The notes under the pieces were generated by a model. The model searched no databases. It was given only the letters and a program-made list of their open reading frames with translations, and was not told where the DNA came from. Below are positions 1-64,000 of a DNA stretch of 64,000 nucleotides, one piece after another (positions within the stretch are counted from its first letter, which is position 1; each line of letters begins with the position of its first letter). The DNA lies in contig JAGAOZ010000005.1 in assembly GCA_017623505.1 (NCBI GenBank), positions 112,710-176,709 on the forward strand, read 5' to 3'. The stretch comes from Alistipes sp. GTDB lineage: Bacteria > Bacteroidota > Bacteroidia > Bacteroidales > Rikenellaceae. Made by a program: the position numbers and the translations under genes.

Positions 1-84
1 TGCTAACCTATTCAGTTGCATATTTCCGTAATTATATAACTAACCCCAAAAATCGCAAATCCCCTTTTTCGGAATTTACGTCGG

Positions 85-92
85 CAAAAGTA
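85..92 (-). promoter_or_regulatory. Bacteroidetes -7 promoter element (TACTTTTG) for a gene probably starting at nt 21 (MQLNRLA...) and running off the left edge
   Basis: + strand CAAAAGTA matches TAnnTTTG on the minus strand; ATG (CAT at 19-21) lies about 65 nt downstream. Confidence 0.4.
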
Positions 93-182
93 TGAAATTC
101 AAATTTTATGGGGAAATTTTTTCAACGAACGACGTTTTTTTTATCACGAATAGCTAATGCTATTATATATGCCAAAAATCAA

Positions 183-209
183 AATATCCGCCCCCTCGGA
201 GCGGATATT
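183..209 (-). terminator. Intrinsic terminator of the S9 peptidase gene
   Basis: AATATCCGC/GCGGATATT stem with an A-run on its left (U-tract on minus strand), about 40 nt after the stop. Confidence 0.75.
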
Positions 210-250
210 CTGTAAATTTATTATGTGGGCATTAAACTTTTGCCATTCTG

Positions 251-2383
251 TTACTTAAGATGCTTATTCAACCAGCCTGTAAACTCTCTGTACCACACCA
301 TTGAGTTCTGTGGTTTGAATACTTGATGAGCCTCGTTTTCAAACTCCACCAAGCGAGCCTCTATGCCACGTACTCGTGCTGCGGTAAATGCCTCGAGTGA
401 CTGGGTGTAAGGGATGCGGAAGTCGTACTCTCCCGTTACAATCATTATCGGCGTATCCCAGTTGCTCACGAAGTTATGAGGTGAGCCTACGTATGAACGC
501 TGTGCTGTGGCGTTTGACTTCTCCCAGTAAGGACCTCCGTAGTCGTGATTAATAAAGAATAGCTCCTCTGTGTGGCCATACATTGACTCGAAGTTAAATA
601 TTCCGCAGTGTGAGATAAAGGCCTTGAAACGTCCCTCGTGGTGTCCCGCCAAATAGTATACCGAGTAACCTCCGTAAGAGGCTCCGACGCAACCGAGATG
701 CTCTGCATCTACCCAAGGCTCCTGTGCCACTTGGTCGATAGCTGCAAGATAATCTTTGATATTCTGTCCTGCGTAGTCACCCGAAATCTGCTCTCTCCAC
801 TCCGAGCCGAATGATGGGCAGCCACGGCGGTTAGGTGCTACTACAACATAACCCTCCGATGCCATCACCTGGAAATTCCAGCGATAGCTCCAACCATTCG
901 ATACAGTGCTCTGTGGACCACCCTCGCAGTAAAGAATTGCAGGATACTTTTTGTTAGGGTCAAAATCTGGTGGCAATATCACCCAAGTCAGCATCTCTTT
1001 GCCGTCGGTTGTCTTAATCCAACGCTTCTGTACTTCACCCATGCGTATATGCTTGTATATGTGGCCATTAATATCTGTTACTTGAGCGAGTTCTCCGTCG
1101 TTGAGATTTACAGCAAATATCTCAGCTGCACTTGAAATTGTTGTTCGTGCGGCATAACACTTATCGCCTGCAAGAGTCATTGATGCCAGGTCGTGGTCGC
1201 CACGTGTTATGGTCTCTATGCGAGGTGTCTCACCCTCTTGAGGGATTGTGATTTTGCAAATCTGATGTGTTCCGAACAGAGGTGATGTGAAGTAGATTGT
1301 CGAGTTATCTTTCCATATAACATTCTGTACGTTATGGTCAAACTCTGTTGTCAGATAACGCATCGCGCCACTTGCTACGTCGTAAACGAATAGACGGTCC
1401 TTGTCTGACTCGTAGCCCGGAGTCTGCATCGAGCAGAATGCCAACTGAGTGTCATCCGGTGACCACACAGGGTAGCGGTCATAACCTACAAACTCTCCCT
1501 TTGCCTGCTCTGTCGGCTTGTTGATGTTTATTGTTGAGCCGTCACGCGTGTCGTAGATAAATATATCTGAATCTGTCGATACGGCATACTCTGTGCCTGT
1601 CAGCTGCTTGCAGGTGTAAGCCAAACGTGTTCCATCGTTGCTCCAGGCAATCTCTGCTGCATCAAAATATGGTGCCAGCGGAGCATCCCACGCTGCGTCG
1701 CTACCGATTATATCCTTGTCATTTTTCAGGCCCTCGGCTGTCAGCTCGGCTACGAAGATATGGCTATAATATCCCTCATCCCAGTAGTCCCAGTGACGAG
1801 CCATCAAGTCGTCATATATTCTGGCCTTTGACTTATCCATATCTTTGTGAATGTCAGACGATTTGCGGTCTGCAACATGCACCTTGCGAGTGTAGAAAAT
1901 CTTATCTGCCGCAGCATTTATTCCGTATGCCTCTATTCCGCCCTCAACGGTTGTAATCTGCACAGGATTCTCTCCCGCTGCGCCCATCTTCCACAGCTGA
2001 TTCTCGCCACTGCGGTCAGATAGGAAATAGATGCTTTTACTATCACTGCTCCATTGCGCTGTATTGTTCGATGATTGGCCGTCTGTCAGGCACTTGCTCT
2101 CGCCGCTCTGGGTGTCGAGAACGAAGATTTGTGAGGTGCCTTTGTTCTCTGCCATGTTGTATGTTGTGACGTTGTATACCAGACGTTTAGCATCTGGTGA
2201 TAGACTCATCGAGCCCAATCGTCCCATCTTCCACATTGCCGATGCTGATAGTTTTCCATTGGCAATCTCGTCGGCTGAAAGTTCGTTTTTAATCGTCATT
2301 GCTGTTGAGGGTTGTTGTGCCATTTCGCAACAAGAACTCAGTGCAAAAGTTGCAATGGCCATAATAAAGGATAATTTTTTCAT
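251..2383 (-). CDS. S9 family (prolyl oligopeptidase/acylaminoacyl peptidase-like) serine peptidase, lipoprotein
   Basis: GASYGG nucleophile elbow, later D(FRIP) and H(QV) triad candidates, PD40/beta-propeller-like N-terminal region, lipobox LSSC. Confidence 0.9.
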   Translation of the reverse strand: MKKLSFIMAIATFALSSCCEMAQQPSTAMTIKNELSADEIANGKLSASAMWKMGRLGSMSLSPDAKRLVYNVTTYNMAENKGTSQIFVLDTQSGESKCLTDGQSSNNTAQWSSDSKSIYFLSDRSGENQLWKMGAAGENPVQITTVEGGIEAYGINAAADKIFYTRKVHVADRKSSDIHKDMDKSKARIYDDLMARHWDYWDEGYYSHIFVAELTAEGLKNDKDIIGSDAAWDAPLAPYFDAAEIAWSNDGTRLAYTCKQLTGTEYAVSTDSDIFIYDTRDGSTININKPTEQAKGEFVGYDRYPVWSPDDTQLAFCSMQTPGYESDKDRLFVYDVASGAMRYLTTEFDHNVQNVIWKDNSTIYFTSPLFGTHQICKITIPQEGETPRIETITRGDHDLASMTLAGDKCYAARTTISSAAEIFAVNLNDGELAQVTDINGHIYKHIRMGEVQKRWIKTTDGKEMLTWVILPPDFDPNKKYPAILYCEGGPQSTVSNGWSYRWNFQVMASEGYVVVAPNRRGCPSFGSEWREQISGDYAGQNIKDYLAAIDQVAQEPWVDAEHLGCVGASYGGYSVYYLAGHHEGRFKAFISHCGIFNFESMYGHTEELFFINHDYGGPYWEKSNATAQRSYVGSPHNFVSNWDTPIMIVTGEYDFRIPYTQSLEAFTAARVRGIEARLVEFENEAHQVFKPQNSMVWYREFTGWLNKHLK

Positions 2384-2414
2384 ATTTATATAGGTATTTT
2401 AACTTCAAATTTGT

Positions 2415-2422
2415 TATTTTTG
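2415..2422 (+). promoter_or_regulatory. -7 promoter element TATTTTTG for the NUDIX-porX-tsaE-cdaA operon
   Basis: Matches TAnnTTTG about 30 nt upstream of ATG 2451. Confidence 0.55.
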
Positions 2423-2450
2423 CAAATGAAATAGCTCAAAAGCTTTTAAT

Positions 2451-3128
2451 ATGATGCAGAAACCACCGATTCACTACACCACATCATCGACGATGCTTCC
2501 GTTGCCTTTCGAGGCTGACGGCTCTATTCGTCTGTCGTTTGCTGAGGCCGAGTTGTTGCTAACCTCCTGCGAGCCGGGTGGCGATTGGCATTGCATCTAT
2601 CTGGCTGCCGACGAGCATATTTCGAGAGCGAAGATAACGACTTTTTTGGGAAAATACAATAAAGTTGCGATTTTATCCCCATCGCCTCAAGCTCTGTTTG
2701 AGTCCATTGCTCAGCAGTTTAAGTGGATTGAGGCTGCGGGAGGTGTTGTTGAGAATCCTTCGGGCGAGGTTGTGATGATTCGCCGCAGTGACCGTTGGGA
2801 TTTGCCCAAAGGCCATCGTGAGGAGGGTGAGAGCTATGAGGTTTGTGCCGCTCGTGAGGCGGAGGAGGAGACGGGAGTCAGCGTAAGTTCTGTTGGTCGA
2901 TTGTTGGCTCGCACAATCCATTGCTACCAGCTGTTTGGTTGCTGGGAGATGAAGTTTACAGCTTGGTATGCTATGCAGGCTGAGCAGCGCTGTGTGTTAT
3001 CTCCACAGCAAAGCGAGGGTATAATTTGTGCAGAGTGGGTTAAGAGGGAGGATATCGAACGCTATATTTCTCACTCGTTTCCTACAATTAAAACAGTGTT
3101 TGCTTCGTTTCTTGATAAAAAAGATTAG
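2451..3128 (+). CDS. NUDIX hydrolase
   Basis: Nudix box GHREEGESYEVCAAREAEEETG preceded by WDLPKG; IEAAGGVV motif. Confidence 0.9.
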   Translation: MMQKPPIHYTTSSTMLPLPFEADGSIRLSFAEAELLLTSCEPGGDWHCIYLAADEHISRAKITTFLGKYNKVAILSPSPQALFESIAQQFKWIEAAGGVVENPSGEVVMIRRSDRWDLPKGHREEGESYEVCAAREAEEETGVSVSSVGRLLARTIHCYQLFGCWEMKFTAWYAMQAEQRCVLSPQQSEGIICAEWVKREDIERYISHSFPTIKTVFASFLDKKD

Positions 3129-3131
3129 ACT

Positions 3132-4688
3132 ATGGTAAAGATATTATGGGTAGATGACGAGATTGAGCTTCTCAAGCCACATCTCTTGTTTTTGAAGGGT
3201 AAGGGCTACGAGGTTGATTCCTGCAACAACGGCTACGATGCTGTTGATATGGTGCGTCAGACCGCCTACGATTTGATTATATTGGACGAGATGATGCCGG
3301 GTATGACAGGCCTGGAGACTCTCCCTTTGATTAAGGATGTTCGCCCTACCACACCAATTATTATGGTCACCAAGAGTGAGGAGGAGAATATTATGGATAA
3401 GGCTATCGGCTCTAAGATTGCCGACTATATCATTAAGCCCGTCAATCCTAATCAGGTCCTGCTCTCTATTAAGAAAAACGTTCATTCTCAGCAACTTGTT
3501 ACCGAGCAGACTACCGCCGATTATCGTGCGGAGTTTGGTCGTATCAGTTCGATGTGTCAGACGGCGTCTTCGTTTGAGCAGTGGTGTGCCATCTACCGCA
3601 AGATTACAGGTTGGGAGTTAGAGCTCTCTCAATCCTCAGACCAAAGTGTTAAGGAGGTCCTTGCCTATCAGAAGAATGAGGCGAATCAGGAGTTCTGTAA
3701 GTTTGTCCGCCGCAACTACTACAATTGGATTAACAAACGTGTAGACGAGCAGGATATTCCTGTTATGTCACATACTTTGATGCGTAAAAACATCCTTCCG
3801 GAGGTCGATTCACATCCCAAGACGACACTTCTGCTCATTGATAACTTCCGCTATGACCAGTGGCGTGCCATCAGTTCTATGCTCCGAGGTTATTACGATG
3901 TGCAGAAGGACGATTTCTATTGTGCTATTCTCCCGACGGCTACTCAGTATGCTCGTAACGCTATCTTTGCAGGTCTTATGCCGCTTGCTATCGAGAAACT
4001 TATGCCGGGCCAATGGCTCAATGATAACGAGCAGGGTGGTAAGAATCAGTATGAAGAGGATTTCTTGGCGCGTCAGCTGAAGATGGCGGGTAAGAACTAC
4101 CGTTGGACCTTCGATAAATTGGTACGTCCCGATGCAGGTCGCCGCCTTATAGATAACATCAACCGTGTCTATGATGCCGATTTCTCTGTTATCGTCTACA
4201 ATTTCTTGGATATTCTATCTCATGCTCGTACCGAGACTGATATTATCCGCGATTTGACTGAGGATGACGCCTCGTTCCGTTCGCTTACCTGTTCATGGTT
4301 TGAGCACTCCGATTTGTATACTATTTTGAAGTTGCTTTCCGAGCGAGGTCACCGTGTGATTATTACTTCTGACCACGGTACAATACGTGTTGATAATCCT
4401 GTCAGAGTGACAGGTGACCGTGAGACCTCTGTCAATCTGCGTTATAAGACGGGCCGTAACCTGCAATATAATCCGCGTGAGGTCTATGAGGTACAGAATC
4501 CGGAGGATATTCAGCTCCCTCGTATCAATCTTACCTCGAAATACATTTTTGCATACAACTACGATTTCTTGGTCTATAATAACGAGGCGAACAAATTTAT
4601 CCGCTACTATCGTGACACCTTCCAGCACGGAGGTATTTCGATGGAGGAGATGATTGTTCCGTATATAGTCCTTGAGCCCAAACAATAA
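3132..4688 (+). CDS. porX: PorX-type response regulator with receiver and PglZ (alkaline phosphatase superfamily) domains
   Basis: Receiver WVDDE...ILDEMMP...TK; PglZ motifs IDNFRYD, LPTATQYARN, SDHG, HGG; adjacent to tsaE as in other Bacteroidetes. Confidence 0.9.
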   Translation: MVKILWVDDEIELLKPHLLFLKGKGYEVDSCNNGYDAVDMVRQTAYDLIILDEMMPGMTGLETLPLIKDVRPTTPIIMVTKSEEENIMDKAIGSKIADYIIKPVNPNQVLLSIKKNVHSQQLVTEQTTADYRAEFGRISSMCQTASSFEQWCAIYRKITGWELELSQSSDQSVKEVLAYQKNEANQEFCKFVRRNYYNWINKRVDEQDIPVMSHTLMRKNILPEVDSHPKTTLLLIDNFRYDQWRAISSMLRGYYDVQKDDFYCAILPTATQYARNAIFAGLMPLAIEKLMPGQWLNDNEQGGKNQYEEDFLARQLKMAGKNYRWTFDKLVRPDAGRRLIDNINRVYDADFSVIVYNFLDILSHARTETDIIRDLTEDDASFRSLTCSWFEHSDLYTILKLLSERGHRVIITSDHGTIRVDNPVRVTGDRETSVNLRYKTGRNLQYNPREVYEVQNPEDIQLPRINLTSKYIFAYNYDFLVYNNEANKFIRYYRDTFQHGGISMEEMIVPYIVLEPKQ

Positions 4689-4704
4689 TTTTAGCATATC
4701 ATAG

Positions 4705-5118
4705 ATGAAACGTATAGAGATAGATTCCCTCTCATCCCTTGAGGATGTTGCTCGCCAGATAATCCAATCGCTGGGCGAGCGAAATGTTGTGTTGTTTAGA
4801 GGAGAGATGGGAGCCGGTAAGACAACGCTTATCAGCCGTATTGTCGAGGCTCTTGGTGCCGAGGATAATGTTACCAGCCCGACCTTTGCTTTGGTCAATC
4901 AGTATGAGGGTACGGAGCGTCGCATTTACCACTTCGACTTCTACCGTATAGAGCGTATCGAGGAGGTCTTTGACTTTGGTTACGAGGAGTACTTCTATTC
5001 GGGCGATTTATGTCTGGTTGAGTGGCCAGAGAAGATTGAGCCGCTGTTGCCTGAGGATGCTATGGAGGTCTATATCACCGTAGGTGATGATGAGTGTCGC
5101 GTTTTTGAGTTCGATTAA
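4705..5118 (+). CDS. tsaE: tRNA threonylcarbamoyladenosine biosynthesis ATPase TsaE
   Basis: GEMGAGKTT, VTSPTF, YHFDFYR, LVEWPE. Confidence 0.95.
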   Translation: MKRIEIDSLSSLEDVARQIIQSLGERNVVLFRGEMGAGKTTLISRIVEALGAEDNVTSPTFALVNQYEGTERRIYHFDFYRIERIEEVFDFGYEEYFYSGDLCLVEWPEKIEPLLPEDAMEVYITVGDDECRVFEFD

Positions 5119-5135
5119 CAATAAGAGTGTCAGAT

Positions 5136-5942
5136 ATGGATTTTATCCCTTTTACATTTATTGATTTTGTAGATATTACGTTGGTTGCTTTGCTCATGTT
5201 CGGTCTGTACCGTATGACGCGAGGCACTAATACCCCCTATATCTTTACAGGTCTGATTATCATCTATATTGTGTGGATTGCAGTTCAGGCTCTGAATATG
5301 ACCCTGTTACAAACCATCCTTGGTCAGATTGTCAGCGTGGGTGTGTTGGCTGTGATTATCATCTTCCAGCCGGAGCTGCGTAGTTTCTTGCAGATGCTTG
5401 GTATGCGACAGAAGGGCTTCAACTTTGTCAATCGTATCTTTGCCATTGAGAAGCACCGAGAGATTAATATCGAACCTATCGTCCGTGCTTGTAGCGAGAT
5501 GTCGCTCTCCAAGACAGGTGCCTTGATTGTTATCAGCCAAAAGAGTGATTTGGCCGATATTATTGAGAACGGCATTACGATTAATGCCGATTTGAGCGTT
5601 TCGCTGCTAGAAAATATCTTCTTTAAGAATGCGCCGCTGCACGATGGTGCTGTCGTTGTTCAGAACAATAGGGTAGTCGCTGCAAAGTGTATTCTGCCTG
5701 TTACGCAGTCCAATGTACCTAAGTCTTACGGTACGCGTCATCGTGCTGCGATAGGTATCACCGAGACTTCCGATGCTATTGCCATTACCGTTTCCGAGGA
5801 GACGGGAGGTATATCTGTTGCTTTTGCCGGTAAGATAGAGCGAAATATAGCACCAAAGAATCTGGTTAATATCATCTCAAGCCATATTGTTAAGGCCGAG
5901 CCGTCATCACGCCGTCGCGAGAAGAAGAGCGACGAGAAGTAG
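5136..5942 (+). CDS. cdaA: Membrane-bound diadenylate cyclase CdaA (start probably ATG 5136 rather than GTG 5127)
   Basis: Three N-terminal hydrophobic helices, FQPELR, LHDGAV and GTRHRAA DAC motifs. Confidence 0.92.
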   Translation: MDFIPFTFIDFVDITLVALLMFGLYRMTRGTNTPYIFTGLIIIYIVWIAVQALNMTLLQTILGQIVSVGVLAVIIIFQPELRSFLQMLGMRQKGFNFVNRIFAIEKHREINIEPIVRACSEMSLSKTGALIVISQKSDLADIIENGITINADLSVSLLENIFFKNAPLHDGAVVVQNNRVVAAKCILPVTQSNVPKSYGTRHRAAIGITETSDAIAITVSEETGGISVAFAGKIERNIAPKNLVNIISSHIVKAEPSSRRREKKSDEK

Positions 5943-5950
5943 GTGTTACG

Positions 5951-6763
5951 CTATACCTTATATATATAATCCGTCAAGGGGCTCACTTTTCGAGCCTCTT
6001 TTTCGTTCTCGAATATACCATACACCGCCGAGCCACTTCCCGACATTGAGGCATATATTGCCCCGGCATCTATCAGAGCCTGTTTTGCTGCGGCTATCTC
6101 TGGGTGGGTGCGGAGTATATGAGGCTCAAAATCGTTGGTAATCAACCCCTGCCACTCCTCAATCGGGCGACAAATACGCTCCGAGAGCTCTGTGTCGGGC
6201 CTATGAGGTGTCACTCCTGCGTACGCTTCGCGTGTAGATATATAGACCTCTGGTTTGATTATGGCAATCCATTTCTCACTCAGCTCCACACCTATATCAC
6301 TCATCCTCTCGCCACGTCCTTGGCAAAGCTGTGGGCTGTTTTTTACAAAAAATGCTGTGTCGCTGCCAATCTCGGCTGCCACCTGAATCAAATCCATGGT
6401 GCTTAGCCCCAAATTATATAACTCGTTGATAGCCATAATTACCGTCGTGCCATCTGCCGAGCCACCTCCCAGACCTGCTCCAAATGGGATATTCTTCTCC
6501 AGGATTATGCTCAGACCACCTGCGCCATAACGTTGCTGCATCAGCTGTGCCGCTTTGACACATATATTCTTCTGTGGCGGACAATCCACACTTAAGCCTC
6601 TGTTTTGAAATATAATCTCGTCGGAGTTTATCACCTCGATATCGAGCGTGTCATAAAGCCCATAAATAGGGTACATTATCGTCGATAGCTCATGATAACC
6701 ATCCGTACGACGTCGAAGCACATCCAGCCCGATGTTGATTTTGCAATTGGCTCTGTATCGCAT
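5951..6763 (-). CDS. ispE: 4-diphosphocytidyl-2C-methyl-D-erythritol kinase
   Basis: KINIGL, IPFGAGLGGGSAD, IGSD, MSGSGS. Confidence 0.95.
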   Translation of the reverse strand: MRYRANCKINIGLDVLRRRTDGYHELSTIMYPIYGLYDTLDIEVINSDEIIFQNRGLSVDCPPQKNICVKAAQLMQQRYGAGGLSIILEKNIPFGAGLGGGSADGTTVIMAINELYNLGLSTMDLIQVAAEIGSDTAFFVKNSPQLCQGRGERMSDIGVELSEKWIAIIKPEVYISTREAYAGVTPHRPDTELSERICRPIEEWQGLITNDFEPHILRTHPEIAAAKQALIDAGAIYASMSGSGSAVYGIFENEKEARKVSPLTDYIYKV

Positions 6764-6772
6764 TTTCGTAAA

Positions 6773-7351
6773 TTATATAGTGGACAACTTCTCTAAGATA
6801 GCATTGAGTAGTGTAGGGCGCAGATACTCTATACGCTGGCTCCATTCTCCCACCGAGCTGTCTGCGCCGTCGCTCACGACCTTTATTAGATGCAATTTTG
6901 CCGCCTTTTTGTTGTTTTGTGCAGCGTGAAACTTCACCGCCCTTACAATTGCATACGACTCCATATCCATACAATCGAATGGTTGTAAAAGTTTCAACTG
7001 TTCTGCTGGTGTCTGCTCGCCGATAAAGTTATCGGAGCTTACTATTGATTGGCTTGCATCTCCCGTTGATAGCAGTTCCTGTTCAGTGCCGAATAGTGGT
7101 TCCAAGTATATATCTCCTTGTGCCACTTTGCCGGGGTATAGTACCGTAGCGAATGGGTGCTTCGATGAGCCGCACGTGCCTACATTTATCACGTTGGCGT
7201 ACTCGCCTACCTTCAATGCAGCAAGTGTTGCTTCGAATGAGCGGAGCTTTCCGACGCCCGTGAAGCACAGATCACACTTCTGCTTCAGAATCTCTATTGC
7301 CTCTGAGCCCAACTCTTCGGGCAGAGCTACTAAGAGGAGATTTTTTGCCAT
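6773..7351 (-). CDS. Nucleoside phosphorylase / MTA-SAH nucleosidase-like protein (start probably MAKNLL at 7351)
   Basis: TGVGK, INVGTCG, SSDNF, DMESYAI, KVVSD motifs of the PNP_UDP_1 fold. Confidence 0.75.
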   Translation of the reverse strand: MAKNLLLVALPEELGSEAIEILKQKCDLCFTGVGKLRSFEATLAALKVGEYANVINVGTCGSSKHPFATVLYPGKVAQGDIYLEPLFGTEQELLSTGDASQSIVSSDNFIGEQTPAEQLKLLQPFDCMDMESYAIVRAVKFHAAQNNKKAAKLHLIKVVSDGADSSVGEWSQRIEYLRPTLLNAILEKLSTI

Positions 7352-7456
7352 AAAAAATAGTGTTGTTGTAATACGATTACAAAAATTGCGAATTTCCACG
7401 CAAAATGCAAATGGAAATTCGCAAAATTATGTTTTAATTAATCGATTGTCGGTAAA

Positions 7457-8116
7457 TTATTTCTTATCGGCAGCATACAAAGCATTAACCTTTGCCAACA
7501 CCGCATTGGTCATATCCAAAGACTCGTCAGCATCGATAAGCATGCCTGCGTTAAGAATCATCTTGTAACGACCATCAGCGTTAATCTCATCCACAGCCTT
7601 CTGGATGTAGTCAGCCAAACGGTTGTTCAATACGCTTAGCTCCTCCTGCAAAGCAGCAGCCTCTTTCTGATAGCTTGTCTGGAGATACTGAACGTTCTGC
7701 TGCATCTTCTTTGCGCGAGACTCCAAACTCTCCTGCTGCTTCTGAGCGTCGAGTGAGGTGATAAGACCCTTGCTATACTTCTCCTGAAGCTCTACGTATG
7801 CCTTTTGAATGCTGCTATCCTCAGCCTGGAGGTTCTTCTCCTTCTGAGCGAAAGTCTCCATTGACTTGTTAATCTTCTCATTCAACGCTACGCCCTCGGT
7901 CTGTGAGAGTGTGCTCATAGCGTGAATGTACTCAATATCCAAATAAGCGATGTCGCCCGTTGGAAGGGTTACATTTGTTGAATCTTGTGTCAATGTAGTC
8001 TCAGTTGTTGCACCTGCCTCACCTGTTGCCTCATTTCCTTTTTGCGCTGCGTTATCTCCACCACATGATGTCAAAGCAAAAGCAGCGACTGAGAGAATCC
8101 AAATAATCTTCTTCAT
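7457..8116 (-). CDS. OmpH/Skp family chaperone-like lipoprotein (start MKKIIW at 8116)
   Basis: Lipobox LTSC, IAYLDIEY, long Gln/Glu coiled coil, C-terminal YKMILN...DMTNAVLAKVN. Confidence 0.8.
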   Translation of the reverse strand: MKKIIWILSVAAFALTSCGGDNAAQKGNEATGEAGATTETTLTQDSTNVTLPTGDIAYLDIEYIHAMSTLSQTEGVALNEKINKSMETFAQKEKNLQAEDSSIQKAYVELQEKYSKGLITSLDAQKQQESLESRAKKMQQNVQYLQTSYQKEAAALQEELSVLNNRLADYIQKAVDEINADGRYKMILNAGMLIDADESLDMTNAVLAKVNALYAADKK

Positions 8117-8188
8117 AATTTTGATATGTATTTTACAATTTTTAGTCGAATATTTCGTAATAATTGACAAAGGTATGAAAAATATATT

Positions 8189-8196
8189 TATTTTTG
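8189..8196 (+). promoter_or_regulatory. -7 promoter element for ruvA
   Basis: TATTTTTG 26 nt upstream of ATG 8222. Confidence 0.5.
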
Positions 8197-8221
8197 TGGT
8201 ATTGCTAAAAAAAATAACACT

Positions 8222-8812
8222 ATGTACGAATATATATCCGGTAATCTTGTCGAATTAGCCCCTGCTTATGCCGTTGTTGAGGCTTCGGGTGTTGGCTACT
8301 ATCTGAATATCTCGTTGCAGACCTATGCGGCTATCGAGGGTAGCTCTTCGGCGAAGCTCTACGTCCATTTCTCGGTACGTGAGGATGCTCAGATTCTCTA
8401 TGGTTTTGCTACTAAATTGGAGCGAGAGCTATTCCGACAGCTTATCAGTGTGTCGGGTGTTGGTGGCAATACTGCCCGTATGATTCTCTCGACCTATTCA
8501 AGCAGTGAGTTGCGTAATATCATCGCTACCGAGAACGCTGTTTTGCTCAAGAATGTCAAGGGCTTAGGCTTGAAGACGGCGCAAAAGATTATCGTTGATT
8601 TAAGTGGCAAGATGATAGACTTAGGTCTTGACGAGCCTACGCACTCTGTTGTCAATGTCGCCTCTAATCCGATTATGGAGGAGGCTTTGCAGGCTCTTGT
8701 TATGTTGGGCTTCCAGAAAGCGGCCTCCGAGAAGGTCCTTAAGTCACTCCTTGCCGAGTCGCCAACTATCTCTGTTGAGGAGGCTGTGCGTCAGGCTCTG
8801 CGTAGGATGTAG
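8222..8812 (+). CDS. ruvA: Holliday junction branch migration protein RuvA
   Basis: MYEYISG, VREDAQILYGF, SVSGVG and KGLGLKTAQKI HhH motifs, ALVMLGF. Confidence 0.96.
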   Translation: MYEYISGNLVELAPAYAVVEASGVGYYLNISLQTYAAIEGSSSAKLYVHFSVREDAQILYGFATKLERELFRQLISVSGVGGNTARMILSTYSSSELRNIIATENAVLLKNVKGLGLKTAQKIIVDLSGKMIDLGLDEPTHSVVNVASNPIMEEALQALVMLGFQKAASEKVLKSLLAESPTISVEEAVRQALRRM

Positions 8813-8872
8813 TGTATTTCTGTGTCAATGAGTTTGTCGTAAGATAAATTTTTATTAACTTTGCACGATTAT

Positions 8873-9490
8873 ATGTCTATGCGATTGAAATATAGTTTGA
8901 CCTTCTTGTTGGCGTCGGTTCTGTTTTTGCTGTCGGGATGTACCAAGGATGATGATACACTCCAGAAGCAGCAAGATAGTATCGAACGCTATCTTACGTC
9001 GAGTCATGTTCCGCGTCTGATATGGGAGGAGGAGCTTGAGACTTCGTTGGAGCCTGAGCCTCCTTTCTATGAGAAGCTTGAACTTGACACCTACCGCTAT
9101 ATTGCGACTTATTACGAGCCCGACCGTTTAACCCGTACGGAGGTTGTTTCTGGTTCTGTTGTGGAGTTGCGTATCACGGGCTATATATTTCAGGGTGGCT
9201 CTCCGAAGACGGACGATGTCTTTTTTTCAAACGACGAGGCTGTTATTGCGGAGTTGGTTGCCAAGGGTCTTAATACCGAGTTTTGGAGTACCGAGCCTTT
9301 GGTGCTTAAAATGGGTAGTAATAAAATAATAAAAGGCTTAGAGATTTCGTTATATGGCTGCCGTGAGGGCGATAAAGTCGAGGCCTATTCGACTATGGCT
9401 GACGGTTACGGTGGCGACGATATGGGTATTGTTCCATCTGATAGCCCTATCATTTGGATTTACACTATCCTTTCGGTTAAAAATGAGTAG
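8873..9490 (+). CDS. FKBP-type peptidyl-prolyl isomerase-like lipoprotein with degenerate active site (start ATG 8873 or 8879)
   Basis: Lipobox LSGC followed by TKDDD; IIKGLEISL, GDKVEAY, GYG...IVPSDSPIIW resemble an FKBP C-terminus; TAACTTTG promoter at 8856-8863. Confidence 0.65.
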   Translation: MSMRLKYSLTFLLASVLFLLSGCTKDDDTLQKQQDSIERYLTSSHVPRLIWEEELETSLEPEPPFYEKLELDTYRYIATYYEPDRLTRTEVVSGSVVELRITGYIFQGGSPKTDDVFFSNDEAVIAELVAKGLNTEFWSTEPLVLKMGSNKIIKGLEISLYGCREGDKVEAYSTMADGYGGDDMGIVPSDSPIIWIYTILSVKNE

Positions 9491-9511
9491 TAGAGAAAAG
9501 TTTAGTATAGT

Positions 9512-11083
9512 ATGAGATACTTTAAAAGTATATTTTTTCTGATTTGCCTGGCGATAGTTTCGTTTGCTACGTCGTGCGTTGAATCTGACGAGCTCTCATT
9601 TGAGCAGGTCGAGAAGATTTCGATGAAGGCTTGGATTGAGGCTAATCGTCCGGAGTTGATGGATAATTATCAGGAGCGTGGTGGCTATTATGTTGAGGTT
9701 CTCAGCGAGGGTGTCGCCGATAGTCTTCCTGTTCGTAATTTGGACTCTTGGGTGTGGCTGAAGATTACCTGTCGTGATTTACGAGGCAACGTAGTCCTTA
9801 CGCGTGACTCTGATATTGCTCAGATGCAGGGCTCTTATACCTCTTACACCCACTATTCTCCTTTCTTCTTATATTGCGGAACGGACAATACCTCGATGCC
9901 TGAGGGTACCTATATGTCATTGCGCAATAAGCTCAAGATTGGCGATAATCTGGAGTTCCAAGCTCGTTACGGCACTAAGCTGCGTCTTTATCTGCCATCT
10001 TCTGTCGGCACTAAGGACCAATCTATGGGTGGCGACGGTGGTTATGAGGGCCAGTTCGTTTTGGATGCCAATCGTCCTATGATTGTCGATGTTGAGGTTT
10101 GTGGTCACTTGACCAACCCTTTGGCTTATGAGGATGCTTGGGTACAGAGTTTTGCTAAGGCCAATGGCGATATTGTCCTTGCCGAGAAGAAGGAGGAGCA
10201 GACCTCGCAGATGCGTCGTGTGACACGAGGTGGTGAGGAGCAGGAGGAGGTTGTCTACGACGAGAAGTGGCATCCTGCCGTTGATTCTATTGCCGGACTA
10301 TATATCAACTACCGCTATACCCCTAAGAAGAGCCTTGAGTTCAACTGTTTGGCCGATACTACTATGTATGCCGACCAGACAATCTATAACAGTGGTAAGG
10401 TCTATCGTGTCAAGTCTCTTGCGCAGGTGAATCAGGAGATTGACGCTGCGTTGTTAAAGCGTTTTGGTGAGGGCCTTGACCCTGCCGAGGCTGAGGCTAT
10501 TGATTCTGTTAAGACTGCTAAGGTTTGGTACGTAACCCGCCTTTTGGACGGCTTTGTTGTCGATACCAATATTCCGGAGATTAAGGATATTCTCCATGAG
10601 GACTTCATTCAGGAGGACGAAGGTACCGCTTTGGATTTCCTCACAGGCGAAGATAACGCTGATGATAACTCCTATGTCGATGCTTGGAAGTATGCTATTC
10701 CTCAGATGAAGCTGGGTGCTTGGAATGCTATTTTGACCACTTCGTCAAATGCGTATGGAGCTACGGGCGTGTCGGGAACTCGTAAGACCAGCTCATCATC
10801 GAGCAACTACTACGATTACTACAACTATTATAACTACTATAACAGCTATTACGGCAACGGTTACTATAATAACTATTACAACAACTATTATGGTGGCTAC
10901 GGTGGTTATGGCAGTTATTACGGCGGTTATGGTTACTACCCTAATTATTATAATAGTATGTACTATAACAATTTCTATAATAATTCTTACACTACCGATA
11001 CTACCGAGTCGGAGACTGTTACCACCGAGATTCAACCTTATTCTCCGCTTCTGTTCCAAGTGTATATCGAAGCCAGAGATTAA
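9512..11083 (+). CDS. Lipoprotein with FKBP-like domain(s) and a Tyr/Asn/Gly-rich low-complexity insert
   Basis: Lipobox ATSC; VWYVTRLLDGFVVDTN, YVDAW, AYG and IQPYSPLLFQV match the FKBP pattern; YYN/GGY tract at 10805-10990. Confidence 0.7.
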   Translation: MRYFKSIFFLICLAIVSFATSCVESDELSFEQVEKISMKAWIEANRPELMDNYQERGGYYVEVLSEGVADSLPVRNLDSWVWLKITCRDLRGNVVLTRDSDIAQMQGSYTSYTHYSPFFLYCGTDNTSMPEGTYMSLRNKLKIGDNLEFQARYGTKLRLYLPSSVGTKDQSMGGDGGYEGQFVLDANRPMIVDVEVCGHLTNPLAYEDAWVQSFAKANGDIVLAEKKEEQTSQMRRVTRGGEEQEEVVYDEKWHPAVDSIAGLYINYRYTPKKSLEFNCLADTTMYADQTIYNSGKVYRVKSLAQVNQEIDAALLKRFGEGLDPAEAEAIDSVKTAKVWYVTRLLDGFVVDTNIPEIKDILHEDFIQEDEGTALDFLTGEDNADDNSYVDAWKYAIPQMKLGAWNAILTTSSNAYGATGVSGTRKTSSSSSNYYDYYNYYNYYNSYYGNGYYNNYYNNYYGGYGGYGSYYGGYGYYPNYYNSMYYNNFYNNSYTTDTTESETVTTEIQPYSPLLFQVYIEARD

Positions 11084-11102
11084 GCGTGTCGGTTGCAGAT
11101 TT

Positions 11103-11135
11103 AGGGGATTATCTATCGGGTAATCCTCTTTTTTT
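11103..11135 (+). terminator. Intrinsic terminator
   Basis: AGGGGATTA/TAATCCTCT stem followed by a T-run. Confidence 0.65.
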
Positions 11136-11258
11136 ACACTTTTCGATTATAAAATTTGGTTATAATAAAAATATGTAGTAATTTTATGATGAATTTGTGC
11201 GGGAGTGGCTGACTCCTGTTCTAAACCTAATAAACATAAACCTAAAAATAGTTCAATT

Positions 11259-11525
11259 ATGATTATTACATTTAACGAATTGCGTCGCATTAAGGACAAG
11301 TTGCCCAGTGGTAGCTCTCAGCGTATCGCTGACGAGCTGGGTATTGATGTAGAGACAGTACGTAACTACTTTGGTGGTAAGCACTTTGAGGCTAAGGCTT
11401 GTGCAGGTATCCATATCGAGCAGGGTCCTGATGGTGGCGTAGTTACATTGGATGATACTGCTATTTTGGACGCAGCTATGCGTATCCTCAACGAGGGTAA
11501 GGAAGAGGTTGCTGCTGAGGAGTAG
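11259..11525 (+). CDS. Small conserved Bacteroidetes HTH-like DNA-binding protein (start ATG 11259)
   Basis: TFNELRRIKDKLPSG...IADELGIDVETVRNYFGG HTH-like segment and GIHIEQGPDGG, recalled as a conserved Bacteroidales family. Confidence 0.7.
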   Translation: MIITFNELRRIKDKLPSGSSQRIADELGIDVETVRNYFGGKHFEAKACAGIHIEQGPDGGVVTLDDTAILDAAMRILNEGKEEVAAEE

Positions 11526-11547
11526 TCAGTGTCTTTTTTTATGTTGT

Positions 11548-11585
11548 ATCGGAATCTCCATAACGGAGGTTCCGATTTTTTTTAC
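11548..11585 (+). terminator. Intrinsic terminator
   Basis: ATCGGAATCTCC/GGAGGTTCCGAT stem followed by a T-run. Confidence 0.8.
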
Positions 11586-11603
11586 TTTTTCACTCCTCTT
11601 CCT

Positions 11604-11634
11604 AAAAGTGAAAACTGAAAACTGAAAAGTGAAA
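11604..11634 (+). repeat. Period-7 tandem repeat (AAAA[G/C]TG) x4
   Basis: aaaagtg aaaactg aaaactg aaaagtg aaa. Confidence 0.85.
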
Positions 11635-11890
11635 CCTTAATTTCAGCCATAGACTTTAGTTACCTTTAGTCACCATTGGCACCCTATGCCTGCACCTTTA
11701 TTATTTCTGTCATTTTGTCAGCCATTTTGTCAGTCGGGGAGAGCTTTTTGTCAGTAATTTGTGCCATAATCGACTATTTTGCGAGAAAAATATCTTTGGT
11801 ATAACCTTTGTTTATATTTATTGCGACAGCCGAGAAGCGAGGCTGTACGGATAAAGCAAATAGTAACAAAACAAATAAAAACAAAGAATT

Positions 11891-13792
11891 ATGGGAAAGA
11901 TTATTGGTATTGATTTGGGTACAACAAACTCTTGTGTATCTGTAATGGAGGGTAACGAGCCTGTGGTAATTACTAACGCTGAGGGCCACCGTACAACTCC
12001 TTCTGTTGTAGCTTTTACCGACGGTATGGAGCGTAAGGTTGGTGATCCTGCAAAGCGTCAGGCAATTACTAACCCTAAGCGTACAGTCTTCTCTATCAAG
12101 CGTTTTATGGGAGAGAAGTACGACAATGTAGCTAACGATATTGCTCGTGCACCTTATGCAATTGTTCGTGGCGATAATAACACCCCACGTGTTGATATTG
12201 ATGGTCGTCTTTACACTCCACAGGAGATTTCGGCTATCATCCTCCAGAAGATGAAGAAGACTGCTGAGGATTATCTCGGTCAGGAGGTTACTGAGGCTGT
12301 TGTAACTGTTCCTGCATATTTCTCTGACTCACAGCGTCAGGCTACTAAGGAGGCAGGTGAGATTGCTGGCTTGAAGGTTAGCCGTATCATCAACGAGCCT
12401 ACCGCTGCAGCTTTGGCATACGGCCTTGATAAGAAGGAGTCTGATATGAAGGTTGCGGTTTACGACCTTGGCGGTGGTACCTTCGATATCTCTATTTTGG
12501 AGTTGGGCGATGGTGTCTTTGAGGTTAAGTCTACCAACGGTGATACTCACCTCGGTGGTGACGATTTCGACCACGTATTGATTGACTATATGGCTGAGGC
12601 GTTTAAGGCTGAGCATCAGATTGATTTGCGTCAGGACCCAATGGCTTTGCAGCGTCTGAAGGAGGCTGCCGAGAAGGCAAAGATTGAGCTCTCTTCAACC
12701 ACTACCACAGAGATTAACCTCCCATACATTATGCCTGTTAATGGCATCCCACAGCACTTGGTAATGCCTTTGACACGTGCTAAGTTTGAGCAGTTGTGTG
12801 ACCATTTGGTGCAGAAGACTATCGAGCCATGCCGTATCGCGTTGCGTGACGCTGGTTTGAGTGCAAGTGACATCGACGAGGTTATCTTGGTAGGTGGTTC
12901 TACCCGTATCCCTGCCATCCAGCAGGTTGTTGAGCAGTTCTTTGGTAAGGCTCCTAATAAGTCGGTAAACCCTGATGAGGTTGTAGCTATCGGTGCTGCT
13001 ATCCAGGGTGGTGTTCTTACAGGAGAGGTTAAGGATGTGTTGTTGCTCGACGTAACTCCACTTTCACTCGGTATCGAGACTTTGAATGGTGTGTTTACTA
13101 AGCTTATCGAGGCTAACACCACTATCCCTACCCGCAAGAGTGAGGTCTTCTCTACTGCATCAGATAACCAGCCATCTGTTGAGATTAACGTATGCCAGGG
13201 TGAGCGCCCTATGGCTCGCGACAACAAGTCGCTCGGACGCTTCCACTTGGACGGCATCCCTGCAGCACCACGTGGTGTGCCACAGATTGAGGTTACATTT
13301 GACATCGACGCCAACGGTATCTTGAGCGTATCTGCTAAGGATAAGGGTACAGGTAAGGAGCAGAAGATTCGTATCGAGGCTTCAAGCGGTCTGACAGACC
13401 AGGAGATTCAGCGTATGCGTGACGAGGCTAAGGCTAACGAGGCTAAGGATAAGGCTGAGAAGGAGCGTGTTGATAAGATTAATGCTGCCGACTCTAATAT
13501 CTTCGCTACCGAGAAGCAGCTTAAGGAGTATGGCGATAAGCTCTCAGCTGATAAGAAGGGTGCTATCGAGGCTGCTTTGGCTAAGCTTAAGGAGGCTCAT
13601 AAGAATCAGGATATTGCAGCTATCGACTCATCTATCACAGAGCTCAACAACGCTTGGCAGGCAGCATCGCAGGATTTGTATGCTGCACAGCAGCAGGCTC
13701 AGCAGGCACAACAGACCCAGAACGCCCAGCAGGGTGGCCAGCAGCAGGGTGGCCAGCAGCCTGAGGATGTTGATTTCGAGGAGGTTAAGTAA
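11891..13792 (+). CDS. dnaK: Chaperone DnaK (Hsp70)
   Basis: [26 protein letters not shown]-terminal EDVDFEEVK. Confidence 0.99.
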
Positions 13793-13846
13793 TTCCCTTT
13801 CGTAACACATTGTAGCCGAGTAATGTCGGCGGTTAGGTTAATAGTG

Positions 13847-13880
13847 AAAAATCCGGATTTGAATGGTCCGGATTTTTTTT
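13847..13880 (+). terminator. Intrinsic terminator after dnaK
   Basis: AAAATCCGGA/TCCGGATTTT stem followed by a T-run. Confidence 0.75.
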
Positions 13881-13924
13881 GTATGTTTGTATGTGTATTT
13901 TTTACAATGGTCTAAATCAGTACT

Positions 13925-15472
13925 ATGAAGATATTACCTCTGTTTCTGCTCGTTTTGCCTATGCTTGGTTGTTGTGGCTGCCAGACCTCTTTCCCCGATT
14001 ATTCCGGTAGTTTTCCCGATGCTCCGCCTGCTCTGGCCGAGCCCGATGGCCAGATAAACCTTGCGGCGGGTAAGTTTTATAGATTTTCAGTTACCCCTAT
14101 TGATGGTTGTGCCGATATATATCCTTGCCTCAATTATTCCGATGGCGTGTTGTTGACCGATGAGGCTTTGCAATCTTCTGTTACTGACGCTGTTATGGGT
14201 GTTGGTTGGCAGGGTGTTGCGAGTGTCGATATCGTGCTTGATTTAGGTTGCAAACGTGATATCTGGAATATCAAGCTCCACGCTATTAAGGGTCAGATTG
14301 CTGCCAATACTTTCGCTCTTCCATCCTCCGTTGTTGTATCGGCGAGCTCTGACAAATCTCAGTGGAGTGAAAATGTACCTCTTGCCATTGATGCTGTTAC
14401 GGGCTGGGCTATTGCTGGATATCATTTTGCCAACTGCCGCTATCTTCGCTTTGTCGTTTCCGCTCCTGCTCAATCCTATCAGCCGATGATGATTGATGAG
14501 GTTGAAGCATGGGGAGTGTTTGCGAATGAGATGAAGTATGTCCCCGAGGAGGGTGCCTACCACGGTGCTTTTAACAACTCGACCTCTTTTGCAGGCGAGC
14601 AGGGCAATAACTCTTGTCCGTTGGATCTTTTCGAGGAGAGGGTAGGCAAGCAAATCTCGCTTATGTTGTGGTATCAGGGTGCAAAGGATATGTCTCGTAA
14701 CTATGCCGAGATTATGAATATTCGCAGGGCCTATTCGGGTAAGAATTTCGATGGACAGTATCGCCTCTTTATCTACGGCTGGGAGCCTCCTTATCCTGCT
14801 GCCGAGCTTGCTATGGGCGTTATGGATGAGTATTACGATGCCTATTTCAAGGAGGTGCTTCAGACGCAGCGCGGTGATGATGATTGTGGTCCTGCGTGGT
14901 TTCGTCCCGCCAACGAGATGAACTCTAATTGGGTTGCGTGGGGTAACGATGCTCCTAATTTTGTAAGGTATTGGCGGCGAATGTATAACATAGCCGAGCA
15001 GGTGGGCATCACCGACTACAATGTCTTCGTTTGGTCGAGCAACGATATCTCATTTGGTGATTACGATATGAAATCCTATTACCCTGGCGACCAATATTGT
15101 GATTGGATTGGTACGAGTTGTTATTCTACGCAAAAGGTTGAATACGGCTATCCTTCGTGGCTGCTCAATGAGACGGAGAGTATATCGCCAGAGAAACCCG
15201 TGATGATTACCGAGGGCGGCTTTGGCCCTTCGCATTGCGATAATCTGCTATGGGTCAGCGAGTGGTTTGGCCTAAAGGATACCCATCCGCGAGTGAAGGG
15301 TGTGGTGTGGGAAAACCATAAGAGTAGTACCAACGACCGTCGTATTCATACCGATCCTGCCGCCTTGGCTTTGTATCGCGAGTTAGTGCAGGATGACTAT
15401 TGGCTCGATTATGTACCTGCGGATGTTTTGGCCGAGATGGCCGAGCGAAAATTACGCCAGAACGAGAGATGA
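13925..15472 (+). CDS. Lipoprotein with an F5/8-type-like beta-sandwich and a GH26-like catalytic domain
   Basis: Lipobox LGC; WFRPANEMNSNWVAW, YYPGDQYCDWIG, KPVMITEGG are GH26 clan-A motifs; IVLDLG...YLRFVV is discoidin-like. Confidence 0.7.
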   Translation: MKILPLFLLVLPMLGCCGCQTSFPDYSGSFPDAPPALAEPDGQINLAAGKFYRFSVTPIDGCADIYPCLNYSDGVLLTDEALQSSVTDAVMGVGWQGVASVDIVLDLGCKRDIWNIKLHAIKGQIAANTFALPSSVVVSASSDKSQWSENVPLAIDAVTGWAIAGYHFANCRYLRFVVSAPAQSYQPMMIDEVEAWGVFANEMKYVPEEGAYHGAFNNSTSFAGEQGNNSCPLDLFEERVGKQISLMLWYQGAKDMSRNYAEIMNIRRAYSGKNFDGQYRLFIYGWEPPYPAAELAMGVMDEYYDAYFKEVLQTQRGDDDCGPAWFRPANEMNSNWVAWGNDAPNFVRYWRRMYNIAEQVGITDYNVFVWSSNDISFGDYDMKSYYPGDQYCDWIGTSCYSTQKVEYGYPSWLLNETESISPEKPVMITEGGFGPSHCDNLLWVSEWFGLKDTHPRVKGVVWENHKSSTNDRRIHTDPAALALYRELVQDDYWLDYVPADVLAEMAERKLRQNER

Positions 15473-15560
15473 AATGATCTATCATTTACCTGGTAGATGT
15501 TTTTTTGCCAAAAGTCTGAAAAAACGATAGAAATAATTCGTGATTCAGACTTTTTTTTGC

Positions 15561-15568
15561 TATCTTTG
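15561..15568 (+). promoter_or_regulatory. -7 promoter element for secDF
   Basis: TATCTTTG about 72 nt upstream of ATG 15641. Confidence 0.65.
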
Positions 15569-15640
15569 TCGCCTATAATGTGCGAATATCTCGTACGGCG
15601 TAAGAAACAAATACTTAAAAACAATAAAATTCAAACTAAA

Positions 15641-18634
15641 ATGCAAAGTAAAGGTGCTATTAAGCTGTTCGCGATTCTGTTGGTAATCGCGAGTATCTAT
15701 GAGCTCTCGTTCTCGTTTGTTACACGAAGCGTAGAGAGTGATGCTAAGGAGTACGCTGCCAAGTTCGAGGAGAATCTGCGTGCCGATAAGGAGCAGTTCT
15801 ATCTCGATTCTATTGGTGATAGCGTTGTTTACAACCTTGGCGTTGTGAAGTATACTTACAACGAGTGTAAGAAGAAGGAGTTGAACCTCGGTTTGGACCT
15901 CAAGGGTGGTATGAACGTAACCTTGACCATCGATGTTCAGGATTTGGTTAGAGCGTTGGCTACCGACGAGGCTAAGAACTCTAAGGAGTTTGAGGCAGCT
16001 ATCCAGTCAGCCGTTAAGTCAGTAGACACAGGTGAGGCTGAGTTTGTTGATGCTTTCGTTGCTGCTTATGCTCAGAATGGCGGTTCATTGGTTAAGGCGT
16101 TCTCTAAGCCTGGCCGTAGCGATGTAGGTACAGACGAGAAGGTAACGAAGTTCTTGAAGAAGCAGTCTGAGGACGCTGTTAAGGCTTCTATGAATATCCT
16201 TACTACACGTATCGACCGTTTCGGTGTTGTTCAGCCTAACATTCAGGAGCTCGGTAACGGCCGTATCCAGGTTGAGCTTCCAGGTATCAAGGACCCTGAG
16301 CGCGTTCGTGACCTCTTGCAGGCATCTGCATCTTTGGAGTTCTGGAACTGCCACAAGAAAGAGAACATCAGCGGTGTGTTGGATAACATCAACCGTAAGA
16401 TTAGCACAATCGACTTGGATGCTGAGGCAGTAGAGGCTACTGAGCCTGTTGCTGAGGAGGTTGAGGCTACTGAGGTTGCTGAGGGCGCAGAGGCTACTGA
16501 GGCTGTTGAGGCAACAGAGGTTGCACCTTTGAAGCACTCTTTCTACTCTTTGGTTGATACTCTTTATAGCACTTATGGTATTGTCGGTGCTGCAACAGAG
16601 AGCGACATGGAGATTTTGGATAAGTATCTTGCTGACCCACGTGTTAAGGAGTTGATTCCTGATAACCTCCACTTTATGTGGAGCGTTAAGCCTGAGGAGT
16701 GGGCTGGTAACCGCTATATGTTGTATGCGTTGCGTTCAATCGACGGTAAGCCTGCATTGGACGGCGAGGCAGTAGACCGTTCACGTGCTGAATATAGCGA
16801 TAGAGGTACATCTGCTGAGGTTCACCTCGTGATGACAACCGACGGTGCTGCTGAGTGGGCACGTATCACTAAGCAGTTGGCTGAGGATCCAGATGCAAGA
16901 AACTATGAGAATGGTCTTCCTCTTGCTATCGTTATGGATAAGCGAGTTTACTCTGCACCGGGTGTAAAGGCTGAGATTAAGGGTGGTAACTCTGTTATCA
17001 GCGGTAACTTTACAATTGGTGAGGCTGAGGTTTTGGCTAACGTTTTGAACTCTGGTAAGGTTCCTGCTCCTGCACGTATCATCCAGGATACTGTTGTAGG
17101 TCCATCACTTGGTCAGGAGTCTATCAATGCCGGTTTGCTCTCATTTGCGTTGGCATTCTTGTTGGTACTGCTCTATATGGGCTTGTTCTATAAGACAGCA
17201 GGTTGGATTGCCGATATTGCTCTGTTGCTCAACGTTCTCTTCTTGATGGGTATTTTGGTATCGTTCGGTGCAGTTTTGACACTCCCTGGTATTGCGGGTA
17301 TCGTTCTTACTATGGGTATGGCTGTGGATGCTAACGTTATCATCTACGAGCGTATTAAGGAGGAGTTGCGTGGTGGTAAGGGTATCTCTACCGCTATCAA
17401 GGACGGTTTCTCTAACGCATACTCAGCAATTATCGACGGTAACTTGACAACTATCATTACCGGTGTTGTATTGTTCCTCTGCTCTAAGTTTATGATGGGT
17501 GGTGGTCCTGTTTTGGGCTTCGCTACAACTTTGGTAATCGGTATCTTGACTTCACTGTTTACAGCAATCTTCATCACTCGTTTGTTCTTGGATTGGATTG
17601 TTGCTAAGCGTGGTAAGGTATCATTCTCTCGCTCATGGTCAGAGAATTGGTTGGCTAACACTAAGTTCGACTTTATCGGTAAGCGTAAGTACTCATACAT
17701 CATCTCAGGTCTTGTTATCGTAGCATCTGTTATCTCACTCTGCTTCCACGGTTTGAATACAGGTGTAGACTTTACCGGTGGTCGTTCATATCAGGTACGC
17801 TTCGATAATACCGATATCTCTATCGACGAGATTCGTCAGAAGTTGGAGCAGACTTTGGTTAGCGACGATGCTGCAAGCTCTTCTGTTGAGGTTAAGCAGT
17901 TCGGTGAGGATAACCAGATTCGTATCACCACTCAGTATAAGCACGAGGATACCTCTGAGGCTACTACTAAGGAGGTTGATGGCTTGATTTACGAGGCATT
18001 GAAGGAGTTCTACAAGGAGCCTATCTCTCTTGAGGAGTTTACAAGTACTCAGGATAACCCTAACGGTATCGTATCTTCAGAGAAGATTGGTCCTGCTATC
18101 GCTAACGAGATGGTTCAGGGTGCTTTGTGGGCAATCCTTATCTCTCTGGTAGCTATCGGTCTTTACATCGTATTGCGATTTAAGCGTTGGCAGTGGGCAT
18201 TGGGTGCTACATTCGCTTTGGCTCATAATGCTTTCGTTGTAATCGGTATCTTCTCTATGTTGTATAGCTTCATGCCATTCAACTTGGAGGTTAATCAGGC
18301 CTTTATTGCAGCTATCTTGACAATTATCGGTTACTCTATCAACGATACAGTGGTTATCTTCGACCGTATCCGTGAGTACTTGGCACTCTATCCAAAGCGC
18401 AATATCCGTGCTAATATCAACAGCGCAATTAACTCTACACTCTCTCGTACGATGAATACCTCAGGTACCACTATCGTTACCTTGTTGGCTATCTTCATCT
18501 TCGGTGGTGAGAACTTGCGTGGTTTCGTATTCGCACTCTTGCTTGGTGTAATTATTGGTACTTACTCTTCAGTATTCATTGCAACACCTATTGCATACGA
18601 TATCTTGGGTAAGAAGAACAATAAGGAGGAGTAA
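15641..18634 (+). CDS. secDF: Fused protein translocase subunit SecDF (start MQSKG at 15641)
   Basis: LGLDLKGG, RIDRFGVVQP, GMAVDANV, GVDFTGG, GYSINDTVVIFDRIRE. Confidence 0.97.
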   Translation: MQSKGAIKLFAILLVIASIYELSFSFVTRSVESDAKEYAAKFEENLRADKEQFYLDSIGDSVVYNLGVVKYTYNECKKKELNLGLDLKGGMNVTLTIDVQDLVRALATDEAKNSKEFEAAIQSAVKSVDTGEAEFVDAFVAAYAQNGGSLVKAFSKPGRSDVGTDEKVTKFLKKQSEDAVKASMNILTTRIDRFGVVQPNIQELGNGRIQVELPGIKDPERVRDLLQASASLEFWNCHKKENISGVLDNINRKISTIDLDAEAVEATEPVAEEVEATEVAEGAEATEAVEATEVAPLKHSFYSLVDTLYSTYGIVGAATESDMEILDKYLADPRVKELIPDNLHFMWSVKPEEWAGNRYMLYALRSIDGKPALDGEAVDRSRAEYSDRGTSAEVHLVMTTDGAAEWARITKQLAEDPDARNYENGLPLAIVMDKRVYSAPGVKAEIKGGNSVISGNFTIGEAEVLANVLNSGKVPAPARIIQDTVVGPSLGQESINAGLLSFALAFLLVLLYMGLFYKTAGWIADIALLLNVLFLMGILVSFGAVLTLPGIAGIVLTMGMAVDANVIIYERIKEELRGGKGISTAIKDGFSNAYSAIIDGNLTTIITGVVLFLCSKFMMGGGPVLGFATTLVIGILTSLFTAIFITRLFLDWIVAKRGKVSFSRSWSENWLANTKFDFIGKRKYSYIISGLVIVASVISLCFHGLNTGVDFTGGRSYQVRFDNTDISIDEIRQKLEQTLVSDDAASSSVEVKQFGEDNQIRITTQYKHEDTSEATTKEVDGLIYEALKEFYKEPISLEEFTSTQDNPNGIVSSEKIGPAIANEMVQGALWAILISLVAIGLYIVLRFKRWQWALGATFALAHNAFVVIGIFSMLYSFMPFNLEVNQAFIAAILTIIGYSINDTVVIFDRIREYLALYPKRNIRANINSAINSTLSRTMNTSGTTIVTLLAIFIFGGENLRGFVFALLLGVIIGTYSSVFIATPIAYDILGKKNNKEE

Positions 18635-18661
18635 TTAGCTTAGCTAATTATCCGACAATTA

Positions 18662-18697
18662 GGGGTTGTAATCGTCGTGATTACAACCCTTTTTTTT
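18662..18697 (+). terminator. Intrinsic terminator after secDF
   Basis: GGGTTGTAATC/GATTACAACCC stem followed by a T-run. Confidence 0.85.
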
Positions 18698-18765
18698 GTC
18701 GCTGCGGCATATTCTGTTTGATGATTGTACGATAATGGAGATTTTTTTTTAACTTTGTCTCTTGT

Positions 18766-19200
18766 ATGAAACGTCTTCACGAAATACTCTCTGTGTTGAA
18801 GGGCTGGCTTAAGCGCTATGTCTCTCCTGCCTTTGTTGTGCTGTTTTGCGCCTCGTTTGTGCTGTGGTACGTGCTAAAGTTGGGCGATACGTACGTTGCA
18901 GAGTATAATTTGAATGTCGAGGTCAGCGGCTACGAGGTTGAAGTCCCTTGTACCGTTACTGCTAAAGGTACCGATTTGCTGGAGGTTCGTCGTTATCAAC
19001 ATCGCAGCTTGGTTATCCCTTTGGAGGATTTGGAGTACGATATTAAAACTAAGATTGCCGATGATGGTGACTCTGTTCAATACTATAAGATATCGCGCGA
19101 GTCTATGCAGAACGAGATATCTATTCGTCTTAAGCAGGCTGAGATTGTTGTCGGTTCTGTTCCATTGCTACCCATCAAACCAAAGAATTCGGCTATCTAA
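18766..19200 (+). CDS. Single-TM protein, short YbbR/CdaR-like, upstream of coaE
   Basis: One N-terminal TM (FVVLFCASFVLWY) then beta-rich domain with VTAKGTDLL; YbbR-like genes precede coaE in Bacteroidetes; TAACTTTG at 18750-18757. Confidence 0.45.
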   Translation: MKRLHEILSVLKGWLKRYVSPAFVVLFCASFVLWYVLKLGDTYVAEYNLNVEVSGYEVEVPCTVTAKGTDLLEVRRYQHRSLVIPLEDLEYDIKTKIADDGDSVQYYKISRESMQNEISIRLKQAEIVVGSVPLLPIKPKNSAI

Positions 19201-19221
19201 TCACTTATAATCCTTTGTTAT

Positions 19222-19812
19222 ATGTATAAAGTAGGTATTACAGGCGGTATAGGCAGTGGTAAGAGTACTTTGTGCGAACTTTTGTCGGGTTATGGTATTC
19301 CGATTTACGACTCGGATAGCCGAGCCAAGACGCTGATGTCTATCTCTTGCGAGCTTCGTCAGGCTCTTTGCGATGCTTTCGGTGCGGAGTGCTATCGGGG
19401 CGATGAACTCAATAGGGCATACCTCTCTCAGCGTGTTTTTGGAGATGCTGCCGCTTTGGCTCAGCTCAATAGTATCGTTCATCCTTTTGTCCGTGCCGAT
19501 TTTCGGGCGTGGGCCGAGCAACAATCCAGTGAATATGTTGTTTTGGAGAGTGCTATCTTGTTTGAGGCAGGCTTTGAGAATGAGATAGATACTATCGTTG
19601 CTGTCCTTGCTCCGCTTGAGGAGCGTTTACTAAGGGCTATGAGTCGTGATAATGCGTCCCGTGAGAGCGTTTTGAGCCGTATTTCTCATCAGACGAGTGA
19701 TGATGAGCTGCTGCGACGTAGCCACCGCAGCATCGTCAATATCCACCGCGAATATTTCGAGAGCGATGCGGAGCAGTTACATAAGATTCTTTTGTATGAA
19801 GCACGTCGTTAG
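19222..19812 (+). CDS. coaE: Dephospho-CoA kinase
   Basis: GITGGIGSGKST, LNSIVHP, ESAILFE. Confidence 0.95.
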   Translation: MYKVGITGGIGSGKSTLCELLSGYGIPIYDSDSRAKTLMSISCELRQALCDAFGAECYRGDELNRAYLSQRVFGDAAALAQLNSIVHPFVRADFRAWAEQQSSEYVVLESAILFEAGFENEIDTIVAVLAPLEERLLRAMSRDNASRESVLSRISHQTSDDELLRRSHRSIVNIHREYFESDAEQLHKILLYEARR

Positions 19813-20611
19813 CGATATTGATTTGATGCAGCCGCAGGTTATGGCTATTATTAACGTCACGCCCGACTCTTTTTATAGCCACAGCCGCGCTTTTTCTGTG
19901 GAGGCTCTTGAGCGTCGTGTCGCTGAGGCGATAGCCGAGGGGGCTACTATTTTCGATGTCGGAGGCTACTCCTCACGTCTTGGAGCGGACGATCTGCCTT
20001 TGGAGGAGGAGTGGCGTAGGGTAGAGCTAGGTGCATCTGTTGTCCGCAATATGACCAATCTGCCCCTCTCAATTGACACCTTCCGCTCAGATGTTGCCGA
20101 GCGTGCTACGGAACGCTTTGGTGAAGTTATTATCAACGATATATCTGCAGGTGAGGCTGATGCGCGTATGATTGATGTTGCGGCAGCGAATAATCTGCCC
20201 TATGTTGCGATGCACATGCGCGGTACGCCGCAGACTATGCACTCTTTGACTACCTATCCGCGTGGTGTTGTCACTGAGGTTGCGGAGTACCTTCAGCGCC
20301 GTGCCGACTATTTGGCGAGCCGAGGTGTTGAAAGAGTTGTTCTGGACCCTGGCTTTGGCTTTGCTAAGAGTGTTGAGCAGAACTATGAGCTCCTCTCCAA
20401 CCTACATCGCTTGACGTCGTTGGGCCTTCCTCTGCTCGTTGGCTTGTCGCGCAAGTCTATGGTTTATAAATTTTTGGGCACTACGCCCGAAGAGTCTTTG
20501 AGTGCCACCTCTGTCTTAAACTTTGAGGCTCTGCGTCGTGGCGCAACTATTTTGCGTGTTCACGATGTGAAGCAGGCTGTTGAGGTCGTTAAGCTATATA
20601 ACATATTGTAA
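19796..20611 (+). CDS. folP: Dihydropteroate synthase (start probably ATG 19796, overlapping the coaE end)
   Basis: INVTPDSF, DVGGYSSR, SIDTF, INDIS, MHMRG, LDPGFGFAK, SRKS, RVHDV. Confidence 0.95.
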   Translation: MKHVVSDIDLMQPQVMAIINVTPDSFYSHSRAFSVEALERRVAEAIAEGATIFDVGGYSSRLGADDLPLEEEWRRVELGASVVRNMTNLPLSIDTFRSDVAERATERFGEVIINDISAGEADARMIDVAAANNLPYVAMHMRGTPQTMHSLTTYPRGVVTEVAEYLQRRADYLASRGVERVVLDPGFGFAKSVEQNYELLSNLHRLTSLGLPLLVGLSRKSMVYKFLGTTPEESLSATSVLNFEALRRGATILRVHDVKQAVEVVKLYNIL

Positions 20612-21681
20612 TGAGTTTTTTTCGATACATATCATTTCTTGCCCTTGTTGTCTGTGGCTGTTTGACACTTATGGCTTCGCCACACTCTTCGGATGATGAG
20701 CCTGCCGATAGTGCGCCGGCACACCTTCGTATCGTTGTTGGAGGTGATTTTATGCAACATCTACCGCAGGTCGAGGCGGCTTATCGTGCCGACGGCTCTT
20801 ATGATTATAGCACCTCGTTGCAATATGTCGCTCCGCTGTTCCGTGAGGCGGATATCGCTATTCTGAATCTTGAGACGACCCTCTCTGTCGAGGGGCCTTA
20901 TTCTGGTTATCCGATGTTCTGTTCACCTGTCGAGGTCGCCGATGCCTTTGTCGATATGGGTGTTGATTTGGTTGCTCTTGCTAATAACCATTGTTGCGAT
21001 AGATTCTACGGAGGTATTGTTGAGACTACTCAGGCTCTTGACCGTCGCCAGTTGCGTCGCATTGGAGCCTACCGTAGTGCGTGGGACTATGCGCAGAATG
21101 GTGTGCAATACTTCTCTGAGGAGGGCATCAATCTCGCCTTTGTGAACTTTACTTATGGCACAAATGGTATCCCTATCCCTAAGGGTGCTGTTGTCGATTT
21201 GTTGGACGATGATACTATGGAGCGAGTGCTGTCGGGTGTTGATTTCTCGCGTATTGATTGCCTTGTGGCTATTGTGCATTGGGGTAATGAGTATGAGCGT
21301 CGCCCTAATGCCGAGCAGTTGCGCATCGAACGCTTCTTGCGCGAGCGAGGTGTCGATATTATTATTGGCTCACACCCTCACGTTGTTCAACGCTTTGAGG
21401 CTGATGCCACTGAGGGCGTCACTCTTTACTCTTTGGGTAATTTCGTGTCGAATCAGCAACGCCGCTACTGTGACGGAGGTTTGGTTGCCACCATTGACAT
21501 TACAAAGCACGGTAACGAGCTGCATTACGCGGCTGAGGTTGAGCCTGTTTGGGTACGCAAGGAGGGCTATGTTGTCATTCCGCAGTCTGCTGCTGATACG
21601 CTCTCTATGACTGCTCAGGAGCGTGAGCGATATAACCTCTTTATCTCAGACACACGTCACACCCTCTCCTCCTCACGTTAG
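20611..21681 (+). CDS. CapA-family (PGA_cap) metallophosphoesterase-like exported protein
   Basis: GGDFMQH, NLET, ANNHCCD, HWGNEY, GSHPHV, YSLGNF. Confidence 0.85.
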   Translation: MSFFRYISFLALVVCGCLTLMASPHSSDDEPADSAPAHLRIVVGGDFMQHLPQVEAAYRADGSYDYSTSLQYVAPLFREADIAILNLETTLSVEGPYSGYPMFCSPVEVADAFVDMGVDLVALANNHCCDRFYGGIVETTQALDRRQLRRIGAYRSAWDYAQNGVQYFSEEGINLAFVNFTYGTNGIPIPKGAVVDLLDDDTMERVLSGVDFSRIDCLVAIVHWGNEYERRPNAEQLRIERFLRERGVDIIIGSHPHVVQRFEADATEGVTLYSLGNFVSNQQRRYCDGGLVATIDITKHGNELHYAAEVEPVWVRKEGYVVIPQSAADTLSMTAQERERYNLFISDTRHTLSSSR

Positions 21682-21709
21682 TCTTGAGTTACGGTAATGA
21701 TGCAAAAGA

Positions 21710-21744
21710 TAATGATGCAAAAAGCGCCGCTTTTTGCATCATTA
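21710..21744. terminator. Bidirectional terminator between convergent genes
   Basis: Perfect 16-bp arms TAATGATGCAAAAAGC/GCTTTTTGCATCATTA with a 3-nt loop. Confidence 0.8.
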
Positions 21745-21758
21745 CCGTTTATCCCTCT

Positions 21759-22676
21759 TTACTCCCAGAGGTTGCGTGGATAAACACCCGACTGAATCAG
21801 CTCTTCAATCTTTGCCACAAGCTGAGGTTTGTCGGCCTGATATGTTACGCCAAACCACTGAGCCGTAGTACTCAACACTTTCAATTTGGCCGTACCGTTG
21901 CTAACCAACTCATTGACCATAAGCGGAATGAAGAACTCGGCCTTAGGGTTCGCCATATTCTTCTCATCACTCAGAAAACCCTTGAAATACTCCTCAGAGT
22001 GGACGAAATAATCTGGTGTAAAACCAAACAAGTTCATCGAAACAGGTGTCTGCTCCTCCAATGCTTCATCTTCGCCCAAGTCGTGAAATACGATTGTACC
22101 TTCTGCGTTGCGCTCAATCTTTGTACGCTCGACTATTGATGTTAGGAATCCGTCATTATCTACCGAGCATACACCGCGAGATACCGTGCCATTCTCCGAA
22201 AGGGTCTTGTTTACCTCGTATCCTACCATGCAGTAGTGACCGCTCTCGCCACCGCGCTCAGCAAGGTAAGCACCTATTACGCGATAGGCATCTGCTCCGT
22301 AGAAATCGTCTGCATTGATTACAGCAAATGGCTCATTTATAACATCTTTGGCCATCATCAGGGCGTGATTTGTACCCCAAGGCTTCTCTCGGCCCTCTGG
22401 CACAGAGAATCCCTCAGGCAGATAGTCCAACTCCTGATATACCACCTCTACCTCGATGCGTCCGCCAAAACGCTCTTTGTTAAATATCTTAGTGAAGGCC
22501 TCTGCAAAGGAGTGTCGTATTACAAATACCACTTTGCCGAATCCGGCACGTATGGCATCATATATAGAGTAGTCTATTATGGCTTCGTTGTTAGGTCCGA
22601 CGCCATCCATCTGCTTCAGAGCTCCATATCGAGAGCCCATACCCGCAGCCAAAACAAGTAATGTTGGTTTCACCAT
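21759..22676 (-). CDS. Sugar-phosphate nucleotidyltransferase (NTP_transferase family)
   Basis: LAAGMGSRYG..KQ, KPWGTNHA, INADDFYG, WFGVTY. Confidence 0.85.
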   Translation of the reverse strand: MVKPTLLVLAAGMGSRYGALKQMDGVGPNNEAIIDYSIYDAIRAGFGKVVFVIRHSFAEAFTKIFNKERFGGRIEVEVVYQELDYLPEGFSVPEGREKPWGTNHALMMAKDVINEPFAVINADDFYGADAYRVIGAYLAERGGESGHYCMVGYEVNKTLSENGTVSRGVCSVDNDGFLTSIVERTKIERNAEGTIVFHDLGEDEALEEQTPVSMNLFGFTPDYFVHSEEYFKGFLSDEKNMANPKAEFFIPLMVNELVSNGTAKLKVLSTTAQWFGVTYQADKPQLVAKIEELIQSGVYPRNLWE

Positions 22677-22837
22677 AGCTTTTTCAATGTTTTAATCATT
22701 ATACTACAAAGGTAATAATTTTTTGTCTAATAATCTGCCCTCAGACGACGAATTCATTTTCTGCGCAAATAAATTTGCGTAACCGCTACTGTTGTGTTAT
22801 CTTTGTACGTTATATATACATATAAATATTATTTTGT

Positions 22838-23692
22838 ATGGCTAAGATTACAGATAAGATAAAGAGTTTCTTCTCACGTAAGACTCTCTCGATGACCAAC
22901 TCGAAAAAACAGGTCGAGTGGAGCATCCGCATCTCTAATAGTGCGCTTGTCGGGGGCCTTTTGGTCTTGATAGCTCTTCTGTTTGTTGCTGTTATGGCTT
23001 TGGTGGCATATACTCCGGTGCTTGACCTTTTCCCTGGTTATCGCACTGCTGCCGAGCGTGCTCACGACGAGTTGATACAAAATATCATGCGTGTCGATTC
23101 TCTGGAGCGTACGATGAGTCAGTTCCAGCAATATAGCGACAATATCTCGATGGTTATGGATGGTAAAACGCCTGTTTTGCGTAGCCAGCTCAACGATACT
23201 ATTCAGTACGATAAGACTTTAATCAAACCGTCGCATGCCGACTCTCTGCTGCGTAGCCAGATGGAGGGCGATGGCGAGTACTCCCTTTCGCATGTTGTTG
23301 TGCCTAAGGAGCGCGAGGGTGAGCTCTTTGCCGCCCCTATCCAGGGCGGTAAGATTGTTCGTCACTTCTCGTCGAAGGAGAACTATATGGGTGTCACGTT
23401 GCAAGTTGCCCCAAATTCTCCAATTACGAGTGTCGGGGACGGTACCGTTATGAGTATTATCTCGAACGATAGCGGTTATTCTACGGTTGTCATTCAGCAC
23501 TATAACGGCTTTGTATCAGTCTATTATAACCTCCTGCAACCTATGGTTACGAGAGCTCAGGCTGTTAAGAGTGGTCAGGTTTTGGGTTATAACTCTATGC
23601 CGCAGGTCGGCGATACCGAGAATCCGCTCTTTGAGATGGAGTTGTGGAGTGACGGTAAGGCTGTCGATCCTGAGATTTATATGGTTTTCTAA
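22838..23692 (+). CDS. M23 family peptidase-like protein with N-terminal membrane anchor
   Basis: HFSSK..YMGV, GDGTV, VVIQHYNGFVSVYYNL, VKSGQVLG, FEMELW..GKAVDP; some Zn ligands look degenerate; conserved position before dxr. Confidence 0.75.
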   Translation: MAKITDKIKSFFSRKTLSMTNSKKQVEWSIRISNSALVGGLLVLIALLFVAVMALVAYTPVLDLFPGYRTAAERAHDELIQNIMRVDSLERTMSQFQQYSDNISMVMDGKTPVLRSQLNDTIQYDKTLIKPSHADSLLRSQMEGDGEYSLSHVVVPKEREGELFAAPIQGGKIVRHFSSKENYMGVTLQVAPNSPITSVGDGTVMSIISNDSGYSTVVIQHYNGFVSVYYNLLQPMVTRAQAVKSGQVLGYNSMPQVGDTENPLFEMELWSDGKAVDPEIYMVF

Positions 23693-23701
23693 TTCAGAGA
23701 G

Positions 23702-24859
23702 ATGAAACAACGTATAGCACTCCTCGGTTCTACCGGTTCTATCGGTACTCAGACGCTCGATGTCGTGTCGCGTTACCCCGAAATGTTCGAGGTGCACACT
23801 CTTGTTGCAGGTACGCAGTGGGAGCTGTTGGCGCAGCAAGCTATTGAGTATGATGCCGATACGGTTGTTATTGCCGACGAGTCGAGATATGAGCTGCTGA
23901 GCGATGCTTTGGCCGACTATCCCGTTAAGGTCTTCACGGGAGCCAAAGCTATCGAGCAGGTTGTCGCAAGTTCTGAGGTCGATGTTGTCGTCAATGCTTT
24001 GGTGGGCTATGCTGGTTTGCATCCTACCGTTGCAGCCTTGCGTGCGGGCAAGAAACTCGCTTTGGCCAATAAGGAGAGCCTTGTTGTTGCCGGAGAGTTG
24101 GTCATGCGCCTCTCTGCGGAGAATCATGCCCCTATTCTGCCGATAGACTCCGAACATTCGGCTATCTTTCAGTGCTTGGTAGGAGAGCAGTCGCCTATGC
24201 GACGTTTGGTTATTACATGTAGCGGAGGAGCGTTGCGTGATTTGCCTTTGGAGGCTTTGGCTGATGTTACCCCTGAGCAGGCGTTGTGTCATCCTCAGTG
24301 GCAGATGGGCCGTAAGATTACCATTGACTCGGCTACACTCGTTAATAAAGGTTTTGAGGTTATCGAAGCACATTGGCTCTTTGGTGTCGGGGCGGATAAG
24401 ATTTCCGTTGTCATCCACCCTCAATCTATCATCCACTCTATGGTTGAGTTTGAGGATGGAGCTCTTAAAGCTCAGTTGGGCACTCCCGATATGCGTATCC
24501 CTATAAGCTACGCTCTGTTGTTTCCCTATCGAGCTACGCTGGAGTCTGAGCCATTCGATTTCGTCAAGCACTCTACACTGAGCTTCTCCGAGGTGGACCA
24601 TGCCAAATACCCCGCTTTGGGTATAGCCTTTGAGTGTATGCGTCGAGGTGGTAATGCCGCGTGCGTTATGAATGGAGCTAATGAGATTGCCGTAGAGATG
24701 TTTCTCAGTGGACGGTGTCGTTTTACCGATATCACCCGCGCCATAGAGTACGCTCTGGAGCATGCAACTTTTGTCGTTACTCCGACTTTGGAGGACTACG
24801 ATAGGTCTGATGTTGAGTCCAGAGCCCTGGCTCGCGAGTTTTTGTTGTCAAGAGAATAA
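23702..24859 (+). CDS. dxr: 1-deoxy-D-xylulose-5-phosphate reductoisomerase
   Basis: LGSTGSIG, LANKES, PIDSEHSA, MGRKITIDSAT..NKG.E. Confidence 0.97.
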   Translation: MKQRIALLGSTGSIGTQTLDVVSRYPEMFEVHTLVAGTQWELLAQQAIEYDADTVVIADESRYELLSDALADYPVKVFTGAKAIEQVVASSEVDVVVNALVGYAGLHPTVAALRAGKKLALANKESLVVAGELVMRLSAENHAPILPIDSEHSAIFQCLVGEQSPMRRLVITCSGGALRDLPLEALADVTPEQALCHPQWQMGRKITIDSATLVNKGFEVIEAHWLFGVGADKISVVIHPQSIIHSMVEFEDGALKAQLGTPDMRIPISYALLFPYRATLESEPFDFVKHSTLSFSEVDHAKYPALGIAFECMRRGGNAACVMNGANEIAVEMFLSGRCRFTDITRAIEYALEHATFVVTPTLEDYDRSDVESRALAREFLLSRE

Positions 24860-24873
24860 AATTTTATGTAAAG

Positions 24874-26190
24874 ATGGATATTGTAATTAAGATTCTTCAA
24901 TTTTTTATGAGTTTGTCACTTTTGGTGGCAATTCACGAGTTTGGCCACTATATTGTGGCGCGCATTTTTAAGATTAGAGTTGAGAAGTTCTACATATTTT
25001 TCGACCCTTGGTTCTCTATCTATAAGAAGAAGATAGGTCAGACCGAGTATGGCATTGGTTGGTTACCTTTGGGTGGCTACGTGAAGATTGCCGGTATGAT
25101 TGACGAGAGTATGGATAAGGAGCAGATGGCTCAGCCTGTTAAGCCTGATGAGTTCCGTGCTAAGCCGGCATGGCAGCGTCTGATGGTTATGTTGGCGGGT
25201 GTAGTGATGAACGTTATTTTGGCCTTCTTTATCTATACAGGTATCTGCTACTTCTGCGGTACCAAGTATTTCGCTAACGAGGATGCTAAATATGGCTATG
25301 TCTATAACGACGCCGGTAAGGCTCTTGGTTTTCAGGATGGAGACCTGCCTTTGGCTATTGATGGCGAGGCGATTGTTGATGCCAAGGAGATTCGCGAGAA
25401 GCTCCTTATTACCGACACAGACCGTACTGTCGATGTGTTGCGTGACGGTGATACCGTTCGTTTGAATATCACCTTCGATAAGCTCCTTGAGATGCGTCGC
25501 AGTGAGGGCTATAAAGATATGTATGTTGTCAATGCCCCATTCATTATCGACTCTATTGCTCTTCGAGCTCAGAATATAGGTTTGCAGCGTGGTGATATCG
25601 TTATGGCGTGCAACGAGCACCGTGTCGTATCGGTTGATAAGCTCCGTGGCGTTGTCAAGCAGTATGCCAACGATACAGTTAATCTGGTTGTAGACCGTGG
25701 TGGCGAGATTCTTACGTTGCGTGCCCCTGTGGGTGCTGACGGTAAGATTGGCTTGGATCCACAGCGCATTGAGTTCCAGGAACGCCGTAAGGAGTACACG
25801 TTTGCGGAGTCTTTCCCTGGTGGTGCTGAGCTTGTCGGCAATACCATGTCAAGCTATTGGGAGCAGTTGAAGCTTATCGTCAATCCTGAGACTAAGATGT
25901 ATGAGGAGCTGGGTGGCTTCATCGCTATCAGCAGCGTCTTCCCTGGCCATTGGGATTGGGAGAATTTCTGGTATATGACTGCTTTTCTGTCGATTATGCT
26001 TGCTATTTTGAACGTACTGCCTATCCCTGGTTTGGATGGTGGTCACGCTCTGTTCACTCTGTGGGAGATTCTGACAGGCCGTAAGCCAAGCGATAAGTTC
26101 CTTGAGATTATGCAGTATATCGGTCTTTTCCTTTTGTTGATATTGCTGATTTACGCCAACGGTAACGATATCGTAAGACTCTTTAATTAA
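24874..26190 (+). CDS. rseP: RIP metalloprotease RseP
   Basis: HEFGH, LGGYVKI, PDZ-like region, NVLPIPGLDGG. Confidence 0.95.
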   Translation: MDIVIKILQFFMSLSLLVAIHEFGHYIVARIFKIRVEKFYIFFDPWFSIYKKKIGQTEYGIGWLPLGGYVKIAGMIDESMDKEQMAQPVKPDEFRAKPAWQRLMVMLAGVVMNVILAFFIYTGICYFCGTKYFANEDAKYGYVYNDAGKALGFQDGDLPLAIDGEAIVDAKEIREKLLITDTDRTVDVLRDGDTVRLNITFDKLLEMRRSEGYKDMYVVNAPFIIDSIALRAQNIGLQRGDIVMACNEHRVVSVDKLRGVVKQYANDTVNLVVDRGGEILTLRAPVGADGKIGLDPQRIEFQERRKEYTFAESFPGGAELVGNTMSSYWEQLKLIVNPETKMYEELGGFIAISSVFPGHWDWENFWYMTAFLSIMLAILNVLPIPGLDGGHALFTLWEILTGRKPSDKFLEIMQYIGLFLLLILLIYANGNDIVRLFN

Positions 26191-26224
26191 ATTATAGAAC
26201 ACCCCTTATAGAACATCTTGTTTT

Positions 26225-27595
26225 ATGGCTAAGGTTAAGAAGGCATACTTCTGCTCGAAATGCGGTTTTGAGGCCCCCAAGTGGTTGGGCCGTTGTCCGT
26301 CATGTGGCGAGTGGAACACCTTTACTGAGGAGATTATATCTCGTGGCAGTAACTCTGCTGCCGACATCGCTGCCGATATGCCTCAGACCATGCCGCAGCG
26401 TGTGTCGGAGATTCAGCAGGAGAAGGTCCGCCGCCTCGATATGTGCAATAGCGAGGTCAATCGTGTGTTGGGGGGAGGTTTAGTCCCCGGCTCTTTGGTC
26501 TTGTTGGGCGGTGAGCCTGGTATCGGTAAATCTACTCTGAGCCTGCAATTAGCTCTGTCCTCACACGGTCTTAAGACTTTGTATGTGTCGGGCGAGGAGT
26601 CTGCGGAGCAGATAGGTATGCGTGCCGAGCGATTGGGTATCGAGAATGAGGAGTGTTATATCTACTCCGAGACGTTGTTGGAGAATATCCTTTTGCAGAT
26701 TAAGCAGCACCAGCCAGATATTGTCGTTATCGACTCTATCCAAACTATCTATACCGAGAGCATAGACTCTTCGGCTGGCAGTGTGTCGCAGATTCGCGAG
26801 TGCGCTGCTATGCTTTTGAAATATGCCAAGACGACGGGCACTTCGATTTTCATCATTGGCCATATCACTAAGGACGGAGCCATTGCCGGTCCTAAGATTT
26901 TGGAACATATCGTCGATGTGGTGTTGCAGTTTGAGGGCGATGGTAATAGCGTCAATCGTATTTTACGCGGTATTAAGAACCGCTTTGGTGCTACCTACGA
27001 GATTGGCGTATTCGAGATGATAGATAAGGGCCTTAGGGCAGTGGAGAATCCCTCGGAGATACTCCTCTCGCACTACGACGAGCCACTGAGCGGTATCGCT
27101 GTCGGTGCCTCTGTCGATGGTATTCGCCCCTATTTGATTGAGGTGCAGGCATTGGTTAGCAATGCTGTCTATGGCACTCCGCAACGTAATGCTACGGGCT
27201 TCGATGCGCGCCGTATGAGTATGCTGCTTGCAGTGTTGGAGAAGAGGGTAGGCATGAAGCTCTTTCAGAAGGATGTCTTTTTGAACTTTGCAGGCGGTTT
27301 TAAGGTAGCCGACCCTGGTTTGGACCTCTCTGTTGTCTCAGCTGTTATCTCCTCTTATTTCGACCGTCCTGTGGCTCAGGGGGTGTGTTGTGCGGGAGAG
27401 ATTGGTTTGTCGGGTGAGGTGCGCCCTGCACCCCGTACCGAGCAACGTGTAGCTGAGGCGGCACGATTGGGCTTTAAGCGTATTATCGTGTCGGGTTTTC
27501 TGCGTAAGGGCCTTAAGAAACCTAAGGGTATAGAGGTTGTCTTTATCAATAATCTTGGAGAGTTGCCTCGTGCAATATTTTGTGAGGAGATTTAA
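26225..27595 (+). CDS. radA: DNA repair protein RadA/Sms
   Basis: CSKC..KWLGRCPSC zinc finger, GGEPGIGKST, KNRFG, GEIGLSGE. Confidence 0.97.
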   Translation: MAKVKKAYFCSKCGFEAPKWLGRCPSCGEWNTFTEEIISRGSNSAADIAADMPQTMPQRVSEIQQEKVRRLDMCNSEVNRVLGGGLVPGSLVLLGGEPGIGKSTLSLQLALSSHGLKTLYVSGEESAEQIGMRAERLGIENEECYIYSETLLENILLQIKQHQPDIVVIDSIQTIYTESIDSSAGSVSQIRECAAMLLKYAKTTGTSIFIIGHITKDGAIAGPKILEHIVDVVLQFEGDGNSVNRILRGIKNRFGATYEIGVFEMIDKGLRAVENPSEILLSHYDEPLSGIAVGASVDGIRPYLIEVQALVSNAVYGTPQRNATGFDARRMSMLLAVLEKRVGMKLFQKDVFLNFAGGFKVADPGLDLSVVSAVISSYFDRPVAQGVCCAGEIGLSGEVRPAPRTEQRVAEAARLGFKRIIVSGFLRKGLKKPKGIEVVFINNLGELPRAIFCEEI

Positions 27596-27616
27596 GAGGA
27601 CTTGTGGTATAAATAT

Positions 27617-27653
27617 TGTGAGTTGTTCAACTGAACAACTCACATTTTTTTTT
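27617..27653 (+). terminator. Intrinsic terminator after radA
   Basis: Perfect 13-bp arms TGTGAGTTGTTCA/TGAACAACTCACA followed by T9. Confidence 0.75.
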
Positions 27654-27656
27654 GCT

Positions 27657-27968
27657 ATGACAATCGAAGATTTCAATACCATTATATCTCACGACCGCTT
27701 GACTTTGGCCGTCTTCTATACCCAGTGGTGCGGTCCGTGTAAGGCTCTGCACTTGATTTTGGACCGTTTGGAGGAGATGCGCCCCTCGGCTGTTGTGCTG
27801 ATGCGTTTTGATGTTGATAATGACGAGAATTTCGCCCTTTCGCAACGTTATAATATCGTGAGTGTCCCCACGATGATTCTCTTCCGTGCCGGCAAGAAAC
27901 TCTGGCGCGAAACAGGCGTTCTGACCGTCGAAACCCTCGAACAAAACATCGCCCGCTTCCGCAAATAA
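27657..27968 (+). CDS. Thioredoxin (start MTIEDF at 27657)
   Basis: WCGPCK active site, YNIVSVPT cis-Pro motif. Confidence 0.9.
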   Translation: MTIEDFNTIISHDRLTLAVFYTQWCGPCKALHLILDRLEEMRPSAVVLMRFDVDNDENFALSQRYNIVSVPTMILFRAGKKLWRETGVLTVETLEQNIARFRK

Positions 27969-27984
27969 TCCGCCCTATACAAAA

Positions 27985-28018
27985 GAAATAGAGCACTGCA
28001 ATCGCAATGCTCTATTTC
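27985..28018. terminator. Bidirectional terminator
   Basis: GAAATAGAGCA/TGCTCTATTTC arms between convergent genes. Confidence 0.7.
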
Positions 28019-28033
28019 TGTATAATCAATAAA

Positions 28034-28681
28034 TTAAAACGCATAACCTATTTTGAGTGTAAAATATCCCTCTGGATAATACTTAGGCATTATATTACCA
28101 CCGATGGTTGCGAATATTGCACCTTTATTCTTTAGCTTGAAATTTACACCAACCTGAGGACTTAGTATAACACCAACCTTTTTGCTCTCCCAATCATCTG
28201 CTTGCTTAAATAATATACCACCGATGTTTAGGTCTACAAATGGTTGTACTTTGGTCTTGGTTATGTAAATTTTGCTGTTTATAAAAAGTTTAGCATATAA
28301 ACCATCATCCTTAAAATTATCACTCCAAATGTAATAATAATTTTGTCTCATATTAAGAAACCCTATACCAAATCCTCCTCCCAAGAAGACGTGATTGTTG
28401 AATTTATATCCCACTACATAATTTGCGCCTATACCAAATGTGCAGGTATCTCCATCTCCATCTTCTCCTTCGGTTGTCTCAATCAATGGTAAACCAAACT
28501 CCAATTCTGCAAAGTGCTTTACGCCTTTGTCAATCTCAACAATTTTTACAGGCGGAGCCTCAGGTTCAGGTTCGATGACTTCAACCTTTGTCATCGAACT
28601 ATCTATAAATCCGTTTTGGGCCTCAGCCTTTGGCAGTGCAAAGCAGATTAACGCTGCCAATACAAATAAAAATTTTTTCAT
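28034..28681 (-). CDS. Outer-membrane beta-barrel-like protein
   Basis: Signal peptide (KAEA/Q), alternating amphipathic strands, C-terminal KIGYAF aromatic BAM motif. Confidence 0.7.
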   Translation of the reverse strand: MKKFLFVLAALICFALPKAEAQNGFIDSSMTKVEVIEPEPEAPPVKIVEIDKGVKHFAELEFGLPLIETTEGEDGDGDTCTFGIGANYVVGYKFNNHVFLGGGFGIGFLNMRQNYYYIWSDNFKDDGLYAKLFINSKIYITKTKVQPFVDLNIGGILFKQADDWESKKVGVILSPQVGVNFKLKNKGAIFATIGGNIMPKYYPEGYFTLKIGYAF

Positions 28682-28771
28682 ATTGCTTATTTTTTTTGTG
28701 TTAGTAATCTAATAGTCAAATAGTTTCGTTATTTCCTGGCTTGCAATGTAAAATGTGGAAACAAATAACAC

Positions 28772-28808
28772 GTCATTCCCCGACTCACGAAGTGAGGCGC
28801 AGGGAATC
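28772..28808. repeat. REP-like palindrome (ATTCCC...GGGAAT with inner CTCAC-GAA-GTGAG hairpin)
   Basis: gtcATTCCCcgaCTCACgaaGTGAGgcgcaGGGAATc. Confidence 0.45.
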
Positions 28809-28857
28809 TACCTTTTACAGAGTAAAAACTGAAAAGTAAGAATCCAAAACCTAAGTT

Positions 28858-29379
28858 TTACTTTTTCTCCGTCTTCTCCTCTACAAGCTCTACATTGCTG
28901 TCAGGACTGAGGATTACGCGCTCATTGTTGTTGGATAGAGGAATAGAGTTACCATATTTTATGATATCCAAATCCTCTTTCTCTGCATTTCGGAAATTCT
29001 TATATACAGCAGGATAGCCCGTTACAATAATCTCAAATCTGCCGTTAGCATTTGTCTCAACATCTATTGTCGTTCCCACCATAACATCAGCCTTGTATGC
29101 CCTTGCAGCGCGACTTAGTGCAATCTTCTTCAGCTCAGGCATCATTTTGATAGCCTCACGTGTGATTACAATTGTCTTGAATGCTTCAGTTTCAGTGTGC
29201 TGAACTTTTGTTGGTGATACCTCCAAATCGGCAATCAGCGGTGTGAGCAACATTAAGTGCTCGGGCTCAAGGTTGCGGGCAGATGACTCTTGATATTCGA
29301 TTTTCTCTACTCGCTGTTGTGCCATAGCGTCGGTGGCAAAGAACATAATTGCCAGCAACGGAAGAATCCATCTCTTCAT
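28858..29379 (-). CDS. Secreted hypothetical protein
   Basis: Sec signal peptide ending DAMA/Q; 173-aa ORF with no recognised family. Confidence 0.7.
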   Translation of the reverse strand: MKRWILPLLAIMFFATDAMAQQRVEKIEYQESSARNLEPEHLMLLTPLIADLEVSPTKVQHTETEAFKTIVITREAIKMMPELKKIALSRAARAYKADVMVGTTIDVETNANGRFEIIVTGYPAVYKNFRNAEKEDLDIIKYGNSIPLSNNNERVILSPDSNVELVEEKTEKK

Positions 29380-29430
29380 AGTGTCTGTAATTTTTCCCGT
29401 CTCGGCTTCTTAGGCGGATTATAACAAAAA

Positions 29431-29628
29431 GAAAGTGTGGAGCCGATTAGTTTATCCGACGCGAGGTTCTGGAATACCTATGACCAAATAAACAATACCC
29501 CACACCCGTATTGTGTGGAGCAAGAATTTGCTCCCGATACTACAATACGAAGTGACGAGTGTGTTGCTCTCCTTGGTCAAATGAAATTTTCCAGATTTCG
29601 CGTCAAGGATAAAAGCTAATACACTTTC
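29431..29628 (-). ncRNA. Candidate long-hairpin 5' leader RNA of gene 28858-29379
   Basis: Seven nested collinear inverted segments plus an inner GGAGCAA/TTGCTCC hairpin, between promoter 29669-29676 and ATG 29379. Confidence 0.55.
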
Positions 29629-29668
29629 ATCAAAAATATGTCTGTCGCGGTAAGTTCCTACGACAATA

Positions 29669-29676
29669 CAAAGTTA
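29669..29676 (-). promoter_or_regulatory. -7 promoter element TAACTTTG in repeat copy A (copy B equivalent at 31232-31239)
   Basis: CAAAGTTA on + strand in both repeat copies, each oriented toward a downstream minus-strand gene. Confidence 0.7.
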
Positions 29677-29718
29677 GAAACTTTTTAGCAATTGGCAACA
29701 GTTCCTATGGTTGAACAC

Positions 29719-29756
29719 AAAAAAATCATCCCTTGCAGATTGCAAAAGATGATTTT
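29719..29756 (-). terminator. Intrinsic terminator in repeat copy A
   Basis: AAAATCATCTTTTGCA/TGCAAGGGATGATTTT stem then U-run on the minus strand. Confidence 0.7.
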
Positions 29757-29778
29757 CTCTATATTGGTTTATCGCCGT

Positions 29779-29820
29779 TTAGTACTCCAACATCCAAGCG
29801 ACCTCCTCGCGAATTTTATC
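29779..29820 (-). pseudogene. Duplicated last 13 codons plus stop of the AlkD-like gene (DKIREEVAWMLEY*)
   Basis: Matches the 31342-31383 C-terminus DKIREEVVWMLEY* with one synonymous and one V-to-A change. Confidence 0.85.
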
Positions 29821-29855
29821 ACCCACTAAACAAGCGGATAATTATATTTTTATTA

Positions 29856-31106
29856 TTACCACAACTTTTTATCTACTTTTACCCAGTACGGCATCTCTGA
29901 TTGATATGATGCACTTGTTGGTGTGGGGTTCGCTACTGAGCCTTCATAAATTATGTGATGTACTGCTCCGTTCCTAAAATATAGTGTTGCCTCTATTCCT
30001 GTTTCTGTGACTGTCACAACACCATCGATAAACCTATTTATTTTTGTATTGTCGTATGTGTTTATATACCAACTGGTTGCGCCGTCTAATGTTTCAGACG
30101 ATGTGTTTAATGTTGAAAATTTGTATACACCTGTTGGTAATGAATTTTCTGCTGTACACAACTGTGATGAGTAAATATGTAATAAATAGACATCGTCTTC
30201 GGTAATCATTTTTATTGTATCATCATCTGTTATAGTGGCACCCTTGTTCGATAGCGCAAATGTGTAGCGATGCAATCCATTTGCCGCAGCGTTTGGAGTG
30301 TTGCAGATTGAAAGTTTGGCTACCTCTGTATTGAGATTTGTAGGCTCGTATTCTTCTGATGGTACAAAATAGTATGCGTTGCTATTGTATCCATCATTTT
30401 TAAAATGGATGGTTTCTCCACTTGTTGTTTTAAACCAACCTTCGAAACTATCATAACTCGACACCATCAAATATCCTTCGACCAAACCATTGCGGGCATC
30501 CTCTCCTGTTTTTGTTCCGTGTATTTGACAATTGCTATACAATTGACTAAATGTGCCTGCGACAAATGTATTATTAGTGTCAAAAACATATTCCCCAGGT
30601 GGAATATGATATGGTGAAGTAGGACTTACATTTGAATATATATCTAACTGTATATTTATTTTGCCATCTATTTCATCTGTGGATGATACAATATCAGTAT
30701 TTATAACTAAATGATAATTATGTACACCATTTTTAGCTAAGTCATTGTAATAGTAAAAAGAGTATCCGGATGACTTTATATCGTAGTCATATTTGCTCAT
30801 CTCTCCTCCAGGATTTTCTGGGTCCTCTCCTCCAGGATTGTCTGGGTCCTCCCCTCCAGGATTTTCTGGGTCCTCCCCTCCAGGATTCTCTGGGTTCTCT
30901 CCGCCTGGATTCTCTGGGTCCTCTTCGCCTGGGTTGTCAGGGTCTTCTCCACCTGGATTCTCTGGGTCCTCTCCGCCAGTGTTGTCGCCACCGCCATTCT
31001 CCTCCTTGTTAGGTATTTCTGGTATTTCGGTATCGTCGCTTTCGCATCCTGGTGCAGTGAGAAGCAATATACATCCAATTGCTATAACAGATAGTAATTT
31101 TTTCAT
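29856..31106 (-). CDS. Surface lipoprotein with (GGEDPENP)7 linker and two tandem beta-domains (start MKKLLS at 31106)
   Basis: Lipobox APGC followed by ESDD; internal similarity NGVHNYHL..DIYS..PPGEYVF vs NGLHRYTF..HIYS..PTGVYKF; AT-rich codon usage. Confidence 0.8.
   Translation of the reverse strand: MKKLLSVIAIGCILLLTAPGCESDDTEIPEIPNKEENGGGDNTGGEDPENPGGEDPDNPGEEDPENPGGENPENPGGEDPENPGGEDPDNPGGEDPENPGGEMSKYDYDIKSSGYSFYYYNDLAKNGVHNYHLVINTDIVSSTDEIDGKINIQLDIYSNVSPTSPYHIPPGEYVFDTNNTFVAGTFSQLYSNCQIHGTKTGEDARNGLVEGYLMVSSYDSFEGWFKTTSGETIHFKNDGYNSNAYYFVPSEEYEPTNLNTEVAKLSICNTPNAAANGLHRYTFALSNKGATITDDDTIKMITEDDVYLLHIYSSQLCTAENSLPTGVYKFSTLNTSSETLDGATSWYINTYDNTKINRFIDGVVTVTETGIEATLYFRNGAVHHIIYEGSVANPTPTSASYQSEMPYWVKVDKKLW
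30801..30977. repeat. 24-bp coding tandem repeat, 7 full units plus a partial unit
   Basis: ctctcctccaggattttctgggtc and variants, encoding GGEDPENP on the minus strand. Confidence 0.95.
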
Positions 31107-31151
31107 TATAATACGTGTGATCTTGATTTTATAACCTACTTTACAAATAGC

Positions 31152-31178
31152 CGTATGGTAGTACAATACTACCATACG
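31152..31178 (-). promoter_or_regulatory. Perfect 12-bp hairpin in the lipoprotein gene leader
   Basis: CGTATGGTAGTA-caa-TACTACCATACG between repeat copy B and ATG 31106. Confidence 0.6.
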
Positions 31179-31193
31179 TCACTTTACATACTT

Positions 31194-31385
31194 AAAAATA
31201 TGTCTGTCGCAAGAAAATTCCCACGACAATACAAAGTTAGAAACTTTTTTGCAATTGGCAACAGTTCTTATGGTAGAACACAAAAAAATCATCCCTTGCA
31301 GATTGCAAAAGATGATTTTCTCTATATTGGTTTATCGCCTTTTAGTACTCCAACATCCAAACGACCTCCTCGCGGATTTTATCAC
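31194..31385. repeat. Direct repeat copy B (192 bp), overlapping the AlkD-like gene 3' end
   Basis: Aligns to 29632-29822. Confidence 0.95.
31282..31319 (-). terminator. Intrinsic terminator of the AlkD-like gene (repeat copy B)
   Basis: Same hairpin and U-run as 29719-29756, 23 nt after the stop. Confidence 0.75.
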
Positions 31386-31974
31386 TTGCAGCCGTGTCGG
31401 GAAGAGTCTTTAACAAATCGCTAACTATCTCTTTATCAGGGCTATTTGCAATAGCTGTTAGCAATACGATTGCACCTTGTACTACGATATTTGATGTGCC
31501 GTCCGAGATTATTTGCCTTAGTTTCGCAGCAATTATGGGCTTCGCAGCAAGGGGATTACGTGCCGCAGAGAGTAGAGCGCAATATATCAATTGCTCGTCA
31601 CCACTATCTATCCAACGCTCACATAACTCATTGATACAACTGCACTTACCAAATACAGAGAATGAAGCCTCCTCGGCAATCTCCGAGTTGGTTATATGCT
31701 TTTCAAATTCTATGGCATCTTCGGCGGTTAGCTCTTCTGCGGGAGTAATATGTAACGCTGCGAGTTGTAACTCTCTGACTTGTTGCTCAATAAGATATTT
31801 TGCAAGAGCCATATCCTTAGGCTCTTGGCGGGCTATCGTGCGTATGGTAGGTATGCTTACGCCATAGTTCAGCCCGTAACGCTTACCGCTATAATACATT
31901 GAATCGGCCACTGCGCCGTTCATTTCGCGACGTAGTGAGCCGAGCAATGTTATCATTCTTTCTGTCTGTGACAC
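31342..31974 (-). CDS. DNA alkylation repair (AlkD-like, HEAT-repeat) protein
   Basis: MNGAVADSM...YGLNYGVSIPTIRTIA, RELQLAAL pattern recalled from Bacteroidetes AlkD-like proteins. Confidence 0.7.
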   Translation of the reverse strand: MSQTERMITLLGSLRREMNGAVADSMYYSGKRYGLNYGVSIPTIRTIARQEPKDMALAKYLIEQQVRELQLAALHITPAEELTAEDAIEFEKHITNSEIAEEASFSVFGKCSCINELCERWIDSGDEQLIYCALLSAARNPLAAKPIIAAKLRQIISDGTSNIVVQGAIVLLTAIANSPDKEIVSDLLKTLPDTAASDKIREEVVWMLEY

Positions 31975-31976
31975 AA

Positions 31977-32867
31977 CTATTTAGCTACCTTTACGGTTTT
32001 ACCAAATTCGTAGATAGGAAGAGTTACGGTTGCGATAGCGGCATCGTCATATACCACCTCACACTTAGCCATATTGGCGATACGTACCTCGGCAGTACTC
32101 TTTGCGCGAGCATCAGCCTCCGAGCTATATTTCAGAGCTGTGTTTGCCGATGGTGTAATCTTCAATACCACAGGGCTACCGTCGCTTGAGTCACCCTCCT
32201 CAATACCCGATACATTACTGAATTTCACGATGTTATAGCTTGTCTTGTCGCCCTCTACCGGAATTATGTAACGATGATGTGTTACGGTTGTAATCTTCTT
32301 ACCATAGAATAGCTCCAAGTAAGACTGCTCTGTTGCGTCTAACGCTTGCAAAGCATCCTTCAAACCTGCGCCAAAGACATTCTCGCCGGCCTCACCTGTA
32401 ATAAGCTCCATACGGTGCTTACGGATGTTGAATATCGCCTGCACGGTCTGCTCAGCAGCCTCCTCGGCACTTACGATGCTGTTATCCAAGCGGTTAGGCA
32501 GTATCTTCGCGAATTCGTCTATTGTGCCTAAATGTGATGCTATCTCGACTTTATCCTGAGCCAACTCGTTGGTCGCCAAGGTTTTACAATCTGCAAGTGA
32601 GATTGTAGCAGCTGTCACATCGTATGATGTGCGCTCCACTAAATTACCACGTGTACCGAGTAGCTTCTGTGCATAGCGGGCGTATGGTCCGGGTATAATT
32701 TGCTCCTTCTCGATTGTCAAATCTACTACAATAGTAGTTGATGGCTCAACGAATGTTGTCGCGCCATCTACACTCTGAATACCAATCAAAGTAGCGGTTG
32801 CACTATCTTGTGCAGCAACGATGCTGATTGAGCTAATCAATGCAACGAGTGTTAAAATCTTTTTCAT
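31977..32867 (-). CDS. DUF4831-like exported protein
   Basis: Signal peptide; PGPYARYAQKLLG, IFNIRKHR.ELITGE, YLELFYG. Confidence 0.7.
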   Translation of the reverse strand: MKKILTLVALISSISIVAAQDSATATLIGIQSVDGATTFVEPSTTIVVDLTIEKEQIIPGPYARYAQKLLGTRGNLVERTSYDVTAATISLADCKTLATNELAQDKVEIASHLGTIDEFAKILPNRLDNSIVSAEEAAEQTVQAIFNIRKHRMELITGEAGENVFGAGLKDALQALDATEQSYLELFYGKKITTVTHHRYIIPVEGDKTSYNIVKFSNVSGIEEGDSSDGSPVVLKITPSANTALKYSSEADARAKSTAEVRIANMAKCEVVYDDAAIATVTLPIYEFGKTVKVAK

Positions 32868-32980
32868 AACGCATTATTGTTGTGGTTATACTTTAGCAAA
32901 GTTATGTTTTTTGGATGATATATCAAAATTTACGCTCTTATTGCCTCCAAATCGTTTGCTAAAATAGTGAAATAGATAGA

Positions 32981-33009
32981 AAAAGAGCCTATTTCGTTCG
33001 GAAATAGGC
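32981..33009 (-). terminator. Intrinsic terminator closing the PUL operon
   Basis: GCCTATTTC/GAAATAGGC stem with an A-run on its left. Confidence 0.65.
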
Positions 33010-33032
33010 CCATTTCGTTACCTTGTTTCTTG

Positions 33033-34112
33033 CTATTTGGCAGCTTGCCAACCTGTCAGTTTAGCAAATTCGTCGATGACGATTTTAGCCATCTTCTCCT
33101 GACCAAATTTATTAGGATGCTCCGAAGCTCCGAGGTCGGTTGTGCGATTATAAACATCCTTTGATATATCAGCCATAGCGCAATTCTCTATCGTTGTAAC
33201 CATCTGCTGCACGCACTCAACTGCGTGTGGAGAGTGAACTACACACAACACCGGCATCTGCTTGCCCCATGCCTCGCGCAGACCCTCAATCAGCTTACGA
33301 TAGCCCTCTATGTAGACCTCCTCGGAAGGGTGTGGCTGAGTGCTGAAGTCATTGGTACCCAGTGTGATAACTATCGCATCAGGGGTATAGTGACTCTTCT
33401 GAAAATCCCAAGCCGACTCAACTACCTCGTCAAACGTGCGGAAGGCACGCGAGCTCATTGTGGTCTCGAAAACCGATGTTGGCTCTGCATCGCCATAGTT
33501 ACGTACCAAACCACGTCCTGAGTGCGATATAAGGTTATAATCTGCTCCAAAGTGCGCTGCGGTCAGTGCTGCATAGGTGTAGCAGCAATTTTCCGTCTCA
33601 GGCTTGAACGGCTCGTCACCCGACTTACTCTCTGTGCCATAGCCACATGTGAGCGAATCGCCATAAAATTCGATGTGGAGCGGGAGGGCTAAATCATCTG
33701 CCGAGAGAAACTCTCCGTCGGTAGTGAACGAGTGGATTGTGACCTGTCCCTGCTCAGCCTCAGTAGCCTTCTGTATGCGGATAACATGCTCTGCATCAGC
33801 ATCTTTATTGTCAAAAAGCACGACAGTAGAGTGCTCACCCTCTGTTGTGAACTTCTCCTGTGCTACGCCATCAACCATAAGGTTAAAGAAGTTACGTTTC
33901 GTATCACTCACATCCATAGTGAGCTGTGTGCCCTTGAAACGGATGTCGATATATACACCGCTCCAATCGAATGTGATTGAGCCGTCGTCCAACGTCGCAT
34001 AACGACCTTCGATGTGCATAGGTGTCTGGGTGGCAGTAAGAGTTGTATTGCCACCTTGTTCGCAACAACTACTCATTGCAAAAAGCATTATAAGTGGTAA
34101 AAAGTGTTTCAT
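33033..34112 (-). CDS. SGNH/GDSL esterase with N-terminal beta-domain (CE2-like), lipoprotein
   Basis: FYGDSLTCGYG, SHSGRG, LGTNDF, EHP; overlaps the upstream gene by 4 nt. Confidence 0.8.
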   Translation of the reverse strand: MKHFLPLIMLFAMSSCCEQGGNTTLTATQTPMHIEGRYATLDDGSITFDWSGVYIDIRFKGTQLTMDVSDTKRNFFNLMVDGVAQEKFTTEGEHSTVVLFDNKDADAEHVIRIQKATEAEQGQVTIHSFTTDGEFLSADDLALPLHIEFYGDSLTCGYGTESKSGDEPFKPETENCCYTYAALTAAHFGADYNLISHSGRGLVRNYGDAEPTSVFETTMSSRAFRTFDEVVESAWDFQKSHYTPDAIVITLGTNDFSTQPHPSEEVYIEGYRKLIEGLREAWGKQMPVLCVVHSPHAVECVQQMVTTIENCAMADISKDVYNRTTDLGASEHPNKFGQEKMAKIVIDEFAKLTGWQAAK

Positions 34113-35950
34113 CGCAGAAATTCTCCATTTATATTAACATCTTGATTATCAAAAGGCTTAAGGCGAGCGTCGAGAACAACGGCACACTCCAGACGTGTCA
34201 GTTCTCGTTGTGGGTCGTAATTTGTGAGTCCCCACTCAGCCCACTGCTCAGCGGTGATATCGCCGCAGAATGAGATAAGGTCACGCAGAGTTACGTAATC
34301 AGAGCTATTGTTTGATGTAACGTACTTATAGTTAGGATTATATGAATCCAAACCTGCGGCTAAATCAGCTGTTGTAATCTTCTCGTCGGTATAGAACCAA
34401 GTCTGATTCTCCCAGCCTACGGTCATACCCTTACCACGCATAATTCCCGTTGCACCAATGCGTTGCACAGCGTCGAAATGTGGATGTGACGAAGGGATAT
34501 CCAAGAATGGCAACAGATAGCCGTCGCCACGCAGCACCTCGCGCTGAACATCGCGAACTGCAACATCCTTTGGCTCAATGTCCTGCATAGCAGCCAATGC
34601 AGCAATGATACCCGAAGCCTCGCCAATCTGCATAACAACAGGCTGCAGTCGTGTAGAGCCATTGACAATATTGCTTACCGAGATAGATTTCTCGGCAACA
34701 ATAAAGTTCTTTACACCCTTTGGCAACATAGTACCCATAGGCAGACCATACGAAGGAATAGAGTGGAAATAGAGGTTAGGAAGAGCCTCCCAGCCTGTAT
34801 AACGTGTATGGTGCTGATCGACAGGGTAGTCACCCACACCGACAGCGGTGCGGTAGAGCGAGTAGTTGTAAGGGTGAGTGATATGCTGAAGCTTGAAGCG
34901 CACCTCGCCGTGGGTACGACGCGACTCGCGGTGATATGGCATAAGAGGCATCATATCCTCGGTAGGGAACTCATCGTCGGCAAGATACAACGTATTGAAG
35001 CCCAACTCGTGCTGGATGAAGTAGAGAAAACGTATTGTGCGGGCCTTAGCCTCGGCAACAGCCTCGGCACGCTCCTCAGCGTTCATCTCAATCATATTGA
35101 CGTAGAAGTCATTACCCTCGATAGGCCAATTTATCATATATTTGTCATTAGGAAGCTTGCCGTAGGTAATCATCATCTGCTTAGACCATAGACGGTTAGC
35201 CTCCTTAGGTGTGACGCAGTTGTCATTGACACATGCGCAAGCAAACTCCTTAGCGTCGTAGCCCTCTGGACGCTCAATAGACATATCCTTGCCATAGTCC
35301 TTCAGCACCATAACCATTGTAAGGTCCTGAATGATGCCATTAGCCTCCTCGGGAGCAATATCCTCGCCCGTAAGCTTGCGGCTCTCCATACCCATATCGT
35401 AGCCTATACCCACCTTAGCTGCCACATCGCCCAGCTCTGTTGCATCAATAACGACTTTGGCCTTGAGCTTCCAGCTCTTTTCTCCATTGCTCAGAGTGAG
35501 TTGCCATGAGCCATTTTTGAGTTGGCGAATATCCGTAAGGGTGGTATGATAATTAACCGTTAGATTCTGCTCTGCCTCTGCCATAGCGGCGAAAATCTTG
35601 GCACCGACACTTGGCTCGAAGAGAAGGTTACTTACCCAGCCGGTCTTAAGAGCCTCTGCACCGCCATAGTGAGCCTCCAATTTATCGCGAAACTCGCCCC
35701 ACATACCACCACGCAGGCGATAGTTACCGTCGGTAGCACTTACGCCCGCAGAGGTGAGCATACCACCCAACCAAGGGCCTTGCTCGACGATAAGGGTCTT
35801 AGCTCCGAGACGTGCTGAGCGGATACCGGCAGTAGTGCCACTAGCACCGCCACCGATGATGACAACGTCATAACGTGAGGCTGCATTAACTGTAAGGGAC
35901 AACATCACCGCAGCAAAGAGTGCCACAGTGTATCGAAGAAAATGTTTCAT
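34109..35950 (-). CDS. Exported FAD-dependent oxidoreductase (PF12831-like)
   Basis: VVIIGGGASG, LGGMLTSAGV, VIDATELGD, YHRESRR, GSTRLQP..MQIGEA. Confidence 0.85.
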   Translation of the reverse strand: MKHFLRYTVALFAAVMLSLTVNAASRYDVVIIGGGASGTTAGIRSARLGAKTLIVEQGPWLGGMLTSAGVSATDGNYRLRGGMWGEFRDKLEAHYGGAEALKTGWVSNLLFEPSVGAKIFAAMAEAEQNLTVNYHTTLTDIRQLKNGSWQLTLSNGEKSWKLKAKVVIDATELGDVAAKVGIGYDMGMESRKLTGEDIAPEEANGIIQDLTMVMVLKDYGKDMSIERPEGYDAKEFACACVNDNCVTPKEANRLWSKQMMITYGKLPNDKYMINWPIEGNDFYVNMIEMNAEERAEAVAEAKARTIRFLYFIQHELGFNTLYLADDEFPTEDMMPLMPYHRESRRTHGEVRFKLQHITHPYNYSLYRTAVGVGDYPVDQHHTRYTGWEALPNLYFHSIPSYGLPMGTMLPKGVKNFIVAEKSISVSNIVNGSTRLQPVVMQIGEASGIIAALAAMQDIEPKDVAVRDVQREVLRGDGYLLPFLDIPSSHPHFDAVQRIGATGIMRGKGMTVGWENQTWFYTDEKITTADLAAGLDSYNPNYKYVTSNNSSDYVTLRDLISFCGDITAEQWAEWGLTNYDPQRELTRLECAVVLDARLKPFDNQDVNINGEFLR

Positions 35951-35963
35951 AGTGTGAAATGTG

Positions 35964-37391
35964 TTACTTTAGGTTTATTTCCTGAATATAACGTCTGCCA
36001 AAGCTATCGGTCGCTGTTACGGTTGCTTTGTTAGCACCCTCGGGGATAGCTATGCGGTAGAAGTGGTCTGCCGGAGTAGGATAGACGTATGAGTGGTCCA
36101 TACCCTCATTAGAGGCGTACATTGTCTGTGCAGCAGGGTCGTAAGTCATAAACTGCTCCATAGCCTTTGCCTTGCCACCATCGAACGAAGCCTCGACAAC
36201 CCACTTGGTATCACTCGCCCACACGTTGGCAACGAGTGCTCCCTCAAACTGTGGGTATTCAGCACCTGCGTAGAGTGTCATCTGATAGTCGGCAGGGTAG
36301 TCTGTTGATTTGTAGTACCAATTTACCTCGCCACCATCAATCTCAAATACGCCATAGCCACGAGGTGTGCCGTCGGTACACAGTGGACCCTGCCACCAAG
36401 CACCACTCAATGCAGGAATGACGTGCTCGTAGAGCTTATCGGAGATAATCTGATTGAAGGTGGTGTGAGTGTGTCCCGAAAGGATGTGAGCGTTGTATGG
36501 CTCCAGCATCTTATAGAGTGCCTTGGCGTTGGTTGTAACGCCGGCTATATTGTCATAACTGAATGTTTTACGGTCTTTCTCGTCGCAAGTGGTAGGGATG
36601 TGGAGCACAACGAAGACTGTCTTACCCTCAGGAACATAGCTCAAATCCTTCTCCAACCAAGCGTACTGCTTCTCGTCGATATAACCGATATAGAACCAAT
36701 CACGACCGATATAGAAATTGTCGTTCAAGACTACGTAGTGCACATCGCCAACGTTGAATGAGTAGTAGGTTGGTCCGAAAGTCTCCTCCCACAGACGTGT
36801 AGAGGTCTCGTGTGTGCGACTGTAAAGTGTCATATCATGGTTGCCCGGTGTGCTGTAAAAGTCAAGACCCGAAGCGGCCATTGTAGCGTTATATTGTGGG
36901 TAGAATGTGTGGTCATAAGAGATGACATCACCACAGCAGATGCCGTGGAATGGGATATCGTAGCCCTCGACAGTTTCGCGGATATTGCGTGCGCCGTCAG
37001 CGAGTGCAGGGAACTCCTTCTTATGCCAAATCTGAGGGTCGGCAATGACGATAAAACCGTGGTGGGTGTCATCCTGCTCCTTCTTCTGAAGTGTGAAGTT
37101 GTAGGTGTCGTTACCCTCGGTGATCTTCTGCCAGAACTGAGGAACGCTATTCTTGCTCTCGACGTTATAACCCGCAGGAACAGTGATATATACAAGTGGA
37201 TTGTCTGAAGCAGATGGCAGGCAGTAGCGACCCTTGGTATCGGTGGTAGTGAAGTGCTCACCATCGGTTACAACAACCTCAGCAATGCCCTTACCATCAC
37301 ATGTTACCTTACCCTTCAAAACTCTTTTCTCGGCAGCCCACACATTTACGGTAATCACCAAAGCTACCATCAGCAGCAGAAATCTCTTCAT
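35964..37391 (-). CDS. Exported calcineurin-like metallophosphoesterase
   Basis: ADPQ, CGDV, GNHD, HIP, GHTH motifs; N-terminal VVVTDG.HFTTTD..G domain. Confidence 0.88.
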   Translation of the reverse strand: MKRFLLLMVALVITVNVWAAEKRVLKGKVTCDGKGIAEVVVTDGEHFTTTDTKGRYCLPSASDNPLVYITVPAGYNVESKNSVPQFWQKITEGNDTYNFTLQKKEQDDTHHGFIVIADPQIWHKKEFPALADGARNIRETVEGYDIPFHGICCGDVISYDHTFYPQYNATMAASGLDFYSTPGNHDMTLYSRTHETSTRLWEETFGPTYYSFNVGDVHYVVLNDNFYIGRDWFYIGYIDEKQYAWLEKDLSYVPEGKTVFVVLHIPTTCDEKDRKTFSYDNIAGVTTNAKALYKMLEPYNAHILSGHTHTTFNQIISDKLYEHVIPALSGAWWQGPLCTDGTPRGYGVFEIDGGEVNWYYKSTDYPADYQMTLYAGAEYPQFEGALVANVWASDTKWVVEASFDGGKAKAMEQFMTYDPAAQTMYASNEGMDHSYVYPTPADHFYRIAIPEGANKATVTATDSFGRRYIQEINLK

Positions 37392-37406
37392 ATCAGTATC
37401 TGGTTA

Positions 37407-38585
37407 TTATTTTGACATCTTTTCTTTTAGCTCCTTAAGCAGGCACTCGCACTTATACAAGCCACGTGGTACGTGGAAGCAACCCTTCCACTTACCGCCC
37501 TTCAATGGCAGCAATACCTCACCACGACGGTTCAGGTAGCCATACCACTCAGGGTGCTCCTCATCGCGGAAGTGTGACCATGTGTAATCGTGCAACTTCT
37601 CAAACCAAGCCTTGCAACGCTCATCGCCTGTGAGCAGATAGCCCTCCAACATAGCGATAGTAGACTCAATATGTACCCACCAGAGCTTCTGGTCCCACTC
37701 CAACTGCTGAGTAGGGTAGCCCTTACGGTCCATAAAGTAGTAAAGACCGCCAAACTCCTTATCCCAGCCGAAATCCAGAGTGTTAAGGCCTATCTCAACA
37801 GCCTTCTGTGCCAAAGACTCATCACCACGACGACGTGCCAAGTCCATCAAGAACCAAGTGGTCTCCAAAGTGTGACCAGGGTTGATAAGGCGGCCATCGA
37901 ACGTATCGCTCAGAGTGCCGTCGGCGTTGAGGTGCTCGACAACCAAACCGAGCTCCGGACGGTAGAACTTATCCATAACATCCGAGAGAACCAAGTCGAT
38001 AGACTTCTCAACCTGGTCAGGCTCAATCAAGTGCTCAATCTCAAGCAGGAGGTTACACATAATCATAGATGGTGACAAAGCACGCAAATCGCGTGAGCCC
38101 GGACAAGCCTTGCTCCACTTACCCTTAGGGTTGTCCCAGCGCTCCAAGATGTGAGCAAAGGTGCGGCGGGTAACCTCAGCGTAGCGCTCGTCGCCTGTAG
38201 CCTTATGCAACTGAGCAAAAGCCATAGCAGCAAAGGTATAAGAGAAGATGTTGTATGGCTCGACGAGTGGTTTGCCATCACGTGTGATAGCAAAATACCA
38301 ATTGTAATCGCCGTCGTGACCATATTTGAGCATAAACTCTGCTCCCTGGCGTGCACACTCTAACCACTCCTCACGTATGCCCTCCTTGTTGCAGAGCATA
38401 GAGAAGAACCATACCTGGCGGCCCTGAAGCCACATAAACTTATCGGTGTCAAAAACCGAACCATCGCGGTTCAAACAGGTGAAGTAACCACCGAACTCCT
38501 TATCCTGAGAGTGCTCCAACCAGAAAGGAATGACTCTGTCGTAGAGCTCGTCGTGGTATTGTTTAATTAAAGCATCAATTTGCAT
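37407..38585 (-). CDS. N-acylglucosamine 2-epimerase (AGE family, Bacteroides NanE-like)
   Basis: WLQGRQ, NPGH..E..WF, QKLWWVH.E, KWKGCFHVPR. Confidence 0.93.
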   Translation of the reverse strand: MQIDALIKQYHDELYDRVIPFWLEHSQDKEFGGYFTCLNRDGSVFDTDKFMWLQGRQVWFFSMLCNKEGIREEWLECARQGAEFMLKYGHDGDYNWYFAITRDGKPLVEPYNIFSYTFAAMAFAQLHKATGDERYAEVTRRTFAHILERWDNPKGKWSKACPGSRDLRALSPSMIMCNLLLEIEHLIEPDQVEKSIDLVLSDVMDKFYRPELGLVVEHLNADGTLSDTFDGRLINPGHTLETTWFLMDLARRRGDESLAQKAVEIGLNTLDFGWDKEFGGLYYFMDRKGYPTQQLEWDQKLWWVHIESTIAMLEGYLLTGDERCKAWFEKLHDYTWSHFRDEEHPEWYGYLNRRGEVLLPLKGGKWKGCFHVPRGLYKCECLLKELKEKMSK

Positions 38586-38674
38586 AGCATATCTTTTTTA
38601 ATGACGTGTCAGATGTTGAGTTTCGGTTTATTATGTAAGTAGTACGCCTGACAGGTCAAATTATAACATTCAAA

Positions 38675-39613
38675 TTAAAGTTTCTCGCCTAAAAAATATT
38701 CGCGGTAGCGGTTAAATAGGTGGTGTGCCGAGGTGTAGCTCGACTGTGGCGAGAGGAAGTGTGAGAACTCGAAGGTGATAGCCTTATCGTAGCCAGCGCG
38801 TGCTGCAGCCTCAAGCTTCATACGCAACTTCTCAAACTTGATAGGCAGGAACTTGATAGGCATATCTCTGTCGAAGGTCTCGGCGTTGGTCCAGCACTCC
38901 AAACCATAACGGTCGGCAAGGCGCTTATTAACCTCAAAGAAGGCATCCAACTCATCATAGTCAATATGTCCATCTTGGAAGGCAACGGCATCGACAGCAC
39001 CGTGAATACCTGCGAAAATCTCGTCCCACTCGCGCTCGTGGTCAGCAACCGACACGGCATCCTCCTTGCTCAGCGACGACGAGGCAGCCATAACAGCCTT
39101 CTTGCCGTCAATCCATGGAGAGATAAGCGTTGGCAGACCTCCAGAAACGGCTTTACAATGCTCTCCCTGCTCGCGGAATGCCTCGATGACGCCCTTAGTG
39201 CGGCGGCTAATCTCACCGCTGAGATACCAACCACCAAACGAAGGGTGGTGCTGGCCATAGTTCTCCCATACCTCGTCGATGACAAAGCGATTGTACTCAG
39301 TCTCCTTAGACATATCGCCCGTATCCCAATAGTGACCTGAGTCGTAAAGGCCGAAGTAGAACTTCATGCCGTACTTGTCGGCCAAGCGCAGATACATATC
39401 CAATAAATCGTGCGAAGGAGCGTAGCAACCCTTGCCGATAAGGTATTTCGAAGGATAGGTAATGAACTTACGGTATCCCGAACGAATCATAATAACGGTA
39501 TCAATGCCGATAGAACGCATATTGGCGAAGTCGGCATCCCACTCCTTCTCACCCCAATTCTGGTGTGGGATATCGTGGCTAATCTCATCGAGAAATGTTC
39601 CTGTAATCTTCAT
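38675..39613 (-). CDS. DUF4434-family putative glycoside hydrolase (start MKITG at 39613)
   Basis: TFLDEISHDIPHQNWG, GWYLSGE, AFQDG, WTNAETFDRD, KAITFEF TIM-barrel pattern. Confidence 0.7.
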   Translation of the reverse strand: MKITGTFLDEISHDIPHQNWGEKEWDADFANMRSIGIDTVIMIRSGYRKFITYPSKYLIGKGCYAPSHDLLDMYLRLADKYGMKFYFGLYDSGHYWDTGDMSKETEYNRFVIDEVWENYGQHHPSFGGWYLSGEISRRTKGVIEAFREQGEHCKAVSGGLPTLISPWIDGKKAVMAASSSLSKEDAVSVADHEREWDEIFAGIHGAVDAVAFQDGHIDYDELDAFFEVNKRLADRYGLECWTNAETFDRDMPIKFLPIKFEKLRMKLEAAARAGYDKAITFEFSHFLSPQSSYTSAHHLFNRYREYFLGEKL

Positions 39614-39630
39614 ATCGTGTGGTGGAAACT

Positions 39631-41031
39631 TTATGATTTCCAATAGTAATTCTTTCGTGTAAATAGGTAGGTTGCTGTAACAACCAATAGCGCAAACAAG
39701 ACACCACGCGTAATGGATGCGCCAGTGCATTGGATGCTAAAGTCGTTAAGTGGCTCCATTAGGCAACAGAGCGTGAGTAGCGGCGTGATAAGGTAGCCGG
39801 CTGCAACGTATGCAAACATCGGGTTAGCGCCGCAAGCCTCCAAGAACTTTAGACGCAGATTAAACCGCATCTCGAAAATCAGTGCCGACAGTATCACCAT
39901 AGCGGCCATAGCCGAAGTGGTAAAGAAGTAGCTAATGGTAGCGTGGTCCTTCTTAATGCCACCCTCCATAGGCTCGGTGATAAGACCTATGAGAAGCATA
40001 GCCATCGCAGCAAGGAAAATTTGGCGATAGAGCAGACTCTGCTCACTATGCAGACCCTTGAGCATAAACCACAAAAGAAGGCATAGCGCAGCTGTGATAT
40101 AGACCGTAATCTCAACCTCACGTGCAAATAAGCCCCACATCATAAAGACAATGGTTGCAAGAGTCGTCAAGGCAATGCAGATAGATAAAAGGCCTTTATC
40201 CGATGAACTTTCTTTGCTGAGGTTGCTATCGTTCATCGAGCGGTATATCATATCACCCACAATTGTACCACAAAGAACCACGCAAAGATACTTCAAAAAT
40301 TCGAATTGGGAAAGCCAAGCGGCAGGTGTTTGTTGCCATAAATTGGCAGTCCAAGAGCCCTCAACACCAGATGCCATCTTCAGCATAGCAAAGGCGGCGA
40401 TGATAACGATACGGGCTATCGGATTGTTACGGGTAAACCACCAAATGAGCGTGCCGAAAAGTGCCATATTGGCCAATATCAAGATGATGATATTATTGTG
40501 CTCAATATCAATATCGACACCGAAAAGTGGTTTGTAGAGCATGGTAACACCGACCAAAGCCAAAAAACCGCCCCAATTAAGCAGTGTGTTGCGCCCCTTA
40601 TCCATCTTTGGCAGACGGATAAACATAATAAAGAAGAGCGACCAAACGCAAAGTGTTACAAGTGCGGCAGCCCAAGACTCAAGCTCTCCAAGCAAGTACA
40701 TGCCGGTATTGCCCAATACGATAGCGAAAGCGGCTAACCATACAAAACGATGCACAGCACTACCTATAACGGAACCCAAAGTGGCTCCATTCTGCTCACG
40801 ACGGCGCAATGCCAGAGGCATAGAGGCACCCATAGAGAAGAGGAAGAATGGGAAGACAAGGTCTACCCACGTGATACCTGCAACATCAGGGTTAAAGACA
40901 AAAGTTGGGGGCGGTGTTTGAGCGTGGAACATATAGGCAGGCATCTCCGGAAGAAAAAAGATACTTCCGGAGAGGACCATTCCTATAATGGCTAATGCAC
41001 GCAGTAAATCTATCGCTGCTACTCTTTTCAT
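39631..41031 (-). CDS. DUF5009 / HGSNAT-NagX-like multi-pass membrane protein
   Basis: IDLLRALAIIGMVL, GITWVDLVFPFFLFSMG, about 12 hydrophobic segments. Confidence 0.75.
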   Translation of the reverse strand: MKRVAAIDLLRALAIIGMVLSGSIFFLPEMPAYMFHAQTPPPTFVFNPDVAGITWVDLVFPFFLFSMGASMPLALRRREQNGATLGSVIGSAVHRFVWLAAFAIVLGNTGMYLLGELESWAAALVTLCVWSLFFIMFIRLPKMDKGRNTLLNWGGFLALVGVTMLYKPLFGVDIDIEHNNIIILILANMALFGTLIWWFTRNNPIARIVIIAAFAMLKMASGVEGSWTANLWQQTPAAWLSQFEFLKYLCVVLCGTIVGDMIYRSMNDSNLSKESSSDKGLLSICIALTTLATIVFMMWGLFAREVEITVYITAALCLLLWFMLKGLHSEQSLLYRQIFLAAMAMLLIGLITEPMEGGIKKDHATISYFFTTSAMAAMVILSALIFEMRFNLRLKFLEACGANPMFAYVAAGYLITPLLTLCCLMEPLNDFSIQCTGASITRGVLFALLVVTATYLFTRKNYYWKS

Positions 41032-41036
41032 AGACT

Positions 41037-41705
41037 CTATTTGCGTAGATATTTCATTTTCTTCAAGTAATCAACCCAAGCTTCATAGGCCGCAGGGTAG
41101 AGGTGAATACCGTCTTTGGTGTACTCCTCCTTAATCTCGCCCTTCTCGTTATGCAATACAGGGCGGATATCTACCCACGTAACACCCATCTGGTGGCACA
41201 TCTGCTCCAGGCGAGTGTTGAGCTCGGTGACTTTGTCTTGCTTATTTTTGATGTAGGCATAAGCCAAGACGTCGTTATTAGGGGTGATAGGACTCTGAAT
41301 GTAAATCTCACACTCAGGAGCCTTCTCTTGAATCATCTCGACCATAGCAACGAAATTGGCGTAAACATCGTCAATAGGGTAGTTGGCTGAGATATCATTA
41401 ATACCAGCAAAGATGAAAATCTTGCGTGGAGAGGCCTCCAAATAGAGTGGTAGGCGGTGGAGCATACCGTATGTGTTATCTCCACCAATACCACGATTTA
41501 CAAAATCCTTCTCCTTAGTAAGACTCTCCCACCAAGCTTGCTCCACGATGCTATCGCCAATCCAAATCATAGCGTTCTTAGGTATAGGCATCTTGGCATA
41601 AGCGGCCATACGGCAGTCGTAGTAGTCGTTATGGAACTTAGGCGTCTGAGCCATAGATGGGATAGCTGTCAAAAGAGCTATTGCTATGAACAACAGTTTC
41701 TTCAT
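41037..41705 (-). CDS. Exported SGNH/GDSL acetylesterase
   Basis: IGDSI, NRGIGGD, AGIND, DGIH blocks I-V. Confidence 0.88.
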   Translation of the reverse strand: MKKLLFIAIALLTAIPSMAQTPKFHNDYYDCRMAAYAKMPIPKNAMIWIGDSIVEQAWWESLTKEKDFVNRGIGGDNTYGMLHRLPLYLEASPRKIFIFAGINDISANYPIDDVYANFVAMVEMIQEKAPECEIYIQSPITPNNDVLAYAYIKNKQDKVTELNTRLEQMCHQMGVTWVDIRPVLHNEKGEIKEEYTKDGIHLYPAAYEAWVDYLKKMKYLRK

Positions 41706-41727
41706 TGCTTAATAAAGTAGCTAATTA

Positions 41728-43728
41728 TTACAAAGAGGCCTTAACCTCGTCGATACCAGCCTTAGCATACTGCCACATATTGCCCTTCTTCAAGTGAATC
41801 ATATCGAAGAGGAAGTAGCCGTCGCAGGCGTCATAACAAGCCTTAACAGAGTTGGTTACAGCCTGATACTCCTGTGCATCAGTGTATTTGTCATCGTAAT
41901 CCCAGTTACCTACGTCAGGACCACCACAAACCAAAGGACAGTCGCCGGCGGTGTAGGTCATTGCCAATGAGCAGAAGCCCTGCATAGTCCACTCGGATGT
42001 GCCGTAAACATTGCCCGGAGAAGCGTATGCTCCGATAAGCATGTGGTCCATAATGTCGGCATAACCGAAGTTCTTGTACTCGGAAGTAGCCCAACGTGGG
42101 AATTTCGCTCCTGTGTTATAGTTAGGACTTGCCCAGTTTACACCTACATCGTAGTATGTGCTATACCAACCACCTACGTATACACCGAACTTCACATCAG
42201 GATTAACTGCATGAACAGCCTCCTCAGCCTTAGTCATAAAGTCGTGGATAATCTTTGCACGGAACTCCAACCACTTCTTCAAGTGCTTGTACTCGTATGG
42301 CATATCGGCATTGATAGTACCGGTGAAGCCAGCAGGCATAACATCGCGATTGAAATCAACACTCTCGCCTACGTAATCCTCGAAAGCCTCCTTAGTAAGG
42401 TCAGAGAAGTCACTCATCATAGAGTCGAAACGACCACGGTCCAAAATAATACCGTCCAACTCGTCGTATGCAGCCAAATCTCTCAACAAATCGCACAAGT
42501 AGTCCTGTACCTCAGGGTGCAATGGGTTGAAGAACCAAGTGGTCTCGTTGGTGTCAAGAGTGTTCTTAAAGCCATTCTTAGTGTTGAGGGTAGTAGCCCA
42601 ATCCTTCTTGCTGCTATCGCGTACCAAGATACCCTGTGAGCCCAGAGAAGAGGTGTTACCACCGACCATAGTGTTGAAACCTGCGTGGATGCGCAAGCCA
42701 AGCTCGTGACCAATCTCGATAAACTTGCCGAGGTAGTCGAAGGTAGCTGTACGGGTAATCTTGCTGTAACCATTTGCGGTCCAAGCACCCAACCACTTAA
42801 CTTGGTCGCAGTGGCTTGTAGTGAAGAGTACGTCACCGTTAGTAGGACGAACATCAACAACAACATCGGTAAAACCTGTCTCCTTAGCCAACGTCAAGTC
42901 ACGACGGATATTCTCTTCGCTATTAGCGAAGTCAGGGAAGTTAGCTGCTGCATCAACCCAGATATACATAGGGTTAGTTACAGGACCCTCTGGCACGCTT
43001 GGACCAGACTGAGCAGCCTCAGTAGTCATTACGATATTGGTAATAGCAGTGCGGCTATTGTGACGTACGGCAACGTAGATTGTATACTCGGTAGAGGCCT
43101 TGAGCTCCTCAACACGGTAAGAACCTGCGTTAGCAGCGTCGATAGCTGTTCCCTCCTCAATAACTTTGCTTGCTGCGATAGTATTTGTGATGCTTGCGCT
43201 CTCAAGTACGAGATATGAGGCCTCAGTAGCATTCTCAGGGGTTACGCTAAACTCCAAAGCATTGGTCTCAGCCTTAACAGCCTCAGCCTTAACAGTTGGC
43301 TGTGGTGCCTCAGGTTTATCGGGATCCTCCGGTGCAGCCTCGGTGGTCATCTTAATCTGAGTGAGAACTGAGCGATCTGCGTTGCGTACGGCAACATAGA
43401 TATTGTGCTCTGTGTCAGGGTAGAGATTCTCTACGCGGTATGTGTCAGCCTTAGTTGCGTCGATGGCAACACCCTTTGAGATTACCTCACCGGCAGAGAG
43501 CTGCACATCATCATCAATAGTCTCAAGGCAGAGATATGCACCTTCAGCGGCATTCTCAGGGGTTACCTTGAATTCCAATGCGTAAGATTCAGTGCCGACA
43601 GGCTCTGCCTTAACAGCAGGAATAGTCTCTACACCCGGACGTCCAGGATAGTCGTAAATAGGATTTTTCTCATCCGAGCAGCTAACCATAGCTGCTACCA
43701 ATCCAATACAGAATAGAAGTTTTTTCAT
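41728..43728 (-). CDS. Surface lipoprotein: two FN3-like repeats plus GHL10-like TIM-barrel hydrolase
   Basis: Lipobox MVSC followed by SDEK; repeats LEFKVTPENA/LEFSVTPENA; WVDAAANF, LDRGRFD, GWYSTYY.VGVNWAS. Confidence 0.8.
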   Translation of the reverse strand: MKKLLFCIGLVAAMVSCSDEKNPIYDYPGRPGVETIPAVKAEPVGTESYALEFKVTPENAAEGAYLCLETIDDDVQLSAGEVISKGVAIDATKADTYRVENLYPDTEHNIYVAVRNADRSVLTQIKMTTEAAPEDPDKPEAPQPTVKAEAVKAETNALEFSVTPENATEASYLVLESASITNTIAASKVIEEGTAIDAANAGSYRVEELKASTEYTIYVAVRHNSRTAITNIVMTTEAAQSGPSVPEGPVTNPMYIWVDAAANFPDFANSEENIRRDLTLAKETGFTDVVVDVRPTNGDVLFTTSHCDQVKWLGAWTANGYSKITRTATFDYLGKFIEIGHELGLRIHAGFNTMVGGNTSSLGSQGILVRDSSKKDWATTLNTKNGFKNTLDTNETTWFFNPLHPEVQDYLCDLLRDLAAYDELDGIILDRGRFDSMMSDFSDLTKEAFEDYVGESVDFNRDVMPAGFTGTINADMPYEYKHLKKWLEFRAKIIHDFMTKAEEAVHAVNPDVKFGVYVGGWYSTYYDVGVNWASPNYNTGAKFPRWATSEYKNFGYADIMDHMLIGAYASPGNVYGTSEWTMQGFCSLAMTYTAGDCPLVCGGPDVGNWDYDDKYTDAQEYQAVTNSVKACYDACDGYFLFDMIHLKKGNMWQYAKAGIDEVKASL

Positions 43729-43802
43729 TGTCTTATTGCTTTGTTATTGTATTTGTCATCGTGTACCCATAGCCCCAGCCAAGGGGCTATGGATTTTATA
43801 GT

Positions 43803-45524
43803 TTACTCGGCGATACAGTCGAACTGTACACAACCTACGTAACCGTTACAGAACATAAAGTAAGCATACATGAAGTAACCATCAGATGTTACGTGCAGCT
43901 TAACGTCCTGAGTAGCTGAACCGTTAGTACCGTCGTTAGCACGACCTCCGTAGAGACCATAACCACCATCACCGCGGTCCAATGCCCATACTACGCAGTC
44001 TGGGTCGAGTGAAGCATCCAACTCAAGTGAACCAGAGAAGGTCTGAGGATACTTAGCCTCCATAACCCATGCACCACCGGCAACACCCCAAGTAAAGAAG
44101 GTCTCCATAGATGCCATAACGTAGTTCACACCGTTGAACTCAACAGCATCGATAGCCAACATACCCTCGTTATTGGTCAATACACCAAATACAGAAGAGC
44201 GAACAGCGTTGGTTGTACCATCTACCCAACCCAACTCGTTTGCTGAGTAACCGCAAACGAAGAAGTCAGATGTAGTCTCGGTACCGATACGGATAGCATC
44301 ACCATTGGTCCAACCCTTAGTCATGCCGCTAATCTGGCACCAGTGAGGAGCCTGAGTAGCTACACCGTCCTTAACTGTCCAAGTGAAGTTTGAGGTAGTA
44401 CCAGTAGAGGTCCAACCGCAATATACAGCCTGCAATGATGCGTCGCCATAAACGTCACCCCATACAGAGAGGTGCTTACCTATAACATCACCTGTTGGGA
44501 ACTCGATGAAGAGCTCTGGAGTAGAGTTCAAGTCACGCATACGCCATACGCGGAATACACCACCATCATCAGGTACTGAGTTGTTGATGACGATATGGCC
44601 CTTATGGTCAGATGTCATGTAGTAGTTAGAGGTAGCGCCCTTAACAGAACCGAGATTGATAGTACCTACAACAGCACCACTCTTAGCATCGACAACGATT
44701 GGGTCCTCGCCACGAGTGTTGATGATAAGGTGCTCGTCAGTAGCAGCCACACCGGTAGTCATGTCGAGAGTAGTTACGCCCAACTTAGAGAGCTTCTCCA
44801 TCCACAATACCTTGGCACTGCCCGGACGAAGACCAGCCTCATACTTCTCAGGCTCGGTCTGCTGAAGAATCCACTCACGCTTAGTAACGCCATCCTGAGC
44901 GATGACTGTGAACTTCATAGGCTCAGAAGGTGAGCACCAGAAGGCTGTCTTCGATGGGTCAGGAATGATACGTGCGTGTGGAGAGAGGGTGTAGTCTGCA
45001 AAGACATTCTGCAACTCGTTGAAGTAAATCAGAGAGGCAGTACCTCCATTCTTGTCGATAAGAGCCGAAATACCCAAATCACGGATAGAGAAGGCCTCGA
45101 TATCGCAAGCTGAGCTCTTTGCAAGCTCTGCCTTGATAGTCCAAGTGCTCTGCTCCTTCTTCTGGTCAGTCAATGTGACTGTGTAGGTCTGAGTCAAATC
45201 GATAGTGACAAGGTTTGGAGTCAGGTAAGCGTTATCGTCAAGGTTGAACAATACCCATACCTTCTTGTAATCCTCCAAATTGGTTACTACGTCAGACTCC
45301 ACAGGAATATTGTAAGGAACCTGAATAGTAATGGTGTGATTCTCATAGTCAATCTTACTGCTGAAACCTGAGTTGTCGGCTGTGTGATAGCCCTCCCAAG
45401 TAGGATATACAGTCAGATTGTTGATGCCCTTATTGGCAGCCGCAGGAACTAAATCCTCCGGCTCCTGGCAAGCAGTCATAGGGAGTACGACTGCCATTAA
45501 CATCCAAAATAATATCTTTTTCAT
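43803..45524 (-). CDS. SusE/F-position surface lipoprotein (DUF5018-like stalk plus putative beta-propeller)
   Basis: Directly after susD; lipobox MTAC followed by QEPED; TVIAQDG.TKREW Ig-like repeat. Confidence 0.7.
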   Translation of the reverse strand: MKKILFWMLMAVVLPMTACQEPEDLVPAAANKGINNLTVYPTWEGYHTADNSGFSSKIDYENHTITIQVPYNIPVESDVVTNLEDYKKVWVLFNLDDNAYLTPNLVTIDLTQTYTVTLTDQKKEQSTWTIKAELAKSSACDIEAFSIRDLGISALIDKNGGTASLIYFNELQNVFADYTLSPHARIIPDPSKTAFWCSPSEPMKFTVIAQDGVTKREWILQQTEPEKYEAGLRPGSAKVLWMEKLSKLGVTTLDMTTGVAATDEHLIINTRGEDPIVVDAKSGAVVGTINLGSVKGATSNYYMTSDHKGHIVINNSVPDDGGVFRVWRMRDLNSTPELFIEFPTGDVIGKHLSVWGDVYGDASLQAVYCGWTSTGTTSNFTWTVKDGVATQAPHWCQISGMTKGWTNGDAIRIGTETTSDFFVCGYSANELGWVDGTTNAVRSSVFGVLTNNEGMLAIDAVEFNGVNYVMASMETFFTWGVAGGAWVMEAKYPQTFSGSLELDASLDPDCVVWALDRGDGGYGLYGGRANDGTNGSATQDVKLHVTSDGYFMYAYFMFCNGYVGCVQFDCIAE

Positions 45525-45536
45525 AATCGGTAGCTA

Positions 45537-47180
45537 TTAGAAGTTCCACTCATCAAACTGTTGTATTGCATTGTTGTTCTGCAACTCTGCATCTGGAATA
45601 GGAAGACGATACATACGAGTAAGGAACTTACGATCCTGACCGTCGCAATCAACGTATGAGTAACGGTAGCCAGAACCCTCCTTCGTAATCTTCAAACCGT
45701 GAACACGGTAGCCGTTATAAGCCTGCTCAGAGAGCTTCCAACGACGCATATCCCACCAAAGGTGTCCCTCGTATGCCAGCTCAATCTTACGCTCGTGACG
45801 CAATGCAGCGAAGCAATCCTCGCCTGTGAGAGAAAGGTCGGTAGGAAGACCTACACGTGAACGAATCTGAGCGATGTAACCCATAGCTGCTGCATCGTTA
45901 CCAAGACGCATCTCAGCCTCAGCCAAGTTCAACAGAACCTCTGCCAAACGCATCTCAACCCATGTAGAGGTAGAGGCAACGTTTGTAAGGTCGGTGTTAG
46001 ACTCCTGGCGGAACTTACGCATATAGTAACCGGTAACGGTCTTACCATAAGGATAAGGCTCTACGCCGTAGTCTACGTATGTACCATAGGTACCATCAAC
46101 GCAGCACTCAAGCTCAACGCCCTTCCACATAGCACCGTTGTAGAGGATAGTTGCAGCGAAACGTGGCTCAAGACTCTCGTAAGGAGGATACTGAGTAGTA
46201 CCATCAGCAGAGTGCCATGCACTCCAATCAACCTTATTACCGTTCTTGTCCTCGTAGCTCTCAACCATCTCCTGAGTAGGAGTAGCACCACCAGCGGTAG
46301 TGTACTCGTGGTACATACACATATAGCGATCCCAATAGTGGTTAGGACCTGTAACAAGGTAGTTGAACTCAAGGATAGACTCTGAGTTGCCACCAGCTGT
46401 TGCAGCCTCGTATGTAGGAGCCAATGAGTAACCGAGCTTCAAAACCTCCTCACCTGCAGCCTTAGCATCTGCCCAACGCTCAGCGTAAAGCATAGCACGG
46501 CACAACATAGCGTAAGCAGCACCCTTAGTGACACGGCCCTTATTAGCTGAGTTCCACTCTGCAGGAAGATTCTCAGCAGCGAAGGTAAACTCGTCGTAGA
46601 TATACTGCCATGTATCCTCAGCAGAGGTCAATGGAGTGTTCTTAACGGTCTCGGCAAGGCTCTTGAAGATGATAGCCTGACCACCGTGACGCTTAGCAAG
46701 CTGGAAGTAGAGGAATGCACGGAAGAAACGTGCCTGTGCCTCATAAAGAGTGTTTACCTCAGCAGAGTAGGTAGAGTAGTTCTCCATAGCTGCCAAGAAC
46801 TCGTTGATGCGACGAATACGTGTATAGGTATTGGTCCAACAATCGAGGTAGCTACCCGCACTTGAGAGTGTCTCAGGGGTAAATACATAGTAGTTACAGT
46901 CACCGGCACGGTTACCTACGATAGGGCTACCGTACTTAAATGTCTCGGTCAAACCCTCTGTAAGGTTGCCGCTGAACTGCTGATCTCCGAACTGTCCGTA
47001 GATGTGGATATATTCGTAGAAGTTGTTTACATACAAATCTGTTGCAGCCTGGTTCTCCCATGCCGACTTGTCTGATACCTTGTCGGTTGGAGTAAGCTCC
47101 AGGTAGTCGTTACAACTCACTAATCCGAGAGATAGGAACGACAAGAACAATACTAAAATTCTGGTTTTCATAGTTTTCAA
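45537..47180 (-). CDS. SusD/RagB family nutrient-binding lipoprotein
   Basis: Lipobox LVSC followed by NDYLE; EARFFRAF.YF.L...HGG, RLAEVLLN.AEA, RHERKIELAYEGH.WWDMRRW. Confidence 0.95.
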   Translation of the reverse strand: MKTMKTRILVLFLSFLSLGLVSCNDYLELTPTDKVSDKSAWENQAATDLYVNNFYEYIHIYGQFGDQQFSGNLTEGLTETFKYGSPIVGNRAGDCNYYVFTPETLSSAGSYLDCWTNTYTRIRRINEFLAAMENYSTYSAEVNTLYEAQARFFRAFLYFQLAKRHGGQAIIFKSLAETVKNTPLTSAEDTWQYIYDEFTFAAENLPAEWNSANKGRVTKGAAYAMLCRAMLYAERWADAKAAGEEVLKLGYSLAPTYEAATAGGNSESILEFNYLVTGPNHYWDRYMCMYHEYTTAGGATPTQEMVESYEDKNGNKVDWSAWHSADGTTQYPPYESLEPRFAATILYNGAMWKGVELECCVDGTYGTYVDYGVEPYPYGKTVTGYYMRKFRQESNTDLTNVASTSTWVEMRLAEVLLNLAEAEMRLGNDAAAMGYIAQIRSRVGLPTDLSLTGEDCFAALRHERKIELAYEGHLWWDMRRWKLSEQAYNGYRVHGLKITKEGSGYRYSYVDCDGQDRKFLTRMYRLPIPDAELQNNNAIQQFDEWNF

Positions 47181-47190
47181 ATTTTTCGGA

Positions 47191-50100
47191 TTATAGAGTA
47201 ATATTCAAACCTACTGACATAACTCGCTGCTGTGGGTAGTAACCGTTGTTTACACTTGGTAACTCAGGGTCGATATTGTACTTACCGACGTGGCTCAAAG
47301 TGAAGAGGTTAGAACCCTCAACATATACTCGTACACGCTGGATACCTACCTTCTTGGTGATGTTGGTAGGAAGAGTGTAACCGAGCTGCAAAGTCTTCAA
47401 ACGGAGGTAGTCTCCCGGACGATACCAACGAGTTGAAGAGTATGCGTTGTTAGAGCTACTTGCCAACGACAAACGTGGGAAGTATGCGCCAGTGTTCTCT
47501 GGTGTCCATGAGTTCTCAACAAGGTAGAATGGTGAGTTACCATCGTGGTAGAATGGCTTAGTCATAGAGGTATTATCCATGATACCGCCTGAGTAAACAC
47601 CTGTCAAAGCGATAGTGCTACCTGTTGCACCCTGCAACAAGAAGTTGAAGTCGATACCCTTCCACTCGCAGTTGAATGACAAACCGGCAGTGAACTTAGG
47701 ATATACAGATGTACCTACGTAACCACGGTCCTGCTCGTAAGAAATCTTACCATCACCGTTACGGTCAAGATACTTGATATCACCTACGCGGATTGGCTTA
47801 CCAACCATGGTTGGAGAGTTCTGAATCTCCTCCTCGCTCTGGAACAAGCCCTGGTCGATGAAACCGATAACAGAACCTACCTCCTTACCAGTAAGCTTCT
47901 GGTAGTCAGGAGCGTTGTCGGCGTCACCAGAGTAGAGCAACCAACGACGCTTAGCGTATGAGCCCATGAACTTAATGCCATAGCTGAACTCGCCTGCGCG
48001 GTTGTTGTGTGAGATAGAGAAGTCGAAACCGCGGATATCCTGCTTATTCTTGTTCTCCCATGCTGGATAGTAACCACCAACTGATGGAGGATAAGCACCT
48101 GATGCGCTTGCCAACATATCGTACTTGTAAGTGTAGAAGACGTCGGCCTCAACACCGAGCAAACCGCCCCAGAATGTTGCATCAACACCGATGTTGTAGT
48201 TGAGGTTCTTCTCCCATGTGATATTTGGGTTAGCTACGCCTGAGGTGTAGATACTTGACTGACCAAGACCACCGATAACTACTGAGTTACCGCTTGAAAT
48301 GGTCATTGTGTTCAAATATTGATATGCGCTAACGGCAGAAGTACCTGTAAGACCGATACCTCCACGGAGCTTCAAGTTATCAACCCACTTTGCGTTAAAC
48401 CACTTCTCTTCAGAGATACGCCATCCTGCAGATGCTGCTGGGAAGAAGCCCCAACGTGAGCCGTTCATACCAGAGAAGAGGTATGTACCATCGTAACGAC
48501 CTGAAAGCTCAACGTATACGCGGTTGTCGTAGTCGTAGTTCAAACGAACAACGAAACCAACCTGACGGCTGCGGCCACTTGTACCACCGATAGAACGCTT
48601 GTCGCTTGATGCGTCACCGAAGTTAAGCTCAGGAAGGTTCTCGAAGAGGATATTGTACATACGACCGTAGTGGTTGTTGCTCTTATAGTCACGAGTCTCC
48701 AACAGTGCCAAAGCAGCTACACGGTGCTTACCGAAGGTGTTGTCATAAGACAAGCTTGTCTGAGTAACGCCGTAGTAGTTGTAGTAAGAGGCCTCCTGCA
48801 ATGAGTTCTCTGAACCAAGGCCTGAATAAGTCTGGCTAACGGTGTAGTTCATCTTATTGATGTAACCGTTCTCGTCATAAGAGAAGTTAGCCAAAGCCAA
48901 CTCATAAGGAGTAGAGAAGAGCTTAGTGTGAGTGAAGGTCATATCGTAAGATGCGAAGAACTTAGCAGACAAACCCTTAACCCAAGGAATATCCCAACGA
49001 AGAGAGATGTTAGGCTCGATATATGTAGCCAAACGCTTGTTAGAACCAGACTCCTCGTATGCAGCAACTGGGTTTACAGTGGCTGATGCGGTAGGAGTAG
49101 CTGTGTGGTACTCAACACCGTCGATTGTAACCTTCTCAGGTACGTAAGGGTGAACACGCATAGCCTGCTGTGCAACGTTGTTCCAATCGGCGTCGCTTGC
49201 ACTATATGTAGGCTGGTCGTGGTCCTGAATACGGCCTGAAAGACCTACCTCCAAAGTGAGGTTCTTAGCAATCTTCGCTGTGAGGTTCGCACGCAATGTA
49301 TAACGACGGAAGTTGAAGTTATCAACGTTACCCTTCTGGTCGAACATACCGATAGATGCGAAGTAGTTCATATTGTCGTTACCACCGGTAGCTGAGATAG
49401 TGTGTGACATGTTGTGACCGAGGTCGAACACCTTGTCATACCAATTGGTGTTACCCCAACCATCCTCATTGTTAATCATCTTCTGAACGATGTCGGCAGT
49501 AAAGATAGGCTTCTGGCCATCCAACTCCAAAGCCTTGTTATACCAATAAGCATAACCAGGACCATCGAGCAGGGTCATAGGGTTGGCGTTCTGGCTCACA
49601 CCATAAGAACCCTTGTAAGAGATTGTAGACTCACCCTTCTGACCACGCTTAGTAGTAACGATGATAACGGTGTTACCATCCAAACCATAAACGGCAGCAG
49701 CAGAAGCATCCTTCAATACTGAGATTGACTCGATATCCTCAGGGTTAATCTGGTTGATGTCACGAGGCACACCATCAACAATGTAAAGTACAGACTGACC
49801 ACGTACCATGAGTGATGAACCATCGGCACCAGGCTGACCTGACTGCTGAACAGCGGTTACACCGGCAACACGACCTGCCAACATATTGGTTACGTCGCCC
49901 ATAGGAGCTTTCTCCAGATCCTTACCAGAAATCTGGGAGATAGCGGCTGTTACAGACTGCTTCTTCTGTACACCGTAACCTACGACAACAACCTCGTCCA
50001 GACGCTCAGCCTCATTCTTCAACTCAACCATGAGATTTTTCATGCTTGCAGTGACTGGAACATAAACTGTTTCCATACCGAGGAATGAAATCTCTAGACT

Positions 50101-50343
50101 ACTGCCAACCTCGGCAGTAAGAGAGAACTTACCGTTGATGTCGGTAGAAGCACCTGTTGTAGTACCTTCAACCATAACGGTAGCACCAATAATAGGTTCG
50201 CCCGCTTCATCAACAACTGTTCCCTTCACAACGTTCTGTGCCCAAGCTGCACTTGGACTCAAAACCATAAAGAGGGCAAATATTGTTGAAGCAACAACGC
50301 TCAACAAAGCACGTCCCCCTTTAGAATGGGATAAATGTTTCAT
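47191..50343 (-). CDS. SusC family TonB-dependent transporter
   Basis: VKGTVVD.GEPIIGATV, EVVVVGYG, ISVLKDASAAAVYG, NPNITWEK, C-terminal YPQQRVMSVGLNITL. Confidence 0.97.
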   Translation of the reverse strand: MKHLSHSKGGRALLSVVASTIFALFMVLSPSAAWAQNVVKGTVVDEAGEPIIGATVMVEGTTTGASTDINGKFSLTAEVGSSLEISFLGMETVYVPVTASMKNLMVELKNEAERLDEVVVVGYGVQKKQSVTAAISQISGKDLEKAPMGDVTNMLAGRVAGVTAVQQSGQPGADGSSLMVRGQSVLYIVDGVPRDINQINPEDIESISVLKDASAAAVYGLDGNTVIIVTTKRGQKGESTISYKGSYGVSQNANPMTLLDGPGYAYWYNKALELDGQKPIFTADIVQKMINNEDGWGNTNWYDKVFDLGHNMSHTISATGGNDNMNYFASIGMFDQKGNVDNFNFRRYTLRANLTAKIAKNLTLEVGLSGRIQDHDQPTYSASDADWNNVAQQAMRVHPYVPEKVTIDGVEYHTATPTASATVNPVAAYEESGSNKRLATYIEPNISLRWDIPWVKGLSAKFFASYDMTFTHTKLFSTPYELALANFSYDENGYINKMNYTVSQTYSGLGSENSLQEASYYNYYGVTQTSLSYDNTFGKHRVAALALLETRDYKSNNHYGRMYNILFENLPELNFGDASSDKRSIGGTSGRSRQVGFVVRLNYDYDNRVYVELSGRYDGTYLFSGMNGSRWGFFPAASAGWRISEEKWFNAKWVDNLKLRGGIGLTGTSAVSAYQYLNTMTISSGNSVVIGGLGQSSIYTSGVANPNITWEKNLNYNIGVDATFWGGLLGVEADVFYTYKYDMLASASGAYPPSVGGYYPAWENKNKQDIRGFDFSISHNNRAGEFSYGIKFMGSYAKRRWLLYSGDADNAPDYQKLTGKEVGSVIGFIDQGLFQSEEEIQNSPTMVGKPIRVGDIKYLDRNGDGKISYEQDRGYVGTSVYPKFTAGLSFNCEWKGIDFNFLLQGATGSTIALTGVYSGGIMDNTSMTKPFYHDGNSPFYLVENSWTPENTGAYFPRLSLASSSNNAYSSTRWYRPGDYLRLKTLQLGYTLPTNITKKVGIQRVRVYVEGSNLFTLSHVGKYNIDPELPSVNNGYYPQQRVMSVGLNITL

Positions 50344-50370
50344 AGTTATTTAGTTTTAAGTTTGTGATTG

Positions 50371-51702
50371 TTATTCCACTTTCATATTCTGCTCCAACAC
50401 ATCCCACCAATCGCGGTTTACGATGTGTACAAGGTCGAAAATCATCAATCCGCCCTCGCAGCTCTGCATAACCTGCTTAACGGCACGACCAAACTGCTCC
50501 TTGTCCTGCTCGTACTGGTCTACGTAGAGTGAGCCGGCAACAGGAACTACGCCACAAGTGATAGCCTGAGCGAGCTCAGCACCACCCTCAACAGAGTAGC
50601 AATAGGTCAAATCGTTAGGGTCCATACCAGACTCGGTACGCTGACCAACAACGCGACCCTGAGCAGCATCGACCTCATCCTTAGTAACCAAAGTGTAGTA
50701 AAGACCGGTCATATAGATATCCAACAAGTCGGCATAGCCTGTCTTGTAGTAGTTCTCCGAAGCCCAATCAGGATAACGCTCCGATGGGTCGTACTTAGTG
50801 CTTGCCCAGTTTACACCCAACTGATAGTAAGTAGGATACCAAGCACCTGTGTAGTCGCCGATAAGAATATCAGGATTAACAGCGTGGATAGCTGCATGAG
50901 CCTCCTCAACGAATGACTTGATGACGGTAGCACGCCACTCAATCCACTCCTTGAAGTACTTAGCAGGACGCCACTGCTTGCCCTCCCAGGTCATAATATC
51001 CTCAGGGAAGTTCTCTACCTTGTGGCCGCTCCACTGCTCAAACTGCTGACGAGAGAGGTCAGAGAAGTCAGAGGTGATGTTGTCATAACGCAAACGGTCG
51101 AAGATTATACCGTCAGCCTCAGGATAACGCTCAGCGAACTCAACCAAGATAGCCTTCTGGTACTCGCGTACCTCAGGGTTAGATGGGTTGAGCATACCGT
51201 TGTAGTTGTTCTTCATCTCGCTGATTGGCACTAACTTGCCATCAGGCATATAGACGATAGACTGCCACTCTGGGTGCTCGTTGTAGATGATACCACGCTT
51301 GAAAATCATGTGACCACCAGCAAAGATATTAAGCGAGCCGTGAACACGCAGACCTGCCTTGTGACCATAGTCGATGAAGTGCTGCATCATATCGTACTCG
51401 CGTGGGCGAACAGTGCCCTCAAACTCAGCCATATATGGTGCAATCTTACTGTCGTAGAGAGTCTCACCCATAATAGACTTAACATCGACAACGATGTCGG
51501 TGATACCGATAGACTTCATCTTATCTACATAGTAGGCGATAGAGTCTTGAGAACTCATGCGCTCGAAGTTAGCCTCGCAGTCTACCCACATATAGACAGG
51601 TTTACCAGACTTGGTTGCCTTAACAGCTGCGGCATTATTGCAACAACTGATAGCAAAAGTGGCAATGATAACAAGCGACAAAAGATTAAAAAGTTTCTTC
51701 AT
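50371..51702 (-). CDS. GHL10-like (PF02638) TIM-barrel glycoside hydrolase lipoprotein
   Basis: WVDCEANF, LNPSNPEVREY, FDRLRYD, GAWYPTYYQLGVNWAS; paralogous to the C-terminus of 41728-43728. Confidence 0.8.
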   Translation of the reverse strand: MKKLFNLLSLVIIATFAISCCNNAAAVKATKSGKPVYMWVDCEANFERMSSQDSIAYYVDKMKSIGITDIVVDVKSIMGETLYDSKIAPYMAEFEGTVRPREYDMMQHFIDYGHKAGLRVHGSLNIFAGGHMIFKRGIIYNEHPEWQSIVYMPDGKLVPISEMKNNYNGMLNPSNPEVREYQKAILVEFAERYPEADGIIFDRLRYDNITSDFSDLSRQQFEQWSGHKVENFPEDIMTWEGKQWRPAKYFKEWIEWRATVIKSFVEEAHAAIHAVNPDILIGDYTGAWYPTYYQLGVNWASTKYDPSERYPDWASENYYKTGYADLLDIYMTGLYYTLVTKDEVDAAQGRVVGQRTESGMDPNDLTYCYSVEGGAELAQAITCGVVPVAGSLYVDQYEQDKEQFGRAVKQVMQSCEGGLMIFDLVHIVNRDWWDVLEQNMKVE

Positions 51703-51740
51703 AGTTGCTTATACCTATTTATATATTATACTTTTGATGA

Positions 51741-53024
51741 TTACTCAACTTCAGAAATTACGATAGCAGTAGGAACTGAACGCTGGCTGCCGTCGCTTGG
51801 GTTGTTGTAAACCTTGCCGTCATAGCCTACGATAGCAGATGAACCACCACCGTCGAGGTTGATAGCGTAGTCCATATTGTACTCAACGAAAATCTCAGCC
51901 ATCTCGCTAAGGGTAAGACCATTAGAGCCATTCTTGCCACGTCCGTCGCATACCAAAAGCATCATCTTGCCATCCTTAGTACCGCCGATAGCTGTACGTG
52001 GCTGACGAGTGTTACCGCTGGTACCGCCTGTGTGCATAATCTCACGATAGTAGTACTGCATGGCTACGTTCTCACCGTTGTAAACCAACATAGGACCGCC
52101 ACCGATAGCCTGCTCAGGCTCCCAAAGCTCTGCGCCAGGGGTGCTTGTGGTAGGAGCACTTGTCATAAAGGTATGAGTAATCTCGTCGTTGTCGAGTGGT
52201 GATGGGAATGAGTATGGCTTGCCACCAATGCAGTAAACCCAAGTAGCCTCGAATGAACCGTCAGCCATCTGACCTAAAGCTGCGCGAACAGGGTAAGCGG
52301 TAATCTGGTTACCAGAAGCGTCGTCAGGATATGCAAGCTGAGTAGCGATAGACTTAACCTCACCATCGGTGATGCAGAGGCTGAGTGATGCGCCATCCCA
52401 GAAGTAACCACCGTTAGATACTACGTAAGGAGTACCCATGCCCAAACCCTTGAAGTACTCAAATGCTGCAGTAGGAGTCTTTGCAGGGTCGAGGTGAGTA
52501 GGACGGAAACGAAGATTACTGTTAGACTTCAAGTCGGCAACAGCAATATAACCCTTAGCTACGCCACCATCAGAGAACTGACGCTCGAAAGGCTCGAAAG
52601 AGAGTCGCTTTGGATAGTTTGACTCAGGAGCGTCACTTGTGGTGATGACAGTAACAGGAGAGCAAACTGTGCTCTTGAACTGGTCACGTGCTGCTGCAAC
52701 GACAGTGTAAGCGGTTGCAGGGGTAAGGTCGGTGATGGTGATGTTGATACCTTCTTCAGCATCGATAACTGTACCCTGTGCAAAAACCTCGTCGGCACTC
52801 ATAGAGAGAGTCTCACCTTCGGTGTAGTAGTATGCACACTCATCAGCATAGAGTGATTTGATGAGTACGGTGACAGATGTTGTACTCTTCTCAACAGGAG
52901 TGATGACCGCTTGTGGTGTAGTCTCAGGATCTGGGAATACATAAGTCGGATTGACCTCCTCTTTGCAACTGAAATTCAGGCCGATACAGGCCATGAGAAC
53001 TGCTAAAATCGTTAGATTCTTCAT
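51741..53024 (-). CDS. Phosphodiester glycosidase (NAGPA/PF09992-like) surface lipoprotein with an FN3-like stalk
   Basis: NGGYF, AIGGGPMLV, QPRTAIG, DGRG, NLDGGGSS; lipobox NFSC followed by KEE. Confidence 0.88.
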   Translation of the reverse strand: MKNLTILAVLMACIGLNFSCKEEVNPTYVFPDPETTPQAVITPVEKSTTSVTVLIKSLYADECAYYYTEGETLSMSADEVFAQGTVIDAEEGINITITDLTPATAYTVVAAARDQFKSTVCSPVTVITTSDAPESNYPKRLSFEPFERQFSDGGVAKGYIAVADLKSNSNLRFRPTHLDPAKTPTAAFEYFKGLGMGTPYVVSNGGYFWDGASLSLCITDGEVKSIATQLAYPDDASGNQITAYPVRAALGQMADGSFEATWVYCIGGKPYSFPSPLDNDEITHTFMTSAPTTSTPGAELWEPEQAIGGGPMLVYNGENVAMQYYYREIMHTGGTSGNTRQPRTAIGGTKDGKMMLLVCDGRGKNGSNGLTLSEMAEIFVEYNMDYAINLDGGGSSAIVGYDGKVYNNPSDGSQRSVPTAIVISEVE

Positions 53025-53245
53025 TGTGTTTATTGTTGTTTTGATATAGTTATAGTCGTAATCATCCGTAAAAATAAATTAAATTATTTAGATTACAAAA
53101 CTTTTTAAATAAATTTTAATAAGATATTTTCAACATAGTTTTGTTAAGTGGTTGATTATTAGTGTGTTAGGTTGTTATTTGTGATAAAATAACCAAAATA
53201 AAAAATTTCAGAAAGTTTTGGCCGTGATATTATTTGTTTAGGAAT

Positions 53246-53277
53246 AAAAAAAAGAGCTACCACGAGGGCAACTCTTT
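53246..53277 (-). terminator. Intrinsic terminator after the ROK-MFS pair
   Basis: AAAGAGTTGCCC/GGTAGCTCTTT stem (G-U pairs on minus strand) followed by a U-run. Confidence 0.6.
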
Positions 53278-53302
53278 AGTTGGATAATGGTGTTGTGGGC
53301 AA

Positions 53303-54622
53303 TTATACCTCCTTAACCTGCTCCTTAGTGTCGGGATGGGTAAATGGAAGACGCCATGTAAGGATAAATGCAGGGATTGCACTAACCAGAGCCCAAATGA
53401 AGAACTGTTGGTAACCTATATGGTCGCTGATATAACCCGAAATCATACCCGGAAGCATAAAGCCTAAGTTGGCAAGAGCCGAGCCAAAGGCGTAGTGTGC
53501 CATTTGGTGCTTACCCGGTGCAACTTGTTGCATAATAAATAGTGTAAGTCCCACAAAACCAAAGCCATAGCTGAAATATTCAAAGACAATACCACTGCAT
53601 ATAAGGAACGGATTTTGAGGTTGGAAGATTGCTAACAATGCATACACAACGAATGGTATGTTGAATATACAGCAAAGTGGGAAAATTGCTTTTTTAAGGC
53701 CAATCTTAGAGATGAAAAGTCCGCCCAATGCTGAGCCTATAATAAAGGCTATTGTTCCGAATGTGCCGACATAAATTCCGATATCTGTCTTAGTCAAACC
53801 AAGACCTTCGTTTGCGACGTCAGCGCTGAGGAAAAGAGGTACAATCTTAATAACGAAACCTTCAGCAAAGCGGTAGCATACAATCCATGCAATATAGATC
53901 CATATAAATTTCTTCTTGAAGAAAAGTAATATGACATTCCACGTTTCGAGCAACGTCTCTGAGGCAGAAGAGTGGCTGCTGTGGCTTGCACCTCCTGAAG
54001 GAAGTCTGCGCCAGTGGTATAAACCCAAGCAAATCAGCAATATACCGCTGATAAGCATGATGACACCCCACGAATTAATAGCCGCGCATAAGTCTGTATA
54101 GTTGTTCTCCTTGTAATAGTTTATCAGAAAATCTGCTAACCATACTAGCACTCCGGTTGCTGTAACTTTTGCGGCGTTGTAGCACATGCCTTGTATTCCC
54201 ACAAATTGAGCCTGTTGCGTCTTGTTTAGCTCGGTGATATAAACGCCATCAAGAGCAATATCGTGTGTAGCTCCACTAAATGCTAATACGGTCATAATAG
54301 CCACTACGTATGGGAAGAAGTCGGGGAGTGGCAGAGCCATCGCAATGAGGGCTAATGACACGCCCGAAACAATCTGAGTGGTAACGACATAGAACTTCTT
54401 GGTGCGATACATCTCCATCAGTGGGCTCCAGAATGGTTTGAGCGACCAGGGGAGGATGAGTAACGATGTCCAGAAGGCGATTTGAGCATCGGAAATGCCG
54501 AAATCCTTAAACATAAGTGGGGCTACCAGATTGATGAGAATCAGTGGTAATCCCATAGCAAAGTACGCAGAGGGTACCCACCAGAGCGGCGAACGCTTGG
54601 TCTGTTTTAGTGCTTGTTCCAT
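53303..54622 (-). CDS. AmpG-like MFS transporter
   Basis: WVPSAYFAMGLP, LPWSLKPFWSP, ATHDIALDG; 12 hydrophobic segments. Confidence 0.85.
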   Translation of the reverse strand: MEQALKQTKRSPLWWVPSAYFAMGLPLILINLVAPLMFKDFGISDAQIAFWTSLLILPWSLKPFWSPLMEMYRTKKFYVVTTQIVSGVSLALIAMALPLPDFFPYVVAIMTVLAFSGATHDIALDGVYITELNKTQQAQFVGIQGMCYNAAKVTATGVLVWLADFLINYYKENNYTDLCAAINSWGVIMLISGILLICLGLYHWRRLPSGGASHSSHSSASETLLETWNVILLFFKKKFIWIYIAWIVCYRFAEGFVIKIVPLFLSADVANEGLGLTKTDIGIYVGTFGTIAFIIGSALGGLFISKIGLKKAIFPLCCIFNIPFVVYALLAIFQPQNPFLICSGIVFEYFSYGFGFVGLTLFIMQQVAPGKHQMAHYAFGSALANLGFMLPGMISGYISDHIGYQQFFIWALVSAIPAFILTWRLPFTHPDTKEQVKEV

Positions 54623-54657
54623 TGTGTTGTAAATTTATATCTTTTTAATCTCTTTTG

Positions 54658-55863
54658 CTATAAGCCTAATGTGCGGTTACGAGTGATGGCACAGATGCCT
54701 ATAAGACCTGCCGACTCGCCTAACTTTGAGACCTTGATGGCTGTATCTTTCGATACAAAGTTAAGGGCGTATTTGTTGATGGCACTCTTGATAGGTGGAA
54801 GTAGATAATCAGTTGCAGAACAGAGAGTTCCACCCAAAACAATAACCTCGGGATTGAACATATTAATCAATCCTGCTATGGCACGACCAAGCGACGAACC
54901 TATCTGTTCCATAACCTCTATAGCGAGCATATCTTCGCTGTCGACAGCGTCTAAAATGTCGCGTACAGAGATTATCTCTCCTCGCTCATAAATTGGCGAA
55001 AGCATCGAAATCTTGCCCTGCTTCAGATTGTCCATAAATAGTCGGTGTGCAGCCGAGCCTGAGACCTCGGTCTCGAGGCAGCCACGCTTGCCGCAGCTAC
55101 AAATTATCTCGTTGTCGAAGAACGGGAAGTGTCCATACTCGCCCGAGAAGCCCGACTTGCCGTAGTGGAGCTCGCCACCGAGAATCATACCGATACCAAA
55201 TCCCCAACTCAGATTCAAGAAAATCATATTCTGCTCGGAGTTACCTACGCCATATACATACTCGCCGTAAGCCATTGCACGTGAGTCATTTTCGATGTAT
55301 ACGCGGCAGCCTAAACGCTCCTCCAAGACAGCTGTTACGGGTTTCTCGTCGAAGAAGAAGTAGGAGTATGAATAGCCCGTCTCGGGGTTGATACGTCCGG
55401 GGATGTTGATACCCGTAGCGAAGAGTTTCTCGCGGCGGATACGTGCTGTGGCGATGAATGAGTTAATCAGCTCGCACAGACGGTCAAACGAGGTGCGGGT
55501 GTTCTCGATAGTGAAGGGATATTGGCGTTGAACGACCATATCGCCACGGAAGTTTATGATGCCGATGACTACCACGTCGCGTTTGATGTCGACGCCCATA
55601 AAGTAGCCTGCAGAGGGGTTTAAGCCATATATGCTTGGGCGACGACCACCTGTGGCAACCTGCTTGCCCAAATCGCAAACGAAGTCCTCCTCAATCAGAG
55701 TGCTGACAATCTTTGTAAGTGTCGGAACACTCAGACCGAGCTCGCGGCTAAGGTCGGCAATACTCTCGCCGCCATTCTTCATATATCGACGCAGAATCTC
55801 GCGTTTGAGCTGAGCAGACTTGTTGCCGCTCTCTAATGCGTCGAGGAAATTTGTCTTGACCAT
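54658..55863 (-). CDS. ROK family (NagC/XylR-like) transcriptional regulator
   Basis: N-terminal wHTH (ADLSRELGLSVPTL), IENDSRA, GEYGH, CSCGKRGCLE zinc motif; TAACTTTG promoter at 55913-55920. Confidence 0.93.
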   Translation of the reverse strand: MVKTNFLDALESGNKSAQLKREILRRYMKNGGESIADLSRELGLSVPTLTKIVSTLIEEDFVCDLGKQVATGGRRPSIYGLNPSAGYFMGVDIKRDVVVIGIINFRGDMVVQRQYPFTIENTRTSFDRLCELINSFIATARIRREKLFATGINIPGRINPETGYSYSYFFFDEKPVTAVLEERLGCRVYIENDSRAMAYGEYVYGVGNSEQNMIFLNLSWGFGIGMILGGELHYGKSGFSGEYGHFPFFDNEIICSCGKRGCLETEVSGSAAHRLFMDNLKQGKISMLSPIYERGEIISVRDILDAVDSEDMLAIEVMEQIGSSLGRAIAGLINMFNPEVIVLGGTLCSATDYLLPPIKSAINKYALNFVSKDTAIKVSKLGESAGLIGICAITRNRTLGL

Positions 55864-56058
55864 AAATGTTCAGTGGGTTAGTAAAAGTTGTGTTTTTAGA
55901 GCACACTCTGTGCAAAGTTAAGCAAAATTAGGCAAAAATCATAGGCTTGATGAGATTTTTGATGCTGAATAGCCAAACATTCTAAACTTTTTTAGCAAGA
56001 TTTGAAAATAATGTAAAAAATTTTTTCGAGTTGTTTGGAAATGATATATATTTTTTAT

Positions 56059-56066
56059 TATCTTTG
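56059..56066 (+). promoter_or_regulatory. -7 promoter element for gene 56209, divergent from the ROK gene
   Basis: TATCTTTG about 140 nt upstream of ATG. Confidence 0.6.
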
Positions 56067-56208
56067 TTCCATAAAGTATGTGCATAGTCCCTGGTGGGGC
56101 TAAATGGTGGTTGGAGGTAGAGACTCGGAACCATACCATTTATATATTATATATAGCAGATTTTGAACGAATAGATATTGATTAACCTAAATTATTAAAA
56201 ATTACATT

Positions 56209-58356
56209 ATGAAAAAACTATTCTACTTGGTTGCTGCCGTAGGTATGCTCTTCGCTTCTTGTGAGGATTATGACGATACAGGCATCAACAACAAACTCAA
56301 TGAGTTGGATCAGCGTTTGACAGAGCTCGAGGCTACTGTTAAGGCTATGAACCAGGACATCGCTGGTATCCAGACTTTAGTGGATGCAATGCAGAGCAAC
56401 GTTTACGTTTCTCGCATCGTTGAGGGTGAGACCGGCTATGAGGTATTCTTCACCAACGGTGAGTCAATCACTATCTCTAACGGTAAGGATGGTGAGGCTG
56501 GTAAGGACGGTGTAACCGTTACTATTATGCTTGACGAGGCTGACGGTCAGTACTACTGGGCTGTTACTAAGGATGGCGTAACTTCATTCATCGAGGTTGA
56601 CGGTAAGCGTATCCTCGTGAAGGGTGATAAGGGTAACACTCCTCTTATGCGTGTTGTAATGGAGGGTGAGACCGGTTACTGGGAGGTTAGCTACGACAAT
56701 GGCGAGACTTACGAGCGTGTACTTCTTCCAGACGGAACTCCTGTAACTACTTCTGGCGGTGCTGGTGGTTTGTTCAAGGAGGCTTATGTTGACGAGGAGA
56801 CTAACACAGCTGTATTCGTATTCCTCAATGGCGAGAAGCTCGAGATTGAGTTGCGTAGCGAGATGTACATCCGCTTTGCGGGTGAGGAGCAGTTGGAGAA
56901 GGCTGCATTTAAGATGGGCGAGACTCGCGAGTTCCAGTTGGAGGCAGTAGGCGTATTGAAGACTGTTGTTACTACTCCTGACGAGTGGAATGCTTCTTAT
57001 GATAAGGCTACTAAGGTGTTGAAGATTACTGCTCCTGCTGAGTCTCACGCTAACTGTGCAGACTTGGAGGGTGAGTTGGCTTTGATTTACTTCGGTGATG
57101 AGAACCAGAGCTCAGTATTGGCACTCAACGTATATATCGGTAAGTTTATCTCTGCTGAGGAGTCAGCACTCGCAGTTGATGCTACAAAGGACGAGGCTAC
57201 TTATGAGGTAGCGTTCACAACTGATGATGACGAGTTGGAGGTTGTTCCTGCTGTTGATTGGTTGTCAGGTGTTGTTGAGGGTGATGTAGCTAAGATTACA
57301 GTTGCTGCTAATACAGGTGCTGAGCGTGTAGGTACTATCGCAGTTAAGGCTGACGACAACGAGATCGTTATCACTGTAACTCAGGCTCAGGGTGTTGCTC
57401 TCCAGGAGCACGGTATGCGTTTGACTAGCCCTACTGCTCTTTGGAATAAGCCTATCAGCGAGATCGTAGCCGGTGCTACTTCTATCGCTGCTTTGGGTGA
57501 TTACTTGGTAGTAAGTGCTCCTAAGGCTGCTCCTGTTGTTTTGAACGCTTTGACAGGTGAGTATGTAGGTACTGTTGATTTGGGTGAGATGGCAGGTGCT
57601 AATGCAACCATCACAGCTGATGATGCAGGTAACTTGGTTGTTAGCTCATACGCTGAGGCTGATGGCTTCCGTATCGGTCGTATGAAGGGTATTGATGGTA
57701 CTTTGGAGGTATTCATCACTCGTGCAAGCCAGGAGTATGGTAATGATATGTCTGTAATCGGTGACGTTTATGGCGATGCTCGTATTACTTTGATGTACTC
57801 TCCATGGTCATCAGGTACAACAGGTCATTTGTTGTATCAGGTAGCAGGTGGTGTTGCTGACGGTGGTACTTGGTCTAAGATTGCTGCCGGCTCAATCACT
57901 GATAAGATTGACAACAACAATGGTGATGTTATCTACCGTGATATGAACCCAGGTGCTCCTTACTTCATGACAGGTTACTCAAGCAACTGCTTCGTATGGG
58001 CTGAGGGTGGTACTGCTCAGGCTATCCAGGTAACAACTAACTCTAACTGCGGTGCTGTATGTATCGACGTTGAGCAGTTCAACGGTGCTTACTATGTAGC
58101 AACAGCTTGTGATACTTACTTTACTTGGGCATTGGGTGATGCAGCTATCTATATGGCTGACGTTACTTCACTCGCACACTTCCAGGCTGGCGTAGTTCCA
58201 TTCAGCACAGGTGCTTTGGAGTGGAATGCAGCTTCTGCAGGTGGTACAACTGACGTTGCTTTGCGTGCTTCGAAGGATGGTGTATATATGTATGTTTACG
58301 TATTGCACGGAAACGGTAGCGTAGGTTGTGTTCAGACAGACTGCTTGGCTGAGTAA
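56209..58356 (+). CDS. Surface lipoprotein: DUF4988/PL29-N-like coiled-coil region, BACON-like domain and C-terminal domain paralogous to 43803-45524
   Basis: Lipobox FASC followed by EDYDD; NGKDG..GKDG, DGQYYW, YWEVSYDNG; VDWLSGVV...VAANTGAER BACON-like. Confidence 0.75.
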   Translation: MKKLFYLVAAVGMLFASCEDYDDTGINNKLNELDQRLTELEATVKAMNQDIAGIQTLVDAMQSNVYVSRIVEGETGYEVFFTNGESITISNGKDGEAGKDGVTVTIMLDEADGQYYWAVTKDGVTSFIEVDGKRILVKGDKGNTPLMRVVMEGETGYWEVSYDNGETYERVLLPDGTPVTTSGGAGGLFKEAYVDEETNTAVFVFLNGEKLEIELRSEMYIRFAGEEQLEKAAFKMGETREFQLEAVGVLKTVVTTPDEWNASYDKATKVLKITAPAESHANCADLEGELALIYFGDENQSSVLALNVYIGKFISAEESALAVDATKDEATYEVAFTTDDDELEVVPAVDWLSGVVEGDVAKITVAANTGAERVGTIAVKADDNEIVITVTQAQGVALQEHGMRLTSPTALWNKPISEIVAGATSIAALGDYLVVSAPKAAPVVLNALTGEYVGTVDLGEMAGANATITADDAGNLVVSSYAEADGFRIGRMKGIDGTLEVFITRASQEYGNDMSVIGDVYGDARITLMYSPWSSGTTGHLLYQVAGGVADGGTWSKIAAGSITDKIDNNNGDVIYRDMNPGAPYFMTGYSSNCFVWAEGGTAQAIQVTTNSNCGAVCIDVEQFNGAYYVATACDTYFTWALGDAAIYMADVTSLAHFQAGVVPFSTGALEWNAASAGGTTDVALRASKDGVYMYVYVLHGNGSVGCVQTDCLAE

Positions 58357-58368
58357 TTCAACAATATA

Positions 58369-58408
58369 AAAATAGAAGGTCGCTCGATTTTGAGCGACCT
58401 TTTATTTT
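58369..58408. terminator. Bidirectional terminator
   Basis: AAAATAGAAGGTCGCTC/GAGCGACCTTTTATTTT between convergent genes. Confidence 0.8.
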
Positions 58409-58431
58409 ATAATTAGTAAAGAGTAGTTTAT

Positions 58432-58455
58432 TTCACCTTTCACTTTTCACTTTTT
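58432..58455 (-). repeat. Period-7 tandem repeat (AAAAGTG/AAAGGTG) x3
   Basis: ttcacctttcacttttcacttttt directly after the trmN6 stop. Confidence 0.7.
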
Positions 58456-59170
58456 ACATCTTCAGATAGAAGTCCTGCGTGAGGGCACGATAAGCGTCGG
58501 TGTAGTCGTGGTGGGTGTCGCTCTCGATGGTGAGTTGCTCCGCTGTGGGAGGTAGCTGTGGCGAGAGAGAGAACTCCATCATAACACGTTTCACATCGCT
58601 CGAAGGCTTGGGTTTAACGTCGCAGCGGCGAGAGAGAAAGAGTACACCACGTGCGGCAGAGAGAAATCGCTGAGCCTCTGCGGTGGGCTGGATGAGTGAG
58701 AAGTGTCCGTCGGGAGCCAAAAGCCGTTTCACGCCGCTGACAAGCTCCTCAAATGGCAATGTGGCAGTGTGGCGTGCTGTGGTACGCCCTGCGTCGGGCG
58801 AGGTGAGCGAGTCGATAAAATAGGGTGGGTTGCTCACGATGACGTCGAAACGCTCCTCGGTAGTGAAGTCCTGCAGCGAGGTGTGCTGAACGCTGATGCG
58901 GTCGCTCCAGGGTGAGGCTAAGGCGTTGTCGTGTGCCTGAGCCACGCAATCGGCATCAATGTCGATAGCGGTGATGTGAGCCTCGGAAGAGCGTTGAGCG
59001 GTCATAATAGCTATTAAGCCGCTTCCTGTGCCTATATCAAGGATAGAGCGAGTGGTGTCGGACAGTCGCACCCACGCACCGAGCAGAGTACCATCGGTGC
59101 CGACCTTCATAGCGCAGCGGCTATGGTCGATGTGAAACTGCTTGAAGGTAAAGCCACTGCCTCGTGCCAT
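58454..59170 (-). CDS. trmN6: tRNA1(Val) A37 N6-methyltransferase
   Basis: FTFKQF...CAMKVGTDG.LLGAW, LDIGTGSG, NPPYF. Confidence 0.88.
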   Translation of the reverse strand: MARGSGFTFKQFHIDHSRCAMKVGTDGTLLGAWVRLSDTTRSILDIGTGSGLIAIMTAQRSSEAHITAIDIDADCVAQAHDNALASPWSDRISVQHTSLQDFTTEERFDVIVSNPPYFIDSLTSPDAGRTTARHTATLPFEELVSGVKRLLAPDGHFSLIQPTAEAQRFLSAARGVLFLSRRCDVKPKPSSDVKRVMMEFSLSPQLPPTAEQLTIESDTHHDYTDAYRALTQDFYLKM

Positions 59171-59173
59171 AGT

Positions 59174-59947
59174 TTACTCCTTTAGAAAACCATCAATGCC
59201 CGCACCAAAGAGTGCATAGTCGTATTTTACGGGGTCATCGGCACAAAACTCGCGAAGCGAATGGGTAATCTCCACCGTAGCTTTCCAGTCGCTCTGGCGA
59301 CGCGTGAGAAGCCCCAAAGCACGTCCCATATTGCCCGTATGAACGTCCAAAGGGAGGTAGAGTGCCGACATAGGGATTCTCTGCCATAAGCCAAAATCCA
59401 CGCCTCGCTCATCGCGGCGGACAAACCACCTAAGATACATATTGAGTCGCTTGCAGGCAGCACCCTTATCAATAGATGAGAGGTGCTTCTCGCAGTGGGT
59501 GTTATGTGGCACAGAGAAGAACTCGCGACGGAACGCCGAAAGCACCTTTGCCATATCTTGATGCTCAGCATAGCTCTGCTCGAAGAACTCTCCAATACCA
59601 CCGAAACGCTCGGTAAGAGAGCGGATAGAGCGAACGAAGTCGATGAAATCTTCGCCATTAAAGGTGCGGTGGACATAGCTCGCGAGGCTCTGCAACTCCT
59701 TCTCGGAGGCGTTGAGGACAAAGTCGGCAGGCGAGTAGTCCATATACTGCATCATACGGTGGGCACTCTTGACAATCGCCTTGCGGTTGCCCCAGGCGAT
59801 GGTGGCAGCCATAAAACCGGCTATCTCGCGGTCGTGGCGGTCGGTGAAAGAGTGGGGGACGCTGATAGGGTCAGCCTCGATAAAGTCGGGGCAGTTGTAT
59901 TTGTCGTGGAGATGGTCAAGCAACTCCCTGAGTTCCTGGCGGTCCAT
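59174..59947 (-). CDS. TIGR02757 family protein (HhH-GPD-like, DUF2400)
   Basis: DPISVPH, IAWGNRK, CKRLNMYLRW, PLDVHT, DPVKYDYALFG. Confidence 0.85.
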   Translation of the reverse strand: MDRQELRELLDHLHDKYNCPDFIEADPISVPHSFTDRHDREIAGFMAATIAWGNRKAIVKSAHRMMQYMDYSPADFVLNASEKELQSLASYVHRTFNGEDFIDFVRSIRSLTERFGGIGEFFEQSYAEHQDMAKVLSAFRREFFSVPHNTHCEKHLSSIDKGAACKRLNMYLRWFVRRDERGVDFGLWQRIPMSALYLPLDVHTGNMGRALGLLTRRQSDWKATVEITHSLREFCADDPVKYDYALFGAGIDGFLKE

Positions 59948-59950
59948 AGC

Positions 59951-60601
59951 TTATAAGATTTTGCCGTCACGCATAGTTATCTTGCGGTCAGCCATAGCGG
60001 CTAAGCTTTCGTCGTGCGTAACGATGAGGGTGGTCTGACCCAATTCATCACGCAAACGGAAGAAGAGAGAGTGAATCTCCTCGCGATTCTTTGTGTCGAG
60101 GTTGCCAGAAGGCTCATCGGCAAGAAGTAACGAAGGACGATTCATAATGGCTCGTGCGATAGCGACACGTTGCTGCTCACCGCCCGATAACGTGCTGGGC
60201 TTGTGAGAGATACGTTCCGCGAGATTCATCATCTTGAGAAGCTCCTTTGCCTCTCGCTCAGCCTCCTTCAGAGGGCGACGAGCAATGAGTGCCGGCATCA
60301 TAACATTCTCCAACGCCGAGAACTCCGGCAGGAGATGATGAAACTGAAAAACGAAGCCTATATGACGGTTGCGGAAGTCGGATAAGGCGTTGTCTTTGAG
60401 TTGATTGACCTGCTCGCCATTGATGGTGAGCGAGCCGCTGTCCATAGGCGACAGAGTGCCGAGAATCTGCAACAGAGTAGTCTTACCCGCACCACTCGGA
60501 CCAACGATAGAGACAACCTCGGAGCGGCGAACATCGAGCGAGACACCCTTCAGCACCTCCAAATCGCCAAAACTTTTGTGTATATCTTTTGCGTGAATCA
60601 T
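59951..60601 (-). CDS. LolD-like ABC transporter ATP-binding protein (start MIHAK at 60601)
   Basis: [43 protein letters not shown]. Confidence 0.88.
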
Positions 60602-60630
60602 AGCTATTTTGTCTGATAGGACAAAAATAG

Positions 60631-60659
60631 AATTCAAAATTCAAAATTCAAAATTCAAA
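60631..60659 (+). repeat. Period-7 tandem repeat (AATTCAA) x4
   Basis: aattcaaaattcaaaattcaaaattcaaa. Confidence 0.85.
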
Positions 60660-60724
60660 GTTGAATATTAGGCTGTTTTGTGTGGAAAAAATCGGGGAGA
60701 TTTGGGAGATTAGAAAAAAATATT

Positions 60725-60732
60725 TACCTTTG
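60725..60732 (+). promoter_or_regulatory. -7 promoter element for rpmI-rplT
   Basis: TACCTTTG 32 nt upstream of the rpmI ATG. Confidence 0.65.
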
Positions 60733-60764
60733 CACGCTATGTTTAACTAAAAACAATTACGAAA

Positions 60765-60959
60765 ATGCCAAAAATGAAAACAAATGCCGCTGCAAAGAAA
60801 CGTTTTACTTTCACCGGCACAGGTAAGATCAAGCGTAAGCACGCTTATCACAGTCACATCCTGACAAAAAAGACTAAGAAGCAGAAGCGTAACCTTTGTT
60901 ACTCTTCAACTGTATCTGCAGCCGACGAGGCTAAGATCAAGAATTTGTTGGTTAAGTAA
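60765..60959 (+). CDS. rpmI: 50S ribosomal protein L35
   Basis: [29 protein letters not shown]. Confidence 0.98.
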
Positions 60960-61064
60960 TTAGCTGACAAACAGAACTTTATTTATTAACAACCGGGACA
61001 GAATAGCCCTAAAGAGTGTGAGAGAATCACGCCGCTATGAGTTCCATCAAAAACTTATTTTACT

Positions 61065-61409
61065 ATGCCACGTTCAGTCAATGCTGTTGCGTCACGCGCA
61101 AGAAGAAAGAAGGTTTTGAAGCTTGCCAAAGGTAACTTTGGTTCAAGGGGAAACGTTTGGACAGTAGCGAAAAATACTGTCGAGAAGGGTCTGCAGTATG
61201 CTTATGCACACCGCCAGATTAAAAAGAGAACATACCGCTCATTGTGGATTACACGTATCAACGCTGCAGTTCGCGCTTTCGGTATGACTTATTCAGAGTT
61301 TATGGGTAAAGTTAACGCTAAGGGTATCGCTTTGAACCGTAAGGTTTTGGCAGACTTGGCGATGAACGAGCCTAAGGCATTTGAGGCAATTGTTAATGCA
61401 GTAAAATAG
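61065..61409 (+). CDS. rplT: 50S ribosomal protein L20
   Basis: MPRS...[34 protein letters not shown]. Confidence 0.98.
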
Positions 61410-61416
61410 CAAATCA

Positions 61417-61542
61417 CGAAAACTCGCCTAAAATGGTGATTTCTGCGTTACGCTCGAGTTCGAAATCCTCACATACGCCGAGTATGCTGCGGTTTCTCAC
61501 TCTTCGCAAGCCTTGAAATCCCTCATTTTATCCAAGTTTTCG
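61417..61542. repeat. 126-bp imperfect palindrome (REP/MITE-like)
   Basis: Nested arms CGAAAACT/AGTTTTCG, TAAAATG/CATTTTA, GATTTC/GAAATC, TGCG/CGCA around CATAC-gccga-GTATG. Confidence 0.7.
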
Positions 61543-61551
61543 GCAAGTATG

Positions 61552-61587
61552 GGTCGGGTAGCTTTCGGGTTATCCGACCTTTTTTTT
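61552..61587 (+). terminator. Intrinsic terminator
   Basis: GGTCGGGTAGC/GTTATCCGACC stem followed by T8. Confidence 0.8.
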
Positions 61588-61597
61588 GTTTGAAGTT

Positions 61598-61650
61598 CCT
61601 CACATACGCCGAGTATGCTGCGTTTTTTCAAAGTTCGCAAGCCTTGAAAT
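61598..61650. repeat. Second 53-bp partial copy of the palindromic element (61467-61519)
   Basis: CCTCACATACGCCGAGTATGCTGCG...TTCGCAAGCCTTGAAAT is shared. Confidence 0.85.
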
Positions 61651-61680
61651 TCCACTTCTTATATGCGTTCGGGTAAAGTT

Positions 61681-61715
61681 GGGTGGTCCAAGATTTTGGA
61701 CTACCCATTTTTTTT
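61681..61715 (+). terminator. Second intrinsic terminator
   Basis: GGGTGGTCCAA/TTGGACTACCC stem followed by a T-run. Confidence 0.75.
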
Positions 61716-61719
61716 GTTG

Positions 61720-61781
61720 TAATGAGTAATTAGTAATGAGTAATTAGTAATTCACTTTTCAGTTTTTAGTTTTCACCTTTT
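61720..61781. repeat. Adjacent period-7 arrays: (TAAT[G/T]AG) x4 then (CACTTTT/CAGTTTT-like) x4
   Basis: taatgag taattag taatgag taattag taatt cactttt cagtttt tagtttt cacctttt. Confidence 0.8.
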
Positions 61782-61857
61782 AGTTTCATTTTAGAGTGTT
61801 TTGTTAAGAAATAGTTATAAATACTTCATATAGTTTGGCTGATAGGGAAAAAATAGT

Positions 61858-61865
61858 TACCTTTG
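61858..61865 (+). promoter_or_regulatory. -7 promoter element for the gene at 62002
   Basis: TACCTTTG about 135 nt upstream of ATG. Confidence 0.55.
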
Positions 61866-62001
61866 AGGTCCGATTAACTATATATAGTTAAGAGGTTGTC
61901 TCGCAAGGCTCTTTCGGCATAGTGAGGATTTAGACAAGTAGACAACAAAAAAATACAAAATACAAAATACAAAGTTTAACAAATTTTAATAACCAAATTT
62001 T

Positions 62002-64000
62002 ATGAAAAACACTTTTTTTAAGTCATTTATGGCGATAGCAGCGGTGGTGGCATCGTTCGCTTTTACCGCGTGTGATGACAGTGAGAATGGTACTACATTC
62101 CTTGACCCGGATGTAGAACTGTCTGTCGAGACACTTGCTTTTACTCAGGCAGAGGAGAGTAAGACATTTGACTTGGTTTCAGACGCTGATTGGAAGGTTG
62201 ATGTTCCTGTATCAGCTGATTGGGTGACCGTTACACCACAGAAGGGTGGTGCAGGTCAGCACACTCTGACAGTGAGCGTTGCAGCCAACAACTCAGGCTC
62301 GGCTCGTGAGGCAATCATCCGTGTAAGCTCCCTTCATCCGACATACGGCGAGTGGGATACAGAGAAATTGACCGTATCGCAGTCAGCTACTGAGGAGGAG
62401 ATTAAGCCTTTGGAGGTAGTGTACTCAGATAACTTCGATAAGAAGGAGGCTGTAAAGGATGGAAATTATTGGCCTTGGCTCAAGGATACAGCAGCAGACT
62501 ACACCAACCCACAGGGTAGCGGTGCAGCTAACGTTGTATACGAGTCGGCTAACGTAACTGTTCGTGCTAACTCAGCATCTGATAGCAACTACTCAGACTA
62601 TGCAGGTTCAGGTTTGAATAACCTCTTCTTCGGTGCACGTATCAACTACGTGACAGTTAGCGGTATTGAGCTCCCAGCGGAGGGCGACTGCTTCGTATTG
62701 TCATTCGGTTCAGAGAAGTACTCTCAGGATGGCGACTCAACATTCAACAATGACGAGTTCCACGTTTACATCTCAACCGACAACACTCTCTGGTCGGAGG
62801 TTGAGTATGCATTTGAGGAGGGTGACGAGTTGTCAGGTCGCTGGAACGATGCTAAGGCTTCATTCCGTTTGGCATCAGTGCCTTCGACACTCTCTATTAT
62901 GGTATCGGCTGACGTAGCATCGGTATATCGTTTGGATGACTTGCAGCTGCAGTCTGGTGGCGAGGGTGCTCAGCTTATCGACCTTGCGCAGGGTGTAGAG
63001 AACCCTAACGAGCCAGAGACTCCAGATACTCCTGACACACCTATTGAGGGTAGCTTCTTCACAGATAACTTCGATAAGAAGGAGGCTGTAAAGGATGCAA
63101 GCGGCTACTGGCCATATATGAGCGCAGACTACGGTAATGCAGTAGGTGATGGCGCTGCAACTGTATCATACGACTCAAAGAACGTAACTGTTCGTGCAAA
63201 CTCTGCCTCTAACGGTAACTACTCAGCTTACGAAGGCTCAGGTTTGAACAACCTATTCTTCGGTAAGGAGGGTAACTATGTTGAGATTCGCGATATTACT
63301 TTGCCAGCGGGCGAGGATACATTTATGATGACCTTCGGTGCAGAGAAATATACTCAGAGTGGCGACTCTGTATTTAAGTACGAAGAGTTCCACGTATATC
63401 TCTCAGCGGATAATGCTACTTGGTCAGAGATTACATACTCATTCGCTGATGGCGATAACCTGGATGGTACTTGGAACGATGCTTCGGCTACATTCCGTCT
63501 GACAGAGGTTCCTGCTAAGCTCTCTGTGAAGTTCTCAGTAGATGTAGCTTCAGTATATCGTTTGGATGACGTTGTATTGGGTGTGGCAGAGTCTGCAACA
63601 CAGGATGTAACCCTCAGCGAGGGTAGCGGTACTCCAGAGGAGCCAGCAGGTGACGAGGTAACCGTTACTGAGGCTATTGGCTTGGCACAGGGTACAACCG
63701 TAAAGGTTAAGGAATCAACTGTTGTGGCTGTTTCGGCTCGTTCATATCTCTTGACTGATGGTACAAGCTATATCTTGGCTTATGCAGGTGCAGACCCAGG
63801 TTTGGTAGTAGGTGATAAGGTAACTGTATCGGCTTCAATAGGTGCTTACCGTAGCGTACCACAGCTCGCTGACCCTGTGGCAACAAAGGTTGGTCACGAC
63901 GACGCATTTACTCACCCAGAGCCAGTGGTGATGGATGGTGCAGCAGCTGACGCATTCCTTACATCAACATATATCAAGTATGTGAAGATGACAGGTAAGC
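62002..64000 (+). CDS. Large surface lipoprotein, truncated by the window edge: BACON domain, two tandem ~200-aa domains and an OB-fold-like domain
   Basis: Read by hand, open to the window end and absent from the ORF track: MKNTFF...FTAC-DDSE lipobox; WKVDV...DWVTVTPQKG..VAANNSGSAREA; DNFDKKEAVKD repeated 636 nt apart. Confidence 0.85.
   Translation, partial: MKNTFFKSFMAIAAVVASFAFTACDDSENGTTFLDPDVELSVETLAFTQAEESKTFDLVSDADWKVDVPVSADWVTVTPQKGGAGQHTLTVSVAANNSGSAREAIIRVSSLHPTYGEWDTEKLTVSQSATEEEIKPLEVVYSDNFDKKEAVKDGNYWPWLKDTAADYTNPQGSGAANVVYESANVTVRANSASDSNYSDYAGSGLNNLFFGARINYVTVSGIELPAEGDCFVLSFGSEKYSQDGDSTFNNDEFHVYISTDNTLWSEVEYAFEEGDELSGRWNDAKASFRLASVPSTLSIMVSADVASVYRLDDLQLQSGGEGAQLIDLAQGVENPNEPETPDTPDTPIEGSFFTDNFDKKEAVKDASGYWPYMSADYGNAVGDGAATVSYDSKNVTVRANSASNGNYSAYEGSGLNNLFFGKEGNYVEIRDITLPAGEDTFMMTFGAEKYTQSGDSVFKYEEFHVYLSADNATWSEITYSFADGDNLDGTWNDASATFRLTEVPAKLSVKFSVDVASVYRLDDVVLGVAESATQDVTLSEGSGTPEEPAGDEVTVTEAIGLAQGTTVKVKESTVVAVSARSYLLTDGTSYILAYAGADPGLVVGDKVTVSASIGAYRSVPQLADPVATKVGHDDAFTHPEPVVMDGAAADAFLTSTYIKYVKMTGK

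Follow-up and report, generated by a model that had tools for sequence, protein, structure and literature searches.

Background

The locus family is already known as an orphan PUL, from its counterpart in Bacteroides thetaiotaomicron, PUL8/PUL9 (BT0433-BT0454, the 'NanR iModulon'), which has lacked an assigned food since 2008. This region holds a ROK regulator (NanR, BT0433), a FAD oxidoreductase, the DUF4434 protein with the structure 4h41, an MFS permease, AGE, DUF5009 (BT0446), two GHL10 proteins, DUF5018 (BT0450) and SusC/D, as well as a calcineurin-like C-terminal domain protein, with the genes co-regulated as one iModulon; the NanR regulon has been described (PMC3878776). For both PULs, induction is on record in mice, adult as well as suckling, and with porcine mucosal glycans, the substrate being listed as 'unknown type' (PMC12596196 supplement; PMC6989115), and the operons respond to carbon limitation too, through BT4338 (PMC6989115).

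The locus analyzed here, from an Alistipes-like gut bacterium with a small genome, is the Alistipes-lineage version of PUL8/PUL9. Its ROK protein is the counterpart of NanR, its FAD oxidoreductase that of BT0434 by position, and its metallophosphoesterase is of the same type as BT0448.

Organization of the locus

Within the window (the whole 64,000-nucleotide stretch of DNA analyzed), the PUL spans 23 kb and consists of 15 genes, all on the minus strand, assigned to families with Pfam and NCBIfam profiles (Table 1). The genes form two transcription units, ROK-MFS and a 13-gene unit running from NAGPA to the CE2-like esterase, each bounded by a strong terminator-like hairpin; the hairpin of the former is kept in orthologous loci. 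These unit ends coincide with those in the sequence-only reading, and all the families that it named are present where it placed them; its inventory is correct as to these families but omitted three genes, DUF5018, DUF4434 and the PF12831 oxidoreductase.

Table 1. Features of the PUL and of the adjoining divergent gene (window coordinates)
Feature	Coordinates	Strand	Evidence
ROK regulator with N-terminal winged helix-turn-helix, NagC/Mlc-like	54658..55863	-	Pfam ROK 197 bits + HTH_24
AmpG-family-like MFS permease, co-transcribed with ROK	53303..54622	-	TIGR00901 148 bits (cut-off 350)
Intrinsic-terminator-like hairpin, 3' end of ROK-MFS unit	53251..53277	-	11-pair stem, then T run
Surface lipoprotein, C-terminal NAGPA/DUF2233 phosphodiester alpha-N-acetylglucosaminidase domain	51741..53024	-	Pfam NAGPA 112 bits
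GHL10-fold TIM-barrel lipoprotein (GHL10+DUF4985), probably periplasmic	50371..51702	-	Pfam; AF2 model
SusC-like TonB-dependent transporter	47191..50343	-	CarbopepD_reg_2 + Plug domains
SusD-like lipoprotein	45537..47180	-	SusD_RagB 184 bits
DUF5018 surface glycan-binding-type lipoprotein, SusE/F position	43803..45524	-	DUF5018 277 bits; lipobox then QEPED
Second GHL10+DUF4985 enzyme, N-terminal fn3-like extension	41728..43728	-	Pfam; surface-export-like C-SDEK signal
Secreted SGNH/GDSL esterase	41037..41705	-	Lipase_GDSL_2 92 bits; signal peptide
DUF5009 polytopic membrane protein, HGSNAT/NagX-like transmembrane acetyltransferase family	39631..41031	-	DUF5009 204 bits
DUF4434 TIM-barrel glycosidase-like protein, BT0435 (PDB 4h41) ortholog	38675..39616	-	4h41 E 1e-169 and 9e-183
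N-acyl-D-glucosamine 2-epimerase (AGE), cytoplasmic	37407..38585	-	Equivalog NF052547 653 bits (cut-off 600)
Secreted calcineurin-like metallophosphoesterase (MetallophosN + catalytic core + MetallophosC)	35964..37391	-	Pfam
Secreted PF12831 FAD-dependent oxidoreductase	34109..35950	-	FAD_oxidored 309 bits
CE2-like lipoprotein esterase (CE2_N beta-sandwich + SGNH)	33033..34112	-	Pfam
Intrinsic-terminator-like hairpin, 3' end of NAGPA-to-CE2 unit	32985..33011	-	11-pair stem, then T run
DUF4988-BACON-DUF5018-like lipoprotein, divergently transcribed	56209..58356	+	Pfam

The ROK protein scores 200 bits against the NCBIfam NagC model, under the equivalog cut-off. The SusD reading frame as listed is probably three codons too long at its 5' end, with an internal ATG as the true start; its best PDB match is the uncharacterised 3qnk, and its PDB matches include no chain with the name NanU and do not single out any characterised binder. 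The divergently transcribed lipoprotein accompanies the locus in Alistipes, at 51-100% identity in most of the loci L001-L024 and more weakly in four, and probably serves as an accessory binding protein at the surface.

Distribution and conservation

The same protein families surround NAGPA homologues in 62 loci, which belong to several taxonomic families, and the gene set is seen in Alistipes, Tidjanibacter, Muribaculaceae, Marinilabiliales, Dysgonomonadaceae and Sphingobacterium. Among 400 sampled Bacteroidales genomes, DUF4434 and DUF4985 occur together in 9, DUF4434 alone in 5, DUF4985 alone in 2 and neither in 384; most of these nine carry both modules on a single contig, within about 15 kb. 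This arrangement is not due to chance. Near-complete versions are found in records titled Maribellus, Draconibacterium and Sphingobacterium olei, and in Prolixibacteraceae and Paludibacter records; Maribellus, Draconibacterium and Sphingobacterium are free-living genera, and the substrate is therefore not purely mammalian. In bovine gut RNA libraries, there are contigs 92-99% alike to many of the locus genes.

In 38 distant loci, the recurrent partners include the metallophosphoesterase (29/38), DUF5009 (26/38), GH20 (22/38), a NagB fusion (6/38) and, in some, SASA esterases. Twelve neighbour clusters lacking a match in the window occur in at least two of these loci, and 10 of the 12, including all those present in at least three loci, are annotated; no amidase, peptidase, lysozyme, MurQ or GlpQ is among these 10, which speaks against the peptidoglycan-feeding context proposed in the sequence-only reading.

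Enzymes of the locus

The features that mark the locus as a dedicated amino-sugar PUL with phosphodiester-handling enzymes, as originally proposed, are all in place. The NAGPA homologue, a lipoprotein with C-KEE after the lipobox, retains the NGGYF, RTAIG and NLDGGGS motifs (DGGGS at 391-395), of which the latter two align to vertebrate NAGPA (6pku); the role of DGGGS has been described (PMC13474241). The metallophosphoesterase keeps the GD, GNHD and GHTH motifs. The two O-deacylases (the CE2-like one scoring 143 bits as AxeC2-like, under the cut-off) accompany the HGSNAT-like membrane protein, also as had been read from the sequence, and the GlcNAc/ManNAc 2-epimerase is genuine, given its equivalog-level score and match to Anabaena AGE (2gz6, E 3e-151).

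The GHL10-fold enzymes tell a different story. The sequence-only reading had them cut peptidoglycan strands in the manner of DigH, and they do belong to GHL10 (Pfam scores of 72 and 58 bits) and are homologues of DigH (hhalign probability of 99%) and Cwp19. The AF2 model of 50371..51702 (pLDDT 89.6), in which DUF4985 forms part of the barrel rather than a separate C-terminal sandwich, is closest to Cwp19 (Z 32.5), followed by PgaB GH153 (Z 28.1) and, further off, GH156 (Z 23.5). However, DigH and Cwp19 share F-D-D-Y-F-Y at the active site, a motif that contains Asp196, the proposed catalytic residue in Cwp19. In its place, the locus enzymes carry an invariant D-R-x-R-Y (D202-R-x-R205-Y in 50371..51702; the D/R motif aligns in 41728..43728 too), and they lack the HAWFNPYR block as well. 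Peptidoglycan depolymerisation in the manner of DigH is not supported for this pair. The enzyme 41728..43728 is a probable outer-surface depolymerase; its matches to the PgaB and GHL13 profiles are both weak.

The start of the DUF4434 gene is 39616 rather than an ATG further upstream, which would overlap DUF5009. In its modelled structure (Z 39.9 and 72% identity to 4h41), the protein is a clan GH-A-like barrel, with the invariant E135 following beta4 and the invariant E246 at the end of beta7. The next best folds are the GH5 and GH164 beta-mannan enzymes (Z 18-19.6), a slight lean given that other clan GH-A families reach Z 17.4-18. DUF4434 adjoins AGE in most loci, and its export state follows the type of its transporter neighbour: proteins with a Tat signal pair with a sugar-porter MFS (13 loci in 12 genomes), those without a signal, as in the window, pair with an SSF or AmpG-like transporter, and there is no mixed case among the loci compared. 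This link suggests that DUF4434 cleaves the last small saccharide, with ManNAc perhaps the product.

The permease itself is the sole match to the AmpG-family model in the genome, yet falls below the family cut-off, which does not support reading it as AmpG. The AmpG-like MFS was not found in three genomes of the same family that lack the locus, and it sits far from the locus in two others (G242 and G400). The PF12831 oxidoreductase adjoins DUF4434 in most Bacteroidales loci, and its matches to solved structures are confined to the Rossmann motif.

The surveyed genome (2.0 Mb, 93.7% complete) contains no detectable BNR_2 sialidase, sialate lyase (the DHDPS family has one gene only) or GH89. The reported absence of GH33, NanA, GH20 and GH2 holds for the locus, but the genome does have two GH20 genes at other positions. 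With a genuine AGE and neither a sialidase nor a sialate lyase detected, the source of ManNAc must be something other than sialic acid. The genome also encodes an SSF transporter beside a fusion of a kinase-like domain with MurQ, plus NamZ, which implies that the bacterium can use MurNAc.

Candidate substrates

We tentatively favour, with a probability of about 0.4, a PUL controlled by a NanR-like ROK protein that harvests a HexNAc-rich, O-acylated, partly N-deacetylated glycan with sugar-1-phosphate diesters, most likely derived from ManNAc-containing, phosphodiester-anchored envelope glycopolymers of other microbes, such as wall-teichoic-acid linkage units, secondary cell-wall polymers or HexNAc-phosphate capsules. 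In its favour we count the wide recurrence of the gene set and the matching B. thetaiotaomicron region, the intact NAGPA and metallophosphoesterase motifs, the AGE score in a genome without sialidase or a second DHDPS-family lyase, GH20 and the NagB fusion in distant loci, the glutamates, fold and transporter link of DUF4434, and the presence of the locus in free-living genera and of similar contigs in bovine gut RNA. Several observations count against this reading: the window locus has no glycerophosphodiesterase; NAGPA is missing within 10 kb of DUF4434 in most DUF4434-centred loci; the family has a patchy distribution (about 3% of Bacteroidales and 2% in the phylum sample), unexpectedly so if the target is a ubiquitous wall polymer; the lean of the DUF4434 fold to beta-mannan enzymes is slight; and the FAD oxidoreductase is left unexplained. 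The neighbours of the B. thetaiotaomicron locus, GH89 and a sialoglycan/N-glycan exoglycosidase cluster, together with its induction, fit a host glycan. A host mucosal glycan, for example, the alpha-GlcNAc/GlcN-terminated or phosphorylated glycans of mucus or shed cells, is an alternative that we consider rather unlikely. NAGPA, DUF5009 and the phosphatase would then be the bacterial counterparts of lysosomal/Golgi NAGPA, HGSNAT and acid phosphatase; GH89 (BT0438) belongs to the same B. thetaiotaomicron regulon, and the locus family is present in gut Alistipes, Muribaculaceae and Tidjanibacter. Against this stand the near-complete loci of Maribellus, Draconibacterium, Prolixibacteraceae, Paludibacter and Sphingobacterium olei, and the lack of GH89 and sialidase in the window genome. 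To our knowledge, host glycans contain no ManNAc, which sits poorly with the AGE found beside DUF4434 in most loci. The sequence-only reading would be undermined by induction only by host sialoglycans/mucin or plant glycans, if paired with enzymes inactive on peptidoglycan, teichoic acid and HexNAc-phosphodiesters, and the counterpart is reportedly induced in mono-associated mice and by porcine mucosal glycans. The regulator, however, is a ROK repressor that probably senses a monosaccharide product; GlcNAc-type products of any mucin would release it, and carbon limitation, too, acts on the operons, so that induction is not decisive and leaves the identity of the polymer undefined.

As a target, the peptidoglycan strand itself ranks below the envelope polymers. 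Under this scenario, which was the main one of the sequence-only reading and appears improbable, the GHL10 pair would cut peptide-free peptidoglycan, NAGPA and the phosphatase would free teichoic acid from MurNAc, and the MFS would import GlcNAc-MurNAc-type fragments. The GHL10 scores and folds, the uniqueness of the MFS and the capacity to use MurNAc are compatible with it, but the replaced active-site motifs, the low MFS score and the recurrent neighbours are not; furthermore, MurQ and NamZ are encoded away from the locus, the SSF transporter that Marinilabiliales loci carry is unrelated to the MurQ-linked one, and AGE and DUF4434 would have no role in peptidoglycan catabolism. Of the original substrate proposal, the HexNAc-phosphodiester/ManNAc part stands, whereas the peptidoglycan part is weakened. 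We give little credence to a partly de-N-acetylated, O-acylated poly-GlcNAc-type biofilm exopolysaccharide (dPNAG-like), attacked by GHL10-fold enzymes resembling PgaB GH153 and by GH20 resembling dispersin: the C-terminal domain of PgaB is the second-closest fold, GH20 is frequent in the distant loci, and re-acetylation by DUF5009 as well as the esterases suit such a polymer, but the sequence similarity to PgaB is marginal (profile E 0.2-0.5), and the partners with the tightest conservation, namely NAGPA, the phosphatase, AGE and DUF4434, would go unexplained. A sialic-acid-like or acidic keto-sugar glycan seems more improbable still. Here, the GHL10-fold enzymes would be inverting and GH156-like, the esterases sialate O-acetylesterases, and ROK and AGE what is left of the nan pathway. 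The invariant R205 corresponds in the alignment to Arg202 of EnvSia156, which binds the sialate carboxylate (PMC6811678), Asp41 lies at the end of beta1 like the catalytic base Asp14, the barrel fold is the same, the regulator is the NanR counterpart, and SASA esterases occur in some loci. However, the EnvSia156 profile match has an E-value of 0.17 over 30 residues, the D-x-x-R-[FY] motif is also present in 4s1a, a DUF4015 protein of unrelated function, DUF4985 lies within the barrel, and neither a sialate lyase in the genome nor a NanU-named chain among the SusD matches was detected.

A possible route and its implications

The gene content, operon structure, conservation, motifs and fold relationships, and the link between DUF4434 localisation and transporter type, are observed here. 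For the envelope glycopolymer that we favour, the substrates and order of steps that we infer would be as follows. At the cell surface, 41728-43728 and the NAGPA lipoprotein would open the polymer, NAGPA cutting the GlcNAc-alpha-1-O-P glycosidic bond, and DUF5018, SusD and SusC would bind the fragments and take them up. In the periplasm, O-acyl groups would be stripped by the SGNH and CE2-like esterases, the metallophosphoesterase would remove the exposed phosphate, DUF5009 would re-acetylate free amino groups with cytoplasmic acetyl-CoA as the donor, and the other GHL10-fold enzyme (50371-51702) would trim the fragments, a task that may fall to GH20 in many homologous loci and to GH20 encoded outside the locus here. 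A small HexNAc saccharide would then enter through the AmpG-like MFS, to be cleaved by the signal-less DUF4434, a putative clan GH-A-type retaining glycosidase, with ManNAc as one product; AGE would convert ManNAc to GlcNAc, feeding the GlcNAc pathway, and a product of the route would be sensed by the ROK repressor. What is new here for this long-orphaned family is that DUF4434 is a clan GH-A-like barrel, beside AGE in most loci, with an export state tied to the type of transporter that it accompanies.

Gene content and operon structure of the locus

Fifteen genes, all on the minus strand, fill the locus at 33033-55863, and the list of families that a sequence-only reading had assigned to it is borne out in full by Pfam and NCBIfam (see the table). 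That reading had not listed three of the products, namely, a DUF5018 lipoprotein in the SusE/F position, a DUF4434 protein, and a secreted FAD oxidoreductase of PF12831. The adjacent SusC and SusD genes are co-oriented with glycan-active enzymes and a regulator, the arrangement of a PUL of the Sus paradigm. The gaps between the genes are short, except 3' of the MFS gene, and there are two strong terminator-like hairpins; given the hairpins and the gap pattern, the locus comprises two transcription units, ROK-MFS and a 13-gene operon running from NAGPA to CE2, the ends of which coincide exactly with the limits originally proposed for the locus.

Features of the locus and its surroundings, with occurrence among 38 more distant loci (counts limited by the 10-kb flanks)
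Feature	Position in the window	Strand	Annotation source	Distant loci (of 38)
ROK regulator with winged helix-turn-helix	in 33033-55863	minus	Pfam/NCBIfam	10
AmpG-family-like MFS	in 33033-55863	minus	Pfam/NCBIfam	
NAGPA-domain lipoprotein	51741-53024	minus	Pfam/NCBIfam	
GHL10+DUF4985 proteins, two	in 33033-55863 (GHL10a, shorter, 50371-51702; GHL10b, longer, 41728-43728)	minus	Pfam/NCBIfam	35 (GHL10-type)
SusC and SusD, one pair	in 33033-55863	minus	Pfam/NCBIfam	21 (SusC), 19 (SusD)
SGNH esterase; CE2_N+SGNH esterase	in 33033-55863	minus	Pfam/NCBIfam	
DUF5009 protein	in 33033-55863	minus	Pfam/NCBIfam	26
AGE epimerase, above the NCBIfam equivalog cut-off	in 33033-55863	minus	NCBIfam	12
MetallophosN/C phosphoesterase	in 33033-55863	minus	Pfam/NCBIfam	29
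DUF5018 lipoprotein	in 33033-55863	minus		35 (DUF5018-type)
DUF4434 protein	38675-39730 (start placed at 39616)	minus		11
Terminator-like hairpins	53277-53251; 33011-32985			
GC-rich internal hairpin	43767-43792			
DUF4988-BACON-DUF5018-like lipoprotein gene	56209-58356			

Acidic residues follow the lipobox Cys at the N-termini of the NAGPA protein, GHL10b, and the DUF5018 protein, all three of which are predicted to be surface-type lipoproteins; GHL10a, the SGNH protein, the phosphoesterase, and the flavoprotein are predicted to be periplasmic. The DUF4434 protein has no signal peptide if translation is taken to begin at 39616, 14 nt past the DUF5009 gene (the upstream ATG overlaps DUF5009). 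The DUF5009 protein, at 204 bits against a Pfam threshold of 25, is a candidate transmembrane acetyltransferase of the HGSNAT/NagX-like type.

Within the long operon, the genes for DUF5018 and GHL10b are separated by 74 nt, which contain a GC-rich hairpin of 10 pairs that may be an internal attenuator or an RNA-processing/stability element. A divergent gene for a DUF4988-BACON-DUF5018-like lipoprotein, kept at 51-100% identity (weaker in four Alistipes loci), adjoins ROK in most of the Alistipes loci examined, and its product probably serves the system as an additional binding protein at the surface. Phylogenetic footprinting delineated conserved AT-rich blocks upstream of the NAGPA operon, which were rejected as the operator of the regulator because genome scans with them matched unrelated genes, among them those for primase and ribosomal protein L19; footprinting and genome scans together gave no usable operator.

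A modular locus family and its counterpart in Bacteroides thetaiotaomicron

A search around NAGPA homologues yielded 62 loci, onto all of which the window proteins were mapped, and the ORFs of the 38 more distant ones were clustered. The loci span Alistipes, Tidjanibacter, Muribaculaceae, Marinilabiliales (including Maribellus, Draconibacterium, and Prolixibacteraceae), Dysgonomonadaceae, Paludibacter, and Sphingobacterium. In addition to the tabulated families, recurring neighbours in the distant loci include GH20 (22/38, within the same flanks), a NagB-PIG-L fusion, sugar-porter or SSF transporters, SASA and GxDLY esterases, and GFO/IDH/MocA oxidoreductases. Ten of the 12 non-window clusters seen in at least two loci were annotated, including all those in at least three, and there is no amidase, peptidase, lysozyme, MurQ, or glycerophosphodiesterase among these 10 recurrent clusters.

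Among 400 Bacteroidales genomes drawn evenly in a single sample, DUF4434 is present in 14 and DUF4985 in 11; nine genomes, from at least seven families in a sample whose members are not independent by kinship, carry both, usually on one contig within about 15 kb, with DUF4434 alone in five, DUF4985 alone in two, and neither in 384. The locus family is real and modular, with module A comprising ROK, flavoprotein, DUF4434, transporter, and AGE, and module B comprising NAGPA, two GHL10 proteins, SusCD, DUF5018, phosphoesterase, and DUF5009. Its distribution is patchy (5/300 genomes in a phylum-wide sample). No DUF4434, DUF4985, or AmpG-like MFS was found in three genomes from another genus of the window's family (G433, G552, and G654), which argues that the locus is gained or lost as a block among close relatives.

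Comparison with L001, the locus of the MAG Rikenellaceae SIG172, reveals a mosaic. ROK and the DUF4988 gene (54.3-58.3 kb) share 97-99% of their nucleotides and SusC through GHL10b 90-97%, but the figure is only 64-85% at 51300-54300, where the NAGPA gene, the intergenic region, and two-thirds of the MFS gene, at its 3' end, are located. This looks like recombinational allelic replacement centred on the surface-exposed NAGPA lipoprotein.

The counterpart of the locus in B. thetaiotaomicron is PUL8/PUL9 (BT0433-BT0454). The window DUF4434 protein matches BT0435 (PDB 4h41) with E 1e-169, the two being about 72-80% identical over 38675-39616, and its model superimposes on that structure with Z 39.9 at 72% identity. 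BT0433-BT0438 have been predicted to form a ROK 'NanR' regulon (Ravcheev et al. 2013, PMC3878776). Under the gene names of PMC10434189 and the PMC12596196 supplement, BT0434 is an oxidoreductase of about 627 residues, BT0446 is DUF5009, BT0447 and BT0449 are each a 'family 10 glycosylhydrolase', BT0448 is a calcineurin-like C-terminal domain protein, BT0450 is DUF5018, BT0451/52 and BT0439/40 are SusD/C pairs, and BT0453 is a second AGE; these genes make up one 'NanR iModulon', which is co-activated in vivo and with mucosal glycans, and the substrate of which is given as 'unknown type' (PMC12596196 supplement).

The window thus shares with PUL8/PUL9 the ROK regulator, the PF12831-type oxidoreductase, DUF4434, AGE, DUF5009, two GHL10 genes, the calcineurin-like phosphoesterase, DUF5018, and SusC/D, a likeness established by sequence and fold for BT0435 and by the family names in the papers for the other genes. 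On BT0435 orthology, with the rest matched by annotated family name, the locus is of the PUL8/PUL9 type, and hence adds a new member to a PUL family that is known but still orphan. There are differences as well. PUL8/PUL9 has two SusC/D pairs, compared to one in the window, and two AGE genes, along with GH89, GH3, and a DUF4855 protein annotated as glycerophosphodiesterase; its transporters are sugar-porter MFS, whereas that of the window is AmpG-like; BT0435 carries an N-terminal extension of about 56 residues, as in forms with a Tat signal, whereas the window DUF4434 is signal-less; and the window operon, unlike PUL8/PUL9, is headed by the NAGPA lipoprotein. PUL8/PUL9 has been listed as gut-induced, with its substrate unassigned, since 2008, and nearly every enzyme in it belongs to an uncharacterised family; our literature searches by DUF and Pfam names and the PDB code turned up no study that characterises DUF4434, DUF4985, or PF12831.

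The GHL10+DUF4985 enzymes and peptidoglycan

Both GHL10 proteins belong to PF02638 (72 and 58 bits against a gathering threshold of 27.9) and share a homologous barrel with E. coli DigH (YddW) and C. difficile Cwp19, GHL10 members characterised as cutting the glycan strands of peptidoglycan: a profile of 26 locus enzymes matches Cwp19 at 1e-16, and the alignment to DigH has an hhalign probability of 99% (E 5e-18). The closest fold to the AF2 model of GHL10a (pLDDT 89.6) is Cwp19 (Z 32.5), followed by the GH153 domain of PgaB (28.1), GH42-type enzymes (about 26), and GH156 (23.5). Unlike DigH and Cwp19, the locus enzymes carry a conserved C-terminal DUF4985 barrel segment, which in the model is built into the barrel instead of forming a domain of its own. 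The active site differs. After beta4, DigH and Cwp19 have in common the block F-D-D-Y-F-Y, which in Cwp19 holds Asp195, Asp196, and Tyr197, with Asp196 being the proposed catalytic residue (PMC5765458). In all 26 locus enzymes, D202-R-x-R205-Y stands in its place, and the HAWFNPYR block, with Trp127 and Arg132 of Cwp19, gives way to HASxNTFVGGHN. With these blocks so different, neither the chemistry nor the substrate of DigH and Cwp19 can be transferred to the locus enzymes, and the evidence does not support a strand hydrolase or lytic transglycosylase of this type or, along with it, the DigH-like degradation of peptidoglycan that had been proposed from the sequence.

PgaB GH153 and EnvSia156, an inverting GH156 sialidase, belong to the same (beta/alpha)8 superfamily as GHL10a but differ in accessory domains and show no significant full-length sequence similarity to the locus profile (E 0.17-0.5). 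The only segment that aligns to GH156 is D-R-x-R-Y, an Asp-x-x-Arg segment after beta4 common to both, in which R205 falls on EnvSia156 Arg202, the residue that binds the sialate carboxylate (PMC6811678); the pattern D-x-x-R-[FY] also occurs in the uncharacterised DUF4015 protein 4s1a. Membership in GH156, considered in view of the structural link between Cwp19 and this family (PMC6811678), was rejected because the match (E 0.17) covers 30 residues and, of the catalytic pair Asp14/His134 and the carboxylate triad Arg129/Arg202/Asn346 that mark the family, aligns Arg202 alone, there is no C-terminal beta-sandwich (DUF4985 being in the barrel), and the Z score of 23.5 is below those for Cwp19 and PgaB. 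GH156 can be kept as a weak mechanistic analogy to GHL10-fold enzymes, and the locus enzymes are a distinct GHL10 subfamily that probably recognises an anionic group, phosphate or carboxylate.

The bacterium itself can use MurNAc, given that its genome carries a NamZ gene (G000:C8:45040-46248) and, apart from it, an operon in which an SSF transporter gene adjoins a fusion of a NagK-like domain and MurQ of 562 residues (G000:C4:3159-6298, L071); the NagK-like domain scores 49 bits, far under the 370-bit cut-off of the model, and the pair resembles the Tannerella murTKQ system. Two potential ties between the locus and MurNAc catabolism were rejected: the SSF of Marinilabiliales loci and the MurQ-linked SSF are 26% identical over 136 residues and are not relatives, and the locus shows no linkage to the genes for MurQ and NamZ. 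Peptidoglycan strands proper are an improbable target.

Predicted phosphodiester handling

The NAGPA protein (112 bits against 25 for PF09992) aligns to 6pku and retains the NGGYF and RTAIG motifs and the strictly invariant DGGGS loop (391-395), which in human NAGPA holds the GlcNAc-1-P moiety (PMC13474241). This C-terminal catalytic core is common to vertebrate NAGPA (the mannose-6-phosphate uncovering enzyme) and bacterial DUF2233 proteins, but identity to the vertebrate enzyme is low, with about 90 residues aligning to solved structures, and the window lipoprotein carries an additional domain of ~130 residues at its N-terminus. In the phosphoesterase, MetallophosN/C domains flank a core with the motifs GD154, GNHD183-186, and GHTH306-309, where the first metal motif may read D-P-Q instead of D-x-H. 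Surface calcineurin-like phosphoesterases are naturally fused to NAGPA domains, as described in a preprint on B. subtilis ShfP (10.1101/2024.03.27.587046), and earlier work cited there has the calcineurin-like PhoD degrading teichoic-acid phosphodiesters. As a prediction, the phosphodiester part of the sequence-only reading is coherent.

A ManNAc branch independent of sialic acid

At 653 bits against an equivalog cut-off of 600 and E 3e-151 to 2gz6, the locus AGE is, by these family matches, a true GlcNAc/ManNAc epimerase. A sialic-acid reading of the locus, including a canonical nan locus, was rejected: in the genome, which is 93.7% complete, no BNR_2 sialidase was found, the only candidate for a NanA-type sialate lyase is one DHDPS-family gene at 126 bits against a cut-off of 382, and a NanU-like SusD was looked for and not found. 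Because neither lyase nor sialidase was detected, ManNAc must come from elsewhere. In the B. fragilis nanR-nanLET operon, a ROK regulator, an AGE-type epimerase, and an MFS permease lie side by side (PMC13114119). The window has the same three, but no NanL or sialidase was detected in its genome, the MFS is AmpG-like, and the place of the lyase is taken by DUF4434 and the flavoprotein.

DUF4434 adjoins AGE in most loci. Its model (pLDDT 81.9) has invariant E135 after beta4 and E246 at the end of beta7, the acid/base and nucleophile positions of clan GH-A, to which the protein is assigned by position only. After 4h41, its closest folds are GH5 beta-mannanases, GH5 exo-beta-mannosidases, and a GH164 beta-mannosidase (Z 18-19.6), a small margin over other clan GH-A families (Z 17.4-18). 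In a beta-ManNAc glycoside, the 2-acetamido group is cis to the leaving group, which precludes substrate assistance, so that an enzyme cleaving it would have to supply a nucleophile such as this one.

DUF4434 is conserved at >60% identity across families and comes in Tat-exported and signal-less forms, which we compared in the window and in loci L027, L028, L043, L053, and L091-L104. The twin-arginine form pairs with a XylE-like sugar-porter MFS in 13 loci from 12 genomes (L027 and L095 are from the same genome), and the signal-less form pairs with an SSF transporter or, in the window, with the AmpG-like MFS; no mixed case was seen among the loci compared, and two Tat and three signal-less loci have no transporter within reach. 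Periplasmic DUF4434 would have its monosaccharide products imported, and cytoplasmic DUF4434 its small saccharide substrate. On the simplest reading of this tracking of form with transporter type, DUF4434 catalyses the last glycosidic step before AGE.

The window MFS scores 148 bits against 350 for TIGR00901 and 77-87 against 656-756 for the AmpG equivalogs, too low for an AmpG muropeptide permease, although it is the only AmpG-family match in the genome. No such gene was found in the three same-family genomes without the locus, and two other Bacteroidales genomes carry it well away from the locus; it is therefore a lineage-specific recruit, not a universal part of the system.

Host genome and expression

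The window genome is small (2.0 Mb) and is most closely related to genomes of Rikenellaceae and Alistipes that were assembled from animal guts. It has about nine SusD genes, two GH20 genes outside the locus, and no GHL10 genes other than the two of the locus; that so small a repertoire retains this PUL marks it as nutritionally important in animal guts. Short contigs from four RNA libraries, of which two carry the label bovine gut, are 92-99% alike to SusC/D, GHL10a, NAGPA, DUF5018, AGE, MFS, and ROK; at low depth, with no silent-region control, and saying nothing on the inducer, they suggest transcription of the locus or its sister loci in the guts of ruminants. In each of two bovine-gut libraries (X17 and X18), one contig passes from 44168 to 49362, leaving out 5193 bases and carrying 26 unrelated letters at the junction; most likely, this is a related strain or an assembly chimera, and it could be a rearranged sister locus.

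What does the locus feed on?

The reading that accounts for most of the genes, to which we tentatively assign a probability of about 0.4, is that the target is ManNAc-containing, phosphodiester-anchored polymers of microbial envelopes. Each task would have its enzymes: NAGPA and the phosphatase for the GlcNAc-1-P anchor, esterases for taking off O-acyl groups, DUF5009 for de-N-acetylated residues, GH20 for the removal of beta-HexNAc, and DUF4434 with AGE for beta-ManNAc. The amino-sugar, phosphodiester, and ManNAc theme of the sequence-only interpretation survives the loss of its peptidoglycan component. The envelope-polymer reading gives the flavoprotein no role and fits poorly with the induction of the B. 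thetaiotaomicron locus in mice that were reportedly mono-associated. These induction data, together with the GH89 adjoining that counterpart, favour a host mucosal glycan, which nevertheless appears unlikely as the general answer: near-complete loci occur in records of free-living genera, such as Maribellus and Draconibacterium, neither GH89 nor a sialidase was found in the window genome, ManNAc is not known from host glycans, and any mucin would yield GlcNAc-type products that act on a ROK repressor. A dPNAG-like polymer as the target is a long shot, and an acidic keto-sugar glycan is very improbable.

The envelope-polymer reading can be extended into one joint proposal, possible but doubtful as a whole, whereby DUF4434 founds a beta-N-acetylmannosaminidase GH family, the locus imports ManNAc-containing wall glycopolymers, and GHL10+DUF4985 is a new activity class. 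If true, this would be the first time that an uptake system is described for the ManNAc-containing cell-wall glycopolymers that other bacteria anchor by phosphodiesters, namely, teichoic-acid linkage units or secondary cell-wall polymers; GHL10+DUF4985 would be a GHL10-fold activity class that reads an anionic (phosphate or carboxylate) sugar via D-R-x-R-Y, and the substrate of PUL8/9 would be settled.

Conclusions

GHL10-fold enzymes should not be presumed DigH-like. DUF4434 appears to be the last glycosidase before AGE, with a compartment that switches with the transporter type, in a ManNAc branch that is independent of sialic acid. The value of the locus is that it points to specific, cheap enzyme assays that could assign the substrate of PUL8/9. 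Should this substrate be the wall glycopolymers of Gram-positive neighbours, the locus family would bring several new CAZy families and would provide a direct molecular route for the recycling of bacterial necromass in guts and sediments.
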